NCBI RefSeq assembly: GCF_963921235.1
Contig: NC_086097.1
Span: 9,734,001 to 9,798,000, forward strand
Reading direction: 5' to 3'
Source: Mobula hypostoma
Taxonomy: Eukaryota
DNA length: 64,000 nt
Shown here: positions 1-64,000 of the stretch, piece after piece
Numbering within the stretch: the stretch's first letter is position 1
Layout of the letters: every line of letters starts with the position of its first letter
Program-made: the position numbers and the translations under genes
The notes under the pieces: generated by a model
Seen by the model: only the letters and a program-made list of their open reading frames with translations
What the model was told of the DNA's origin: nothing
Database searches by the model: none

Positions 1-59
1 AGATTGATTGTATGTTCATAAAGTGATGCTAGGCACAGAAGTGTCTTTACATAAGGAGG

Positions 60-650
60 CTGACAGGAAATGGTAAAATAATGGTGTTTGGAGATGTGGA
101 TGTGTGGGTTAGTTGATGGGGGTGTTGATCAGCCTTACTGCCTGTGGAAAGTAACTGCTTTTGAGTCTGGTAGTTCTGGCATGGATGATATATAGTCTTT
201 TCCCTGATGGGAGAGGGACAAACTGTCCACGAGCAGGGTGAAAGGGATCCTTTATGATATTCCTGGCCCTTTACCAGTACCATTCTGTATGTACCTCCTT
301 GATGGCAAGTAGGCTGGCGCTGGTGATGCATTGGGCAATGTTGACTACCTGTTGTAGAGCCTTCCTCTCTGCTGCAGTGATACAGCATGTTATGATTCTC
401 TGTATTGTGTATCTGTAGAAGCTAATAAGTATAGATGTGCATAGTCCAGATCTCCTCAGCCTCCTTGGAAAGTAGTGACATTGGTGATATGGGATATGTT
501 CTAGGACCTTGATAGGTCATAAGAGGACAAGCTGTAGGTGATGGTCACTCATAAGAATTTGAAGATCTCAACCTTCTCAATTTCAGAAGTGTTGATGAAG
601 ACAGGAACATGTGCACAGTCCCCTTTTCTGAGATCAAATGACCAGCTCTT
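60..650 (-). mobile_element. Degenerate Rex1/Babar-type LINE 3' fragment
   Basis: Resembles the RT C-terminal region and 3' end of the better-preserved copies at 8930-9915 and 31325-32110; multiple stops. Confidence 0.5.
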
Positions 651-1047
651 CACAGTTTAAATATCACCTTGCCAGTTGATGATTTAAAAGTATCTTTAAT
701 TCAATATAATGTGGAATTCTCCGAAATATATTAGGCCGTCTTTTAAGAGCATATTTAGTTGACTCATTTTCCTTAAAAAAGGAACCCTGTGAAGTTTCAT
801 GGCTGACGTATATGAGACTTCAGATCCACAGCTGCTTTGCCTCATGACCCCCACATGAAGGGTGAAACAGGATGGGCAGAATATGTTGATGAAGATCACA
901 TTTTTGAATGATTTAAAACATCTAAACATCAAATGAACAGCTGCAAGCATATTAAGGAAGCAAAAATGAGCAAGCTCCAACAATTAGCAATCTAAATTCA
1001 TGACCTATTCCTGACATCCGAGTACACTCCATTCTTGTGCCAAGCTC

Positions 1048-1346
1048 GGGGCAGCACAGTAGCATAGTGGTTAGTGTACTTCATAGTACCAGCGACCTGG
1101 ATTCAATTCCTGTCGCTGATTGTAAGGAGTCAGTACGCTCTCTCTGTGACCATGTGGGTTTCCTCCATGTGCTCTGGTTTCCTGCACAGTCCAAAGACGT
1201 ACTGGTTGGTAGGCTAATTGGTCATTGTGAATTGTCCTGTGATTAGGCAAGGATTAAATCAGGGGAGTTACTGGATGGCACTGCTTGAAGGACCAGTAGG
1301 GCCTGTTCTGCACTGTATCTCAATCAATCAATTAATCAATAAATAA
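1048..1346 (+). mobile_element. tRNA-derived V-SINE (HE1-like)
   Basis: Pol III A-box-like TAGCATAGTGGT (~1060) and B-box-like GGATTCAATTCC (~1099); V-domain-like GTGGGTTTCCTCC..GTGCTCTGGTTTCCTGCACAGTCCAAAGAC; (TCAA)n/AAT tail. Confidence 0.8.
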
Positions 1347-1611
1347 GTAATGCTTGAACATGCTCGGCCTTTCATGCTGTCCTTTAGGGTCAGTAATGAA
1401 TTATACAGGGATTTGTCCCAATGCACTGTGAAGAAGAGAAGTCCTCAGAGAATTGCAAGGCTGTTTTTATTCCAGCCATAGGCATGCACTATATGGGTCA
1501 AAATCTCCTTTCTCATTAGAAAAGATGTCCAGCTTAGACCCTTTCCGATCTTTAGCTATACAGGCTACAGTAGATATTCCGAGATTTAGTGGAATGCACG
1601 ATCTGATTTCA

Positions 1612-1740
1612 CAAGAGATCCTGCAGATACTGGAAATCCAGAACAACACACACAAAATGTTGGAGGAACTCGGCAAGTCAGGCAGCACCGATGGAGGGAA
1701 ACGAACAGTCAATGTTTGGGGCTGATAGCCTTCATCAGGA
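1612..1740 (-). mobile_element. Penelope-like 3' end fragment with decayed hammerhead
   Basis: CTGCAGATACTGGAAAT...GGAGGAACTC..CAGGCAGCA...CTTCATCAGGA matches the PLE 3' end seen at 54207-54345. Confidence 0.7.
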
Positions 1741-2064
1741 TGTATTAAATGTCATCTAGGTTTTGGAGATTTTTGTGCGGAGACTGCTTCCAAATTAGGG
1801 AGACTTTTGTCCCCCAGCTCTTCTCATAATTCCTCAGGCCATTAGAATCGCAGTCTGCTCCACTTTACAAGCAAAATCAACGATCGTATTCCAAAAACAC
1901 CTTTAAATCCAGTGATTACATTTATACCTTAACAAGAAAAGCTTGCAATTATATGGCACATCTTGTAAACTCAATATAATCTAATACCGGAGAGTAGTCA
2001 CTGTTACCATGTATGATGACTCAATTAATACCAAAGAAGTTCCTCTGGGTGAGTACAGTAGGCA

Positions 2065-2210
2065 ATAGTTTAAGGTCTCATTCAAAGTAAAACGACTCTG
2101 ACAGCAAAGCATTCCCTCAATGTTATACCAGATCTTACACTTTTGTGTTTCTGTCTCTAGAACTTGAACCAGCAGCTGTCTGACTCAGAGGTGAAACAAT
2201 TGAGTCATAT
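2065..2210 (-). mobile_element. Ancient DeuSINE-like fragment
   Basis: Weak match to recalled Deu-domain and tRNA-head sequence (CTTGAACC..CTGACTCAGAGG); similar to 43905-44290. Confidence 0.4.
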
Positions 2211-2724
2211 TTGGCAGCGCAGCAATTAAATGTGAAATCTGCTCAAAATATTTCAGCTATTAAATGGGAAAATTTAATTCCCATATTTCTTTCACTGCAT
2301 GGTCATGCTCTGTGTGGTACAGAATAGAGTACATGGATGAATCTTGTCATCTGACAATCAGAATTGTCTTAAAACCAACATTTCTAGAGTGAGGGGGGAC
2401 CGTTAACCATTAGTCATAGAAGGTGGCCGAATTCCTCAAAGACTATTGAGGAACACTATTGAGAGTGTCCTGACCAGCTGCATAACAAATTGGTACTGAA
2501 ATTGCAAGGCATCTGACTGCAAGGCCGAACAAAAGACGAAAAGGATTGTTGAGATGATCATCAGGGTCTTCCTTCTGCCTATCTGAGATAGGTACTGATA
2601 GCACCCTTAGCATTGTCAATGATCGCTCCTATCCACCCAACAATATCTTTGACCCCCACTGCCATCAGGCAGGAGGTACCATAGCATTAGGACAAAGACA
2701 GTTAGGCTGGGAAATTTCTACACT

Positions 2725-3030
2725 TATTTACTAAGCAATATTTTGCGATACAGAGGCTGGAATAGGCCATTCTGGCCCTTTGAGCCATGCCGCCCAGCAA
2801 TCCCCCAGTAAACTTGAAAAACCCTAACCTAATCATGGGACAATATACAATGGCCAAATTAACCTACCCGGAACATATTTGGACTGCAGGAGGAAACCAG
2901 AGCACCCAGAAAAAACACACATATTCCACAGATAGGATGTACAGACTCTGTACAGACGGTGCCAGAATTGAACTCCAAACCCCAGAATACTTCAAGCTGT
3001 AATAGCATCATCCTAAATGCTACCAGGGCA
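2725..3030 (-). mobile_element. V-SINE copy inserted in a Rex1-like 3' fragment (2440-3200)
   Basis: Reverse complement of the V-domain (TTTGGACTGCAGGAGGAAACCAGAGCACCCAG); the flanks join into one LINE tail. Confidence 0.65.
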
Positions 3031-3224
3031 CCCATCTAACAGCTTCTTCCCCCAGGATGTGATACTACTGAACTCCCAGTCAGCACCCAGGTCTCACCAC
3101 ATATAAAGCATCAGTATTGCTATACTGATAACTTTTTAAATTGTGTCAGAAATAGATTTTATTTGTTAATTGATTTGTGGTAATGTTACTACGTGTTCTT
3201 GGTTGAAGTGACAATAAGGACTAT

Positions 3225-5490
3225 TAGACCATAGGCACGAGAGCAAAATTACACCATTCAGTCCATCGAATTCTGCTCTGCTATTCCATCTTGGCTGATC
3301 CTGAATCCCACTCAAGCCCATACACCTGCATTCTTTGATCCTTTGATGCCCTGACTGAGTAGGAAACGATCAACTTCCATCTTAAATATACACACCAACT
3401 TGGCCTCCACTGCAGTCAATGGCAGAACATTCTACAGATTTACCGCCTGGCTAAAAGAGTTCCTCCTTACCTCTGTTCCAAAGGGGCACCCCTCAATTTT
3501 GAGGCTGTGCCCTCTAGTTCTGGATACCCCCACCATAGGAAACATCCTCTCCACATCCACCCTATCTAGTTCTTTCAACATTCAGTAGGTTTCAATGAGA
3601 TCCCCCTGCATTCTTCTAAATTCCAGTGAGTACAGGCCCAAAGCTGCCAAATGTTCCTGTTGACAATACTCCAAGTGTGGCCTGACTAGTTACTTATAAA
3701 GGCTCAGCACTATCTCCTTGCTTTTATATTCTACTCCCTTTGGAATAAATGCCAATATTCCATTTGCCTTCTTTACCACTGACTCAACCTGTAAATTAAC
3801 CTTCTGGGAGTCTCGCATGAGGACTCCTAAGACCCTCTGCACCTCAGATGTCTGAATTTTCACTCCATTTAGATAATAGTCTGCACTTTTGTTCCTTTTA
3901 CCAAGTGTATTATCATTCATTTCCCAACACTGTATTCCATGGGCCACTTTTTGGCCATGTTTACAATGTGCTGTAATTGCTTTGCTTCTTCAGCATTGCC
4001 TACTCCTCTGCCTATCTTCATATCATCCCCAAACTTTGCCACAAAGCAATCAATTCCATTATCTAAATCACTGACAAAAAATTTGAAAAGTAGCGGCCCC
4101 AACATTGACCCCTGAGGAACACCACTAGTCACCGGCAGCCAACCAGAAAAGACCCCTTTATTCCCACTCACTGCTTCCTGCCTGTCAGCCATTCCTCAAT
4201 CCATACCAGTACCTTTTCTGTAACACCATAGGATTTCATCTTGTTAAGCAGCCTCGTGTGGCACCTTATCAAATGCCTTTTGAAAATCCAAGTAAATGAC
4301 ATCCACTGCCTCTCCTTTGTCCACCCTGCTGGTTTCTTTCTCGAAGAACTTCAACAAATTTTTCAGGCAAGATTTTCCATGACAGAAACTATGCCAACTT
4401 TGACTTATTTTATCATTAGTCTTCAAGTACCGCAAAACCTTATCCTTTCCGATGAACTCCAACACTTTCCCAACCACTGTTGTTTGGGTAACTGGCCTAT
4501 AATTTCCTTTCTTTCACCTTCCTCCCTTCTGAAAGAGTGAAACAACATTCATAATCTTTCAGTACTCTGGGATCACGCCAGAATCTAGTGGTTCTTGAAA
4601 GATCATGATCGATGCATCAGTCACATCCTCAGCAACCTCACTTGGGACTCTGGGTCCAAGTGACTTATCCATTTGAGTTAAGATATTTGAGTTTGCCTAG
4701 CACTTTTTCCTTTGTAATAGCGATGGGACTCTCTACCGTTCCCTGACACTCACAGGGCTCTGGCACACTGCTAGTGTCTTCCACATTGAAAACTGATGCA
4801 AAGACGTTATTAAGTTCATTTTTCATTGTCCCCCATTACTACCTCACCAGCATCAATTTTCAGTGGTCCCATATCAATTCTCACCTCCCTTTTACTCTTT
4901 GTACAACTGAAAAAAACATTTAGTATCCTGCTTTATATAATCAGCTAGTTTGCCTTCCTGTTTCACCTTCTCCCTTCTTACAGCTTTTTTAAGTTGTCTT
5001 TTGTTGGATTTTAAAGCTTCCCAATCATCCAACTTCCCACTCACTTCTGCTATCTTATATTCCCTTTCCTTGGCATTTATACAGTCCTTAACTTCTCTTG
5101 TCAGCCAAAGTTGCCTACCCCTACCATTTGTGAACAATTTCTTCTGTGGGACATATCTATCCTGAATCTTGTGAATTATTCCCAGAAACTTCAGCCATCT
5201 CTGTTCTGCCATCATCCCTGCCAGTATCCTCCTCCAATCCACCTGGGGAAGCTCCTCTCTCATGCCTCTTTATTCCATTGCGATATTAATACATGTGACT
5301 ATGCTTCTCCCTCTCAAATTGCAGTATGTATTTGGTCATATTATGATCACTGCCTCCTAAAGGTTCCTTTATGTTATGCTCCCTAATAAGATCTGGGTTA
5401 TGACACAACACCCAATCGAAGATAACCTTTCCCCCAGTAGGCTCAATCACAAGCTGCTCTAAAAAGCTGTCTCATAGGCATTCAACAGAT
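3225..5490 (-). mobile_element. CR1/HER1-like LINE, degenerate ORF2 and 3' UTR
   Basis: Fragments read VDVIYLDFQKAFDKVPH, VTSGVPQGSMLGPLLF and KFGDDMKIG (RT motifs); CR1-type 3' tail at ~3225; many stops and indels. Confidence 0.9.
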
Positions 5491-5559
5491 TTGACAAACT
5501 TGAACTTGAACTTGAGTTTAACTAATAATTACATTTCCCTGGTAATACTCCCTGACTCT

Positions 5560-6045
5560 TCCTCCCTTTCCTTGATGATTGCATTGGTGCTGCTTCTTGC
5601 ACCCATGCTGAGCTCATCAATTTCATTAACTTTGCCTTCACCTGCACCCTGCCCTTAAATTCATTTGGTCCATTTCTGACACTTCTCTCCCCTTTCTCAA
5701 TCTCCCTGTCTCCATTCTTGGAGATAAATTGTTGACCAGCACCTTTTATAAACCTACCGATTCTCACGGATATCTTTAGAATACCTCTTCCCACTTGGTC
5801 TCCAGTAAAAATGCTTTTCCCTTTTCTCAGTTCCTTCATAACCACCACATCTGTTCTAACAATGTGGCAATCCTTTCCAGGACATTGGAGGTAGTCTTCT
5901 TCTTCAAATAATGAGGTTTCCCTAACTCCACCATTGATATTGCCCTCACCCAGATGTGTTCCATTTCCCAGACATCCAAGCTTACCCTTTCTTCCCATTG
6001 TCTTAATAGTGATAGAGTCTGTCTTGTCCTTACTTACCACCCCTG
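5560..6045 (+). mobile_element. Degenerate Penelope-like RT fragment
   Basis: GATGATTGCATTGGTGCTGCTTCTTGCACCCATGCTGAGCTC translates to DDCIGAASCTHAEL, matching YIDDCIGTASCTHAEL in the 51489-53003 ORF; a YKPTDSH motif follows. Confidence 0.8.
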
Positions 6046-6450
6046 GAGTCTTCTGGTGTTTCAGGTCTTTCGACATCAGACAGTCTCGCCAGGTGACACA
6101 GCCAGGGTTGATCTGGCCCTGGATTGTGTACAAGCAGCATTGATCCATGGGTCACACCTCTTGATCCATAGCCACCTGGAGGCTCGTTCAGCAGCCCCTG
6201 TGATGGTTCTAATGGATCTTACCTTTGCACCCCATATAAAAACAAGGTTCTGCTGAGCAAGCAGCCAGCAGAGCCTCTACCCCACCTCTATTGGCTGGTG
6301 TTGTGCCCACCACCCCTCTCTCCAGCACTGCTCCACCAGCTCCTGGTACTTGACTTCCTTACACTCAAACACCTCCTCAATCTGGTCTTCCCAAGTAGCT
6401 CTCAGTTCGCCAAATACCAGCTGCCTCAAGGTTTGTGATACAATGTCTGT
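6045..6450 (-). mobile_element. HERO-like (restriction-like endonuclease) non-LTR retrotransposon 3' fragment
   Basis: Minus strand reads GELRATWEDQIEEVFECKEVKYQELVEQCWREGWWAQHQPIEVG and then AAERASRWLWIKR, as in the HERO RLE C-terminus; paralogous to 38895-39345. Confidence 0.7.
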
Positions 6451-8929
6451 GTTTATTGCTTATTTTAAGCTAATTATTTGGCCCTTTCAAACTTTTTTGT
6501 ACAATATCTAGGGTCTAGGAAAAATTTCAATTATGTAATATCCAATATCTTTTACAGGCACAGTCAAGCAAATGCCAAAATTAGAATGTTGTATTGGCTG
6601 CACGTTGAGAAAGACTACCGCAGATGAGATGCAGTATTGTTTGCTTGACGATATTGTCTTGAGTGATATTTCTCGGTCCACTATTTTAGTTCAAAGTTCA
6701 AAGTAAATTTATTATCAAAGTAGATACTGTATACTTCTCCATATACAACCCTGAGGGTCATTTTCTTGTAGGAATTCACAATTAATACAAAAGAAAAACA
6801 ACAGAATCACTGAAAAGCTTTTCACAACAACATGGAGAAACAACTAATGTGCAAAAGACAGCAAACTGCGCAAATACAAAATGAAATATAATAATAATAA
6901 GTAAATAAAGAATAAATATCAAAGGCATGAGGAAGAATCCTTGAAAGTATTAATTCACTTACAATTACATTAAAGTAGAAAAAGAAAATAATCAGAAATT
7001 CACATTCTGGCTTTATCAAGCCACTAGTAATGGAATTGTGATTCACATCAAAGTGTTAATTATCCAGAGGCAATGCGGAAAAATGCAGACACAAACAAAA
7101 ATCAATCCCACACACTGAAAAAAAACAAGTGCTGCAAAGATCCAAGTATGAAAGAATTAGAGGAAATTAGGGAACAATTTATCCCAAAGTGATTAATGCT
7201 ATCATTAATCTTTGATGGTTTCAGCCAGCTTCCATGATTAAAGGCTAAAAGTTGACCTCCTATTTCCTAATAGGCAAAACATATCACCGGGCATCATTAA
7301 GAGATTTATAGTCGTGGGGTATTTTGTTTCTCCTTTCCATTTGTTCAAATGTTCCATCCTGTTTGGCCTGTACTTTGTATAGAACTATGGTGCCAGAAAG
7401 CTGTGCAGAATGTGCCAAGCTCCAAAAAAACAAATGAGACACTTGGGCAGAGTGGTAAAAATAGTTCATGAGCAGGACTGTCTGAATTTAATCCTCAGTT
7501 TTCCTTTCCTTTTACTGCCCACCCTTTTCATCTCAGCTCCAGGCTCCAGGCCACTCAGTCCAGTCTATCACTTCCTGTTGGAGCCACGTATCTATTTTCT
7601 ATCGGCATTGTATTTTGCGTTCTGCACTTATTATGTTTGTTATGGTTGTTAGACATATGAGTGAGGACATGGTGGAAGCAAAGAGTTTTATTTACGTATT
7701 CATGCTTTTGGCTTTGTAAGCTCAGTTAGAATCTAGAGCGAGGGAGTGAGCTGGGGTGATATCTTTTTCGTTGATCGCTTTAATATGCTTAAAACTGCTT
7801 AATTACATTTAAAATTGCTTAGTTGGCTTAATTATGCTTAATTACTTTGAAGAAAGCTTAAGTATGTTTAAATGTTAAGACTGTTTACTTTGTTATATCA
7901 TGAGTTTTAGATTCATTAGTTTTATAGCTTCAAGATTGTTTGTTTTGCTAGTTTCTTATTAAAGGATCAAATATATTCTTGGAGTCAGATTGTTATTGGA
8001 TTGGATGGAAGATGTGTCCTCCAAGATTCGTCCCCTCCCCCTGTGCTTAGTCCTTATGTGGTGTTGGTTTGTTTGAGTAGCTGCTATACTTGCATCTTGT
8101 ATGGAGAGGGGTTAGAGAGCAATTGGCCGTACTGTCGCTTGAATGCAACGTTAAACCAAATCTCCATTATACCTTCCAAGTGGATGTAGAAGACTCCAAA
8201 CCGTTATCCAATATAAATAAAGACATGTTTTCACTGGCACTTACCCCTCAATCAGCACTGAAAATAAATGATCTGAATTCAACATCCTGATTGGGTCCGC
8301 TGATTTTGAGGAATGATAGATCCTGTTGAAGCATAGCCATTTTGTCAGAAGGCGAGAGAGATAGTCGAGTTAAAATGGCTGGCTGCATTGGAAAGATAGA
8401 TACATTCGATTGCATAACAGTTAACAAAATGAATTGAGCAGTATTTTGATGCAAATGAAATGGCCAATGATAAATGAGTGCCAGTGTTACAATGAGCAAT
8501 AGGTGAAAAAGCATACAGATTGCTTAGACTTAGCTGCTTCAGCAAAACCAGCTGAAATGAGTGTAATGTCATGAATGTAATGCAGGAACAATTAGAACCA
8601 AAACATTGTTGATTGCAGAAAGCTTCATGTTTCATAAGCAGAATTAAAGGGGAGTCCATTTCAGCTTATGTAGCTGAATTGAAGAAATTACCCTAGCATG
8701 TTCAGTGATGGGCTTTATGATGTAGTGAGAGATCACTTAGTTTGTGGAATCTTACAAAAATGTATTAAAAATGGTTCCTAACTGAAGCACTGCTCACATT
8801 TAAAAGAGCAGTTGAAATCACTGTATCAATAGAAACAGGCAAAAAGATACAATTGAGTTACAATCAGGAATGAAAATGAGCACGAGCAAAATTGTAACAT
8901 CTAAACAGAAGTCTGTCTGGCCGAACAAA

Positions 8930-11170
8930 CTGAATTCAATTGTCTTTATTTCTTATAACGTCACATACAAGAGGAGTAAAAATCTTTACGTTATGTCTCC
9001 GTCTGAATGTGCAATGCAGAAATTATAGTAATTTGTAATAAATAGTATGTACAGTAAGATATACAGAACTGTCAATATAGATTAGAAATACAATTGTGTC
9101 AGTGAAATTGATCAGTCTGATGGCCTGGTGGAAGAAGCTGTCCTGGAGCCTATTGCCTCTGGCTTTAATGCTGCGGTACAGTTTCCTGGATGGTAGCAGC
9201 TGGAACAGTTTGTGGTTGTGGTGCCCAATGATCCTTTGGGCACTGTTTACGCATCTGTCACTGTAAATGTCCTGAGTAGTGGGAAGTTCACATCAACAGA
9301 TGCACTGGGCTGTCTGCACCACACTCTACAGAGTCCTGCGATTGAGGGAAGTACAGTTCCCATACCAGGCAGTGATGCAGCCAGTCACAATTCTCTTATT
9401 TATGCCCCTGTAGAAAGTCCTCAGGATTTGTGGACTCATGCCAAACTTCTTCAACCATCTGAGGTGAAAGAGGTGCTTTTGTGCTTTTTTCACCACATAG
9501 CTGGTATGTACAGTCCAAGTGACATCCTTGGTGGTGTGTATACCGAGAAACTTGAAGCTGTTCACCATCTCAACTCCAGATCCATTGATGTCAATAGGGG
9601 TGAGCTTGTCTCTGTTCCTCATGTAGTCTACAACCAGCTCCTTTATTTTTGCAATATTGAGGGAAAGGTTGTTTTCTTGACACCACTGTGTCAGGGTGAT
9701 GACTTGTTCTCTGTAAGCTGTCTCATCATTATTTGAAATAAGGCAAATCAATGTAGTATCATCTGCAAATTCAATTAGCAGTTTGGAGCTGTGGGTGGTG
9801 ACACAGTCATGGGTGTACAGAAAGTAAAATAGTGGGTTTATGACACAGCATTGGGGGCTCCTGTGTTGGGGGGCAGAGGGGCAGAGGTGAGGGAGCCCAC
9901 TCTTAATACTCCCTCATATTAATGATTTAGATGAGCAATTAAAAGTAGCTGGGTGGCATTGTGAAATGTGAGGAGGATGTTATAAGAATGCAAGGTGATT
10001 TAGACAGGCTGGGTGAGTGGGCAGATGCACGGCAGATGCAGTTTAATGTGGATAAATGTGAGGTTATCCACTTTGCTGGTAAGAACAGGAAGGCAGAATA
10101 TTATCTCACTGGAGTCAAGTTTGGAAAAGAGGAAGTACAACGAGATCTAGGTGATCTTGTACATCAGTCACTGAAAGCAAGCATGCAAGTACAGCAGGCA
10201 GTGAAGAAAGCTAATGGGCATGCTGGCCTTCATAACAAGGGGAATTGAGTGTAAGACCAAAGAGGTCCTTCTGCAACTGTACAGGGCCCTGGTGAGACCA
10301 CACCTGGAGTACTGTGTGCAGTTTTGGTCTCCAAATTTGAGGAAGGACATTCTTGCTATTGAGGGAGTGCAGCATAGGTTCACAAGGTTAATTCCCGGGA
10401 TGGCGGGACTGTCATATGTTGAAAGATTGGAGTGACTGGGCTTGTATACTCTGGAATTTAGAAGGCTGAGAGGGGATCTTATCGAAACATATAAGATTAT
10501 TAAGGGATTGGACACGTTGGATGCAGGAAGCATGTTCCCGCTGATGGGTGAGTCCAGAACCAGAGGCCACAGATTAAGAATAAGGGGCAGGCCATTTAGA
10601 ACTGAGTTGAGGAAAATTTTTTTTCACCCAGAGAGTGGTGGATATATGGAATGCTCTGCCCCAGAAGGCAGTGGAGGCCAAGTCTCTGGATGCTTTCAAG
10701 AAAGAGATGGATAGAGCTCTTAAAGATAGCGGAATCAAAGATTATGGGGATAAGGCAGGAACTGGATACTGATTGTGGATGATCAGCCATGATCACAGTG
10801 AATGGCGGTGCTGGCTCAAAGGACCGAATGGCCTACTCCAGCACCTATTGTCTATTGTCTCCACAAAGCATAAAATGTTACATTCCTTCATTTCCCGCTG
10901 GAAGGAAATTCTGGCTCTCAGTTCGCACAGCTTGTTGCCCTGGGACTGAAGGCTAGCCGGGAGTATGCTAGGGAGCAGTGGCCGATTAGCACACCATCTC
11001 AACCTCACAGGGACGCTGGCCCTTCTCCCCCGCCTCCAGTGCTGCATTCGATGTAGCAACCATGTAATAAATGAGCCTTCCATGGATGGTGTAAGCAGGG
11101 GTTCCCAGTGTTGAAAAGGTGGCATATTGTGGGTAAATGCCATCTTCTCGATGTTCGGAAGAGTCAGTCG
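8930..11170 (-). mobile_element. Rex1/Babar LINE, internally deleted and interrupted by CR1 at 9915-10860
   Basis: ORF 9326..9751 ETAYREQVITLTQWCQENNLSLNIAKIKELVVDY (RT C-terminus); ORF 10793..11143 LPSILPASLQSQGNKLCELRARISFQREMKECNILCFVET (APE endonuclease N-terminus). Confidence 0.8.
9915..10860 (+). mobile_element. 5'-truncated CR1 LINE
   Basis: MQFNVDKCEVIHF, LYRALVRPHLEYCVQFWSP, LEFRRLRGDLIETYKI; (CTATTGT)n tail at ~10845-10860. Confidence 0.92.
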
Positions 11171-11323
11171 ATAATATCCGATGTGACTGTCAGCTTTGTG
11201 TTACTGTTGAGGTGGGGGCTCACATACACCAGACCGATACAGGTTTAAAAGCAAAACTTGCAGAAAGTGCAGAAAGTAGCTTACATACTCTTACCTACAA
11301 AAAACATACACATACGAAGATCT

Positions 11324-11469
11324 CACACAACAGTTGCTGGTGAACGCAGCAGGCCAGGCAGCATCTATAAGAAGAGGTACAGTCGACGTTTTGGGCCAAG
11401 ACCCCTCGTCAGGACTAACTGATAGAAACTTGAAATTCCAGCATCTGCAGATTTCCTTATGTTTGTTGT
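11324..11469. mobile_element. Penelope-derived mini-foldback insertion with 14-bp TSD
   Basis: Minus-strand PLE 3' segment with hammerhead at 11381-11416 (GAAA decayed to AAAA), then an inverted terminal segment; ACATACGAAGATCT (11310-11323) vs ACATACAAAGATCT (11470-11483). Confidence 0.8.
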
Positions 11470-12054
11470 ACATACAAAGATCTTATTGGGCAGACAAGTA
11501 TAAATTGACTGCACAGGGAAGAGAAAAAGAGAAAAAATTAAGTTGCATATAAATTCTTCTCGGGCTTCTAGATGGGTCCAGCATATTGATTTTAACTGAC
11601 ATTTCGATGACAAACTCTACCATCAGGGATGAAGATAGCAGAGTTTATAATCAAAACATGTGTTACAATCGAAGATTATGGGCTCAGAACATGACACAAG
11701 AAGTGTGATTGCTTTAAACCAAGCATCACTTGCTGTGGTCACACCATTAACGCACAAGATTACACACAAGTGTTCTGAGAAAATTCAAGCAGTGTTGGAT
11801 GCCCCGACACCAATGGAAATGTCACAGTTCCAGCCCTTTTTAGGATTTGCCAACTACTATACTCTAACAGGTTCTGCCAAACCTGGCTATTCTGCTACAC
11901 CCTTTGGCCTCATTACTACAGATCAGGAAGAATTGGCAATGGACAAAGCAGTGTGAGGCGGCTTTCAAAACGGTAAAGAAAATGGTGACATCAGACACTG
12001 TACTCACAGATTATGATCCACATTGTCCAGTGAAGCTTACCTGTGCTGCCTCAA

Positions 12055-15000
12055 ATTCGGTCTGTGGTCAGGGACAAGAGGGTGTGACTGCGAGTGGGGC
12101 GGGTAGTGGGGTCCAAGAGACAGTGCTGAAGGAGCCTCAGCCCTTGAGCTTGTGCAACAGGTCTGAGATTCTTGCTCCCTGTGTGGATAAGAGTGGGGGC
12201 TGTAGGAAGGATGAGAAACCTCACTGTGGCACCATAGTTCAGGGAGCCATTCAAGAGTGGGAAGAGAAGAGACACGTAGTGGCAATTGGGGATAGTATAG
12301 TCAAGAGAATAGACAAAGTTCTCTGTCGCAGGAGTAGAAAGTCCCAAAGGCTGTGTTGCCTGCCTGGTGCCCGGATTCAGGACATCTTATCTGACCCGCA
12401 GAGGAATTTGAAGTGGGAGGGGAAAGATCCCAGTGTCGTGATCCATGTGGCTGTTAACAACATAGGTAGAACGAGGAACGAGGTTCTGCTGAGGGAATTT
12501 GAGCAGCTAGAGACTAAATTAAAAAGCAGAACCAAAAAGGTGGTAATCTGATTATTAACTGAGCCAAATGCAAACTGGAACAGAGTCAAGAAGATTAGAG
12601 AGTTAAATGTGTGGCTCAAGGATTGGTGTGGGAGAAGTGGGTTTGTATTCATGGGAAACTGGCATCAGTTTTGGGGAAGGAGGTGGCTATTCCATTGGGA
12701 CAGGCTCCACCTGAACTGTGATGGGACTTGGATCCTGGTGAATCGCATAATTTGGACTTGGATAGAGCTTTAAACTAAATAGCGGGGTGAGGGGGGGGTT
12801 CAACAGATTAAGGGGGTATATGGGGTGTCAGGGAGGGGTAGCAGCTCTGGTGGAGGAACATGTCGCGTCCTTTTCAGGGCGGTTAGTCCACCTTTGGTCC
12901 CCACCTGGCACTCAGCTCTCACCTGTGGCTCCTCGTAGCTGTTTGCATGCGACAGTGGCCACACCCCAGGCAACGGCTTCGACAAGCCGGCTAAACCAGG
13001 TGAGGGTAGCCGACGGGTCTCAAACCCTCGGTGAGATAGGGAGTTGTCTATCCCAGCATGTGAAGACAGACTCCGGCGGATTGAGCCGACAAGACCAATG
13101 GAAGGTCCAACGGTCAAGAAGGCAGTCTCTGCAAGCGTCGTGGAACGTGTAGAGCAGGACAAGACACAGAAGCTGTCCTGGTCATCCATTGCGCCTAGTC
13201 CCATCTCCAGCCGTCTAGACTCTGTCTTGCCACTGGACCCAGATGGGAATTGGGAAGAGAGAGTGAGGCTGATGCTGCGCAACTCTCCCTCACTTAAATC
13301 CAAATCACGCGCTAGTCTCGACACCATCATTATGGTGTCGAGGTCCTCATCGACGTCAACGATGGACGAACAACAACAACAGATTAAAGAAGTATGGATA
13401 AAGTACAAGAGAAAAGTGTGGATAAAGATAAAGTAAAACCAAAAGTTATAAAAGAGAAAAATAAGGGTGGAGTGCAGAAAAGTCAAGTGCATAAGAGACA
13501 AAGATTACTAGATTTTAAAAGCACAATGAGTATAAGGGCACTTTATTTCAATGCGCATAGTATTCGTAACAAGGTCAGTGAACCTGCAGCACAAACCAGT
13601 ACAAAGGCTATGTTTTAGTGGTCATCAGAGGGTTGCAGGGTGGAGAAGATTGAGAGTTAAATATCCAAGGATATCAGGTAATAGGGAAGGCTGAGCAGGA
13701 AGGTAAGGGAGGTGGGGTAGTGCACTTAATTAAGGATGAGATCAGGACGATAGTGAGAGACGATATAAGATTTAAGGAGCAGAATGCTTATTCCATCTGG
13801 ATAGAGAATAGGATTAGTAAAGGGAAAAAAATCACTAGTGGGAGTTGTCTATAGGCTACCGAATAATAACATTACAGTGGCACAGGCAATGAACAGAGAA
13901 ATATCTGAGGCATGTAAGAATGGAACAGCAGTTATCATGGGGGACTTTAACTTGCACATAGATTGGGAGAATCAAGTTGGTCGAGGCAGTCTTGAGGAGA
14001 ACTTCATAGAATGCATATGTGATAGCTTTCTTGAACAGCATGTTACTGAACCTACAAGTGAACATGTTATCTTGGATCTGGTCCTGTGCAATGAGACAGA
14101 TCAAATGAGTGATCTTGTAGTTAGGGAACCTCTTGGAAAGATTGATCACAATATGATTCAGTTTCTCATAAAAATGGAGGGTGCAATAGTTTGATCTAAA
14201 ACCAGTGTATTATGCCTAAACAAGGGAGACTAGATGAGGGAAGAGTTGGATAGGGTAGACTGGGAGCACAGGCTATGTGGTGGGATGATTAAGAAGCAGT
14301 GAAAGACTTTCAATGAGATTTTTCTCGGTGCTCAACAGAAGTATATTCCAGTTGAAAGCAAGGACAGTAAGGGTAGGGAGAGTCTGTAGTTTGGAAAATG
14401 CTTGAAGCTATTATTAAAGAAGAAATGGCGGGGCATCTGGAAAGAAATGGATCCATCAGGCAGACACGGCATGGGTTCAGCAAAGTTACTGGTCCTGTCT
14501 GACAAACTTATTGGAGTTCTTTGAGGATACAATGAACGCAGTGGATAGAGGAGAACAGATTGATGTTGTTTACTTGAATTTATAGAGGGCTTTCGATAAG
14601 GTGCCACATAAAAGACCTATCCACAAGATAATGATGCATAGATTTTGGAGTGATGTATTAGTGTGGATAGAGGATTGGTTAACCAATAGAAAGCAGAGAG
14701 TTGGGATATATGGATGTTTCTCTGGTTGGCAATCAGTGATAAGTGGTGTGCCACAGGGGTTGGTGCTGGGCCCACAACTGTTTGCAATATACATTAACGA
14801 TCTGGAAGAGGGGACTAAGCTTAGTGTATCTAAGTTTGCTGGTGACACTAAATGGAGTGGAAAAGCAAATTGTGCAGAGGATATGAAGCATATGCAGAGA
14901 GATAGAAATAGGTTAAGTTAGCGGTCAAGGATCTGGCAGGTGGAGTACACTGTTGGTAAAAGCGAGGTCATCCACTTTGGAAGGAAAAATGTAAGATCAG

Positions 15001-15720
15001 ATTATAATTTAAATGGTAAAAGATTGCAGCACGCTGCTGTGCAGAGGGACTTGGGAGTGCTTGTGCATGAATCACAAAAAGTTGGCTTGCAGGTGCAGCA
15101 GGTTATTAAGGTGGCAAATGGAATGTTGGCCTTCATTGCCAGAGGGATTGAATTCAAGAACAGCGAGGTCATGGTGCAACTGTACAGGGTACTGGTGAGG
15201 CACACCTGGAATACTGTGTGAAGTTCTGGTCTTCTTACTTCTGGAAAGATATATTGGCTTTGGAGGCAGGGCAGAGAAAGTTCACCAGGTTGGTTCTAGA
15301 GATGAGGGGGTTAGACTATGAGAAGTGATTGAGCTGTCTGGGACTGCACTTGCTGGAATTCAGAAGAATGAGAGGAGATCTTATAGAAACATATAAAATT
15401 ATGAAAGGCATAGATAAGACAGAGGCAAGAAAGTTGTTTCCACTGGTAGGTGAGACTAGAACTAGGGTACATATCCTCAAGATTCCTGGGAGTAATCCTC
15501 TGCCCAATGAAGCAGTGGAGGCTACCTCAGTAAATATACTTAAGACAAGGTTGGATAGATTTTTGCGTTAGTAGGGGAATTAAGTGTTATGGGGAAAAGT
15601 CAGGTAGGTAGAGATGAGTCCATGGCCAGATAAGTCATGATCTTAATAAATGGCAGAGCAGGCTCGACAGGCTAGATGGCCGACTCCTGCTCCTATTTCT
15701 CACGTTCTTATGTTCCATGT
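12055..15720 (+). mobile_element. Long degenerate CR1 LINE with ORF1 esterase, APE endonuclease and RT remnants
   Basis: VVAIGDSIVK..CCLPGARIQDI..VVIHVAVNNIG (SGNH/GDSL-like ORF1); GVVYRLP..VIMGDFN..LDLVL..DHN (APE); [21 protein letters not shown] (RT). Confidence 0.9.
12812..13376 (+). mobile_element. Young non-autonomous retroelement, probably RTE-derived, inserted in CR1
   Basis: 11-bp TSD CAACAGATTAA (12801-12811 and 13377-13387), (CAA)n tail, high CpG retention, 3' stem-loop. Confidence 0.7.
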
Positions 15721-16949
15721 TCTTATATAGTATACTATGTATAAAAAAAAAGACTGGAGAAAAATACATTACATATATCAGTTGAGACGTATTCTATATT
15801 GATTTGGATTTTATTGGTAAGCAGGGAGGAATGACACAGCACTAAACTGAACTGAAGTAAACTGAACATTCCTAGACTGTTTCAAGAACTATGTGGTTTG
15901 ATGTTTTATATTCTGTGTTTTCTTCATTTTTTGCCATTTACATGTTGTTTTCTTTTTTTGCCTTTTGGGTGTTTGCTGTTTTATTTGAACAGAGACCATG
16001 GTGTTTCTTTATTCTGTGGCTGTCTGTGGGGAGAAGACTCTCAGGTTGTATACAGCGTACATACTTCAGTAATGAATGGACTTTGAATCTTTGAGGGGAG
16101 TAGTGTTTTTTAATATTTCAATAATATTTGAGTAATGAAAATATATTGTTTGGTTAAGCATTCTTTATTGTTTACATAATTCATTATGGGCTCTATGTCG
16201 GAAGTATGTGAATGGCGTACGTTATTACACCACAATAACACATATGAGTGCCTGACTAAACAAAATGAAAATTAAGCATTTGATTATCCCCAGCTCCCGT
16301 GTTTTTCTTTTGACTAGTTTCTGGAGTTACAAGACATAACATGTTCCATGAAGGATTTTATATCATCGGCCATTTCCAGCATTCTTCTTCTGTTTTGTGG
16401 ATTCTGTAATAGCTCCAACTTGCATTTCACCACTTCTACAAATTCCTTTGCTTTTTTTTTTTCTCTTACTCTCTGTAGCTCCTCTTATTAATCTATCAAC
16501 CAGACAGCTCTGTACACTTAGGGGTCAGAGTGATTCCTTTTGTTCTATCCACACACCTGCGTTTCTGCAACTTAAAAATAATTCTCTCTTTTGTAAATAA
16601 CAGATGATGAGTGCTCCCAAGATTTGCCCATTTTGATTTCTTGTCACCTATGTTGATTTGGGGAATAAGAAAATGTAAATTGAAGAAATGTTCTCTGCAG
16701 TGTTAAGACTTTCAGGTATAATATGCAAGCCTATGCAACTTTTTTTTTAGAATTCATAAAGATCTTTCAATTTTACTGCTGCTGCCAGTTCTTTCTTGAA
16801 TTTTACCTTTTTTGGATTTTAAATCAAGTGAATCTCTTAATACCCACGGATTCAACCTTTACATTGAAATGACCATCATATTTCTTTATCTTCTTATGTT
16901 CCTATTACCATCAATTCTATTTTTATGTTGCTGTTACAATCAATTCACT

Positions 16950-17225
16950 TGTGTCTGCCTATTACTTTCCCCTGGGACCCTTCTCCTTTCCTTTCTCCTA
17001 TTGTCCACTCTCCTCTCCTATCAGATTCTTTCTTTTCCAGCCCGTGACCTTTCCCACCCACCTGGCTTCACCTATCACCTCCCAGCCAGCCTCTTTCCCC
17101 TTCCCTCTCCTTTTTATTCTGGCATCTTTCCCCTTCTTTCTCAGTCCTGAAGAAGGGTCTCGGCCCAAAACTCTATTCCATAAATGCTATCTGTCATGCT
17201 GAGTTCCTCCAGCATTTTGTGTGTG
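16950..17225 (+). mobile_element. Penelope-like 3' UTR fragment
   Basis: Pyrimidine-rich UTR followed by CAGTCCTGAAGAAGGGTCTCGGCCCAAAAC (decayed hammerhead) and GAGTTCCTCCAGCATTTTGTGTGT. Confidence 0.75.
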
Positions 17226-17449
17226 GTACCATCAATAATATTTGGAATCAGATAGAAAATAAGAACAAAGGCAGGAGAAGCAGGAGAAGATTATTTGACT
17301 TTCTGAGTTTTCTTCGTCACTTAATTAATTCATGGCTGATTCTATGCCTTGGCTACATTCTTTCAAATTGCTGGGAGAGGGTGCGGAAAAGATTCACAAT
17401 GAAGTTATCTGGACCAAAGGCCTAAAATTGTGAGAGACTGAATCGGCTA

Positions 17450-17940
17450 CTATCAGGTAGGAGGAGCAACACCTCATCTTCTGTCTTAGTAGTCTTCAAC
17501 CTAATGGAATGAACATAAGTTTCTCTAACTTCCAGTAACTATTCTCTCTCTCCCATCCATCTTCTTTAACTCCCCAGCTGGCTCCCCTTTAACTCTCCTT
17601 TACTCCTCAGCTGCCTATCATCTCCCCAGGGTCCCTTCCTCCTTCCCTTTCTCCCATGGTCCACTTTCCTCTCCAATCAGATTCCTTTTTCTCCAGCCCT
17701 TTAGCTTTTACACCTATCACCTCCCAGCTTCTCACTTCATACCCCTGCCTCCACCCATTTGGCTTCACCTATCACCTCCTAGCTTGAGCTCCTTCTCCTC
17801 CGCCACTTCTTATTCTGGCTTCTTTTGCCCTTCCTTTCCGGTCCTGAAGGCATGTCTTGGCCTGAAACGTCAACTGTCTATTTCGTTCCACGAATGCTGC
17901 CTGATCTGCTCAGTTCCTCCAGCATTTTGTGTGTGTTGCA
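17450..17940 (+). mobile_element. Penelope-like ORF end plus 3' UTR
   Basis: EEQHLIFCLSSLQPNGMNISFSNFQ* matches the C-terminus of the 51489 ORF; decayed hammerhead at ~17840-17876. Confidence 0.8.
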
Positions 17941-18214
17941 ATGAATAGACCGAGATTGTTTTCCCTAGAATGAACAAGACTGAGGGGCGACATTATAGAG
18001 ATTTATGAAGTAAACTATTCCTGCAACCGAGACTCACTTTCAAGGACTCCTGATCTCATGTCCTAGAGATGGGGGAGGTGGGAACAGCAGGAACTCAGAA
18101 CCCCTCCTCCAATAAGCATCCAATCAGCATGTGTATGTATCTTCACAGATGTGTTATTGAAACACTGTTCCAAAAGCTGTTGAAATTAACTTTCTGGGAA
18201 GAAGTTCTGTATTA

Positions 18215-18283
18215 TACAATACAATGCAAAAGTCCTAGGCACATAGTTGTATATATGTGCCTGAGACTGTTGCACAGTACTGT
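18215..18283. mobile_element. Tiny palindromic Tc1-like MITE
   Basis: TGCAAAAGTCCTAGGCAC...GTGCCTGAGACTGTTGCACAGTACTG; related units at 48460-48535, 48935-49010 and 61395-61420. Confidence 0.6.
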
Positions 18284-18309
18284 TGGTGATATATGAATAC
18301 TGAGAGCAT

Positions 18310-18800
18310 GTCCATAAGACCATAAGACATAGGAGCAGAATTAGGCCATTTGGCCCATCGGGTCTGTTCTGCCATTCAATCATGGCTAATCCTTCTTTCT
18401 TCTCCTCCTCAACCCCAGTTCCTGGCCGTCTCCCCATAACCTTCAATGCCATGTCCAATCAACCTATCAATCTCTGCCTTAAATACACCCAACTACCTAG
18501 CCTCCACAACTGCATGTGGCAACAAATTCCACAAATTCATCACCTGGCTGAAAAAAATTCTCCGCATCTCTGTTTTGAAAGGGTGCCCCTCTATCCTGAG
18601 GCTGTGCCTTCTAGTCCTTACTCTCCTACCATGGGAAACCTCCTTTCCAAATCTACTCTGTCTAGGCCTTTCTATGTTCAAAAGGTTTCAATGAGATTCC
18701 CTACCCCCTCCCCATCCTTCTGAATTCCAGTGAGTACAGACCCAGAGCCATCAAATTTTCCTCATATGATAATCCTTTCATTCCTGGAATCATCCTTGTG
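18310..18800 (-). mobile_element. CR1 3' fragment
   Basis: RTRRHSLRIEGHPFKTEMRRIFFSQ..NLWNLLPHAVVEA; (CCATAAGA)n tail at ~18312-18330. Confidence 0.85.
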
Positions 18801-18846
18801 AAAACATAAAAAATACAGTGGAATCTGTTTGTCCAGGCACATACAA

Positions 18847-19879
18847 ATAGTTCAGTGCTACAATTCGAAGCATGGAATGAGATTCATGGGCTCAAATATG
18901 TAAGCTATCTTATCTATTTATATTTATTGTATTTTTCATTATTCTCTTATTTTGGGCTGCATCAGATCTGGAGTAACAATTATTTCCTTCTCCTTTATAC
19001 TTCTGAACTGAAAATGACATGAACCACTCTTGAATCTTGAATCTTGAATTTCCAGGCAATGACTGCCATCACAGTCCCGACCCCCATACCTGCTATGTCT
19101 GTGCTTCCCTGAGGATATTTTCCAGAAGAAGCTTCCTAAAGCTACCTCTAATGTGGTCCATGAGGCCCACTGGAGCACATATCCTCAAGCCAAAGGAAAA
19201 GGTTTTATCACAAAAAAGCTTTAACAGCCAGTTAAGCCATTCCCCACAGTCTGACAGCACCTCAGTGTTTAAAAACCTCTTTGATATTCAGAGATATTCA
19301 AGCTCATTCAAAACGATTAAAAATTTATTTTCCTATTTAAAAATTTAAAGATAATTAATTTTGTTTTAAAAATAGATCGAATTGCCACTCAAAATGAAGA
19401 TAAGTAAGTACATTTAAATGCACAAGTTGCTTCATATCCCTCATTATAGTTATTTATCTCTATAGGTGTCAATAATCTTAAACCAGTCCATCCTCCTGTG
19501 GTTTCAGTGGGCAGCTTCCCTGGTTCAATTAGTATTATGAGATTTCAATATTCTCGGCACAGTGCGGAGCTTCCCGGCAGTTATGGAGAGTCACCCTGGC
19601 ATTTGCACTCAAAACTCTCCGCATTTCTTTGGAAAACCTCGGCCAATAATTGCCACACCGATGCCACTATTTCAATGCAAGTATGATCAAACATCAAGGA
19701 GGTATAAAATACTAGCTGCCACCAATCGTCGTGACCTCCATAGCCAACAACATATATCCTTAACACAAAATCATATCAGGAGCATAAACTTCAGAGCATT
19801 GTAATATTATATGATTCTACAAATGAGATTTTGAGCCCATGAATCTCATTCCATGCTTCAAATTGTAGCACTGAACTAT
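18847..19879. repeat. 50-bp inverted repeat pair (18847-18896 and 19830-19879)
   Basis: ATAGTTCAGTGCTACAATTCGAAGCATGGAATGAGATTCATGGGCTCAAA and its reverse complement match at 49 of 50 positions. Confidence 0.9.
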
Positions 19880-20904
19880 GAGATGTGTTTTGGTGCCATA
19901 TTTTACAGACAGTGGTTATCATGGTGGAAGCTGACAGATTACACTCTCTATGCCATTAATCTCTCCCCAGTATCCATTATTTAACTGGTATCTCAGTGTA
20001 ATGTTGAAGCATTCACACATAGCTTGCATTAAGATGATAACAGTGGTGTTCCAAAGTCACTTTTGAGGGTATAGCTAACCTGATCAGAATATAATTCGGT
20101 CCTTTTTTATTGTGACAAATTCCTGTGTTAAAGGTTTTCTAGTGGCAAGTATTGTTTCAAATTGAATTGTGTTTTTATAGCTACAGTCTATCTGACATCA
20201 ACTGGCTGTGTCAATGGAATTTCCACTCCCTGATGCCAGTTTAGTTCTAGCAGTTAGCTTTAGGAAAATGAAGGGAAATATCACATATGGTACTACATGG
20301 TTACGGGGCACCACAGTAGAGTACTGCTTAGTGCAACACAATTTCAGTTTAGGGTGTTATGGGCTTTGAAGTTCAATAAAGGTTTATTTAATTATCAAAG
20401 TATGTATGCAGAATGCAACTCTGAGATTTGTCTTCTCCAGACAGCCATAAAATACAGAAAAACCATTGAAGCAGTTAAAAGAAAGACGTCAATCCTACCC
20501 CGCACTAAAAGAAGAAGAATCAAAAGCTTGTAAATCCCAAATCCCACCAACCCCTCTCTTGCACAAAACTAACAGATCACCTACATATAGAAACAACAAG
20601 AACATCAAACCCCAAAAACCCCAGCCCACCAATCAACAACAAGAAAGACTGGGCCAGAGCGTGAGAAAAAGGGTCGAGCTGAAAGAGGCCAATATGAACT
20701 ACAGTTCAATCCATAAATCACAGAATTTCAGTAACATCTCCAAGAGCATCAGGACCCAGCGAGGGCAGCGGCCCCTCCAAGGCAGTAAGGAGCTTGTACA
20801 TCCCCTGTGGACATGTGGGTTTCTTACAGCTGCTCAGGTTTCCTCATACATTCCAAAGGTTAGTATGTTCACTGGCCATTGTAAATTGTCCTGTGATTAG
20901 GCTA

Positions 20905-21370
20905 GAATACCATAATTTCTATGGGTATGAAACTCAGAGTGTTACGGTGCTATATTCATTCCACACTAACACGTGGAAGCGAATGTTGGACAATATCAGA
21001 GCAAAATGAGGGAAGGCTCAAAGCAGCAGAAATGTGTTTTTTGAGAAGAATGATGAAAGTATCGTGAAAGGACAGAGTAACAAATCAGGACATGTTGCGA
21101 AAAGCCAGAATAAGAGGAGAGCTGACAACATCAATCAGGAAATGACAGCTGGAATTTCTGAGATGTACTGAGGACAGAGAAGCTCATACTTCTTGCAGTG
21201 ATGGGAAGAAAAAGTCACAGCTGACAGCAGAGCATATTCATGAGTTACATCAAGGGATGGACAGGCAAAAGTTTTGTAGAACTTCTGAGGATTTCTCAGA
21301 TTAAAAACGGATGGAAAGTCATGATCACCTATGTCATAAGAAATGGCACATAAAGGTGATAATGATGATT
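20905..21370 (+). mobile_element. RTE-clade LINE 3' fragment
   Basis: AAEMCFLRRMMKVS*KDRVTNQDMLRKA..IRK*QLEFL, typical of the RTE RT C-terminus; (GAT)n-like tail. Confidence 0.75.
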
Positions 21371-21599
21371 AGACTCAGGTTGAATAGGTGGGATTCTGGG
21401 TAATGTGGTTTATTTTCCACATTGTAGCTCAAACTAAAATAAAATCCTTGATGAATGGTTCCAATGAATGAAATGAGGAATGTGGATTTTAAAATAAACA
21501 ATTTTGATTGTAATCACTTTGAACAGTGAAGTTTAATGTGATTCACTGATTACTTTGTTAACAATTGAATTACTGTGTGGTCAAATTTCAACTTGCCCG

Positions 21600-22065
21600 T
21601 TATGTACCTTCCCGCCATTGAGCACATCTACAAAGAGCACTATCGCTGGAATGCAGAGTCCATCATCAGGGATCCCCACCATCCAGACCATGCTCTCATC
21701 TTGCTGCGCAAGTGGCACACCACCAGGTGCAGGAATAGTTGTTACCCCTCAACTATCAGGCACTTGAACCAGTAGGATAACTTCACTCATCTTCACTCGC
21801 ACCATCACTAAACTCTTCCCACAAACTATGGACCTAACTTTAAGGACCGTTCATCTCATGTTCTCAACATTTATTGCTTATTTCTTTATTATTATAATTA
21901 TTTGTCTTCTTTTCTATTGTATTTTCAGAGTTTGTTGTCTTTTGCACTTTGGTTGATTGCCCATCCCGTTGGGTGCAGTTTTTCAATGATTCTAATACGT
22001 TTCTTGGATTTACAAAGCATGCCTGCAAAAAAATGAGTCTCAGGGTTGTACAACTTTGAACTTTT
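21600..22065 (+). mobile_element. Rex1/Babar-type 3' fragment
   Basis: LPAIEHIY..AESIIRDPHHPDHAL..RNSCYPSTIRHLN, then AT-rich UTR and (TTGAAC)n tail. Confidence 0.7.
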
Positions 22066-22324
22066 GATCCATGCACTATCAGCAAAACATTAGATTTCAG
22101 AACCTATCAAATGTTGAAAAGCCTAAATAGAGTAGATTTGGAAAAGATGTTTCCTATGGTAGGGAAGAATATATGGGTGGGCATCAGAATAGGGGGACAT
22201 CTATTTAAAACAGTGATAAGGAGGAATTTCTTCAGCTAGAAGATGATGAATCTGTGGAATTTATTGCCACGGATGGCTGTAGAAGACATTGAATATACTT
22301 AAAGAGGAGGCTGATACATTCTTG

Positions 22325-22580
22325 ATACCTTATACTTTATACTTTATTGTTGCCAAACAATTCATACTAGAACGTACAATCATCACAATGATATTTGATT
22401 CTGCGCTTCCTGCATCCTGGATTACAAATATTAAATATTAATAATAGTAAAAATTAGTAAATATTAAACATTTAAATTATAAATCATAAATAGAAAACAG
22501 AAAAATGGAAAGTAAAGTAGTGCAAAAAAACCGAGAGGCAGGTCCGGTTATTTGGAGGGTACGGCCCAGATCCGGGTCAG
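22325..22580 (-). mobile_element. LINE 3' tail (same family as 33985-34310 on +) inserted in a CR1 fragment
   Basis: Reverse-complement match to 34050-34300 (CCTGACCC.GATCTGGGCCGTACCCTCCAAATA...CAATAAAGTATAA). Confidence 0.75.
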
Positions 22581-23383
22581 GGTATCAAAGGTTATGAGGA
22601 TAAGGCAGGAGAATAGGGTTGAGAGGAATAATTAATTAGCTATGATGGAATGGTGGAGCAGCGTTTTTGAATTCCCCTCCTATGTCTTATGATCTAAAAT
22701 TAAACAACAGTCAAACCTGTAAATTCACACAACTGGGTGTACAGTGAAGACAATTCTGTCTTATTTAAACACTCAGATTGTGTGTGCTTTTTCCTCACAG
22801 ATGTATCTGAGCTCCTGCATCCTCCGGGATAGTCTCATGCACTCCAGGACTGCTGTGTACCTACCTGTTCTCAAATCATTCCAAAGTGTTGAAATCTTGT
22901 TAACACATTTGCATTCTTCACCACAGAAACCCAGCAGCCTTTTGTTGCAAACCTAGTGTACTAGCACTCCATGAATGTAGTGGTACTTACACAGAATGTA
23001 TTGTTTTAGGAATAGCACCATCTAGTGTGAGGAGAATTACACAATAGGAATAATCATAATATCACTATAGTTTCAGTTTCAGAAACAGAATCAGGTTTAA
23101 TGTCACTGGCTTATGTTGTGACATTTGTTGTTTTGCAGCAGCAGTACAATGCAATACATAATAAAAAACTACAATTTACAATAAGGAAAATATATATAAT
23201 TCAATTAAATGAGTAATTCAAAAAGAGAGCAAAAAATAATAGTGTAGTGTACATGGGTTAAATGTCTATTCAGAAATCTGATTGTGCAGGGGAAGAACTT
23301 GTTCCTAAAATAGTGAGCATTACTCAGGTAATTCATATGTGACTATTTTGTGAAGAATTTAGACTTTGTGTTGCATCTGTATA

Positions 23384-23761
23384 GGGTAGCAGGGTGGAGA
23401 TACATCTCTTCCAAAGGAGGTGTAAGGTATTCCTTCCCTCTGCTAGCCTGCAAGTCACCCTTGGGCAAGGTGTAGCACCTGCTTAGCCCCCCAATCAGGG
23501 TCAGGTAAAGCCACGGGAGCAGATGGTGAACAGTCGTATGAGCTGCTGGTGCATATCACAAGTCCTGTTTATGCGACCACTAATGCTAGGCAGACAACCT
23601 CTGAAGAGTATTGGTTATGGCTGGGGTCACCCCGCTTGTAAAGACACTGCCCAGAAGAAGGCAATGTCTTTCTGAAAACCACTGCTGCAGAAAAAATTGC
23701 CAAGAATAATGATAGCTATGATCTCCTATGTCATACGATATGGCACAAAATAAACGAATGA
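23384..23761 (+). mobile_element. ~380-bp RTE/Bov-A-like non-autonomous retroelement, copy 1 of 4
   Basis: Contains a GAAGAAGGCAATG..AAACCACT motif resembling RTE-BovB/Bov-A; homologous copies at 39724-40102, 57389-57751 and 58402-58772. Confidence 0.7.
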
Positions 23762-23831
23762 GCATTGTTTCTATAACACTTGACCCAATTGAACAGTACT
23801 GTAATAGCTGCTATCTATCTCTGTATCAGCA

Positions 23832-23923
23832 CAGCGCAGAACAGGTCCTTGTAGCCCAGAACGCAGCGCAGAACAGGTCCTTGCAGCCCAGAACGCAGCG
23901 CAGAACAGGTCCTTGCAGCTCAG
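23832..23923 (+). repeat. 32-bp tandem repeat, ~2.9 copies, in a V-SINE tail
   Basis: Unit CAGCGCAGAACAGGTCCTTG(T/C)AGCCCAGAACG starts at 23832, 23864 and 23896. Confidence 0.9.
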
Positions 23924-23976
23924 TGGGTTGCACTGCCTAGCAACCCACCTATTTAACCCTAGTCTAACCACAGGAC

Positions 23977-24361
23977 TCTGGGCAGATGGGGCTCGTTAAC
24001 CACGGATGGTAGCTCATCCAGGAGAGGGAAAACTCTGATTTCAATCCTCTGCTGCCTTGCGGCCATACCCGTTCACGGGAAAGGCTTTGGGAGTAAACCC
24101 CAAGGAAAAATCCGGAGTCGGATCCCCGAAGGTGGTTGACTGCTGTAACCAGCATCGGCATGGCAACTCCTGCGAGGCTGCTGGCACCAAACTGTATCAA
24201 CATCCGTCATTCCTTTGGACCTGTCATCAGCATGGAGAGGGGGTCCCACTGCATGGGCAACAGACGGATCTCCATATCAACTCTGCCCTGGCGAGGCCAC
24301 TCCCAGTGACTACCAGAGGCGCAGTACCTATGGTCAACCATGACCAACAGAGGCCACAGAG
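23977..24361 (+). mobile_element. RTE-related non-autonomous element inserted in a minus-strand V-SINE
   Basis: TSD AACCACAGGAC (23966-23976) vs AATCACAGGAC (24362-24372); its 3' part resembles the tail of the SINE at 62047-62357. Confidence 0.6.
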
Positions 24362-25619
24362 AATCACAGGACAATTTACAAAGAACAGTTGAGTTCTTAA
24401 CCGTTATGGCTTTGGACTATGGGAGGCAACCAGAGCACCCAGAAGAGATCCATAAACTCAGAGGAAGTATGGGTACAGACAAACTTCTTACAGATGCTAT
24501 TGAAATTGAGCATAAAACTCTGATGCCCCAAGTTGTAATGGTGTTGCGCTAACCGTCACACTACCATTGTGTCTAATAATTACTGTATTATAATAGCTGC
24601 TAAGCCAGATTTTTTTTTAAGATTAACTTTTGCTTATATGGTGGAAGATTTTGGGAGGTTTGCAGCCTAATCCTGTTGCTGATAAAAGTGAATTTGAGTC
24701 AAGGTGATATATCATCCCAGTGAAGATTTCAGGTCAGAACAGCCCCAACAATTAATGTCTTTTGTTGTACACGAGACTGTGAAAGATGGACTGAGAAAGA
24801 TGAAAGGGGTGAAACTGAGAGAACGTTACAGTTTTATTTTCTACTGAAATACACTATGCTGAGATATAGGACAGAGACCTGATTTGTTATCTGTGGGAAG
24901 ATATATCATAATAAACTTGAGCTTGATGAATTAACAACAGAGGAAGGTTCTGTGTAAGACATAACAGAAGAAACATCATGGCTTTGGAGTGCAGGATCAG
25001 CACATTGAAGTAGATAGTCATGGATTCATGCGTCAAAAAAGTCCGAGGCTCATACAGTACAGACACAGACTCATCAACCCACCATCTCCACCACTATTTT
25101 ATTATTCTCCATCAGTCTCTTTATGGACATACAAGCAATCTATGTATATAAGCTGTCTAATGTATTTATATTTATTGTGTGTATTTTTTAGAATTATAGC
25201 ATTTATTATCTTTTGTGTTTTTTTTGTGCTGCACCAGATCCAGAGAAACAATTACTTCATTCTCCTTACATTTGTGTACAGGAAATGACATTAAACCATC
25301 TTGAATCTTGAATGGTCGTCAGATCTCCCTGCTGATTGCTACCAGATGAACATTATTTGTGATTCACCTGGATGACAGTATTTAAGATCCTTAAGGCTAT
25401 TTAAGCCATTGTACCTCACAGACATCATCTCAGCCAAAAGAAAATATGCTGGGATGTGATGTTATTACCTTTTTATAGTGGGGATCAAGAGACATCTGGC
25501 AAGGTCAATTTTAATAACAAATCCTTAACAGTTATTGAAGTGAATGACTTGCTTTGTTGTTTCAGAAATCCTTGACAAATTAGTTGAAAACTACTGACAA
25601 ACAAATGATGTTCAAAAGA

Positions 25620-26030
25620 ACACAAAAGGAAGAAAGAAGGGAGGAAGAGAGGAGGAAGGTAGGAAGGAGGGAGAAATGAAAGGGGAAGGAGGGAATAGGG
25701 CATGAAGAAATTAAGGAAGCAGGAAGAGAGGGATGAAGGATGGAAGAAGAAAGGAAAGAGGGAGGAAGGGAGGAAGAAGAGCAAAAGGAAGGAAGATGAG
25801 AAGGAGGGAGTACAGAGGGAGGAAGAAGGGAGGGAGAAGGGGAGGAAGGAGAAAGGAAGAAACAATGGAGAGAGGAAGGAAGGAGGAAGGAAGGGAGGAC
25901 TGAAGGAAGGAGGAAAGAGAAGGAAGAGAGGAAGATGCGAGAAACTGAAGAAAAAAGAGGGAAAAAGGAAGAAAGGAATATAGGAAGGAAGGCCGGAAGG
26001 AAAGGAGGAAGGGGAGGATGGAAGAATATG
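25620..26030 (+). repeat. Purine-rich (GGAA/GA) low-complexity tract
   Basis: About 400 bp almost entirely A/G on the + strand. Confidence 0.95.
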
Positions 26031-26094
26031 GATATGTTGATTTGAACAGACTAGGCTATATAACAATGGTAGATTTGATTCTGTAAAGGTAATT

Positions 26095-27530
26095 ATAAGA
26101 CCTGACCAATCAAGAATCCATCAACATCTGCCTTAAATATACTTAAAGACTTGGCATCCACAGCTACAAGTGACAAAAGAAATGGCAGGTTCACCACTCT
26201 CTGCCGAAAGAAATTCCTCATCATCTCTGTTCTAAAAGAACATCCCTCTATTCTGAGGTTGTGTTGTTTGGTCTTAAACTCTCCACATCCACTCTATCAA
26301 AGCCTTTCAGCATTCGATAGGTTTCAATGAGGTCATCCCTCATTCTTCTGAATTCCAGTGAATACAGGCCCTAGCCATCAAATGCCCTTCATATGACAAG
26401 CAGTGCAACCCTGGAATCATTTTTGTGAATCTCCTTTGAACCCACTCCAGTTTTAGTACATCCTTTCGAAGATAAGGGGCCCAAAACTGCTCACAATACT
26501 CCAAGCGAGGCCTCACCAGTGCTTTAAAATGTCTCAACATTACACCCTTGCTTTTACATTCTAATCCTCTTGAAGTGAACTATAACATCACATTTCCTTC
26601 CTCACTACAGCCTCAAATTGCAAATTAACCTGCAAAAGGCCTCTCAAGTCCCTTTGCACCTCAGATTCTTTGTATTTTCTCTCCATTTAGAAAATGGTCA
26701 ACCCTTTTATTTCTTCTACCAAAGTGCATGACCATACACTTCCCAGCAGGGTATTCCATCTGCCATATTTTATCCATTTTCCTAATCTATCCAAGTCATC
26801 CTGTAGCCTCTCTACTTGCTCAGAAGCATCTGCCCTTCCATCTATCTTCATATCATCTACAGGCTTTGCAACAAAGCCACCAATTCCATTATCCAAATGT
26901 AAAAAGAATCGGTCCCAACACAGAACCTTGTGGAACAGCACTAGTCACCGGAGGCCAACCAGAAAAGGCTCCCTTTATTCCCACTCTTTGCCTTCTGCTA
27001 ATCAGCTGCTGCTTTATCCATGCTAAAGTATTTCCTGTAATACTATGGGCTTGCAGCTTAATAAGCAGCCTCACGTGTGGCATCTTGTCAAAGGCCTTCT
27101 GAAATCCAAGTACACAACATCAGCTGATTCTTCTTTGTCTATCATGCTTGTTATTTTATCAAAGAACTCCAACAGAGTTGTCAAGATTTTCCCTTGAGGA
27201 AACCAGGCAGACTACAGCCTATTTTATCATGTGTCTCCAAGTACCCTGAGACCTCATCCTTAATAATTGACTCCAACGTCTTCCCAACCATTGAGTTTAG
27301 ATTAATTGGCCTATAGTTTCCTTTCTTCTGCCTCACTCCCTTCTTGAAGAATGGAGTGGCAGTTGCAACTTTCCAGACTTCTGGAACTATTCCAGAATCT
27401 AGTGGTTCTTAAAAGATCATTACTAGTGGCTCCACAATCTCTTCAGCCATCTCTTTCAGGACTCTGGGGTGTACACCATCTGATCCAGTTTCCCAAGAAC
27501 TTTCTCTCTAGTAATGGTAACTTCAAACAC
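26095..27530 (-). mobile_element. Degenerate CR1 LINE
   Basis: KALVRPRLEYCEQFWAPYLRKD and VTSAVPQGSVLGPILF. Confidence 0.9.
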
Positions 27531-28159
27531 TTCATAATCCCCGAAGCATGTGACTGACTTTGCAGAGTGTGACACAACTCAAGATCAGATACCATCGACT
27601 CTTGCTGACCTTCCAGCACAAACTAAGCGTGTTATTTTCTTTGAGGAAAGTAGCTACCAGGTAGAACAACTCCAAAATGGATAAGACATTGTAGTCATGA
27701 CTAAGACCTGTTTGCTGGCAGAGGATACCAATTATACTGAATTTTCCTTTTGATTTTAGAATGCTGCACATGAATTTTAATTACAATAATAATTCGAAGA
27801 TGTGGGAGAAGCTAGATGAAGGTGGTGTGGAGTGAGTGGTGTAAAATAAAGATGTGTAAAAGCATGGCTGTATATTTAGCTGCCAAAAGCAGTAATATAA
27901 AAGAAAATCAAAGTTTTGCAGAAGGGATGAAGGGGATGTCTGAGCTAGTTTTTAATAGTTGAAATAAAACACAAGATTCTGGATACATTTGTGAAAATTT
28001 AAAAAAGTCATAAGATTTTAAATTGAAGACGCTTCAACAGATGTTGATTTTTAAATACAGAGTGGGCACAAAAGAATACACTCCCAATTAAATGATAAGT
28101 ATCCTTGACCTGTGTTACGCACAGATGTTGTTAACAAAAAATGAGCCCTCCCATTCCCT

Positions 28160-29910
28160 AAGGCCATAAGGTATAGAAGCAGAATTAAGCCATTTGCCCC
28201 ATCGAGTATGCTCCATCATTTCAGCAGAGCTGACCCATCTTCCTCACAGCTTCAATCTCCTGTCTTCTCCCTGTATCCACTCATACCATGACCTATCAAC
28301 AATCTATTAATCTCTGTCTTAAATATACCCTTTGAATTGGCCACCAAAGCTGCCTGTGGCAAAGAATTCCTCAGACTCATTATTCTCTGGCTAAAGAAAT
28401 TCTTTCTCATCTCCATTCTAAATGGACCTTCCTCTGTTCTGAGGCAGTGTACTCTGGTCCTAGACTCCTGCACTATATGAAACATCTTCTCCACATCCAC
28501 TCTATTGTGGTTTTCAACATTTGATAGATTTCAGTGAGTTCCCCTCTCATTCTTCTGAATTCCAGAGAGTACAGGCCCAGAGCCATCAAACACTCCTCAT
28601 ATGATGACACTTTCAATCCCAGAATAATTTTCATGAACTTCCTTTGAACTATCTCGAATTTCAGAACATCCTTACTTAGAAAAGGTGCCCCAAATTGCTC
28701 ATAATTCTCCAAGTGAGGCCTTGCCAGTGCTTTATAAAACCTCAACATTACATCCCAGCTTATATATACTAGTCCTCTCAAAATGAATGCTAACATTCCA
28801 CTTGCCCTCCTCACCACCAACTCAACCTGCAAGTTAATCTCAAGGGAATCCTGAACGAGGGCACCCGAGTCCCTTTGCACCTTAGGTTTTTGAATTTTAT
28901 CTCCATTTAGAAAATAGTCTGCACTTATATTTCTTCTACAAAAGTGCATGACCGTACACTTCCTAACACTGTATTCCATTTGCCACTTCATCCAACGATC
29001 TCCTTAATCCCCATCCCCTACCACCAGACAGAAGGAGAATGAAGACAAGAAACCTAGAAGCATAGAAAACCTACCTCACAATACAGGCCCTTTGGCCCTC
29101 AAAGCTGTGCCAAACAGGCCCTTACCTTAGGATTTACCTAGGGTTAGCTATAACCCTCTATTTTTCTAAGCATGTACCTATCCAGGAGTCTCTTAAAAGA
29201 CCCTATTGTATTCGCCTCCACCACCATTGCTGGCAGCCCATTTTACACACTTCCACTCTCTGCTTAAAAAACTTACCCCTGACATCTCTTCTGTACCTAC
29301 TTCCAAGCATCTTAAAACTGTGCCCTCTCGTGTTAGCCATTTCAGCCCTGGGAAAAAGCCTCTGACTATCCATGGGATCAATGCCTCTCATCATCTTGAA
29401 CAGCTCTATTAAGTCACCTTCTTACCATAGAATCATAGAACATTACAGCACAGAAACAGGCCTTTTGGCCCTTCTTGCCTGTGCTGAACCATTTTTCTGC
29501 CTAGTCCTATTGACCTGCACCTGGACCATATCCCTCCATACACCTCTCATCCACGTACCTGTTCAAGTTTTTCTTAAATGTTAAAAGTGAGCCTGCGTTT
29601 ACCAATTCATCTGGCTGCTCGTTCCACACTTCCACCACTCTCTGTGTGAAGAACCCACCCCCCCCCATGTTCCCTTTAAATTTTTCCCCCTTAACCCATG
29701 TCCTCTGGTTTTTTTCTCCCCCAGCCTCAGTGGCAAAAGCCATCATAATTTTATATACCTCTATCAAATCTCCTCTCATTTTTTTACGCTCCAGGGAATA
29801 AAGTCCGAACCTATTCAACCTTTCTCTGCAACTGAGTTTCTCAAGTCCCGGCAACATCCTTGTAAACCTTCTCTGCACTGTTTCGACCTTGTTAATACCC
29901 TTCCTGTAAT
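28160..29910 (-). mobile_element. Three adjacent CR1 3' fragments (28160-28990, 29055-29420, 29425-29910)
   Basis: Each has CR1 C-terminal motifs (LEFRRMRGEL, NTRGHSFK, LERKKMRGDLIEVYKIM) and its own 3' tail. Confidence 0.85.
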
Positions 29911-30219
29911 TCTTCAGGACAAGAAATGTTAGGATGGAAAACAGCTTCTACACCCAGGCCATGAGGCTACTGAACAATCCGCCACCACCCAGGTATCATC
30001 ATGTATCAAGCCAGAACAGCATTATACTGTTTACTTTTTAACTTGTTACGTAGATGTTCCTTATTATTTGTTAATTTATTTATGGTAATATTACCTTGTG
30101 TTATGTCTCTGAGTTATATGCGTCTTCGTCCAGAAGAATATTGTTTCATTTGGTGGTATACATGTGTATGAATGAATGATGATAACCTTGAATTTGAACT
30201 TGAAAAGAAAGCATGAAAC

Positions 30220-30590
30220 AAGCAATGCACACAAACCTTGCAGGGACTCAGCAGCCCAGGTAGAAACTATGGAAATGAATAAACAGTCAACATTTTGGGC
30301 TGAAACACTTCTTCAGGACTGGAAAGGAAGGGGGAAGAAGACAGAATAAGACGGTGGGGGAAGGGGAAGGAAGATAGCTAGAAGGTGGTAGGTGAAGTCA
30401 GGTAGGTAGGAAATGCAAAGGGCTGGAGGGCTGGAGACAAAGGAATCTGATAGGAGCAGAGGGGGGACCATAGGAGAAAGGGAAGATGGAGGGGACCGGG
30501 GGGGGTGAGGGTGAGGAAGAGGTGATAGGCAGGTAAGAAGAGGTAAGAGGGTAGTTGGGTAATAGAAGAGGGGAAGGAGAGAAGATGAAT
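30220..30590 (-). mobile_element. Penelope-like 3' UTR fragment
   Basis: Reverse complement of the 16950/17450-type UTR; decayed hammerhead at ~30284-30320. Confidence 0.75.
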
Positions 30591-30945
30591 TTGTTAAGAC
30601 GATGATGAGTCATGTCAGTCAAACGGATGGCTATCTTGGTGAAGAGTTTAGCTGTAGAACCGAGGACTGCTACATCCAACCAATTTTACAGTGAGTACTT
30701 GCCAGAGATCTTTGCAAATGATTTGCAGTATATTTCTCTCAAGATAAATGATCAGTAAAAACGAATATAGTTGTTGAAAACCCTAAGGAGCATAAGAATG
30801 CAGCTGTATTATCCTATGTAACTTTTACAAAAATGAGAGAATTACTTTAATATGTGACATGGAAATTATACAAGCATGAAATTTCCTTCCTGGCAATAAC
30901 ATTTAGAAGAGTTCTCATTCTGTAAAGAAATGTCACAACTAATGT

Positions 30946-31192
30946 TCTATAAATGCAAGAGATTATGCAGATACTGGAAATCTAGAGTAACACACACCAA
31001 ATGCTGGAGGAACTCAACAGGTCAGGCAGCCTCTATGGAAAAGAATAAACCGACAGCAATTCAAGCTAAGACCCTTCTTCAGTACAACCAGGGCACTAGT
31101 CTTGATGAAGGGTCTCAGCTTGAAAAGTTGACTCTTTTCTCCCTTTCCGTAGATGCTGCCTGACCTATTGAGTTCTTCCAGCATTGTGGATC
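30946..31192. mobile_element. Penelope-derived foldback mini-element with 15-bp TSD
   Basis: Two inverted PLE 3' ends, each with a decayed hammerhead; TGTCACAACTAATGT (30931-30945) vs TGTCACAATTGATGT (31193-31207). Confidence 0.75.
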
Positions 31193-31324
31193 TGTCACAA
31201 TTGATGTACCGTATCTGGGAACTGCTTCTGTAAATTACACAATGTTCATATCTTCAGGAAGGGTATTTGAAAGATTAACTTTGTTTCTGTTTTTGCAGCT
31301 GTTGACTGACACTCACTGCTGAGT

Positions 31325-32110
31325 AAAGTACAAAGTTCAATGTAAATGCTATTATCAAAGTACATATATATCATCATATACAACTCTGAGATATATGTTC
31401 CTGTAGGCATTATCAGCAAATCTATAGAATAATAATTACAACAGGATCAACAAAATATCATCCAGAGTGCAGAAGATAACAAACTGTGCAAATTCAAATA
31501 TAAGTAAATAGCAATAAATAATGGGAACATGAGATAATAAGTCCTGAAAGTGAGATCATTGGTTGAAGTCACATCTCAATGGATGGGCAAGTAAGTGTAG
31601 TTGTGTTCTTGAACCTGTTGGTGCAAGTCCTACAGCTCTTGCGCCTTTTACCTGATGGCAGCAGTGAGAAAAGAGCATAGCCTGGGTGGTGGCAATCTCT
31701 GATAATAGATGCTGCTTTCCTAGGACAGCATTTCACGTAGATATGTTCAATGGTTACAAGGGATTTAACTGTGATGCACTGGGCCAAAACCACTACCTAT
31801 GGTAGGATTTTCTTTTTGAAGACTTGGTGTTTCCATGACAGGCCATGATGTACCTAGTCAATACACTCTCCACCACATACCTATAGAAGTTTTTCAAAGT
31901 TTTAGATATCATGCCATATCTCTGTAGACTCCTAAGGAAGTAGAGGCACTGACATGCTTTCTTCATAATTGAACTTACGTGTTGCATCCAGGACAGACCC
32001 CCAGAAACAGTAACACCCAGGAATTTAAAGTAGGAATGTTCTCCACCTCGGATCCCCTGATGACTACTGGCCCAGGGACCTCTGATTTCCCTCTCCTGAA
32101 GTCTACAATC
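31325..32110 (-). mobile_element. Rex1/Babar LINE 3' fragment
   Basis: FKFLGVTVSGGLSWMQHVSSIMKKACQCLYFLRSL..FYRYVVESVLT; IIRDCHHPGYALFSLLPSG. Confidence 0.8.
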
Positions 32111-32449
32111 AGTTCTATAATTGCTATTATTTTCAGGATTTTTGTTGAAAAGATTTGACATGATCTGGAATCTACATATCACAGCCTTAGACAATCTCTG
32201 CAGCTTGTCAGACATAATGATAAAAGAAGTTGTAAAGCCGATTTTTAAGGAGGTATTGGATTTCAACATTCATGGAAGTGCAGATGAACAAACCTAATGA
32301 GAAATCTGAATGGAAATTAGTTTAATGCCGAATTGGATCTTGACAGTTACATTGTTTCATTATCTTTTACTTGATGATCAACTACTTTTTTGAATATGGG
32401 AGAAAGCTGAACAAAATCTCTAATCTGGAGTGAAATCCCTCGGATAAAA

Positions 32450-35400
32450 CCATAAGATATAGGACTAGAATTAGGCCATTTGGCCTATTGTGTCTGCTGT
32501 GCCATTTCATCATGGCTGATCCAATTTTCCTCTCAGCCCCAGTCTCCTGTCTTCCCCCTGTATCCCTTCATGCACTGACCAATCCAGAAGCTGTCAACCT
32601 CTGCCTTAAATATACAAGAAGATTTAGCCTCCACAGCTGCCTGTGGCAAAGAATTCAAAAAATTCACCTCTCTCTGGCTGAAGAAATTCCTCCTCGTCTC
32701 TGTTCTAATAGGACACGCCTGTCTTCTGAGGCCATGTCCTCTGGTCCTAGACTGTCCCAGCATTGGAAACATCCTCTCCACAATCAGGCTTTTCACCATT
32801 CCATAGGTTTCAATTAGATCACTCCTCATTCTTCCGAATTCATGAATACAGGCCCAGAGCCATCAAAGAGTCTTCATCTGACAAGCCATTCAATCCTGAA
32901 ATAATTTTTGTGAATCTCCTTTGAACCGTCACCAGTTTCAGCACATCCTTTTTGAGATAAGGGGCTCAAAGCTGCTCATAATACTCAAGCGAGGCCTCAC
33001 CAGTAATTTATAAAGTTTCAACATTACATCCTTGCTTTTACATTCTAGTCTTCTAATGCTAACATTGAGCATAGAAATTTACAGCACATTACAGGCCCTT
33101 CAGCCCACAATGTTGTGCTAACCATGTGATCTACTCTAGAGACTGCCCAGAATTTCCCTAGCACATAGCCCTCTATTTTTCTAAGCTCCATGTACTTATC
33201 TAAGAGGCTCTTAACAGAGCCTATTGTATCCGCTTTCCCCACCGCCTCTGGCAGTGCATTCTACTCTCTGTGTAAAAGACTTAATCCTGACATCCTCTCA
33301 GTAATTATTACCCTGCACTTCAAAACTATGCCCCCTCATGTTAGCCATTTCAACTCTGGGAAAAGGCCTCTGGCTATCCACACAATCAATGCTCCTCATC
33401 ATCTTATACACCTCTATCAGGTCACCTCTCATCCTCCATCGCTTCAAGGAGAAAAGGCCAAGTACATTCAATCTATTCTCATAAGGCACGCCCTCAATCC
33501 AGGCAACACCCTTGTAAATCTCCTCTGCACTCTCTCTAAAATATTCACATCCTTCCTGTAGTGAGGTGACCAGAACTAAACACAGTACTCCAAGTGGTTC
33601 TGACCAAGGTCTCATATAGCGGTAACATTACCTCACGGTTCTTGAATCCATCCCATGGCTGATGAATGCCAACACACCATGCACCCTCTTAACAACACTG
33701 TCAACCCACGCAGCAGCTATGAGTATCCTATCGACACGGACCCCAAGATCTCTCAGAACCTCCACGCTGACAAGAGTTTTACCATTTATATTACATTTTG
33801 TCTTTAAATTGGACCTACCAAAATGAACCATTTTACACTTATCTGGGTTGAAGTCCATCTGCCACTTCTCAGACCAGTTCTGCTTCTTATTAATATCCCA
33901 CTGTAACCTCTGACAACCCTACGGACTATCCACAACATCCCCAACCTTTGTGTCATCAGCAACTTACTAACTCATCCTTCTATCTTGAAGACTCGAACGG
34001 CCAGATTTGGAAACAGCTTCTTTCCAACTGTGATAAGACTGCTGAACGGATCCTGACCCAGATCTGGGCCGTACCCTCCAAATATCCGGACCTACCTCTC
34101 GTTTTTTTTTTTTGCACTACCTTACTTTCCATTTTTCTATTTTCTATTTATGATTTATAATTTGTTTTTAATATTTACTAATTTTTACTATCTTTAATAT
34201 TTAATATTTGTAATCCAGGGAGCAGGAAGCGCAGAATCAAATATCGCTGTGATGATTGTACGTTCCAGTATGAATATTTGGTGACAATAAAGTATAAGGT
34301 AAAGTAAAGTATTTCTTCAGCCAGGTCATTAATAAAAATCATAAAGAGGAGGGGTCCCAGAACAGATCCCTGTGGAACACCACAGGTCACCAACCTCTGC
34401 AAAATACGAACCATCTACAGCCTTCTGTGGCCAAGCCAATTCTGGATCCACAAAGCAAGATCTCTTTGGATCCCATGCATCCTTACATTCTGAAGGTGCC
34501 TTGCATGGGGAACCTTATCAAATGCCTTACTGAAATCCATGTACACTACATCACTGCTCTACCTTCATCAATGTGTTTTGTTACATCCTCAAAGAATTCA
34601 ATCAGGCTCTTAAGGCCTTGATAAAACCATGCTGACAATCCCTAATTAGATTATGTCTCTTGAAATGTTCATAAGTCCTACCTCTTAGGATCTTCTCTGT
34701 GGTGGGAAAGCTGTTGGAAAAGATTCTTAGAGATAGGATCTATGGGCATTTAGAGAATCATGTTCTGATCAGGGACAGTCAGCATGGCTTTGTGAAGGGC
34801 GGATCATGTCTAACATACCTGATAGAGTTCTTTGAGGAGGTGATCAGGCATATAGATGAGAGTAGTGCAGTGGATGTGATCTACATGGATTTTAGCAAGG
34901 CACTTGACAAGACTTATTCAAGAAGTCAGAAGGCATGGGATCCAGGAAAGTTTGGCCAGGTGGTTTCAGAATTGGCTTGCCTGCAGAAAACAGAGGGCCA
35001 TGATGGAGGGCGTACATTTGGATTGAAGGGTTGTGACCAGTGGTAACCCACAAGGATTGGTTCTGGGACCTCTACTTTTCGTGATTTTTATTAACGACCT
35101 GGATGTGGGGGTAGAAGGATGGGTTGGCAAGTTTGCTGATGACACAAAGGTTGGTGGTGTTGTAGATAGTGTAGAGGATTGTTGAAGATTACAGAGAGGC
35201 ATTGATAGGATGCAGAAGTGGGCTGAGAAGTGGCAGATGGAGTTCAACCCGGAGAAGAGAGGTGGTACACTTTGGAAGGACAAACTCCAAGGCAGAGTAC
35301 AAAGTAAATAGCAGGATACTTGTTAGTGTGGAGGAGCAGAGGGATCTGGGGGTACTTGTCCACAGATCCCTGAAAGTTACCTCACAGGTAGATAGGGTAG

Positions 35401-37830
35401 TTAAGAAAGCTTATGGAATGTTAGCTTTCATAAGTCAAGGGATAGAGTTTCAGAGTCGTGGGGTAATGATGCAGCTCTATAAAACTCTGGGTAGGCCACA
35501 TTTGGACTACTGTGTCCAGTTCTGGTCGCCTCACTGTAGAAAGGATGTGGAAGAATTGGAAAGGGGACAGAGGAGACTTACCAGGATGCTGCCTAGTTTA
35601 GAGAGTATCGATTATGATCAGAGATTAAGGGAGCTAGGGCTTTACTCTTTGGAGAGAAGGAGGATGAGAGGAGACATGATAGAGGTATGCAAGATATTAA
35701 GAGGAATAGATAGAGTGGACAGCCAGTGTCTCTTCCACACCGCACCACTGCTCAATACAAGGGGACACGGCTTTAAGGTAAGGGGTGGGAGGTTCAAGGG
35801 GGATATTAGAGGAAGGTTTTTTACTCAGAGAGTGGTTGGTGCGTGGAATGTACTGCCTGAGTCAGTGGTGGAGGCAGATACACTAGTGAAGTTTAAGAGA
35901 CTACTAGACAGGTATATGGAGGAATTTAAGGCGGGAACTTATATGGGAGGCAGGGTATGAGGGTCAGCACGACATTATGGGCCAAAGGGCCTGTACTGTG
36001 CTGTACTGTTCTATGTTCTATGTAACAACTTGCCCACAACTGAAGTAAAACTCACTGGTCTGCTTAACTAGATTTTCTACATACTTTGCACACCATGGTT
36101 CTTTAACCCTACATCCTTTCCCTGCCTCAATGGAATATACCTATGCAGAACTCCATACAAATGTTCCCTAAACATTTGCCACATTTCTACCATACATTTC
36201 CTTGGGAACATCTGCTCCCAATTTATAATCCCAAGTTCCTGCCTAATAGCATCATATTTCCCCCTACCCCAATTAAATGTTTTCCCAAATTGTCAGCTCC
36301 TTTCCCTCTCCAGCGCTCTGATGAAGGAGATAGTTGTGGCCATTACCTCCAAAATGCTCTCCCAGCAAGAAATCTGACATCTGACCAGGTCTCATTTCCC
36401 AATACCAGATCAAGTACAGCCTCTCCTCTAGTTGACTTATGTACATATTGCATCAGGAAACCTTCTTGAACACACCTAACAAACTCCTCCCCATCTAAAC
36501 CCCTTGCTCTGAGGAGATGCCAATCAATATTAGGAAAGTTAAAATCTCCCATCATAACAACACTATTATTATTGCACCATTCTAGAATCTGCCTCCTTAT
36601 CTGCTCCTTGATGTCCCTGTTACTATTGGCGGGGTGGTCTATAAAAAACACACAGTAGAGTTATTGCCCTTTTCCGGTTTCTGACTTCCACCCACACTGT
36701 CTCAGTAGACCATCCCTCCATGACTTCCTCCTTTTCTGCAGCCATGACATTATCCCTAATTAGCAATGTCATGCCCTCACCTCCTTTGCCTTCCTCTCTG
36801 TTCTTTCTGAAACACCAAAAGCCTGGAACACTCAGCACCCTTTTCTGCTCCGGAGACATTCATGTCTCTGTAATGGCCACAATGTCACAGTTCCACGTAT
36901 TGATCCACACTCCAATTTCATCCACCTTGTTCATGATACTCCTTGCATTAAAATAGACACATCTCAAACCTTCAGGCTAAGTGCATCTCGCACAGGAACT
37001 CCCAAGTTCCTTTGCTTCTCTGCTTTTTGTATTTTCTCTCCATTTAGAAAACAGTCAACCCTTTCATTTGCTCTGCCAAAGCTCATGATCATTCATTTCC
37101 AGACACAGTATTCCATCTGCTATTTCTTTGTCTATTTTCCTAATCTGTACAAGTCCATCTGTTGCTTCTCTACCTCCTCAATACTAGCTGACCCTCCACC
37201 TATCTTAATATCATCTTCAAACTTTACAGCAAGACCATCAATTCCATCATCTAAATAATTGAGATATAGCTTAAAAAGTATTTGTCCCAAGACTGGCCCC
37301 TGTGGAACACCACAGGTCACTGGCAGCCAACCAGAAAATGGTCCCTTTATTCCCACTCTTTGCCTCCTGCCAAGCAGCCACTGCTTTATCGATGTTCGAA
37401 CCTTTCCTGTAATAGCATGGGCTTTTAGCTTCGTGCCTCGTGCATGGCAACTTGTCAAAAACCTTCTGAAAATGCAAATACACAACATCAGCCATTTCTC
37501 CTTTGTCTGTTCTGCTTGTTATTTCTTCAAAGAATTCCAACAGTTTTGTCGGGCAAAATTTTTCCTTGAGGAAACCATGCTGACTACAGCCTATTTTTTC
37601 ATGTTCCTCCATGTACTCTGAGACATCATCCTTAATAATCAACACCAACATCTTCCCACCAACTAAGGTCAGACTAACTGGCCTATAGTTTCCTTTCTTC
37701 AGAGTCTCTTCCTTCTTGAAGAGTGGAATGACATTTACAATTTTTTAGTCTTCTGGAACCATTCCAGAATCTAGTAATTCTTGAAAGATCATTACCCATA
37801 CCTCCACAATCTCTTCAGCTACCTTATCTC
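32450..37830 (-). mobile_element. Nested CR1 LINEs: outer copy 32450-33065 plus 36985-37830; inner copy 33065-34697 plus 36023-36985
   Basis: RT motifs GVPQGSVLGPLLF and GVPQGPVLGQILF; APE motifs VMMGDFNFPNIDW and LDLVLGN; segments rejoin collinearly across the insertions. Confidence 0.85.
34698..36022 (+). mobile_element. Comparatively young 5'-truncated CR1 LINE
   Basis: VVGKLLEKILRDRIY..QHGFVKG..VDVIYMDFSKA; ORF 35202..35960 covers the ORF2 C-terminus; (CTATGTT)n tail. Confidence 0.92.
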
Positions 37831-38894
37831 TTCAGATAAAGTAATTTGATTAGCCTGGGGAAAAAATATTTTATTCTGTCAGCTTTCAGTTTCTGACATA
37901 GAAATTCAGATTAATCCTGAATCAATCAGTCACAGGAAGTCTTGTATATCAGGTTTATAACATAGTTATGGTGAGAATTAAAACTATTCTTCAACAAAAA
38001 TATAAAGTGGACTCCAGTGAGTAGCTCACAACCATTGCTTTGCTAAACTTTCATAACCTGATGTATGTGAAATGCCTGCAGCAACTATTAAGTTTTATTT
38101 TCTGCTTAAAATTTATCAAGTGACATGCAACTGCTAGACACATGGACAAGGCTCTGTTACTTTGGGGTGAGGATTCATGTTGGGCTATGCAGCAGTTACA
38201 CAGGGAGTAATTTTCCGTAACCTTTGAAGATTACAGTTTAATCTTTAACTGTCTATGTGGGATGAAGATTAAGAGGCACTGCAGAATCAGTTTACGAATT
38301 ACATGCTCCCTCTGGCCCCTATTATCTCAATGCTACAACATTACAGTACTGCAAAGGTCAACACGCACAATGGACAGAAAATATCCAATATTTTTATTTT
38401 ACTGTTGTGTGGCCTATATCCAATTCTTCCTCTTGAGTTCTTGCTATCATTGACCAAAAAGACAGAGCATTAATGTCTGCTGACTTATTAAAAATGAATG
38501 GTGTGACTTACAATAGGTTTGCTGAATCTTAATCAAAACCATGGACATCTGCACTTCAATTATGTTTTTTTTACATTTATATACAGATGTATATTTTTTC
38601 CAGAATATTTATTGAAGTATCTTTATTGATGCATTTTCATATCAGGTTCAAGCAATAAATTAAATCAATTTGAATTTTATGATTTTATTGTGCAATCATT
38701 ATTTAGATTTAGTTGTACGATAGAATTGAAAGCCATAGTGTTTTAGCATATAACTATATGTTTAATATCCAACAACACTAATTTTGTTGATTATTAAATA
38801 GTCAAGCTTAACCTGGATGTTTAATGATATGCTAATAAATACTGAAAATACCCTAAATAATTATTTCTAATAAAATAATTAAAATAAGCAGTAA

Positions 38895-39345
38895 ACATGG
38901 TCATTCTATCAGAGACCTGAAAGCAGGTTGTCATGGTAGAACTGGCAGTGCCTTAATAAAACTGGATTGAGGAGGCGTTTGAGCATAGAAAAGCAAATAC
39001 CGGGAGTTGGTAGAGTCGTGCCAGAGACAGTGGTGGAGGGCATGATGTAAGCCTATAGAGGGGGGGTGAAGAGGTTTTGCAGGCTAATTATTTTGCAGAA
39101 CCTATTCTGTCCTTGGCATTACAGGGTCTGCAAAGAAAAGAGTCATTAGGACCAGCACACAGGCTGCTGAACGTGCTTCCAGCCAGGTATGGATCAAGAG
39201 GTGCAAACAGTGGACCAATGCTTTGGGAACACAAGCCGGAGCCTGTTCGACCCAGGCTGGATTACCTGAGTGAGGGTGTCTGAAAGACCCAAAACACCCG
39301 ATGACCCCAGGTGACGTCACTGATCCTAGGATGTATCTCAGGATC
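38895..39345 (+). mobile_element. HERO-like RLE retrotransposon 3' fragment
   Basis: VMVELAVP**NWIEEAFEHRKA.YRELVESCQRQWWRA*CKPIEG..RGFAG and AAERASSQVWIKR. Confidence 0.7.
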
Positions 39346-39723
39346 AGTAGTGTCAATAGTGATTTCCCGAGATTGTATGCTTGATTTAACTTATTAATTT
39401 TGTTTGGCTTGTTTTTATTAGTGACTTCAACATGGCCAGGATGACGTTGAAATGGTTTGAATGATAGAGGGAAAATAAATTGTGTAGAACTGTGGACATG
39501 TGATATTTGGTGCTTATCCAACTTCAAACAGTTTTTCCTCAATTTTCCTCAGATTGCATTTATCTAAGTTGCTACCTTCCATCTTCCTTCTCCCTGTCCC
39601 CTCTGTTCATTCTTCCAGCCATGATCGATTCCATGGGAAGGGGCTACTGATAGACCTCATGTGGCAGCAACCAGTTTGCAAGGACATTTTGAAGACAGGT
39701 AACAATCCTTAATTTGTATTCAG

Positions 39724-40102
39724 TATTCATTTGTTCATTATGAGCCATGTCGTATGACATAGGCAATCATGGTCTTTCCATGACCATGATTGTTCTTGGC
39801 AAATTTTTCTGCAGAAATGGTTTGCCATTGTCTTCTTCTAAGCAGCGTCTTTACAAGACAGGTGACCCACTCTTTCTCAGTACTCCTCGGAGACTGTCCG
39901 TCTGATATCAGTGGTTACTTTACCCGGACTTGTGATATGCATCAGCTGCTGATATGACCATCCACCACCTGCTCCTATGGCTTTACATGACCCTGGTTAA
40001 GGGGCTAAGCAGGTGCTACACCTTGCCCAATGGTGATCTGCAGGCTAGCAGAGGAAAGGAGCACCTTACCTTTCGTAGAGATGTATCTCCACTCTGTCAC
40101 CC
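39724..40102 (-). mobile_element. RTE/Bov-A-like non-autonomous element, copy 2
   Basis: Full-length reverse-complement homology to 23384-23761. Confidence 0.75.
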
Positions 40103-40569
40103 ATTCAATGTAGAAGCTTAAAAAAGGGATAAAATGAACTTGGAAAACAGCAAAGACTTGAAGAATTGCTTTGGTGGAGTTGTAGAAGACACACCAGAAC
40201 TGTGGATACAGAAGATCAGATGCTTTACAACTCCATTGACTGAATTATTCCCACTTTCTGGTTGCCTCTGTATTCTCCCTGTGACTCTGTGGGTTTCCCA
40301 TGGGGTCTCCCGTTTCCTGTGCTTGTTATTGAGTGAAATGACTACTGAAAATAACCTCCAAAGTTGGTAACTTCACACAGAGGGTGGTGAGTATATGGAG
40401 TGAGCTCCAGAGAAAATGGTAGAGGCCAGTATGATAACACTGAAAGACATTTATGCAAGTATATGGATAGAGGTCCACTCAGAACCATCAGACTCAACAA
40501 CAGTTACCTTCCCCGAGCAGTAAGGCTGATCAACATCTCCACCCACTAGCCCAACACCACTAATTTCTA

Positions 40570-40755
40570 AATAAGAGAAATACTGCAGATGCTGGAAATC
40601 CAATCAATACAATCAAAACGCTGGAGAAATTCAGCAGACCTGGCAGCATCTATGGGAAAAAAAAGTGGGTCGATGTTTCGGGCCTGGAACGTCGACTGTA
40701 CTTTTTTCATAGATGCCGCCTGGCCTGCCGAGTTCCTCCAGCGTTCTGTGTGTAC
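40570..40755. mobile_element. Penelope-derived foldback centred inside the hammerhead
   Basis: ..GGCAGCATCTATG..GTCGATGTTTCGGGCC|TGGAACGTCGACTG..CATAGATGCCGCC..; inverted arms. Confidence 0.75.
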
Positions 40756-41246
40756 AGCTACTTTATAATTTCCTTTCAGAGTCACCTTATGTACAGACAC
40801 TCCTGTGCCAAGTGTCACTTTATGTACATACAATCAATGTACATTTATAAGCTATCTTATGTATTTATATTTATTGTTTTTATTATTATAGTGTTCTTTA
40901 TTTTATTATGTTTTTTTGTGTTTTATTGGATCCAGTGTGACAATAATTTCATTCTCCTTATACTTGTGTACAGGAAACAACCTTGAATCTTGAATCAAAC
41001 TTGAATCTTAAAACCATAACAGCATAAGAGTGTGCTCTGCGATTTCATCATCGCTGATCCATTTTCCCTCTCAACCCCAACCTCCTGCCTTCTCTCCGAG
41101 TCCCTTCATGCCCTAAATAATCAGGAATCTATCAACCCCTGCCTTAAAGATACCTAATGACTTTGCCTCCACAGCCGCCTGTGGCAACAAATTCCACAGA
41201 TTCACCACTCTCTGGCTGAAGGATGTTGAATAGAAATGATTTAGAG

Positions 41247-41326
41247 CAGGGTTTCCCAACCTAGGGTTCATGGACCCCTCAATCAATGGTTGGAGTCCAT
41301 GGCATAAAAAAGGTTGGGAAACCCTA
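41247..41326. mobile_element. 80-bp hAT-like MITE
   Basis: TIRs CAGGGTTTCCCAACCT and AGGTTGGGAAACCCTA; imperfect 8-bp flanks ATTTAGAG and CTTTGGAG. Confidence 0.65.
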
Positions 41327-41907
41327 CTTTGGAGATATGGGCCAAATGCGTCTTGGTTGGCATGGACTGTTGGCCGAAGGGGCCTGTTTTCAAACCATGT
41401 GACTCTACGACTGCTGATAGAATCAAGGAAGTCTTAACTGGTTAGTAAGTAAGAACAGATTAGAATGAAATTAATGGGGAAGTTAGATTGATTAGATTGC
41501 TGTGACTGCCACTGAAGGACATCAAATTGGGGAGAGTCATTCCTATTACTTGATACAGTTTTCACATTGCAATGTTAAGAGAGAGGAAGGTGACAAGGCT
41601 GTACTGCCCACACTGGCAACAGATCAGAATTCCATGTTTATCGACATCATGATTTTCCTGGTTTACATCCGTCTGCTGGACAGTCAATGCCACATCTTTT
41701 CCAATATGCTGTTCTGCAGTGTGCTCAGTGCCATCTTGGTCCCTGAAGTGCCCAAGGAAGAGAGGTTGACATATCTACCTCATGGGCATCATGGCCCGAG
41801 ATGGCTCTTGTAGTTACAAGTGAGAAATATTGCCTTCCCACCCACCACCACCACCCCCACCACCACCCCCGCCATTTTGGCATAAGGGTATCAGTTTTTA
41901 TTAGCCA

Positions 41908-42702
41908 CACTGGACAACATTTTTTTTGAAAGAGTTGCTTCGTCAGAATTTTCTTTTGTTTATGATAGACGCTTGAAGCTGAACTCAAATATAATTTCAG
42001 ACTACTTATATCACATAGGAACCTGGAGAAACGAGAAATTAACTCATTGAATACAATGAGTTTAATTGCATAGTGGTACTGACATTTTGCAATAGTTTAA
42101 TGAAATTGTTTTGTTGATGCTTTACATTTATACTCAGTGTCTGAGGCTTCATGTTTAAGTATCCAACAATAATCGGCCAGCATTGATGGATTCCAGTTGC
42201 CCTGATACCGTTTCTCCATGACCGCAATGTCCTGGTGAAACCTTTCACCATGCTCGTCACTGACAGCACCAGGATTTGCAGGGAAGAAGTATAAAAGGGA
42301 ATGCAGAAAATGAATCTTTAGTGACATATTGCATTTCATGGCTTTGTATGCTTGAAGCAAGTTGTCAACTAGCTGCACATAGTTTGGTGCTCTGTAGTTG
42401 CCAAGAAATTTTTCAACAATATCCTTGAATGCTTTCCATGCAATTTGCTCCAGTTCCACTAGAAGTTGTTGAATTGCCTGTCATTGATGACCTGTTTGAT
42501 TTGTGAACCAACAAAAATACCTTCCTTATTCTTGGCATAAGTTATTCTGACCTGAATTATGAATTGAAATCATAAACATAGGTGATTTTTTAAAAAATGG
42601 TGCACGATAGGGAAAGTTCATGGTGATTTTCATGATCTGCAGCCCAAAATCCATAAGATACACCCAAAAGTATTCCATAAGTAAAATCTTTGTCGTCCAG
42701 TG
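41908..42702 (-). mobile_element. Internally deleted Chapaev3-like (CMC superfamily) DNA transposon
   Basis: TIRs CACTGGACAAC and GTCGTCCAGTG; ORF 42097..42459 has MSLKIHFLHS..FFP.N.GAVSDEHGERFHQDI..MEKRYQG.W...MLADYCW, preceded by AKNKEGIFVGSQIK. Confidence 0.7.
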
Positions 42703-43474
42703 TTAGTGCTGCTAAATAACCAAATAATTTACTTGCAAGTCCACTTAAGAATCAGAGATGGCCCATGATACAATAAAAAATTGGGCTTCTAGTTAAATTG
42801 ATCACATGGAAGGAAGAGTTAGGAAATGAAGATTTTAATATATTTAGTTATAACTTTTTAAAAGAAAAAAATAATTAAAACATTGCATCTGATTTTTTTT
42901 TACCTCAGTATAACCTATACCTCAGGGCACAATCCAATGAAGCAGACAGTTAAATGAATAATTTTTCATAACATAATAAATGCCCATGAGAGAATGACTA
43001 CTTGCTCTTCCGCCACGCAAGAGCAAATCAGATATTTTCAGTGAACTCTCAAGTTAAAGAGAAGATGACAGTGCGATGCCTCGATATGTAACAGATAGAA
43101 GATGGTAAGTGAATGACTAATGACTCTGGCCACCGATAATGGCAACTAATCAATCCTGAATATAATGTGTAATTTAGTTTAAATTCTGCTCTATTATTCA
43201 GTAATGCTGTAAACCATTTGCTGATGTTTTAAATTTCTGGTCAGAATTAGGAACACTACACTAATGCATACAAATACACTGATGCATACGAGTAAGAGTC
43301 AGAAAAGTACTTAAATATGCTAACTGTAATGTAAACCGGAAGAACTGGCCAAACAATGATTGCAATAATTCAAGAAATACAATAAAACTGATCTATGATT
43401 TGTAGCTTTTGGCTGAAAATGTAACATAGCATATTCAATTTAACATATTGTTTTTATTAAGTATCTTCCAAGAG

Positions 43475-43845
43475 GTCCACAACCATGTCATAGGAAACTT
43501 GCAGGCTCAATGACCTGGAGAGCTATGTTGGCTGGAGTCAGGGCTTTATGCTTTGGCTTTTGGTAGGGTCACCCATGCAAAACAGGTCAAAGGGTAGAGG
43601 CCACACTGAGAGGTCCACTGGTCCGCTAGGCTCAAGAGTCCATTTCAGGGTTAACAACCCTTTCTGGTCTAAAAAAAATTGTTATGGAAACAGCAATGAA
43701 GAATCGTTCTACATCTGTGTGCAACTGAGGACACTAAACCACACCTGGGGAAGAGTAGAGGACATGGCCAAGGACGGACAGAGATAAAGGAACTGCATTG
43801 CTGCCCTAAATGCCAGTGGCATAACGGGTAATAAGTAAATAAGTG
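43475..43845 (+). mobile_element. Bipartite RTE-derived non-autonomous element (5' UTR fused to 3' end)
   Basis: AATGACCTGGAGAGCTATGTTGG..GGTAGGGTCACCCATG..AAACAGGTC resembles an RTE/Expander 5' UTR; joined to an ORF end reading LNHTWGRVEDMAKDGQR and a (TAAG)n tail. Confidence 0.6.
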
Positions 43846-43904
43846 TTATTAAGTATAATACCTGCAGTCTGAATTTATTTCAAATTTAGATTTTTAGATT
43901 GTCA

Positions 43905-44290
43905 TATTGGTAGCACATTCACGTTTATCTCAGGAACTCTGGGCTCAAGCACTTATCTGGAGATTCTAGTCCATAGTTAGGCTGGCAGTTCAGTATTAAT
44001 CTGAAAGAGTTTGGCTCTGTCAGATGATCTATCTTTTGAATGAAGTGTTTACTGATGCCATGTCTGTCCTCTCAGACACGTGGAAACAATCCCATGTCAT
44101 TACTTAAAGAAAACCATCATTCAACCAGTCTTGGCCAGCTTTAACCATCACTGAATTAGATCACATATTCTATTATTTTTCATGAAAACTTGTGGTGATT
44201 GAATTGGTTGCTGTACTTCTTACATTTCAATAGTGAAAGTATTCACCATCTGCAAATACCATGGAACACCCGAATGTATATTAAATAAAT
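43905..44290 (+). mobile_element. Ancient DeuSINE-like element
   Basis: Degenerate tRNA-like head and Deu-domain-like CTGTCAGATG..CTTTTGAATGAAGTGTT..CTGTCCTCTCAG. Confidence 0.45.
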
Positions 44291-44352
44291 CTAAGTTTTT
44301 TCCATTTGTTTTAAAGCAAGATCCTATTTAGGATTTCTCACATTCTCACATT

Positions 44353-44635
44353 GGGCGCCATGGTAGCAGAGCGGCTAATGTGACACTATTATAACTTGGT
44401 GTGTTCCAGGGTTCAGAGTTCAATTCCGGAGCTGTCTGTAAGGATTTCTATGTTTTCCCCCTGAACTGCATGGGTTCCTCCCTCAGTCTAAAGGCATACC
44501 GTTTAGTAGCTTATTTGGTCTTTGTAAATTGTCCTGTGATTAGGCTAGGGTTAAATAGGTGGGTTGCTGGACAGTAGCTCGTTGGGCTGGAAAGGACTGT
44601 TCCACATTGTATTTCTAAATAAACAATAAAAATAA
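44353..44635 (+). mobile_element. V-SINE (HE1-like)
   Basis: Homologous to 1048-1346; A- and B-box-like motifs and an A-rich tail. Confidence 0.75.
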
Positions 44636-46169
44636 TTTAAAAAAGAATGATGATAAGATAAGCCAATAATTCACATTTCAGTAGATTTAGAAGTAATGCT
44701 TCCTGATGAAAATTACCAGAGTTGAGAGCCACCATATTTATTATGTGTCATAATGCAGACTATGCTCCAAGCCTATGCTGTTGTTCAAGATGGCAAAGTT
44801 TTCTTTCTAGGACCAATCAACAATCCTAGATGGTGGGATTGAAGGTGATAGATTACAAGCAGCCGACCTTGTCAAATACAGTTTCCATGTCATCTGATGA
44901 AGAGCTTTGGGTCTGGCATTTGGAACACACTAGGGCATGTGTCCAAGCAGCAAAATACTTCCAAATTCAGATATCAAGGACTGTTTAAAAAAGTATTTTG
45001 CTCCTAATTCTGTACAATATCAAAGAGGTGCTTATTTAAATTTATCTTAGTCTTCTGGCATTTAGTATGCTGAATACAATAGAGTCATAGAACACTACAG
45101 CACAGGAACAGACCCTTTGGCCCATCTAGTACATGATGAGTTATTAATCTGCCTAGTCCCATTGACCTGTACCTGGATCATAACCCTCCAGACCCCTCCC
45201 ATACATGTACCTATCCAAATTTCTCTTAAATATTGAAATTAACATCCATCATTTGCACCAGCAGCTCATTCCACACTCTCACCACCCTCTGAGTGAAGAA
45301 GTTCCTTGTCATGTTCCCCTCAAACATTTCACCTTTCATTCTTAATCCATGACCTCTAATTCTAGTCTGACCCAATCTCAGTGAAAAAGTATGTTTGTAT
45401 TTATCCTTTCAATACCTCTCATAAATTTGTACACTTTAGTCTAAAACAGACCAAAACCAGAAAAATTTGAAAGAGCTCAAACTTCCAAGCAGCATCTGTC
45501 AGGAACATTAGAGAACTCAAGAGCAAGAATCACAGAGACTTCGGCAATTCAAAAAAAAACAAAAGATTTATGACAGAAATTAACCATAAAAATGAACAAG
45601 AACTCAGGCAAACTGTACAGAATCTTGAAGGCCTGAAATCGCTTACGATATGCAGAAGAATTTTGTCGAAGTTTCACCAGGCATGACCCACAATAACCGA
45701 GCAAAGAAGAGCTGGCCTGTCCCGTTGAAATTTGCCATAGATCATGTAGGAATTCAGGACTAATCAGATAGCCCCAGTGTCCAGATGAAGCAATAATCGC
45801 CAAAGACAACAATTACAATGCAAGACATTGAAAATCCCCTGCTAACTTAATTTCCCCAAATTAAAGAAAAGTGATAAATACAAAGAGATTAACAATCACT
45901 ATGATACAAAATGAGACCCCTACTACACAAAGTGAAAACCCAGAGTTCATCCAAAGACAAACAATTAGACATAAAAAGTAAACAATCCAAGGAATACTGC
46001 ATACCCACAAGGTGACCCTGAGAAAATACAATCCACATACAATCTGAAAAATAACCATTTCTTTTATTTTTTAAAATGACTTCTGGTTGTGACAACACTG
46101 GTAGAAAGAGAAACAAGTTTAAGTTTTGTGTCAGGTACTCATCCCCAGAATTGGGGTTAGAATGAAGTG

Positions 46170-47052
46170 ATTACAGTCTCCAAAGCAGATTGGTTGGTGT
46201 GGATTGTTTTCGGATGACTCTGCCATAGTTGGATGCATCAGCAAGGGAGGAAACTTTGTCACATGATGTGAGCAGAATTATCTGCAGCTTAATGTGAAAA
46301 AGACTAAGGAGCTGGTGGTAGACCTGAGGAGAGCTAAGGTACCGGTGACCCCTGTTTCCATCCAGGGGGTCAGTGTGGATTTGGTGGATGATTACAAATA
46401 CCTGGGGATACGAATTCACAATAAACTGGACTGGTCAAAGAACACTAAGGCTGTCAACAAGAAGGGTCAGAGCCGCCTCTATCTCCTGAGGAGACCGAGG
46501 TCCTTTAACATCTGCCGGATGATGCTGAGGATGTTCTACGAGTCTGTGGTGGCCAGTGCTATCATGTTTACTGTTGTGTGCTGGGCCAGCAGGCTGAGGG
46601 TAGCAGACACCAACAGAATCAACAAACTCTTTGTAAGGCCAGTGATGTTGTGGGGATGGAACTGGACTCTCTGACGGTGGTGTCTGAAAAGAGGATGCTG
46701 TCCAAGTTGCATGCCATCTTGGTCAATGTCTCCCATACACTACATAATGTACTGGGTGGGCACAGGAGCACATTCAGCCAGAGACTCATTCCACCGAGAT
46801 GCAGCACAGAGCGTTATAGGAAGTCATTCCTGCCTATGGCCATCAAACTTTACAACTCTTCCCTTGGAGGGTCAGACACCCTGAGCCAATAGGCTGGTCC
46901 TGGATTTATTTCATAATTTACTGGCATAATTTACATACTACTATTTAACTATTTATGGTTCTATTTCTACTTATTATTTATGGTGCAACTGTAATGAAAA
47001 CCAATTTCCATCGGGATCAATAAAGTATGACTATGACTACGACTATGACTGT
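46170..47052 (+). mobile_element. Rex1/Babar LINE 3' part
   Basis: KKTKELVVDLRR..YKYLGIRIHNKLDWSKNT..RLYLLRR..FYESVVASAI; AATAAA and (GACTAT)n tail. Confidence 0.88.
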
Positions 47053-47474
47053 GATTGCGAGGAGCGGGGAGGAATGAGGTACAAGAAAACACTTTACAAG
47101 GAAATAGATTAAGACAGATTAGATGTTAAGGATTAGAGTAAGACATTCTAAGGAAACAAACAAAATATGAATTGCTGGAAGAACTCAGTGAATCAACAGC
47201 ATTTGTGCAAAAGGATGTTCACCACTTCGGGTTGAGACCCTGTGTCAGTCCTTATGCAGGGTCTTGAATTTGCCTCCAGCAGTTTGAATTTTCCTCCCAT
47301 TTCCAGCATCTGCAGACACCCTTGTGTCAAAGTGAGCTGAGAAGTTGACAGACACATCAAAATGGGAAACAACGTGAGGGCAGTGTTCAAGGTTCATTCC
47401 TGAAGGTTGCTAAATACTGAGATGGTGTTTCTCTTGTTAAAATGGAGCTTAGCTATGTTAGTAAAAGAGGTTTT

Positions 47475-47870
47475 ATATCTGTTTGTGTAGCCTCCAACCT
47501 AATGGCATGAATATCGACTTCTCTTTCAGATAAACAAATTCTCCCATGCCCCCACTTCCCCTAATTTCCATTCTGACCTTTTACTTCTTCGTATTTGCCC
47601 TTCACTTCCCCCTGGGTCCCCTTCTCCTTCTCTTTCTCCTCTGGTCCACTCTCCTCCTCTCCTATCTGATTCTTTCCTTTCCACCTACCTGACTTCACCT
47701 CTCCCTTTCCAGCAAGCCTCTTCCCCCTCCCTTCACCTTTTTTATTCTGGCCCCTTTCCCCTTCCTACTCAGTCCTGAAGAAGCAGTCTTGGCCCAAAAA
47801 GTTCTCTGTTTATTCATTTCCACAGCTGCTCCCTGACCTGCTGAATTCCTCCAGCACTTTGTACGTATTC
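47475..47870 (+). mobile_element. Penelope-like ORF end plus 3' UTR
   Basis: SLQPNGMNIDFS followed by a pyrimidine-rich UTR and a decayed hammerhead at ~47770-47800. Confidence 0.75.
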
Positions 47871-48459
47871 TTGCCTGCTGTTTCTGATTGAATTTATCTC
47901 AAAATGAGTAGCTTGGAAAAGTAGTAAATTAATAAAAAAACAGTGGAAGCAGCTCAAATGGGTTTAATTAGTTCATATTGTTGAGGTAATCTGGAAGTCT
48001 AATCAACAATAACGGGAGAGAAATTAGCAACATCTATAAAAATAATTTCAAATTAGACATACTGCTTGTTGGAGTGGTTCACACATTTTTCTGTGCAGTG
48101 TTAACATCCTCTATTGAATTTTCTTTTCCCACTGATGGAACTCTGACTGCCTGTACACAGAGAACTGGCTGTTAGCTAGGCTTATCCTGAAAGTTAGAGG
48201 TTTACAGAGACCACAGCTCTTGGGGATTGTTGAAATGCTGGTTAACAGTAACGACACAATGGGAGTCACAAGCAATAAGGCCAACATTTGCAAGCAAGCA
48301 CCATCAAAGACAAACTTCTTTAGGCATTTGGGATTTGTTTTGCATAGAACTCCAAAAATTTTGTAACGTATACATAAATTTCATATATGCTTTTCTTGCA
48401 AACAAACTAATGCCAAGTTTATTATAAAAAGTGAATAGTTGCCAAGAGAAAACTTAAAA

Positions 48460-49010
48460 CTACAATGCCGTGCAAAAATCTTAGGCATATACAATGCATA
48501 GAGCTTGGGTGCCTAAGACTTTTGCACAGTTCTGTAATAATGTTATGTATTGCACTGTACTGCACTGCTGCAAAACTCCCACAAGTTTCATGGCATATGT
48601 GAGTGATGATAAACCCGATTCTGATGTGGGTCTCTATTGTGGACTGAGAGTGGGAAGGAAGCAGGAGGAGGGGAATCATGGTTAGGAAAATGGGAAGCAA
48701 GAGGGGAGAGAGTGGGAGGCCACAGAAAGACATTCAGCAATGATCAATATACCAGCTGTTTGGAATCAAATGACCTTGCCTGGTGTCTCAGGGTTGGATG
48801 TGTCTGCACCCGTACCAACCTCTGCCCCTGGCACTCCTGTCCCATTGCCCTCCCACAGCAGTCCAGCCTTATCATTCCCAACATCCTTGCTCCCACCAGA
48901 TTTACAAACTTACTGCCCACTCTATGTTGACAAGTACAGTATTGTGCAAAAGTCTTAGGCAGCCTAACTATATATGTTGTATGTGTCTGAGACTTTTGAA
49001 TAGTACTGTA
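48460..49010. mobile_element. Composite bounded by two Tc1-like palindromic MITE units
   Basis: GTGCAAAA(A/G)TCTTAGGCA...(G)TG(C/T)CT(A/G)AGACTTTTG palindromes at both ends; LINE-tail-like and unassigned sequence between them. Confidence 0.5.
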
Positions 49011-49349
49011 AAGACTTTTCACAAAAACATGGTTCTGTAAATAATACTTCATGGAAATTTGTATATATTAGGAGGTTTGCAGCTTTCATCTTTTATTTCC
49101 CATTTGCAAACTCAATTCACTAACTAATTACACCAGCACTCTCCCTACCTCCTTAAGAAAGCCATTCCAAAACTTGATCCTGAGTTTGGGTCCAAATACC
49201 TGTTCCTTTATTGTGGCTGCCTATACACTCAGTGGCCACTTTATTAGGTACAGCTGTACACCTGCTTATTAACACCAAGTATCTAATCAGCCAATCATGT
49301 AGCAACAACTCAATATATAAAAGCATGCAGACATAGTCAGGGGGTTCTG

Positions 49350-49702
49350 GGATACAGAGAGAGATGATGAGAAATAAATTAAGGGAGTTGGGGGATGCAG
49401 GAATTCACATTAAAAGGGTTGCTGGGCATGGGTGAGAGAGCTAAAAGTCTGGGTATTTTTAGTGTTTTTAAGGAGTACAGGGGTTTTTTATAGAATATGA
49501 CAAATAAACGGGAATAGGATACTAGGATGGTCAAAGATGGGAGGGTGAAGTATATATATGTGTGTGTGCGCGCGCATGCGCGCGATTGGGTGAAGGGATT
49601 TAGAATGTATGTCTAGTGCACATTCTGGAACAGAGGGTGGCGGTAGTGCACCATTAAGCTGGATGCCAACCGCCGTAAAGCAAGATACAGACAGACAGAC
49701 AA
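49350..49702 (+). mobile_element. LINE 3' end (possibly I/Nimb clade) with 9-bp TSD
   Basis: GGGGTTCTG at 49341-49349 and 49703-49711; terminal GGCGGT..ACCGCC stem and (CAGA)n tail; clade assignment is from recall only. Confidence 0.5.
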
Positions 49703-49768
49703 GGGGTTCTGTTGTTGTTCAGACCAAAATCAGAGTGGAGAAATAAAAAGGAAGATGAGAGTTGATAT

Positions 49769-49913
49769 GAGGAAATCTGCAGATGCTGGAGTTTCAAGCA
49801 ACACACATAAAAGTTGCTGGTGAATGCAGCAGACCAGGCAGCATCTATAGAAAGAGGTACAGTCGACGTTTCAGGCCGGGACCCTTCGTCAGGAACTTTT
49901 ATTAATGTTGTTT
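49769..49913. mobile_element. Penelope-derived mini-foldback with exact 15-bp TSD
   Basis: GATGAGAGTTGATAT at 49754-49768 and 49914-49928; minus-strand PLE 3' end with hammerhead core at 49861-49894, then a ~20-nt inverted arm. Confidence 0.85.
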
Positions 49914-51157
49914 GATGAGAGTTGATATTGGATGACTGGAAAATTATGCTGGTGAGGTAGTAATGAGGGAAAAGAAAGGGCAGTTGAACTTAATGAGTAG
50001 TTTGCATCAGTCTTCACTGTAGAAGACAATAGCAGTGTACCAGAGGTCCAGGAGTGAGGTCAGGGAGAAGAGTGAGAGCCATTGTCGTTACAAAGGAAAA
50101 AGTGCTGGGGAAACTCAAAGGTCTTCAGGTGGATAAGTCACCTGGACAAGATAGACTACATACCAGAGTCCTGAGAGAGGTTACTGAAGAGATAGCAGAT
50201 GCATTGGTCATGGTTTTTCAAGAACCACTTGATTCTGGCATGGTTCCAGAGGACTAGAATTTTCAAATAACACTCCACTCTTTAAGAAGGGAGGAAAACA
50301 AAAGAAAGGAAACTATAAGCCAGTTCACTTAACCTTAGTGGTTGGGAAAGTGTTGGGGTCTATTATTAAGGATGAGGTTACAGGATATTTGGAGACTAAT
50401 GATGAAATAAGTCAAGGTCAGTATGGTTTCTTTTAAAGGGAAATCTTGCCTGAAAAATTGGTGAGAATTCTTTGAGGAAGTAACTAGCTGGGTGGACAAA
50501 GGAGAGGTAGTGGCTGTCATTTACTTCAGTTTTCAAAAGACGTTTGATAAGGTACTACACATGACATTGCTTAACAAGATACAATCCTCTGGCATTACGG
50601 GAAAGATACTGCCAGAAGGCAACAAGTTGGAAAAAATGGGGGCTTTTCTTGTTGGCTGCCAGTGACTAGTGGTGTCTCTAAGTGGTCAGTATAGGCACCA
50701 TTACTTTTCCCATTGTTTGTCAATAATTTAGATAATGGTATTGATGGCTTTGTGGCAAAGTTTGTGGATGATACGAACATAGGTGGATGTTGAGGAAGCA
50801 ATATGATTGCAGCAGGACCTGGACAAATTGGAAGAATGGGCAATAAAGTGGCAGATGCAATATAGTGTTGGGAAATGGACGATAATGCATTTTGGTAAAA
50901 GGAACAATAAAGCTGACTATTATCTACATAGGGAGAAGATTCAAACATCAGAGGTGCAGAGGGACTTATGAGTCCTTGTGCAAGACTCCCAGTAAGTTAA
51001 TATACAGGTTGAGTCTCTGGTAAAAAAAATTAAAATGCAAATTTGGCATTTATTTCAAGGGGAATAGAATATTAAAACAAGGAGATAATGCAGAGCAACA
51101 CACATCAAAGTTGCTGGTGAACGCAGCAGGCCAGGCAGCATCTATAGGAAGAGGCGC

Positions 51158-51193
51158 AGTCGACGTTTCAGGCCGAGACCCTTCGTCAGGACT
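51158..51193 (-). ncRNA. Minimal type I hammerhead ribozyme motif
   Basis: AGUC-CUGACGA-AGG-GUCUCGG-CCU-GAAA-CG-UC-GACU: stem I AGUC/GACU, intact core, stem II AGG/CCU, loopless palindromic ACGU stem III. Confidence 0.85.
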
Positions 51194-51488
51194 AACTGAA
51201 GGAAGAGTGAGTAAGGGATTTGAAAGCTGGAGGGGGAGGGGGAGATGCAAAATTATAGGAGAAGACAGGAGGGGGAGGGATAGAGCCGAGAGCTGGACAG
51301 GTGATAGGCAAAAGGGGATACGAGAGGATCATGGGACAGGAGGTCCGGGAAGAAAGACGGGGGGGGGGGGTGACCCAGAGGATGGGCAAGAGGTATATTC
51401 AGAGGGACAGAGGGAGAAAAAGGAGAGTGAGAGAAAGAATGTGTGCATAAAAATGAGTAACAGCTGGGGTACGAGGGGGAGGTGGGGC

Positions 51489-54150
51489 CTAGCGGAAGTT
51501 AGAGAAGTCAATGTTCATGCCATCAGGTTGGAGGCTACCCAGACGGAATATAAAGTGTTGTTCCTCCAACCTGAGTGTGGCTTCATCTTTACAGTAGAGG
51601 AGGCCGTGGATAGACATGTCAGAATGGGAATGGGATGTGGAATTAAAATGTGTGGCCACTGGGAGATCCTGCTTTCTCTGGCGGACAGAGCGTAGATGTT
51701 CAGCAAAGCGGTCTCCCAGTCTGCGTCGGGTCTCACCAATATATAAAAGGCCACATCGGGAGCACCGGACGCAGTATATCACCCCAGTCGACTCACAGGT
51801 GAAGTGATGCCTCACCTGGAAGGACTGTTTGGGGCCCTGAATGGTGGTAAGGGAGGAAGTGTAAGGGCATGTGTAGCACTTGTTCCGCTTACACGGATAA
51901 GTGCCAGGAGGGAGATCAGTGGGGAGGGATGGGGGGGACGAATGGACAAGGGAGTTGTGTAGGGAGCAATCCCTGCGGAATGCAGAGAGAGGTGGGGAGG
52001 GAAAGATGTGCTTAGTGGTGGGATCCCGTTGGAGGTGGCGGAAGTTACGGAGAATAATATGTTGGACCCGGAGGCTGGTGGGGTGGTAGGTGAGGACCAG
52101 GGGAACCCTATTCCTAGTGGGGTGGTGGGAGGATGGAGAGAGAGCAGATGTACGTGAAATGGGGGAGATGCGTTTAAGAGCAGAGTTGATAGTGGAGGAA
52201 GGGAAGCCCCTTTCTTTAAAAAATGAAGAGATCTCCCTCGTCCTAGAATGAAAAGCCTCATCCTGAGAGCAGATGCGGCGGAGACGGAGGAATTGCGAGA
52301 AGGGGATGGCGTTTTTGCAAGAGACAGGGTGAGAAGAGGAATAGTCCAGATAGCTGTGAGAGTCAGTAGGCTTATAGTAGACATCAGTGGATAAGCTGTC
52401 TCCAGAGACAGAGACAGAAAGATCTAGAAAGGGGAGGGAGGTGTCGGAAATGGACCAGGTAAACTTGAGGGCAGGGTGAAAGTTGGAGGCAAAGTTAATA
52501 AAGTCAACGAGTTCTGCATGCGTGCAGGAAGCAGTGCCAATGCAGTCGTCGATGTAGCGAAGGAAAAGTGGGGGACAGATACCAGAATAGGCACGGAACA
52601 TAGATTGTTCCACAAACCCAACAAAAAGGCAGGCATAGCTAGGACCCATACGGGTGCCCATAGCTACACCTTTAGTTTGGAGGAAATGGGAGGAGCAAAA
52701 GGAGAAATTATTAAGAGTAAGGACTAATTCCACTAGGCAGAGCAGAGTGGTGGTAGAGGGGAACTGATTAGGTCTGGAATCCAAAAAGAAGCGTAGAGCT
52801 TTGAGACCTTCCTGATGGGGGATGGAAGTATATAAGGACTGGACATCCATGGTGAAAATAAAGCGGTGGGGGCCAGGGAACTTAAAATCATCGAAAAGTT
52901 TAAGAGCGTGAGAAGTGTCACGAACATAGGTCGGAAGGGATTGAACAAGGGGTGATAAAACAGTGTCGAGGTATGCAGAAACGAGTTCGTGGGGCAGGAG
53001 CAAGCTGAGACAATAGGTCGGCCAGGACAGGCAGGTTTGTGGATCTTGGGTAGGAGGTAGAAACGGGAAGTGCGGGGTGTGGGAACTATAAGGTTGGTAG
53101 CAGTGGATGGGAGATCCCCTGAGCGGATAAAGTCGTTGATAGTGTGGGAGACAATGGCCTGGTGCTCCTTAGTGGGGTCACGATCGAGGGGTAAATAAGA
53201 GGAGGTATCCGCGAGTTGTCGCTGTGCCTCGGCAAGGTAGAGGTCAGTACGCCAGACTACAACAGCACCCCCTTTATCAGCGGGTTTAATAATAATGTTA
53301 GGATTAGTGCGGAGGGAGTGGAGAGCAGAGCGTTCCGAAGGAGTGAGGTTAGAATGGGGACAAGGTGCGGTGAAGTCGAGACGGTTGATGTCCCGTCGGC
53401 AGTTGGCAATAAAGAGATCCAGAGCAGGCAGAAGACCAGAGCGGGGTGTCCATGAAGAAGAGGAGGGTTGAAGACGGGAGAAGGGGTCATCGGTGGGGGT
53501 GGAAGAGTCCTTGCTGAAGAAGTAGGCTCGGAGACGGAGACGGCGGAAGAAAAGTTCCGCATCATGGCGAACACGGAACTCGCTGAGGTGTGGGCGAAGG
53601 GGGACAAACGTGAGGCCCTTACTGAGAACAGAGCGTTCTGCCTCCGACAGTTGAAGGTCGGAGGGGATGGTAAAGACCCGGCACGGATGAGAGCTGGGAT
53701 CAGAGGGGGGAGGGGGGAGGCTGGGGGTGTCAGTGGAGAGGGGAGGGTTGGGGTGAGAGAAAGATGGAGCCTCTGAGGGCCCAGGAGCTGACGGTGGGAT
53801 CTGAGGAAGACGGGGCTGCGGAGTGGTGGTGGGGGAAGGGGAGACGGGAGTCACAACAGCAGCACATAAAGACCCGGCCTGGTGTTCAAGGCTGGAGTCG
53901 CAGTTGGTGGTTGCGTAATCACTTCGAATGTGTCCATGGTCGTTGCTGGAGTCCGGGTTTTGAATATGTCCTGAGGTGTTGGAGCCGCTGAGATCAATGG
54001 CAGGGGCCGCAATTGAAAGTTCATGCCTGCTAGCGTCGGGGCCGGCAGGCTCTGGAGTCCGTAGATGTAAGATCTTGCGATCTTTGCCTAACATGACAAA
54101 GTCAAAAAAACAGCGATTGCAGGCGTGGATCCGACGGAGGATGAAATAAT
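51489..54150 (-). pseudogene. PLE reverse transcriptase / GIY-YIG endonuclease polyprotein, 5'-truncated, one frameshift near 52989
   Basis: LSKGLTFVP, IIKPADKGGAVVV, PKIHKP..PGRPIVS in ORF 52733..54178; MDVQSLYTSIP, QTKGVAMG, LRYIDD, FLDL, YYKPTDSHSYLDYSSSHP, Cys linker CKRNKCYTC and VIYCVRCSRCGLLYIGET.RRL..RF.EH in ORF 51489..53003. Confidence 0.93.
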
Positions 54151-54308
54151 GAGATAAGGCAGAGGCTTTATAAGACACTAGTCAACCACACTTGGAGTAT
54201 TGTCAAACGCAAACAACAGGAATTCTGCAGATGCTGGAAATTCAAGCAACATACATCAAAGTTGCTGGTGAACGCAGCAGGCCAAGCAGCATCTATAGGA
54301 AGAGGCGC

Positions 54309-54344
54309 AGTCGACGTTTCAGGCCGAGACCCTTCGTCAGGACT
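54309..54344 (-). ncRNA. Minimal type I hammerhead ribozyme motif
   Basis: Identical to 51158-51193. Confidence 0.85.
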
Positions 54345-54965
54345 AACTGAAGGAAGAGTGAGTAAGGGATTTGAAAGCTGGAGGGGGAGGGGGAGATGCA
54401 AAATGATAGGAGAAGACAGGAGGGGGAGGGATAGAGCCGAGAGCTGGACAGGTGATAGGCAAAAGGGGATACGAGAGGATCATGGGACAGGAGGTCCGGG
54501 AAGAAAGACGGCGGGGGGGGGGTGACCCAGAGGATGGGCAAGAGGTATATTCAGAGGGACAGAGGGAGAAAAAGGAGAGTGAGAGAAAGAATGTGTGCAT
54601 AAAAATGAGTAACAGCTGGGGTACGAGGGGGAGGTGGGGCCTAGCGGAAGTTTTCTCTAACTTCCGCTAGGCCCCACCTACCCCTCGTACCCCAGCTGTT
54701 ACTCATTTTTATGCACACATTCTTTCTCTCACTCTTCTTTTTCTCCCTCTGTCCCTCTGAATATACCTCTTGCCCATCCTCTGGGTCACCCCCCCCCGCC
54801 GTCTTTCTTCCCGGACCTCCTGTCCCATGATCCTCTCGTATCCCCTTTTGCCTATCACCTGTCCAGCTCTCGGCTCTATCCCTCCCCCTCCTGTCTTCTC
54901 CTATCATTTTGCATCTCCCCCTCCCCCTCCAGCTTTCAAATCCCTTACTCACTCTTCCTTCAGTT

Positions 54966-55001
54966 AGTCCTGACGAAGGGTCTCGGCCTGAAACGTCGAC
55001 T
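54966..55001 (+). ncRNA. Minimal type I hammerhead ribozyme motif
   Basis: AGTC CTGACGA AGG GTCTCGG CCT GAAA CG TC GACT; predicted cleavage after C54997. Confidence 0.85.
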
Positions 55002-57388
55002 GCGCCTCTTCCTATAGATGCTGCTTGGCCTGCTGCGTTCACCAGCAACTTTGATGTATGTTGCTTGGAGTATTGTCAACAGTTTTGGGCCCTGTATCTC
55101 AAAGAATGTGTTGTCATTGGAGAGAGTCCAGAGGAGATTTATGACAATGATTCCAGAATAGAAGGGGTTAACATATGAGGAGAGTTTGGTAGTTTTGGGC
55201 CTGTACTCACGGGAATTTAGAAAGATGTGTGGGGATCTCATTGAAAAAACCAAATGTTGAGAGGACTAGATAAAGTGGATGTGGAAGGGTTTGTGCTATG
55301 GTGAGGGTATCCAGAACTAGAGGGCACAGCCTCAAAATTCAGGAGCAACCTTTTAGAATTGAGGTAAGGAGGAATTTTTTTTTAGTCAAAGAGTAGTTAA
55401 TCTGTGGAATGTTCTGCTCCAGACTGCAGTAGAGGCCAAGTTGATCGTTTCCTGATCGATCAGGGCATCAAAGGGTTATGGCAAGAAGGCAGATGTATGG
55501 GGTTGAGTGGGATCAAGGATCAGCCATGATGGAATGGAGCATACTCGATGGGCTGAATGGCCTAATTCTGCTCCTATATCTTATGGTCTTATGATCTAAG
55601 TGACATTGACTGTGGAATGATTGCTGATGCCTTACAGCTTGATTTGAGTATCTCACGGACAGTCTCTAAAGTCCCCTTTGCCATCCGATTCCAAAATGGA
55701 CATTGAACCCGTGAACACTACCTCACGTTTTTAATATACATTATTTCTGTTTTTTTGAATGACTTTTAATCTATTCAATATATGTATACTGTAATTGATT
55801 TACCAATTTATTTATATTATTATTTTTTTTCCTCCTATATTATGTATTGCACTGAACTGCTGCTGCTAAGTTAACAAATTTCATGACACATGCTGGTGAT
55901 AAGATACTGACTCTAATGTGTACTAAGAATGATGTGAAAAACAAAAGGTATCCAGTGAGCGGCAGTTCTGTGGATGAATTTGCTTAATGAGAGTGGTCAG
56001 AGGAGAACGGGCAGACTGGTTCAAAATGACAGAAAGGGAATTCAAATAACCATGTGTTACAACAGTGGTGTGCAGAAGAGCAGCTTTGAAGGCACAAAAC
56101 ATTGAATCTTGAAGTGAATCCACTACAGCAGCAGAAGACCACAAACATACTCTCAGTGGCCACTTTATACAGTACAGGAGGTACGTAATACAGTGGCCAC
56201 AAAGTGTATCCACCTGGAATCATAGAATACTTAGAGGAAAGAGGGAAATTATATTGTCCCTCATGACTTGATGAGCACTTACTTCGTAGTCCAATCAGTT
56301 CCATTATACCTTTCTTTCCCTACAGTCCCCAAATTATTTTTGGGAGGCCTATCAATTCTGCTTCTAAGCATCTTGTAATCCAAGAGTTGCTGATCATAAC
56401 TAGACTCCAAATTAAAATAAGATTTTCTTCCAATCAATTTGTGTTTTGCCCACATTTAAAACCTGCTTTACTTTTTAATCTTGCTCCACTTCTTCCAGAA
56501 CATTTCAAATCTATCTCTGCCTCACTCTATTTGCTGTTAAGATCTGATGATTTTGACTAACAATATACACCCCTTATTTGCTTTCCTCTGTTCATCATCC
56601 GACAATTTCAAAACACTGCATTCCAATAATTAGCAATTATTATTATTACTAGTTTCTTTTTGTGTTAGCACAATTTATCAGCCTTTGTTTGTTGGTAGTT
56701 TTTCATTGATTCTATTGTCCTTTGTTCTACTGTGAATGCTTGCAAGAAAATGAATCTCAAGATGGTATTTGGTGAGGTACTGCTTATGTACTTTGATAAT
56801 AAATTTACTTTGGACTTTGAACATTGAACTTTGAACACAGTTCACAATTGGATCTATCTCATCTTGTGCATGCTGCCTTGTATTGGCACATGCTTAAAAA
56901 AAACCCTCAATATTAAAATTCACACCCATGTTTTCAAATTCTTTCATAGACTTGTTCCTTCCCATCCTCATAGCCACCATTGGCCTGTAATCACTGAGAT
57001 ATCAGAGATCTTTCAAATCTACTGCGATAAACAAACTACCTTCAGTTGTTACAGGCCCTCTTAATAAACCTTTCAGCCTCTGTAAGGTTCAACTTTTCTC
57101 TCTTCAACAAGCCTTTCAGTGATTTTGTTTAGAAATCTGAATGTAGGAATAGGCAAAAGACATTAGAAGACAAGAACAGGTAGGACATTGAACATTAGTA
57201 CAGCACAGAAGTGGGCCCTATAGATCACAATGTCTCTGCCAACAATGATCCCAGTCACAAATAATTCCACCCACCTGCGTATCATTTGTGTCACTCCATT
57301 CCCTATCTGTCCATGTGCCTGACAAAATGCCTCTTGCTGTCTTAAATCTCCTTAAAACATTATGTTTAATATTTTAAAATGTTTTATC

Positions 57389-57751
57389 ATCATTATGTGC
57401 CATGTCATATGATGTAGGCAATCATATTCTTGACTGTTCTTGGCAAATTTTTCTACAAAAGTGTTTTGCTATTGCCTTCTTCTGGGCGGTGTCTTTAGGA
57501 AGTGGGTGACCCCAGCCATTCTCAATACTCTTCAGAGATTGTCGGCATGTCGTCAGCGGTCACATAACCATGACTTGTGATATGCACCAGACGCTTATAC
57601 GACCATCCACCACCTGCTCCCATGGCTTCACGTGACCCTGATCTTGGGGCTGAGCAGGTGTGACACCTTGACCAAGGGTGACTGCAGGCTAGCAGAGGGA
57701 AGGAGCACCTTACACCTCCACTGGTAGAGACATATCCCCACCCCACCACCC
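57389..57751 (-). mobile_element. RTE/Bov-A-like non-autonomous element, copy 3
   Basis: Reverse-complement homology to 23384-23761. Confidence 0.75.
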
Positions 57752-58401
57752 ATAAATTGCCATACAATAAAATTTCACAACACATGCCAGTGAAATTAAA
57801 TCTGATTCTAATACTAAATCTGAAAATTAGCATACATAGTGCATTAGAGGAATAGTGAGGTAGTGTTCATGGGTTCATGGACCTTTCAGAAATCTGATAG
57901 TGCTAGAAGAGAAGCTGTTTCTAAAATATTGAGTATACGTCTTTAGGCTCCTAAACTTCCTCACTGATCGTATGAATAAGAAGGAGGCATTGTCTGGGTG
58001 GTAGGTGTCCTTAATGATGGATGCCTCCTTTTTGAGGCATCGCCTTTTGAAGATGTCATTACTGAGGGGAAGACTCGTGGCCGTGACGCAGCTGGTTGAG
58101 TCGATAACTTTCTGCATTCAAGCTTCCATACCAGACAGCCACGAAACACAGAAAACCATGGAACCTGTTCAAAGCAAAACATCACACTCCCAATGCACAA
58201 AAGCATTGTGCGAATGGCAAAAAAAAAATAATGAGCAAAAAACACAGAATATAAAACACCAACTCACAAACTCATCGAAAGAGTCTGGGTATGCTCAGTT
58301 CAGTTCAGTTCAGGATCTGAATTAGGTTTATTATCACTGACATCTAGTATGTTGTGAAATGTTGTGACAGCACTACAGTGCAAGACAAAACAAAATAACT
58401 A

Positions 58402-58772
58402 CCGTTTGTCCGTTATGTGCCGTGCCGTATGACATGGGTAATCATGGTCTATCTGTGACCACGATCGTTCATAGCAATTTTTTTTCACAGAAGTGGTTTT
58501 CCGTTGCCTCTTTTTGGGCAGTGTCTTTACAAGACAGTTGACCTAAGCCATTATCAATACTCTTCAGAGATTATCTGCCTGGTGTCAGTGGTCACATAAC
58601 CAGGACTTGTGATATGCACCATCTGCTCATATGACCACACATAGCTTCACATGACCCTGATTGGGAGGGCTAAGCGGGTGCTACAACCTGCCCTAGGGTG
58701 ACCTGCAGGCTAACAGAAGGAAGGAGTGCCTTATACCTCCTTTGCTAGAGATATATCTCTACCCTATCACCC
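58402..58772 (-). mobile_element. RTE/Bov-A-like non-autonomous element, copy 4
   Basis: Reverse-complement homology to 23384-23761. Confidence 0.75.
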
Positions 58773-59719
58773 ATTAAGTGTTTAAGTCTCTTTATGTGGC
58801 TCACGGTCATTTTATTTTCTAATTGCTGATGATTCTATGAAGCAGCTGCAGCTATTTTACCACATTAAATTTTTTTAATGTCAGCTCTTTCTATGCCTCT
58901 TATCGTCTTGTACTCTCAATCAAGTCACCTCTCATCCTCCTTGGCTCCAAAGAGGAAAGCCCTAGCTCTCTCAACCCTGTCTTCATTAAGCCTACTCTCT
59001 AATCCAGGTAATCCTGATAAATCTCCTCTGCGCTCTTTCTAAAGCTTGCACATCCTCTCTATAATAAACTTCCTACAGTTCACTATGGATAAATGTTCCC
59101 TGGCCACTTAAATTAATACTGCAAAAGAAATACTTTTACTAGTTATTGAAATTATTACAAATCAAGGACAAAATGTTGTAATAGTGATATTAAACATAGT
59201 TTCATTTCAAAGACTGAAATTTATTTAGTTCACCTATTGTATTTTTTATAATCTGAACCTTTTACAGTTCCATTTAAATGAAGTGTAAAGAGGTAACTGA
59301 GCTCGTAACATTCTGTTTAATTTCATTGGAACATTAACACACCTTGCAGTTGCAGGCTATACTTTGCCATTTGGGAGTACACAATACTAAATGTCATGGC
59401 CAAAATAAAATTTAGTGTTTCTAGCTATCTGCAATTTTTTTCCTTCTGCTCTTGAAGGAGCCAGTTATAAATTCGTAGTTGACCTGCATGACTAAAGTAT
59501 GGCAGTCTCCACAATTGTACACAATCCTGTCCTACAGACAACAATAGTGGTACGGCTAGTGGATGTGCTGCCTTGCAGTGCCAGAGACCCTGGTTCAATC
59601 TTCATTTTGGGTGCTAATTGCATGGAGTTTGCTCATTCTCTGTTAGCACATCATATAACTGAACAGCAGATTGATCCATATAACTGTCCTCGCCCTCAGA
59701 CCTCTTTTAAATTTCTCCC

Positions 59720-60960
59720 CCCTCATCCAGCGATGTCTTTTATAAACCAACGGACTCTCACAGCTACCTGGACTATATCACATCCCACCCTGCTACTTGT
59801 AAAAATGCCTTCCCCTTCTCTCATTTCCTCCGTTTCTACCACATCTGCTCTCAGGATGAGGCTTTTCATTCTAGAACGAAGGAGGTGTTCTCTTTTTTCA
59901 AAGAAAGAGGCTTCCCTTTCTCCACCATCAACGCTGTCCTCAACCACATCTCTTCCATTTTACACCTGTGTGCTCTTAACCGATCCTCCCACCACACTAT
60001 CAGGGATAGGATTCCTCATGTCCTCGCATACCACCCCACCAGCCTTTGCGTCCAGCACATAATTCTCCAAATCTTCCACCACTTCCAACTGGATCCCACC
60101 ACCAAACACATCTTTCTCTGCCCCCCACATTCTGCTTTTAGCAGGGATCGTTCCCTATGTGACTCCCTTGTCAATTCGTCCCTCCCCACTGATCTCCCTC
60201 CTAGCACTTATCCTTGCAAGTGGAACAAGTGCTACACATGCCCCTATACCTCCTCCTTCACAATAATCCAGGGCCCTAAACGGTCCCTCCAGTTGAGACA
60301 ACACTTCACCTGTGAGTCTGTTGGGGTCATATACTGTGTCCGGTGCTCCCGGTGTGGCCTCCTGTATATTGGTGAGACCCAATGTAGATTGGGAGATCGC
60401 TTCACCGAGCATTTATGCTCCATACGCAGAACAAGCGGGATCTCCCAGTGGCCACCCATTTTAGTTCCACTTCACATTCCCATTCCAGTATGTCCATCCA
60501 TGGCCTCCTCCACTGTTGGGATAAGGGCACACTTAGGTTGGAGGAACAACACCTTGTATTCTGTTTGGGTAGCCTCCAACCTCATGACATGAATATCGAT
60601 TTCTCAAACTTCCAGTAATGCCTCCAACACCCCTCCCTTCACCATTTCCTATCCCCTTGTCCCTCTCTCATGTTATCTCCTTTCCCACCCATCACCTTCC
60701 TCTGGTGCTTCCCCCCCCCCCCATTTTTATTTCTTCCATGTCCTTCTGTCTCTTTCATCAAACAACTTCCTAGCTCTGTGCTTCATCCATCCCCCTCTGG
60801 ATTTCAACAGTGTTTCTCTTTCCCCTCCCGCCACCTTTCAAATCTACTCCTAAGCTTTTTTTCTCCAGTCCTGACGAAGGGTTTCAGCCCAAAATGTCGA
60901 CTGTACTTTTTTCCATAGATGCTGCCTGGCGTGATGATTTCCTCCAGTATTTTGTGTGTG
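59720..60960 (+). mobile_element. Older 5'-truncated Penelope-like element (RT thumb, GIY-YIG, 3' UTR)
   Basis: ORF 59885..60592 CKWNKCYTC..GVIYCVRCSRCGLLYIGETQCRLGDRFTEH; frameshifts; hammerhead at 60867-60902 with GAAACG changed to AAAATG. Confidence 0.9.
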
Positions 60961-62046
60961 TTTACCCCTCATCAATCCCTATCTATCCAAATACTTGTAG
61001 AATACCTTCCAATAACTTCCTCACTACTGATGTCAGCCTCCTGGCCTAAAATTTCCAGGTTTATTCTTTGAGCCTTTCTTAAACAGCGGAACAACATTAG
61101 CTATGCTCCAGTACCTCACCTATCATTGAGAATGGTTTAAATATCTTTGCTTGGGCCCCTGCAATTTCTGTACTTGCTTTCCACAGGATCTGAGGGAACA
61201 CCTTGAAATTCCTGGGGATTTGTCCACCCAATTTGCCTCAAGATAGTAAACACCTCCTCCGCTGTAATCTGCATAGAGTCCATGACCCTTCTGCTGCTTT
61301 GCCTCACTTTGAGAGCTTCTGTGTCTGTCTCCCGAGTAAATACCAAAGCAAAAAATCCAATAATTAGTCCTACCATATATATAGAGTAGCTAGAGTGCCT
61401 AAGACTTTTGCACAGTACTATATTTACAGTCCTTGGGATTCATTTAAGATTGTTGGCTTCTATGTTAACCAATGTTTAAATTTCTACCGGAATTGGCCTT
61501 CCTGATGTAAGGGCATTGACCTTTGACATTATCTCAGTCTATCCTATGATAAGACTTCCCTTTGATCCCTCCCTCCCATCCCCCAACAAAACCACTAACA
61601 CCATTCTGCACTCCTTAAAACCCTTATTTTCCTCCACCCCACCCCTATTTTCTAACATTTCTCATTTACGAAGTCTTAGGGCCGTAAGACCAGAAGATAA
61701 AGGTGCAGAATTAGGCCCATTGAGATGGCTCTGCCATTCAATTATGGCCAGTTTATTATCCCTCTCAATGCCATTCTCCTGCCTTCTTTCCATGATGCTT
61801 CTCTCACCTCTGATGCTGCCCAACCTTCTGAGTACTCCCAACAGTCTTTGCTTTCATAATGTTGATGGCAACCTGACAGACCAGGCAATGTAGCTCTATT
61901 TCCTACTAGGATTACGCTCAGTCCAATCTGAATTCAGCACCATCATTCCATTCAGTAAGACTAGTGCTTGCTATGAGAATATTTAGTGCTATGGAAATTT
62001 CAAAGTTCAAAATAAATTTACTATCAAAGTGTGTGTATATATATAT

Positions 62047-62357
62047 AGGCATCCGTTAGTCTTGTGAGACCATGGATTTGCACCTTGGAAGGTTTCCAGG
62101 GTGCAGGCCTGGGCAAGGTTGTATGGAAGACCGGCAGTTGCCCATGCTGTAAGTCTCCCCTCTCCACACTACCGATGTTGTACAAGGGAAGGGCACTAGG
62201 GCCAATACAGCTTGGCACTGGTGTCGTCGCACAGCAATGTGTGGTTAAGTGCCTTGCTCAAGGACACAACACGCTGCCTCAGCTGAGGCTCGAACTAGCA
62301 ACCTTCAGATCACTGGGCGTCACTAGACTGATGCCTTAACCACTTGGCCACGCGCCA
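62047..62357 (-). mobile_element. tRNA-derived SINE with RTE-like tail
   Basis: Minus strand GGCGCGTGGCCAAGTGGTTAAGG (A box) and GTTCGAGCC (B box), then GTGTCCTTGAGCAAGGCACTTAAC; (TA)n tail; CAAAGT on both flanks. Confidence 0.75.
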
Positions 62358-63444
62358 ACACAAAGTACATATCTATCACCATATATACAACCCTGTCATT
62401 TTTTTCTTGCAGGCATACTCAGTAAATCCATAATAGAATAATAACCGTAATAGAATCAATGAAAGGCCACACCTACTCACCTTTCAACCAAAGTGAAAAA
62501 ACAACAAAGATAGAAAGTTTAACAGAAATGATGACATTCCAAAAGAGAGATATCAATAAATGAATGTTGCCGTAATTGTAAGGTGCTCTGCCTCAACAAG
62601 CAGTATTTTATACAGAACTTGACATGTGATTTACTACTTGTTTAGCAAGTGTCTTTTGTATATCAAGTCAAATCGATACCGATGTATGTTAATTCTATGG
62701 CATCTGAGTGAATTGTTCATATCCTTCACAGCCCATATTGTAATACTATATTCCTTTAAACAATTATTGGATTTTCATTATGTAACTAGTAGAACATTAA
62801 AAACTAGTTCATAAAACCTTGCTGTATATCATAATTTGATTCAGTAGTTTTGCTTTATACAGATTCTTTTAAAGGGGATATTTTATATGTTTCTTTCTAG
62901 CAGTGAATACAACATTAATGATGTTTGGCATATGCATTTTAAAAGATAATAAAATGGAATGAAACAGCCCAATAATTCTGCCTCCAAACTCGATCTTATG
63001 ATGTTCAGACTGAACATATTCAGACAACATGCTGGGAGACAAGATGAAAGTGGTTAATCTAGAAGCCCCATCAGTCATTGATCTGGGACCATGGAAATGT
63101 CATTCATCCAAAGTCTCGCATATCTACATATATAAGAATCAGAATCAAGTTTCGTATCACTGGCATAAGTCGTGAAATTTGTTGTTATGTGGCAGCAGTA
63201 CATAAGAAGAAAAGAGAAGAGTAATGAGGAGGTGTTCGTGGGTTCAATGTCCATTAGGAAATCCGATGGCAGAGTGGAAAAAGACATTTCTAATTGACTG
63301 AATGTGTGTCTTCAGGCTTTGGTACCTCCATCCTGATGGTAGCAATGAGAAGAGGGCATATCCTGGATGTTGTGAGTCCTTTTGCTGTCTTTTTGAGACA
63401 TTACTCCTTGAAGATGTCCTGGATGCTGGTGAGGTTAGGGTCCA

Positions 63445-63930
63445 TGACCCAGCAGGCGACGAGGCACGGCAGCAGCGGCCTTTCGGATCTGGTGCTACTT
63501 TAATTTAGTTTTTAATTTAATTTTAAGGCGCAATTAGGGTTTAGGGCAATGGATAACAGAGCGACTATCTACCATCACCAGATACTGCTACAATACAGAG
63601 ATCGCCCAAAAACAAACCTTCTTGAAGATCTGCTGGTTAAATTGCGCGACCTCGGCTTGCTGAGGGAATCAGGCCCGCAGTCCTCGGAGACGCCTGATGC
63701 CGGTGGCTGGAGGTGGGGACGTTGTAAGTGGTGTGCGAGGAAGCGGAAGCGAGGCGAGCAGGCAGGAGTCCGTGCCAGGAAAAAAGCAAGTCCTAGCCAG
63801 CTGGCTCTCCCGTCCATTCTTCTCTCCAGTGGCACTAAATTGGACTACATCCGACTCCAAGGAAATACTCAGCGGGAGTACAGAAACCGACGGAATCCTG
63901 GACGCCGCCGTTCAGCTGTTTATTTATGTA
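63445..63930 (+). mobile_element. Rex1/Babar 5' end, internally deleted
   Basis: ATG at ~63549 reading [56 protein letters not shown] (basic leader plus APE N-terminus), then a jump to 3'-end-like sequence. Confidence 0.7.
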
Positions 63931-64000
63931 ACAGCTTTTCCCCCAAGCCATCCTATTGCCCTCCAAAATGCCTATGGTCTTGTTTATTATTTATTGTAAT

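What the first reader, a model, noticed from the sequence alone, without database searches (positions are those of the whole stretch)
11310..55079. Recurrent signature: five PLE insertions with 14-16 bp TSDs, four of them two-armed foldbacks
Seen: TSDs of 14 bp (11310/11470, 1 mismatch), 15 bp (30931/31193, 2 mismatches), 15 bp (49754/49914, exact), 14 bp (51082/54151, 1 mismatch) and 16 bp (54191/55064, exact). In the foldbacks, one arm begins at the extreme 3' terminus and the other roughly 25-45 nt inside it. Established: PLE TSDs are generally described as variable or absent. Inference: this lineage makes a fixed ~15-nt staggered cut and uses double-ended priming, producing MITE-looking, ribozyme-bearing palindromes by retrotransposition. 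This is the best candidate for a poorly described system in the window; novelty needs a literature check.
Basis: partly seen in the sequence, partly recalled or inferred. Interest (0 to 1): 0.8.

Follow-up and report, generated by a model that had tools for sequence, protein, structure and literature searches.

The report
Two-ended Penelope insertions in a ray
Five copies of a Penelope-type jumping gene sit in 14-16-base duplicated landing sites, four as back-to-back pieces with a short tail on one piece only; this layout is already described for such elements and likely arises when both cut ends of the chromosome start copying the element's RNA at two set points.

Summary
All five duplications are real and far above chance; for sites 4 and 5 they are true target duplications in a CR1-like host. 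The element is a Neptune/Nematis-type Penelope-like retroelement (PLE), closest to ray proteins. Arms start at two points about 40 nt apart, in the window and in sequencing runs of two organisms. Inverted arm, one-sided tail and TSD are published PLE anatomy, and cutting and extension of both strands from two RT start sites was shown in vitro for a Poseidon PLE. Corrections: the TSD is peaked, not fixed (17 and 9 bp also occur; no convincing TSD at 6 of 13 insertions), and only two of the four 'foldbacks' are long palindromes. Site 1 has non-overlapping arms, the tail-only arm ending where the second start begins, like L1 twin priming. All six two-armed insertions pair a tailed with a tailless arm. 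Best reading: twin priming from a staggered cut, probably on one RNA (inferred). I found no paper stating this model or a ~15-bp PLE TSD. The scan noted the same signature earlier elsewhere in this genome and in other shark or ray genomes. A known kind, with a testable mechanistic lead.

The parts
11310..11323 (.). Site 1 left TSD copy (14 bp)
   Evidence: null
11324..11428 (-). Site 1 tailless arm, ref 44-149, includes hammerhead-like motif
   Evidence: 94/104 identical
11429..11469 (+). Site 1 inverted arm made of the tail only (ref ~1-40), ending where tailless arms start
11470..11483 (.). Site 1 right TSD copy (1 mismatch)
30931..30945 (.). Site 2 left TSD copy (15 bp)
30946..31086 (-). 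Site 2 tailed arm, older subfamily
31096..31192 (+). Site 2 inverted tailless arm; about 10 nt of filler between the arms
31193..31207 (.). Site 2 right TSD copy (2 mismatches)
49754..49768 (.). Site 3 left TSD copy (15 bp)
49769..49894 (-). Site 3 tailed arm, ref ~11-136
   Evidence: 115/125
49895..49913 (+). Site 3 inverted tailless arm of about 20 nt, starting at ref 38
   Evidence: 16 of 20 bases match the left arm, read by eye
49914..49928 (.). Site 3 right TSD copy (exact)
51082..51095 (.). Site 4 left TSD copy (14 bp), in a CR1-like host
51096..54150 (-). Site 4: one-armed, tailless, 5'-truncated PLE; ORF ends at 51489, one frame break near 52985-52994; DKG, YIDD, CX4CxxC linker, GIY-CxxC-YIG
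54151..54164 (.). Site 4 right TSD copy (1 mismatch)
54191..54206 (.). Site 5 left TSD copy (16 bp), 26 bp from site 4 in the same host copy
54207..54652 (-). Site 5 tailed arm (tail = 54207-54246), ref 1-445
54309..54344 (-). Minimal hammerhead-like motif (CUGAnGA ... GAAAC-GUC core, no helix III), read by eye; no Rfam hit; cleavage untested
   Evidence: sequence; description in PMC4209133; negative
54653..55063 (+). Site 5 inverted tailless arm, ref 41-451
55064..55079 (.). Site 5 right TSD copy (exact)
16906..17243 (+). Extra copy B: one-armed, tailless, 17-bp duplication with 2 mismatches (16906/17227), about 30 nt of filler at the far end
59719..60973 (+). Extra copy H: one-armed, tailless, 1.24 kb, exact 9-bp duplication (59719/60965)
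40571..40757 (.). Extra foldback E: tailed plus tailless arm, apex at a GGCC; only a decayed 11-17-bp repeat (not above chance)
47150..47330 (.). Extra two-armed insertion F: tailless left arm, tailed right arm, no TSD found

Best explanation
These are insertions of a Neptune/Nematis-type Penelope-like retroelement, likely made when its endonuclease nicks both DNA strands about 14-16 nt apart and its reverse transcriptase extends both 3' ends on the element's RNA, one from an inner start and one from a start about 40 nt further 3'. Shown: the element type, the duplications, the two start points, the head-to-head geometry with one tailed and one tailless arm, and one template lineage for both arms of site 5. 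Inferred: (1) 3' overhangs of about 15 nt, filled in to give the TSD; (2) the inner (tailless) start is the usual first primer, as 5 of 7 one-armed copies are tailless; (3) the second primer copies the tail and either stops at the first primer (site 1) or displaces the first cDNA and runs on (sites 2, 3, 5, E); (4) the two cDNA ends are joined bluntly, through microhomology or with filler; (5) if the second end does not prime, ordinary 5' joining gives a one-armed copy (site 4), at times with a shorter TSD (H, 9 bp). The pieces are dead-end products rather than a MITE family.
For: TSDs real. RT, GIY-YIG and CX4CxxC linker. In each two-armed insertion both outer ends are element 3' ends, so cDNA-sense sequence follows the TSD on both strands. 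6 of 6 two-armed insertions carry the tail on one arm only (1.6% if each end chose freely at 1:1). Site 1: the tail arm ends at ref 40, the other arm starts at 44, and tailless starts elsewhere fall at 38-44, the non-overlap pattern of L1 twin priming. Site 5: both arms share three variants absent from site 4, two of them minority states in the runs, and end within 6 nt of each other after 400 nt. Loose ends with long unlike flanks rank highest at 54205-54211 (251, 248 and 188, 207 contigs) and 54241-54246 (72, 117, 108 and 120, 122, 108) in organisms A and B. In vitro a Poseidon PLE cuts and extends both strands from two starts bounding the tail and is predicted to be a dimer.
Against: TSD lengths in the window run 9-17 bp, and 6 of 13 insertions show no convincing TSD. 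In 4 two-armed insertions the arms overlap widely, which a single RNA explains only with strand displacement (untested); two RNAs would do as well. At site 3 the tailless arm is the short one. One one-armed copy is tailed (A) and one is unclear (G). The in vitro data are from another clade (Poseidon) and I could not see their cut-offset figure. Read laying showed only 12 of 950 and 12 of 213 loose-end rows, runs X1 and X2 may be the source of this DNA, and no TSD lengths came from them. Only site 1 shows the non-overlap geometry. No motif at the 14 inferred nick sites.
Confidence: 0.6

Rival explanations
1. Self-priming or fold-back: one cDNA (or an antisense RNA) folds on itself and is copied back, giving the inverted arm; the endonuclease then trims one end, leaving the tail on one side.
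For: Proposed for palindromic inverted junctions in rotifer PLEs (PMC3846280 Discussion); the tail was ascribed to EN-mediated resolution (PMC8557442). Arms of sites 2, 5 and E end within a few bases of each other, E at a self-complementary GGCC; the arms of site 5 share private variants.
Against: Site 1's arms share no sequence; site 3 has a 126-nt and a 20-nt arm; at site 5 each arm holds sequence the other lacks (tail on the left, 6 inner bases on the right), so later deletions would be needed. The two ends match RT start sites mapped in vitro.
Confidence: 0.2
2. Both ends prime, but on two separate RNA molecules held by a protein dimer, with a loosely placed second nick as in L1; the 14-16 cluster is the peak of a broad distribution.
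For: Overlapping arms need no displacement; human L1 TSDs have median 13 bp, quartiles 10 and 15; 9 and 17 bp occur here; predicted dimer.
Against: Does not by itself explain 6 of 6 tail/tailless pairs, the stop at ref 40 in site 1, or arms that end together; the four youngest copies give 14, 15, 14, 16.
Confidence: 0.17
3. A non-autonomous MITE-like DNA transposon, or a unit that spreads as a finished palindrome.
For: Sites 2 and 5 look like long inverted repeats within a TSD.
Against: Each insertion has its own arm lengths and junction; the ends are unequal; the sequence is the 3' end of the RT-encoding element; no transposase-type fixed short TSD.
Confidence: 0.03

Closest known systems
Insertion unit of EN+ Penelope-like elements (Pen2a_Av and relatives, PMC3846280, passages and Discussion; PMC8557442, passages; D. 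virilis Penelope, PMC2377424, passages)
   Same: 5'-truncated copy, adjacent inverted pLTR, 30-40-nt tail usually on one end only, TSD, palindromic junctions
   Different: TSDs reported there are 8-10 bp or absent, here mostly 14-17; very short two-armed products; a tail-only arm (site 1); those papers offer self-priming or EN resolution, not twin priming
PAc, Poseidon of Anolis carolinensis, in vitro (PMC11167929, first two of four parts of the text and the text of supplement 1)
   Same: Both strands cut and extended; two internal RT start sites bounding the tail; hammerhead copied uncleaved; AT-rich flanks
   Different: PAc is Penelope/Poseidon, this element has the CX2-5CxxC linker; the parts I read give no TSD length and no model for the inverted arm
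L1 twin priming (PMC12016303, passages)
   Same: Two cDNAs primed from both target strands, in opposite orientation, with a small gap or overlap; TSD median 13 bp, quartiles 10-15
   Different: L1's first primer uses the poly(A) tail and the second starts at scattered internal sites in about 20% of insertions; here both starts are set points 40 nt apart, arms often overlap over 80-400 nt, and 6 of 13 insertions are two-armed
MITEs and non-LTR retrozymes (PMC8969392, 10.64898/2026.07.22.740005, passages)
   Same: Short, non-coding, inverted repeats (MITE) or PLE-derived hammerhead (retrozyme)
   Different: No shared internal unit or junction, unequal ends, no tandem array

Membership tests
EN+ Penelope-like element | RT followed by C-terminal GIY-YIG endonuclease in one ORF | tested here: met
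   RVT_1 (E 4.9e-05) and GIY-YIG (E 5e-04), both below Pfam's curated cut-offs; 50-58% identity to 889-955-aa relatives across both frames, one frame break
EN+ Penelope-like element | DKG motif; two cysteines between GIY and YIG (CCHH finger) | tested here: met
   definition; the histidines were read by eye
EN+ Penelope-like element | Optional 30-40-nt tail and inverted 5'-truncated copy | tested here: met
   second start in runs
EN+ Penelope-like element | Hammerhead ribozyme in the terminal repeat | tested here: inconclusive
   Core motif read by eye at 54309-54344; no Rfam hit at gathering score; minimum-energy fold is not the hammerhead fold; cleavage untested
EN+ Penelope-like element | Partial-tandem pLTR upstream of a full ORF | tested here: inconclusive
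   Site 4 is 5'-truncated; no full-length or tandem copy in the window; no genome held
Neptune/Nematis clades | CX2-5CxxC linker between RT and EN | tested here: met
   also in 85 of 89 relatives with a readable EN motif, out of 120 proteins listed
Neptune/Nematis clades | Placement in an RT phylogeny with reference elements | not tested
   No named reference PLE proteins at hand; Neptune and Nematis not told apart
Penelope/Poseidon clade | Absence of the CX2-5CxxC linker | tested here: not met
MITE | Many copies of one unit with equal terminal inverted repeats | tested here: not met
   Six two-armed insertions, six different structures, all with unequal ends
L1-type twin priming (works like) | Two opposite cDNAs from one RNA meeting with small gap or overlap | tested here: inconclusive
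   Met at site 1 (3-nt gap); wide overlap at sites 2, 3, 5, E

The most novel reading that the evidence does not exclude
The PLE tail and inverted pLTR are one phenomenon: a protein dimer cuts with a set 14-16-nt stagger and copies a single RNA twice, first from the inner start and then, from the other target end, from the tail start with strand displacement. Ray genomes would hold thousands of frozen records of this, giving the rule for the unexplained second half of the PLE cycle.
Probability: 0.4. Interest if true: 0.6.

Novelty: new member of a known kind. Interest (0 to 1): 0.35.

Why it matters
The papers read here say that the origin of PLE tandem/inverted ends and tails is still undefined. 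A young, abundant family with a narrow TSD peak, a strict tail/tailless pairing and tail-only arms turns that into countable predictions and names the cut offset to look for in vitro. It also warns annotators that such hairpins are retrotransposon products, not MITEs. The element and its layout are otherwise ordinary.

Tried and rejected
No whole genome is held, so the decisive genome-wide TSD count was not run. A degenerate terminal motif found 0 matches in viral, prokaryote and metagenome contigs; the protein found 0 confirmed loci among 51 candidates in metagenome contigs. Raw-read runs X19 and X20 laid 0 reads. Loose-end peaks at 54308 and 54342-54344 were not taken as insertion ends: their loose letters continue as the older subfamily, so these calls neither show nor exclude a preferred inner stop. 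Rfam: 0 hits. A 10-bp repeat for copy D (30209/30872) and a 7-bp one for C were rejected as they lie about 280 and 40 nt from the end of element similarity. No nick-site motif. No similarity of the terminal repeat to the N-termini of relatives, so 'both starts lie inside the ORF' is not shown here. My first label, Poseidon, was dropped. Look-ups of earlier findings by sequence and by mechanism words gave nothing. Paper searches gave no paper on chondrichthyan PLE TSDs, a ~15-bp PLE TSD or twin priming in PLEs; the three hits were seen as listings only. I recall a Repbase review giving 10-15 bp for Penelope TSDs; this is unverified (0 papers) and would lower novelty further. Repbase entries and subscription papers could not be searched.

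Full report
Observation. The five repeat pairs are at the stated places with the stated mismatches and abut the element ends. Their scores (11, 9, 15, 11, 16) compare with 10, 5 and 0 of 3000 random pairs reaching 9, 11 and 13. Sites 4 and 5 lie in one CR1-like copy (family name recalled); with the insertions and one TSD copy each removed, the host aligns without loss to 7 paralogues in the window, so these two are true target duplications. The other empty sites had no spanning paralogue.

The element. [quoted passage not shown] The linker marks Neptune/Nematis and is absent from Penelope/Poseidon. The closest proteins are from rays (94% to a Mobula hypostoma entry), then sharks, then unnamed and coral proteins near 50%. 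The longest relatives have 889-955 residues; the copy here looks 5'-truncated by roughly 125 codons (my estimate by eye; tblastn alignments start at residues 164-221). A minimal hammerhead-like core lies at 54309-54344, read by eye against PMC4209133; Rfam found nothing and the predicted fold is not the hammerhead fold.

Anatomy. On a reference with position 1 at 54207, arms start near 1-11 (tailed) or 38-48 (tailless). A profile search gave 20 rows, which I group into 13 insertions; 2 weak rows (31250-31324, 61810-61845) were left out. Six are two-armed (sites 1, 2, 3, 5, E, F) and each has the tail on one arm only; of seven one-armed copies five are tailless, one is tailed, one unclear. Only sites 2, 5 and E are long palindromes. 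Site 1 joins a tailless arm (44-149) to a tail-only arm ending at 40. Site 3 joins a 126-nt tailed arm to a 20-nt tailless one. At site 5 the arms differ at 3 places, share 3 variants that site 4 lacks, and end 6 nt apart; two of the shared variants are minority states in the runs.

TSD length. Beyond the five, copy B has 17 bp with 2 mismatches and copy H an exact 9 bp (scores 11 and 9, but I placed their far ends after seeing the repeats, so that null is lenient). E has a decayed repeat reached by 191 of 3000 random pairs. A, C, D, F and G show none; most are older copies, near 65-78% identity. So 7 of 13 have a TSD: 9, 14, 14, 15, 15, 16, 17. End microhomology of 0-4 nt (4 nt at the tailless end of site 5) adds doubt about the true cut distance. 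The length is peaked, not shown to be fixed, and overlaps the human L1 range (median 13, quartiles 10-15).

Beyond the window. No genome is held and the contig collections hold no copies. Public runs do. Among the rows shown, loose ends with long, mutually unlike, A/T-rich flanks stand at 54205-54211 and 54241-54246, in organism A (possibly the source of this DNA) and organism B. In one search tailed ends (322 and 297 contigs at 54218) and tailless ends (297 and 350 over the three rows shown per run) are of similar number. Only 12 of 950 and 12 of 213 rows were shown, and undercounted, so this supports two preferred starts without giving the full distribution, and says nothing on TSD length.

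Mechanism. In two-armed copies cDNA-sense sequence follows the TSD on both strands, which is what results if both 3' ends of a staggered cut are extended. That a PLE protein can do this from two starts bounding the tail is shown in vitro for PAc. That it happens on one RNA is my inference from the 6 of 6 pairing, the stop at position 40 in site 1, and arms that end together; it needs strand displacement for the overlapping cases. Fold-back self-priming fits sites 2, 5 and E but not 1 and 3 without later deletions. Two RNAs on a dimer fit the overlaps but not the pairing rule. I give 0.6, 0.2 and 0.17, and 0.03 to a MITE.

Literature seen. PMC11167929: parts 1-2 of 4 and the text of supplement 1 (figures not visible; supplements 2-4 not read and may bear on cut offsets). 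PMC3846280: passages and Discussion. Passages only: PMC8557442, PMC2377424, PMC4209133, PMC6765202, PMC8969392, PMC9977147, PMC12016303, 10.64898/2026.07.22.740005. Inverted pLTR, one-sided tail and 8-10-bp TSDs are described there. Nine searches gave no statement of a ~15-bp PLE TSD or of twin priming in PLEs; the library lacks most subscription papers and Repbase.

Earlier scan notes (unchecked AI notes, not evidence) report the same signature elsewhere in this genome, with 13-15-bp TSDs, and in other shark or ray genomes with 12-16 bp. My twin-priming reading was noted before I saw them; the Neptune label was their lead, which I tested.

Verdict. A real and tidy example of known PLE insertion anatomy in a ray Neptune-type family. 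The remaining value is a testable model for an admitted gap in the PLE cycle. Interest 0.35.

Noticed in passing
window 54165-54190: Sites 4 and 5, about 99% identical over 410 nt, inserted separately only 26 bp apart in one CR1-like copy; site 5's left arm sits as a pLTR just upstream of site 4's truncated ORF. PLEs are said to insert next to existing copies.
   Followed up: partly
window 54225-54270, minus strand: The tailless start falls on the 3' side of a predicted RNA hairpin present in both minimum-energy and centroid structures (z-score of the whole stretch -0.8), and each start lies shortly before its own TGCTGG motif in the cDNA; possibly two protein sites. PAc also starts in a stem loop.
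   Followed up: no
window 40680-40692: Foldback E has its apex at a self-complementary GGCC inside the hammerhead-like motif.
   Followed up: no
window 1742, 11428, 31086-31096, 49894: Several short arms end at ref 136-149, at or just past the outer edge of the hammerhead-like motif rather than at its predicted cut site.
   Followed up: partly
window 47150-47330: Insertion F's tailed arm has a divergent stretch after the tail and may come from another subfamily than its partner arm.
   Followed up: no
window 5539-6057 and 59728-60964: Older coding fragments of the same family (68% and 74% identity to site 4); the first has no terminal sequence.
   Followed up: partly
window 3657: The CR1-like paralogue most similar to the host of sites 4 and 5 stops aligning 3 nt past the place where site 5 inserted; cause not examined.
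   Followed up: no
window 42097-42480: Short ORF that resembles a transposase C-terminus (recalled resemblance, not searched).
   Followed up: no

Follow-up and report, generated by a model that had tools for sequence, protein, structure and literature searches.

A young palindromic insertion of two inverted Penelope-like retrotransposon 3' ends in Mobula hypostoma, probably formed by reverse transcription primed on both target strands

The 64,000-nt stretch of the Mobula hypostoma genome analysed here (the window) contains a genuine young insertion of two inverted Penelope-like retrotransposon (PLE) 3' ends. Its inverted arms (54243-54652 and 54659-55067; 410 nt) are identical at 407 of 410 positions when aligned as one arm, differing by two substitutions and one indel in a G/C run, and they resolve into two sub-blocks, 54243-54521/54789-55067 (279 nt, 100%) and 54514-54652/54659-54797 (139 nt, 99%), with a centre gap of 6 nt. 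Both substitutions are private to the right arm, in which the C run is also shorter by 1 nt. The 3' ends of both element copies point outward. The left arm (54243..54652; element sense on the minus strand) starts with AACTTCC and retains the last three codons and the stop, followed by the 3' untranslated region, and shares 98.6% identity with the 3' end of a long neighbouring copy, the ORF of which ends in ...attgacTTCTCTAACTTCCGCTAG. The right arm (54653..55067, plus strand) starts with TTCTCTAACTTCCGCTAG, translating as F S N F R stop, and carries the last five codons, the stop and the 3' untranslated region as far as a putative reverse-transcription start zone, A. A 36-nt tail (54207..54242, minus strand) forms the terminal element extension of the left arm only and corresponds to a second putative start zone, B; the right arm lacks this outer tail, and its terminal CTTG (4 nt) can be assigned to either element or target. 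In other copies the same tail sequence follows the 3' region, and in tandem copies it continues into the 5' leader. The palindrome itself contains no ORF. An earlier note on this DNA had described a near-perfect palindrome with arms of about 410 bp, outward-facing 3' ends halting near the ORF stop, a terminal stretch of about 35 nt on the left arm only, a CTTG overlap of the right arm with the target and an exact 16-bp target-site duplication, all of which our analyses bore out; the 6-nt spacer that it placed at the centre, however, is not filler, as TTCTCT represents the element's own 6 nt preceding the start of the left arm and belongs to the right arm.

The target duplication, CTTGGAGTATTGTCAA, is an exact direct repeat (54191..54206 and 55064..55079) that encloses both arms, and no duplication surrounds either arm alone. 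In three of three paralogous copies of the old target LINE, this 16-mer is present as a single, uninterrupted copy. Contigs from four sequencing runs were short, with depth dominated by paralogues, and none of those listed spans the palindrome centre; the joints from 54184 to 55063-55068 found in run contigs came from paralogous LINE copies and not from an empty allele. A 26-bp stretch of the old LINE (54165..54190, plus strand) separates this duplication from that of the long copy of the same family (51096..54150, minus strand), which lacks the ~420-bp 5' leader and has a tail-less 3' end. The long copy is flanked by its own 14-bp target duplication, 51082..51095 (GAGATAATGCAGAG) and 54151..54164 (GAGATAAGGCAGAG), with a difference at 1 of 14 positions, and the 14 bp appear as an overlap on 3/3 paralogous LINE copies. 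The family thus inserts near its own copies.

Between 52733 and 53168, a frameshift splits the ORF of the long copy into two frames. Its domains, in order, are RVT_1 (23.6 bits, cut-off 29.6) and GIY-YIG (20.7 bits, cut-off 22.6), both below the Pfam cut-off. At E<=1e-10, 837 homologues were retrieved, PF00078 and PF01541 being on record for many of them, and in one, P0021, the GIY-YIG score of 25.0 bits exceeds the cut-off. Inspection of the linker revealed ...PCKRNKCYTCPY... preceding GVIYCVRCSRCGLLYIG, a C-X4-C-X2-C pattern that fits Nematis as well as Neptune. A zinc-finger-like CX2-5CxxC linker before the endonuclease is given as a Neptune feature, missing in Penelope/Poseidon, in the accessible sections of PMC8557442. 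Judged from its sequence, the element is classed as an EN+ PLE, putatively of Neptune type on the basis of the linker motif. In 17 of 29 other copies, pseudo-LTR-like partial tandems were observed, in which an upstream partial copy with its tail is joined directly to the ~420-bp leader of a following copy. The family is very abundant and young in the M. hypostoma genome.

In each arm, the sense strand contains a minimal hammerhead-like motif, a candidate ribozyme. Minimal hammerheads have a CUGANGA...GAAA...UH core, an additional nucleotide ahead of helix II, a palindromic 15.2-16.2 pair and a short helix I (PMC4209133). A script of these published features, run on the 64 kb and on 100 shuffles, returned exactly three matches in the window and none in the shuffles: one in the left arm (54313..54340, minus strand; CTGACGA, one unpaired A, a 4-bp helix II, GAAA, CG and TC), one in the right arm (54970..54997, plus strand) and one in the long copy (51162-51189, minus strand). 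The 10.1-11.1 pair of the motif is G-U, departing from the G-C described as highly conserved (PMC4209133). Rfam models gave no hammerhead at the gathering score in the 64 kb, nor at E<=10 in 54100-55200, and the hammerhead call therefore rests on the descriptor and not on a covariance model; the palindrome itself produced the only Rfam hits, which reflect generic hairpin similarity to miRNA models. Since the motif has no helix III, the absence of an Rfam match is expected, although it gives no support either. The earlier claim of a hammerhead on each strand accordingly stands at the level of one descriptor match per arm.

From searches of the genome for inverted PLE 3' pairs, 19 further stand-alone pairs on other contigs were examined, giving a set of 20 with the studied locus. 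All 20 consist of one tailed and one tail-less arm, with the end of the tail-less arm lying no further out than reference positions 3163-3167. Eighteen of them are flanked by an exact 12-16-bp repeat, and the remaining two have repeats of 9 and 7 bp. Arm extents were compared in 19 pairs, L003 being excluded for its complex centre. The tail-less arm extends further 5' than the tailed arm in 14 of these, each arm then having unique sequence, whereas in the other five the tailed arm includes all of the tail-less-arm sequence; a rule that the tail-less arm always reaches further 5' was rejected on account of these exceptions. At many junctions the arms overlap by 1-15 nt. Inner end points vary between all loci, and in a sample obtained with a mid-arm query they span reference positions 1105 to 2853; as the pair centres differ by locus, the pairs represent independent events. 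In one family sample retrieved with a mid-arm query, a head-to-head partner was found at 14 of 26 distinct other places. The two-armed form is the usual, published form of PLE insertion and is common in this genome, not an oddity. Querying the genome with the distal 194 nt, tail included, gave no match, a result that probably reflects masking of words very frequent in this genome and is no measure of rarity. Among tail-less single copies, an inverted tail at the 5' end was seen in none of six, and for this reason the one-tail rule is not extended to single-armed insertions. An old insert in the window, at ~11316-11467, has a tailed arm made up of the tail alone, ending where the other arm begins.

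We consider that the locus quite probably represents one PLE integration event into the old LINE, in which reverse transcription was primed on both cut strands, and priming of this kind is the best-supported mechanism for the palindrome. The earlier note had also proposed priming from both strands of a staggered cut, and the proposal gains support from the outward 3' ends, the one 16-bp duplication, the private sequence of each arm, the recurrence in 19 other pairs and an in-vitro precedent (PMC11167929). Specifically, the GIY-YIG nuclease of the element would make two nicks 12-16 bp apart, and the two resulting 3' ends would both prime reverse transcription on element RNA. The plus-strand end at 54206 would start copying from the outermost part of the tail (zone B) with 0-2 nt of homology, and the minus-strand end at 55064-55068 would start about 40 nt further in (zone A) through the 4-nt CTTG match. 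The two cDNAs would halt near the ORF stop, 6 nt apart, and be joined head to head with neither filler nor microhomology; the simplest route would be a jump of one polymerase to the 3' terminus of the opposite cDNA. Filling in the stagger would then produce the target duplication. We infer the order of these steps and the use of a single RNA, and the joining step is conjecture.

Palindromes at PLE inverted junctions were taken as a sign of self-priming in the accessible part of Arkhipova et al. 2013 (PMC3846280), and a single target-primed cDNA that folds at its 3' end and self-primes the second arm would fit the 1-15 nt arm overlaps as well as the five pairs in which the tailed arm holds the whole of the other. 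At the studied locus, however, the right arm, which owns the 6 central nt, lacks the 36-nt tail of the left arm, and the same arrangement is seen in the 14 pairs described above. As the right arm has 6 private inner nt and the left arm 36 private outer nt, neither arm was copied from the other, and unique sequence in each arm calls for two separate template copies; we therefore regard such folding as unlikely. It is very unlikely that the palindrome is an artefact of fold-back assembly, or that one inserted copy was later duplicated in inverted form at the DNA level: palindromes are a known assembly hazard and none of the listed contigs spans the centre, but the exact duplication with its single-copy state in 3/3 paralogous LINEs, the asymmetric outer ends, the three arm differences and the 19 analogous loci with their own duplications on other contigs all argue against it. 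Copying of an already palindromic, non-autonomous element in one piece, or a segmental duplication, is a highly improbable origin. Several loci do have centres near the stop codon and similar arm lengths, but this apparent hot spot of inner ends was rejected as a product of querying with the palindrome centre, the inner end points differing everywhere, and the 191-nt centre occurs full-length at 95-100% only at the studied locus (40 of 733 candidates scored). It is barely credible that a second, unrelated insertion landed in the opposite orientation precisely at the 5' truncation point of an earlier one, for although the family inserts near its own copies and the long copy with its own duplication lies 26 bp away, one duplication surrounds both arms and none a single arm, the centre is blunt, and the one-tail pattern of 20/20 pairs is not expected from independent hits.

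If both strands were primed, the two cDNAs may have been copied from one RNA. The four variants that the earlier note quoted were indeed found in both arms and are missing from the neighbouring long copy; the single RNA source that it proposed is only weakly suggested, because the shared variants are common family polymorphisms, and two random family members would agree by chance at the three informative variant sites about 1 time in 6, as computed from variant counts. In a nearest-relative test, 6 of 38 arms had their partner as the strict nearest relative and 7 were tied, which in a star-like family is uninformative. In most older pairs the partner arms are not mutual nearest relatives. We tentatively suggest, as a possibility somewhat short of an even chance, that the two primings are not independent and that the same RNP uses both target strands as primers on one RNA molecule, one starting in zone A and the other in zone B (~40 nt apart). 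Such coupled priming, if true, would account for the single tail of every two-armed insertion (20/20) and for the existence of the one-ended tail in the literature, and the insert at ~11316-11467 would represent a trailing enzyme blocked at zone A. The strict rule of one start site each is the sole lead beyond the known PLE picture and is modestly new.

In L1 twin priming, the second target strand primes inside the RNA, and the two cDNAs cover different segments, giving an inversion without duplication. The Mobula locus is similar in that the second strand would also prime within one insertion event and the cDNAs would be joined, but its two arms cover the same 410 nt and form an inverted duplication; L1-type twin priming, which requires different parts of the RNA, was rejected for this reason. 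End-to-end template jumping by R2 and other non-LTR reverse transcriptases has been described mainly for jumps from RNA to RNA, which yield tandem copies. The blunt, homology-free junction at the palindrome centre resembles such jumping, whereas the jump at the Mobula locus would have been onto a cDNA end. Among PLEs, the available sections of Arkhipova et al. 2013 (PMC3846280) and Craig et al. 2021 (PMC8557442) describe a structure in which a 5'-truncated copy is inverted and only one end carries a tail. As far as these sections describe the canonical EN+ PLE insertion, with its one-sided tail of 30-40 bp, the locus shares with it the head-to-head 3'/pLTR copy, the 36-nt tail on one end, a short duplication enclosing the entire unit, a hammerhead motif within the repeat, and RT plus a C-terminal GIY-YIG in the family ORF. 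It differs in having no full-length body, its arms breaking off close to the stop codon, at points no more than 6 nt apart, to leave a bare 0.86-kb palindrome, whereas in the published figures seen the inverted copy stands beside a pLTR-ORF-pLTR unit.

The purified protein of PAc (Poseidon of Anolis carolinensis) cuts both target strands and extends both in vitro (Frangieh et al. 2024, PMC11167929). PAc starts internally at two adjacent sites, the intervening stretch being the tail, and a start-site difference between the strands was not reported (PMC11167929). The duplications in the Mobula pairs contain ATT/AAT, similar to the AT-rich targets of PAc (PMC11167929), whereas the two elements probably belong to different clades, as the CX4CxxC linker of the Mobula element is missing from Penelope/Poseidon. 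Unlike PAc in vitro, the two-armed insertions in Mobula use one site of each kind (20/20), a pattern that the PAc data do not explain; this one-of-each usage goes a step beyond the in-vitro data and points to coupled use. Our full-text literature search found no statement that head-to-head PLE pairs arise by both-strand priming, and PLE papers of 2004-2006, outside that search, may model inverted copies.

The locus is an ordinary product of an abundant young family, and its value lies in being a clean footprint preserved in nature: a blunt centre, private arm sequence, the 12-16-bp duplication and the tailed/tail-less pairing are predictions of target-primed reverse transcription on both strands. 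For the host the palindrome is most likely functionless, a neutral side product of the element's integration chemistry. Caution is needed in annotation, as one third to one half of the family's 3'-end copies are palindromic pairs, which are hard to assemble. Such pairs are also potential sources of hairpin RNA; if transcribed, the studied one might act as an endo-siRNA or ADAR substrate, as the earlier note supposed, and its DNA might extrude a cruciform. The 861 nt of the studied palindrome have a predicted RNA fold of -905 kcal/mol, compared with -313 +/- 8 for shuffles (z = -70).

We found that the palindrome consists of two inverted 3' ends of a Penelope-like element (PLE), a left arm at 54243-54652 and a right arm at 54653-55067, of which 54659-55067 pairs with the left arm. 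A repeat search resolved the pairing into two collinear blocks, 54243-54521/54789-55067 (279 nt, 100%) and 54514-54652/54659-54797 (139 nt, 99%), with a central gap of 6 nt, and a gapped alignment of arm against arm gave 407/410 identities, the differences being two substitutions and a single indel within a G/C run, bearing out the description of the arms as near-perfect in the earlier note. Both private substitutions are located in the right arm, whose C run is one nucleotide shorter than that of the left arm. Folding of 861 nt as RNA produced one hairpin of -905 kcal/mol (shuffles, -313 +/- 8; z = -70). The centre had been read as a 6-nt spacer; six nucleotides do separate the inverted blocks, but the right arm opens on the + strand with TTCTCTAACTTCCGCTAG, where the long copy (the adjoining copy of the same PLE family) has attgacTTCTCTAACTTCCGCTAG at the equivalent place, and the six bases are therefore not filler but a continuation of the element that belongs to the right arm. 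This makes the junction blunt, with neither filler nor shared bases. At the outer ends, the left arm carries a further 36 nt (the tail, 54207-54242) that is absent from the right arm, and the right arm ends in CTTG, four bases with which the duplicated target also begins, both as previously proposed.

An exact 16-nt direct repeat, CTTGGAGTATTGTCAA, encloses the two arms at 54191-54206 and 55064-55079. The flanks on both sides belong to one old LINE on the + strand, and in three paralogous LINE copies the left and right flanks overlap by exactly this 16-mer, which is single and in continuous sequence on each of the three fetched paralogues. This paralogue version of the empty-site test shows the 16-mer to be a true target-site duplication, as had been claimed.

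The arms share 98.6% identity with the 3' end of the long element on the - strand, whose ORF terminates in ...DFSNFR*. This ORF matched reverse transcriptase at 23.6 bits (Pfam cut-off, 29.6), followed by a C-terminal GIY-YIG match at 20.7 bits (cut-off, 22.6), both below threshold; 837 homologues were retrieved at E<=1e-10, and many of these are annotated with both domains; the best of those with names come from the rays Mobula hypostoma (94%) and Hypanus sabinus. A C-X4-C-X2-C motif precedes the endonuclease. Craig et al. 2021 (PMC8557442) list a linker motif of this type among the features of the Neptune and Nematis clades but not of Penelope/Poseidon, so that, by that motif only, the element would be Neptune-type. 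The ORF switches frame inside the overlap of two open frames at 52733-53168 (-), and the long copy therefore encodes no intact protein.

The proposal of a hammerhead on each strand held in one respect. No Rfam hammerhead was detected at gathering scores across the whole window, or at E<=10 over 54100-55200, where the sole hits were hairpin-shaped miRNA models misled by the palindrome. In contrast, a script encoding the published features of the minimal hammerhead, as described for metazoan PLEs by Cervera and de la Pena 2014 (PMC4209133), found no motif in any of 100 shuffled sequences and exactly three in the 64-kb window: one per arm, at 54970-54997 (+) in the right and 54313-54340 (-) in the left, and one in the long copy at 51162-51189 (-). 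The three are identical, CTGACGA-A-GGGTCTCGGCCT-GAAA-CG-TC, and depart from the descriptor only in that the 10.1-11.1 pair is G-U, not G-C. By the published descriptor, therefore, a putative hammerhead is present on each strand.

The geometry, with the 3' ends of the two arms pointing away from each other and a single duplication enclosing the pair, implies that a staggered cut left two 3' ends in the target and that a cDNA of element RNA was added to each; the two cDNA ends would then presumably have been joined, by a template jump onto the 3' end of the other cDNA or by end joining. In most of the other pairs, overlap or filler at the junction ranged from -15 to +12 nt, and larger gaps were present at the complex centres of loci L003, L030 and L084. 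An inverted 5'-truncated copy and a tail at one end belong to the PLE structure already described (Craig et al. 2021; Arkhipova et al. 2013, PMC3846280); for rotifers, Arkhipova et al. suggested self-priming. A fold-back copy of one cDNA would be compatible with 5/19 pairs, in which the tailed arm contains the whole of the tail-less one, but in the other 14/19 the tail-less arm extends further 5' (L003, with an extra 34-nt piece at its centre, was omitted), and at this locus fold-back cannot have produced the palindrome because the right arm has 6 central nt, and the left arm 36 outer nt, that its partner lacks. In vitro, a purified PLE protein was shown to cleave and extend the two strands; its internal start points are two adjacent sites, and the sequence between these is the tail (Frangieh et al. 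2024, PMC11167929). Since the accounts of Craig et al., Arkhipova et al. 2013 and Frangieh et al. 2024 fit priming on both strands, we rate this model, which the earlier note had proposed, as the best explanation and a probable one. The palindrome itself is confirmed and its suggested origin supported by the outward 3' ends, the one duplication and the unique sequence of each arm.

A genome search with the palindrome centre revealed four further two-armed loci, with centres all different and each with its own flanking repeats; we do not claim a hot spot of centres near the stop codon, since this query finds only such centres. A mid-arm query returned 30 loci, or 26 distinct other places after removal of two representing this locus and two duplicates, and 14 of these contained a head-to-head junction, although, because a pair contains the query twice, about a third may be closer to the real proportion. 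Pooling all fetched loci gave 20 stand-alone pairs with both outer ends in view (this locus and 19 others). Every one combined one tailed and one tail-less arm, and 18 were flanked by exact repeats of 12-16 bp, as against 9 and 7 bp in the remaining two. If the ends were independent, and mixed pairs thus at most half, the probability of 20/20 would by our arithmetic be ~1e-6. Of the 9 single-armed copies checked, 3 were tailed and 6 tail-less, and none of the tail-less six had an inverted tail at its 5' end. The tail-less arm starts at reference position 2755, the T of TTCTCT 15 nt upstream of the stop codon, in three independent pairs (L009, L065 and this locus), with neighbouring starts at 2750 in L003 and at 2752 in L033, whose arm is unclassed; the common start may reflect a template pause or end point, or chance. 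In addition, L069 and L090 (G000:C36:149227215-149232926) are facing long copies ~5 kb apart, one tail-less and one tailed, which may represent opposite ends of a single long two-armed insertion.

Among 29 other copies found with the 5' part of the long copy, 27 had a leader of ~420 bp upstream, which the long neighbour lacks, and in 17 of the 29 a partial copy lies upstream, its 3' region and tail abutting the leader. Such a partial-tandem organisation with pseudo-LTRs is typical of PLEs, and the tail is therefore ordinary element sequence continuing into the next unit in tandem RNA. Insertion ends were of two kinds, zone A (reference positions 3163-3167), directly before the tail, and zone B, ~24-38 nt into it. 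The in vitro reaction showed no strand difference (Frangieh et al. 2024) and does not explain the strict one-of-each use of start zones seen here. This use suggests a single complex engaging each zone once, perhaps with one RNA as template for both, an idea that we hold only tentatively and consider rather less likely than its opposite. It is fitted by an older two-armed mini-insert at ~11316-11467 (~90% identical, flanked by ACATAC(G/A)AAGATCT), in which one arm, ~100 nt long and tail-less, includes the hammerhead region and the opposing arm consists of nothing but the tail. The architecture and parts of the two-armed insertion are already in print; a full-text literature search of works other than Pyatkov 2004, Evgen'ev and Arkhipova 2005 and Arkhipova 2006 found no outright statement that head-to-head PLE pairs are products of both-strand priming.

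The long copy, delimited by alignment to paralogous LINE copies at 51096-54150 (-), is flanked by a separate 14-bp duplication, with GAGATAATGCAGAG at 51082-51095 and GAGATAAGGCAGAG at 54151-54164 (13/14 identical) and with the target single in 3/3 LINE paralogues. Only 26 bp (54165-54190) separate this duplication from that of the palindrome, and the two insertions are separate events, because their duplications are separate and their variants differ. Their nearness could reflect a tendency to insert close to resident copies or a preference for this segment of the LINE. The long copy is oriented as the tailed arm, and together the two mimic the usual layout of partial copy, tail, leader and body, with 56 bp of host LINE in place of the ~420-bp leader. 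The four variants quoted previously are indeed carried by both arms and absent from the long copy, which was therefore not their template. They are common polymorphisms of the family, with arm-type versus long-copy-type counts of 27 vs 65, 67 vs 32, 93 vs 0 and 35 vs 33 among fetched loci (overlapping loci included); thus, of the proposal that RNA from one source supplied both arms, the sharing stands but suggests a single source only weakly.

We saw no evidence of a host function for the palindrome, and the ideas of a hairpin RNA and a cruciform are conditional. The distal part of the arm, 54207-54400, gave no genome-search match; we ascribe this to the skipping of over-common words, in which case this part of the element would be present in an extremely large number of copies. 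Paralogues of this copy number in the thousands. An old head-to-head pair of 3' ends (~78-80% identical), one of which extends into the tail, is located at 40569-40742, and single old 3'-end fragments are present at 49770-49894 and 60822-60936. Across the older PLE families in the window, the recognisable part is the distal ~140 nt only, from hammerhead to tail.
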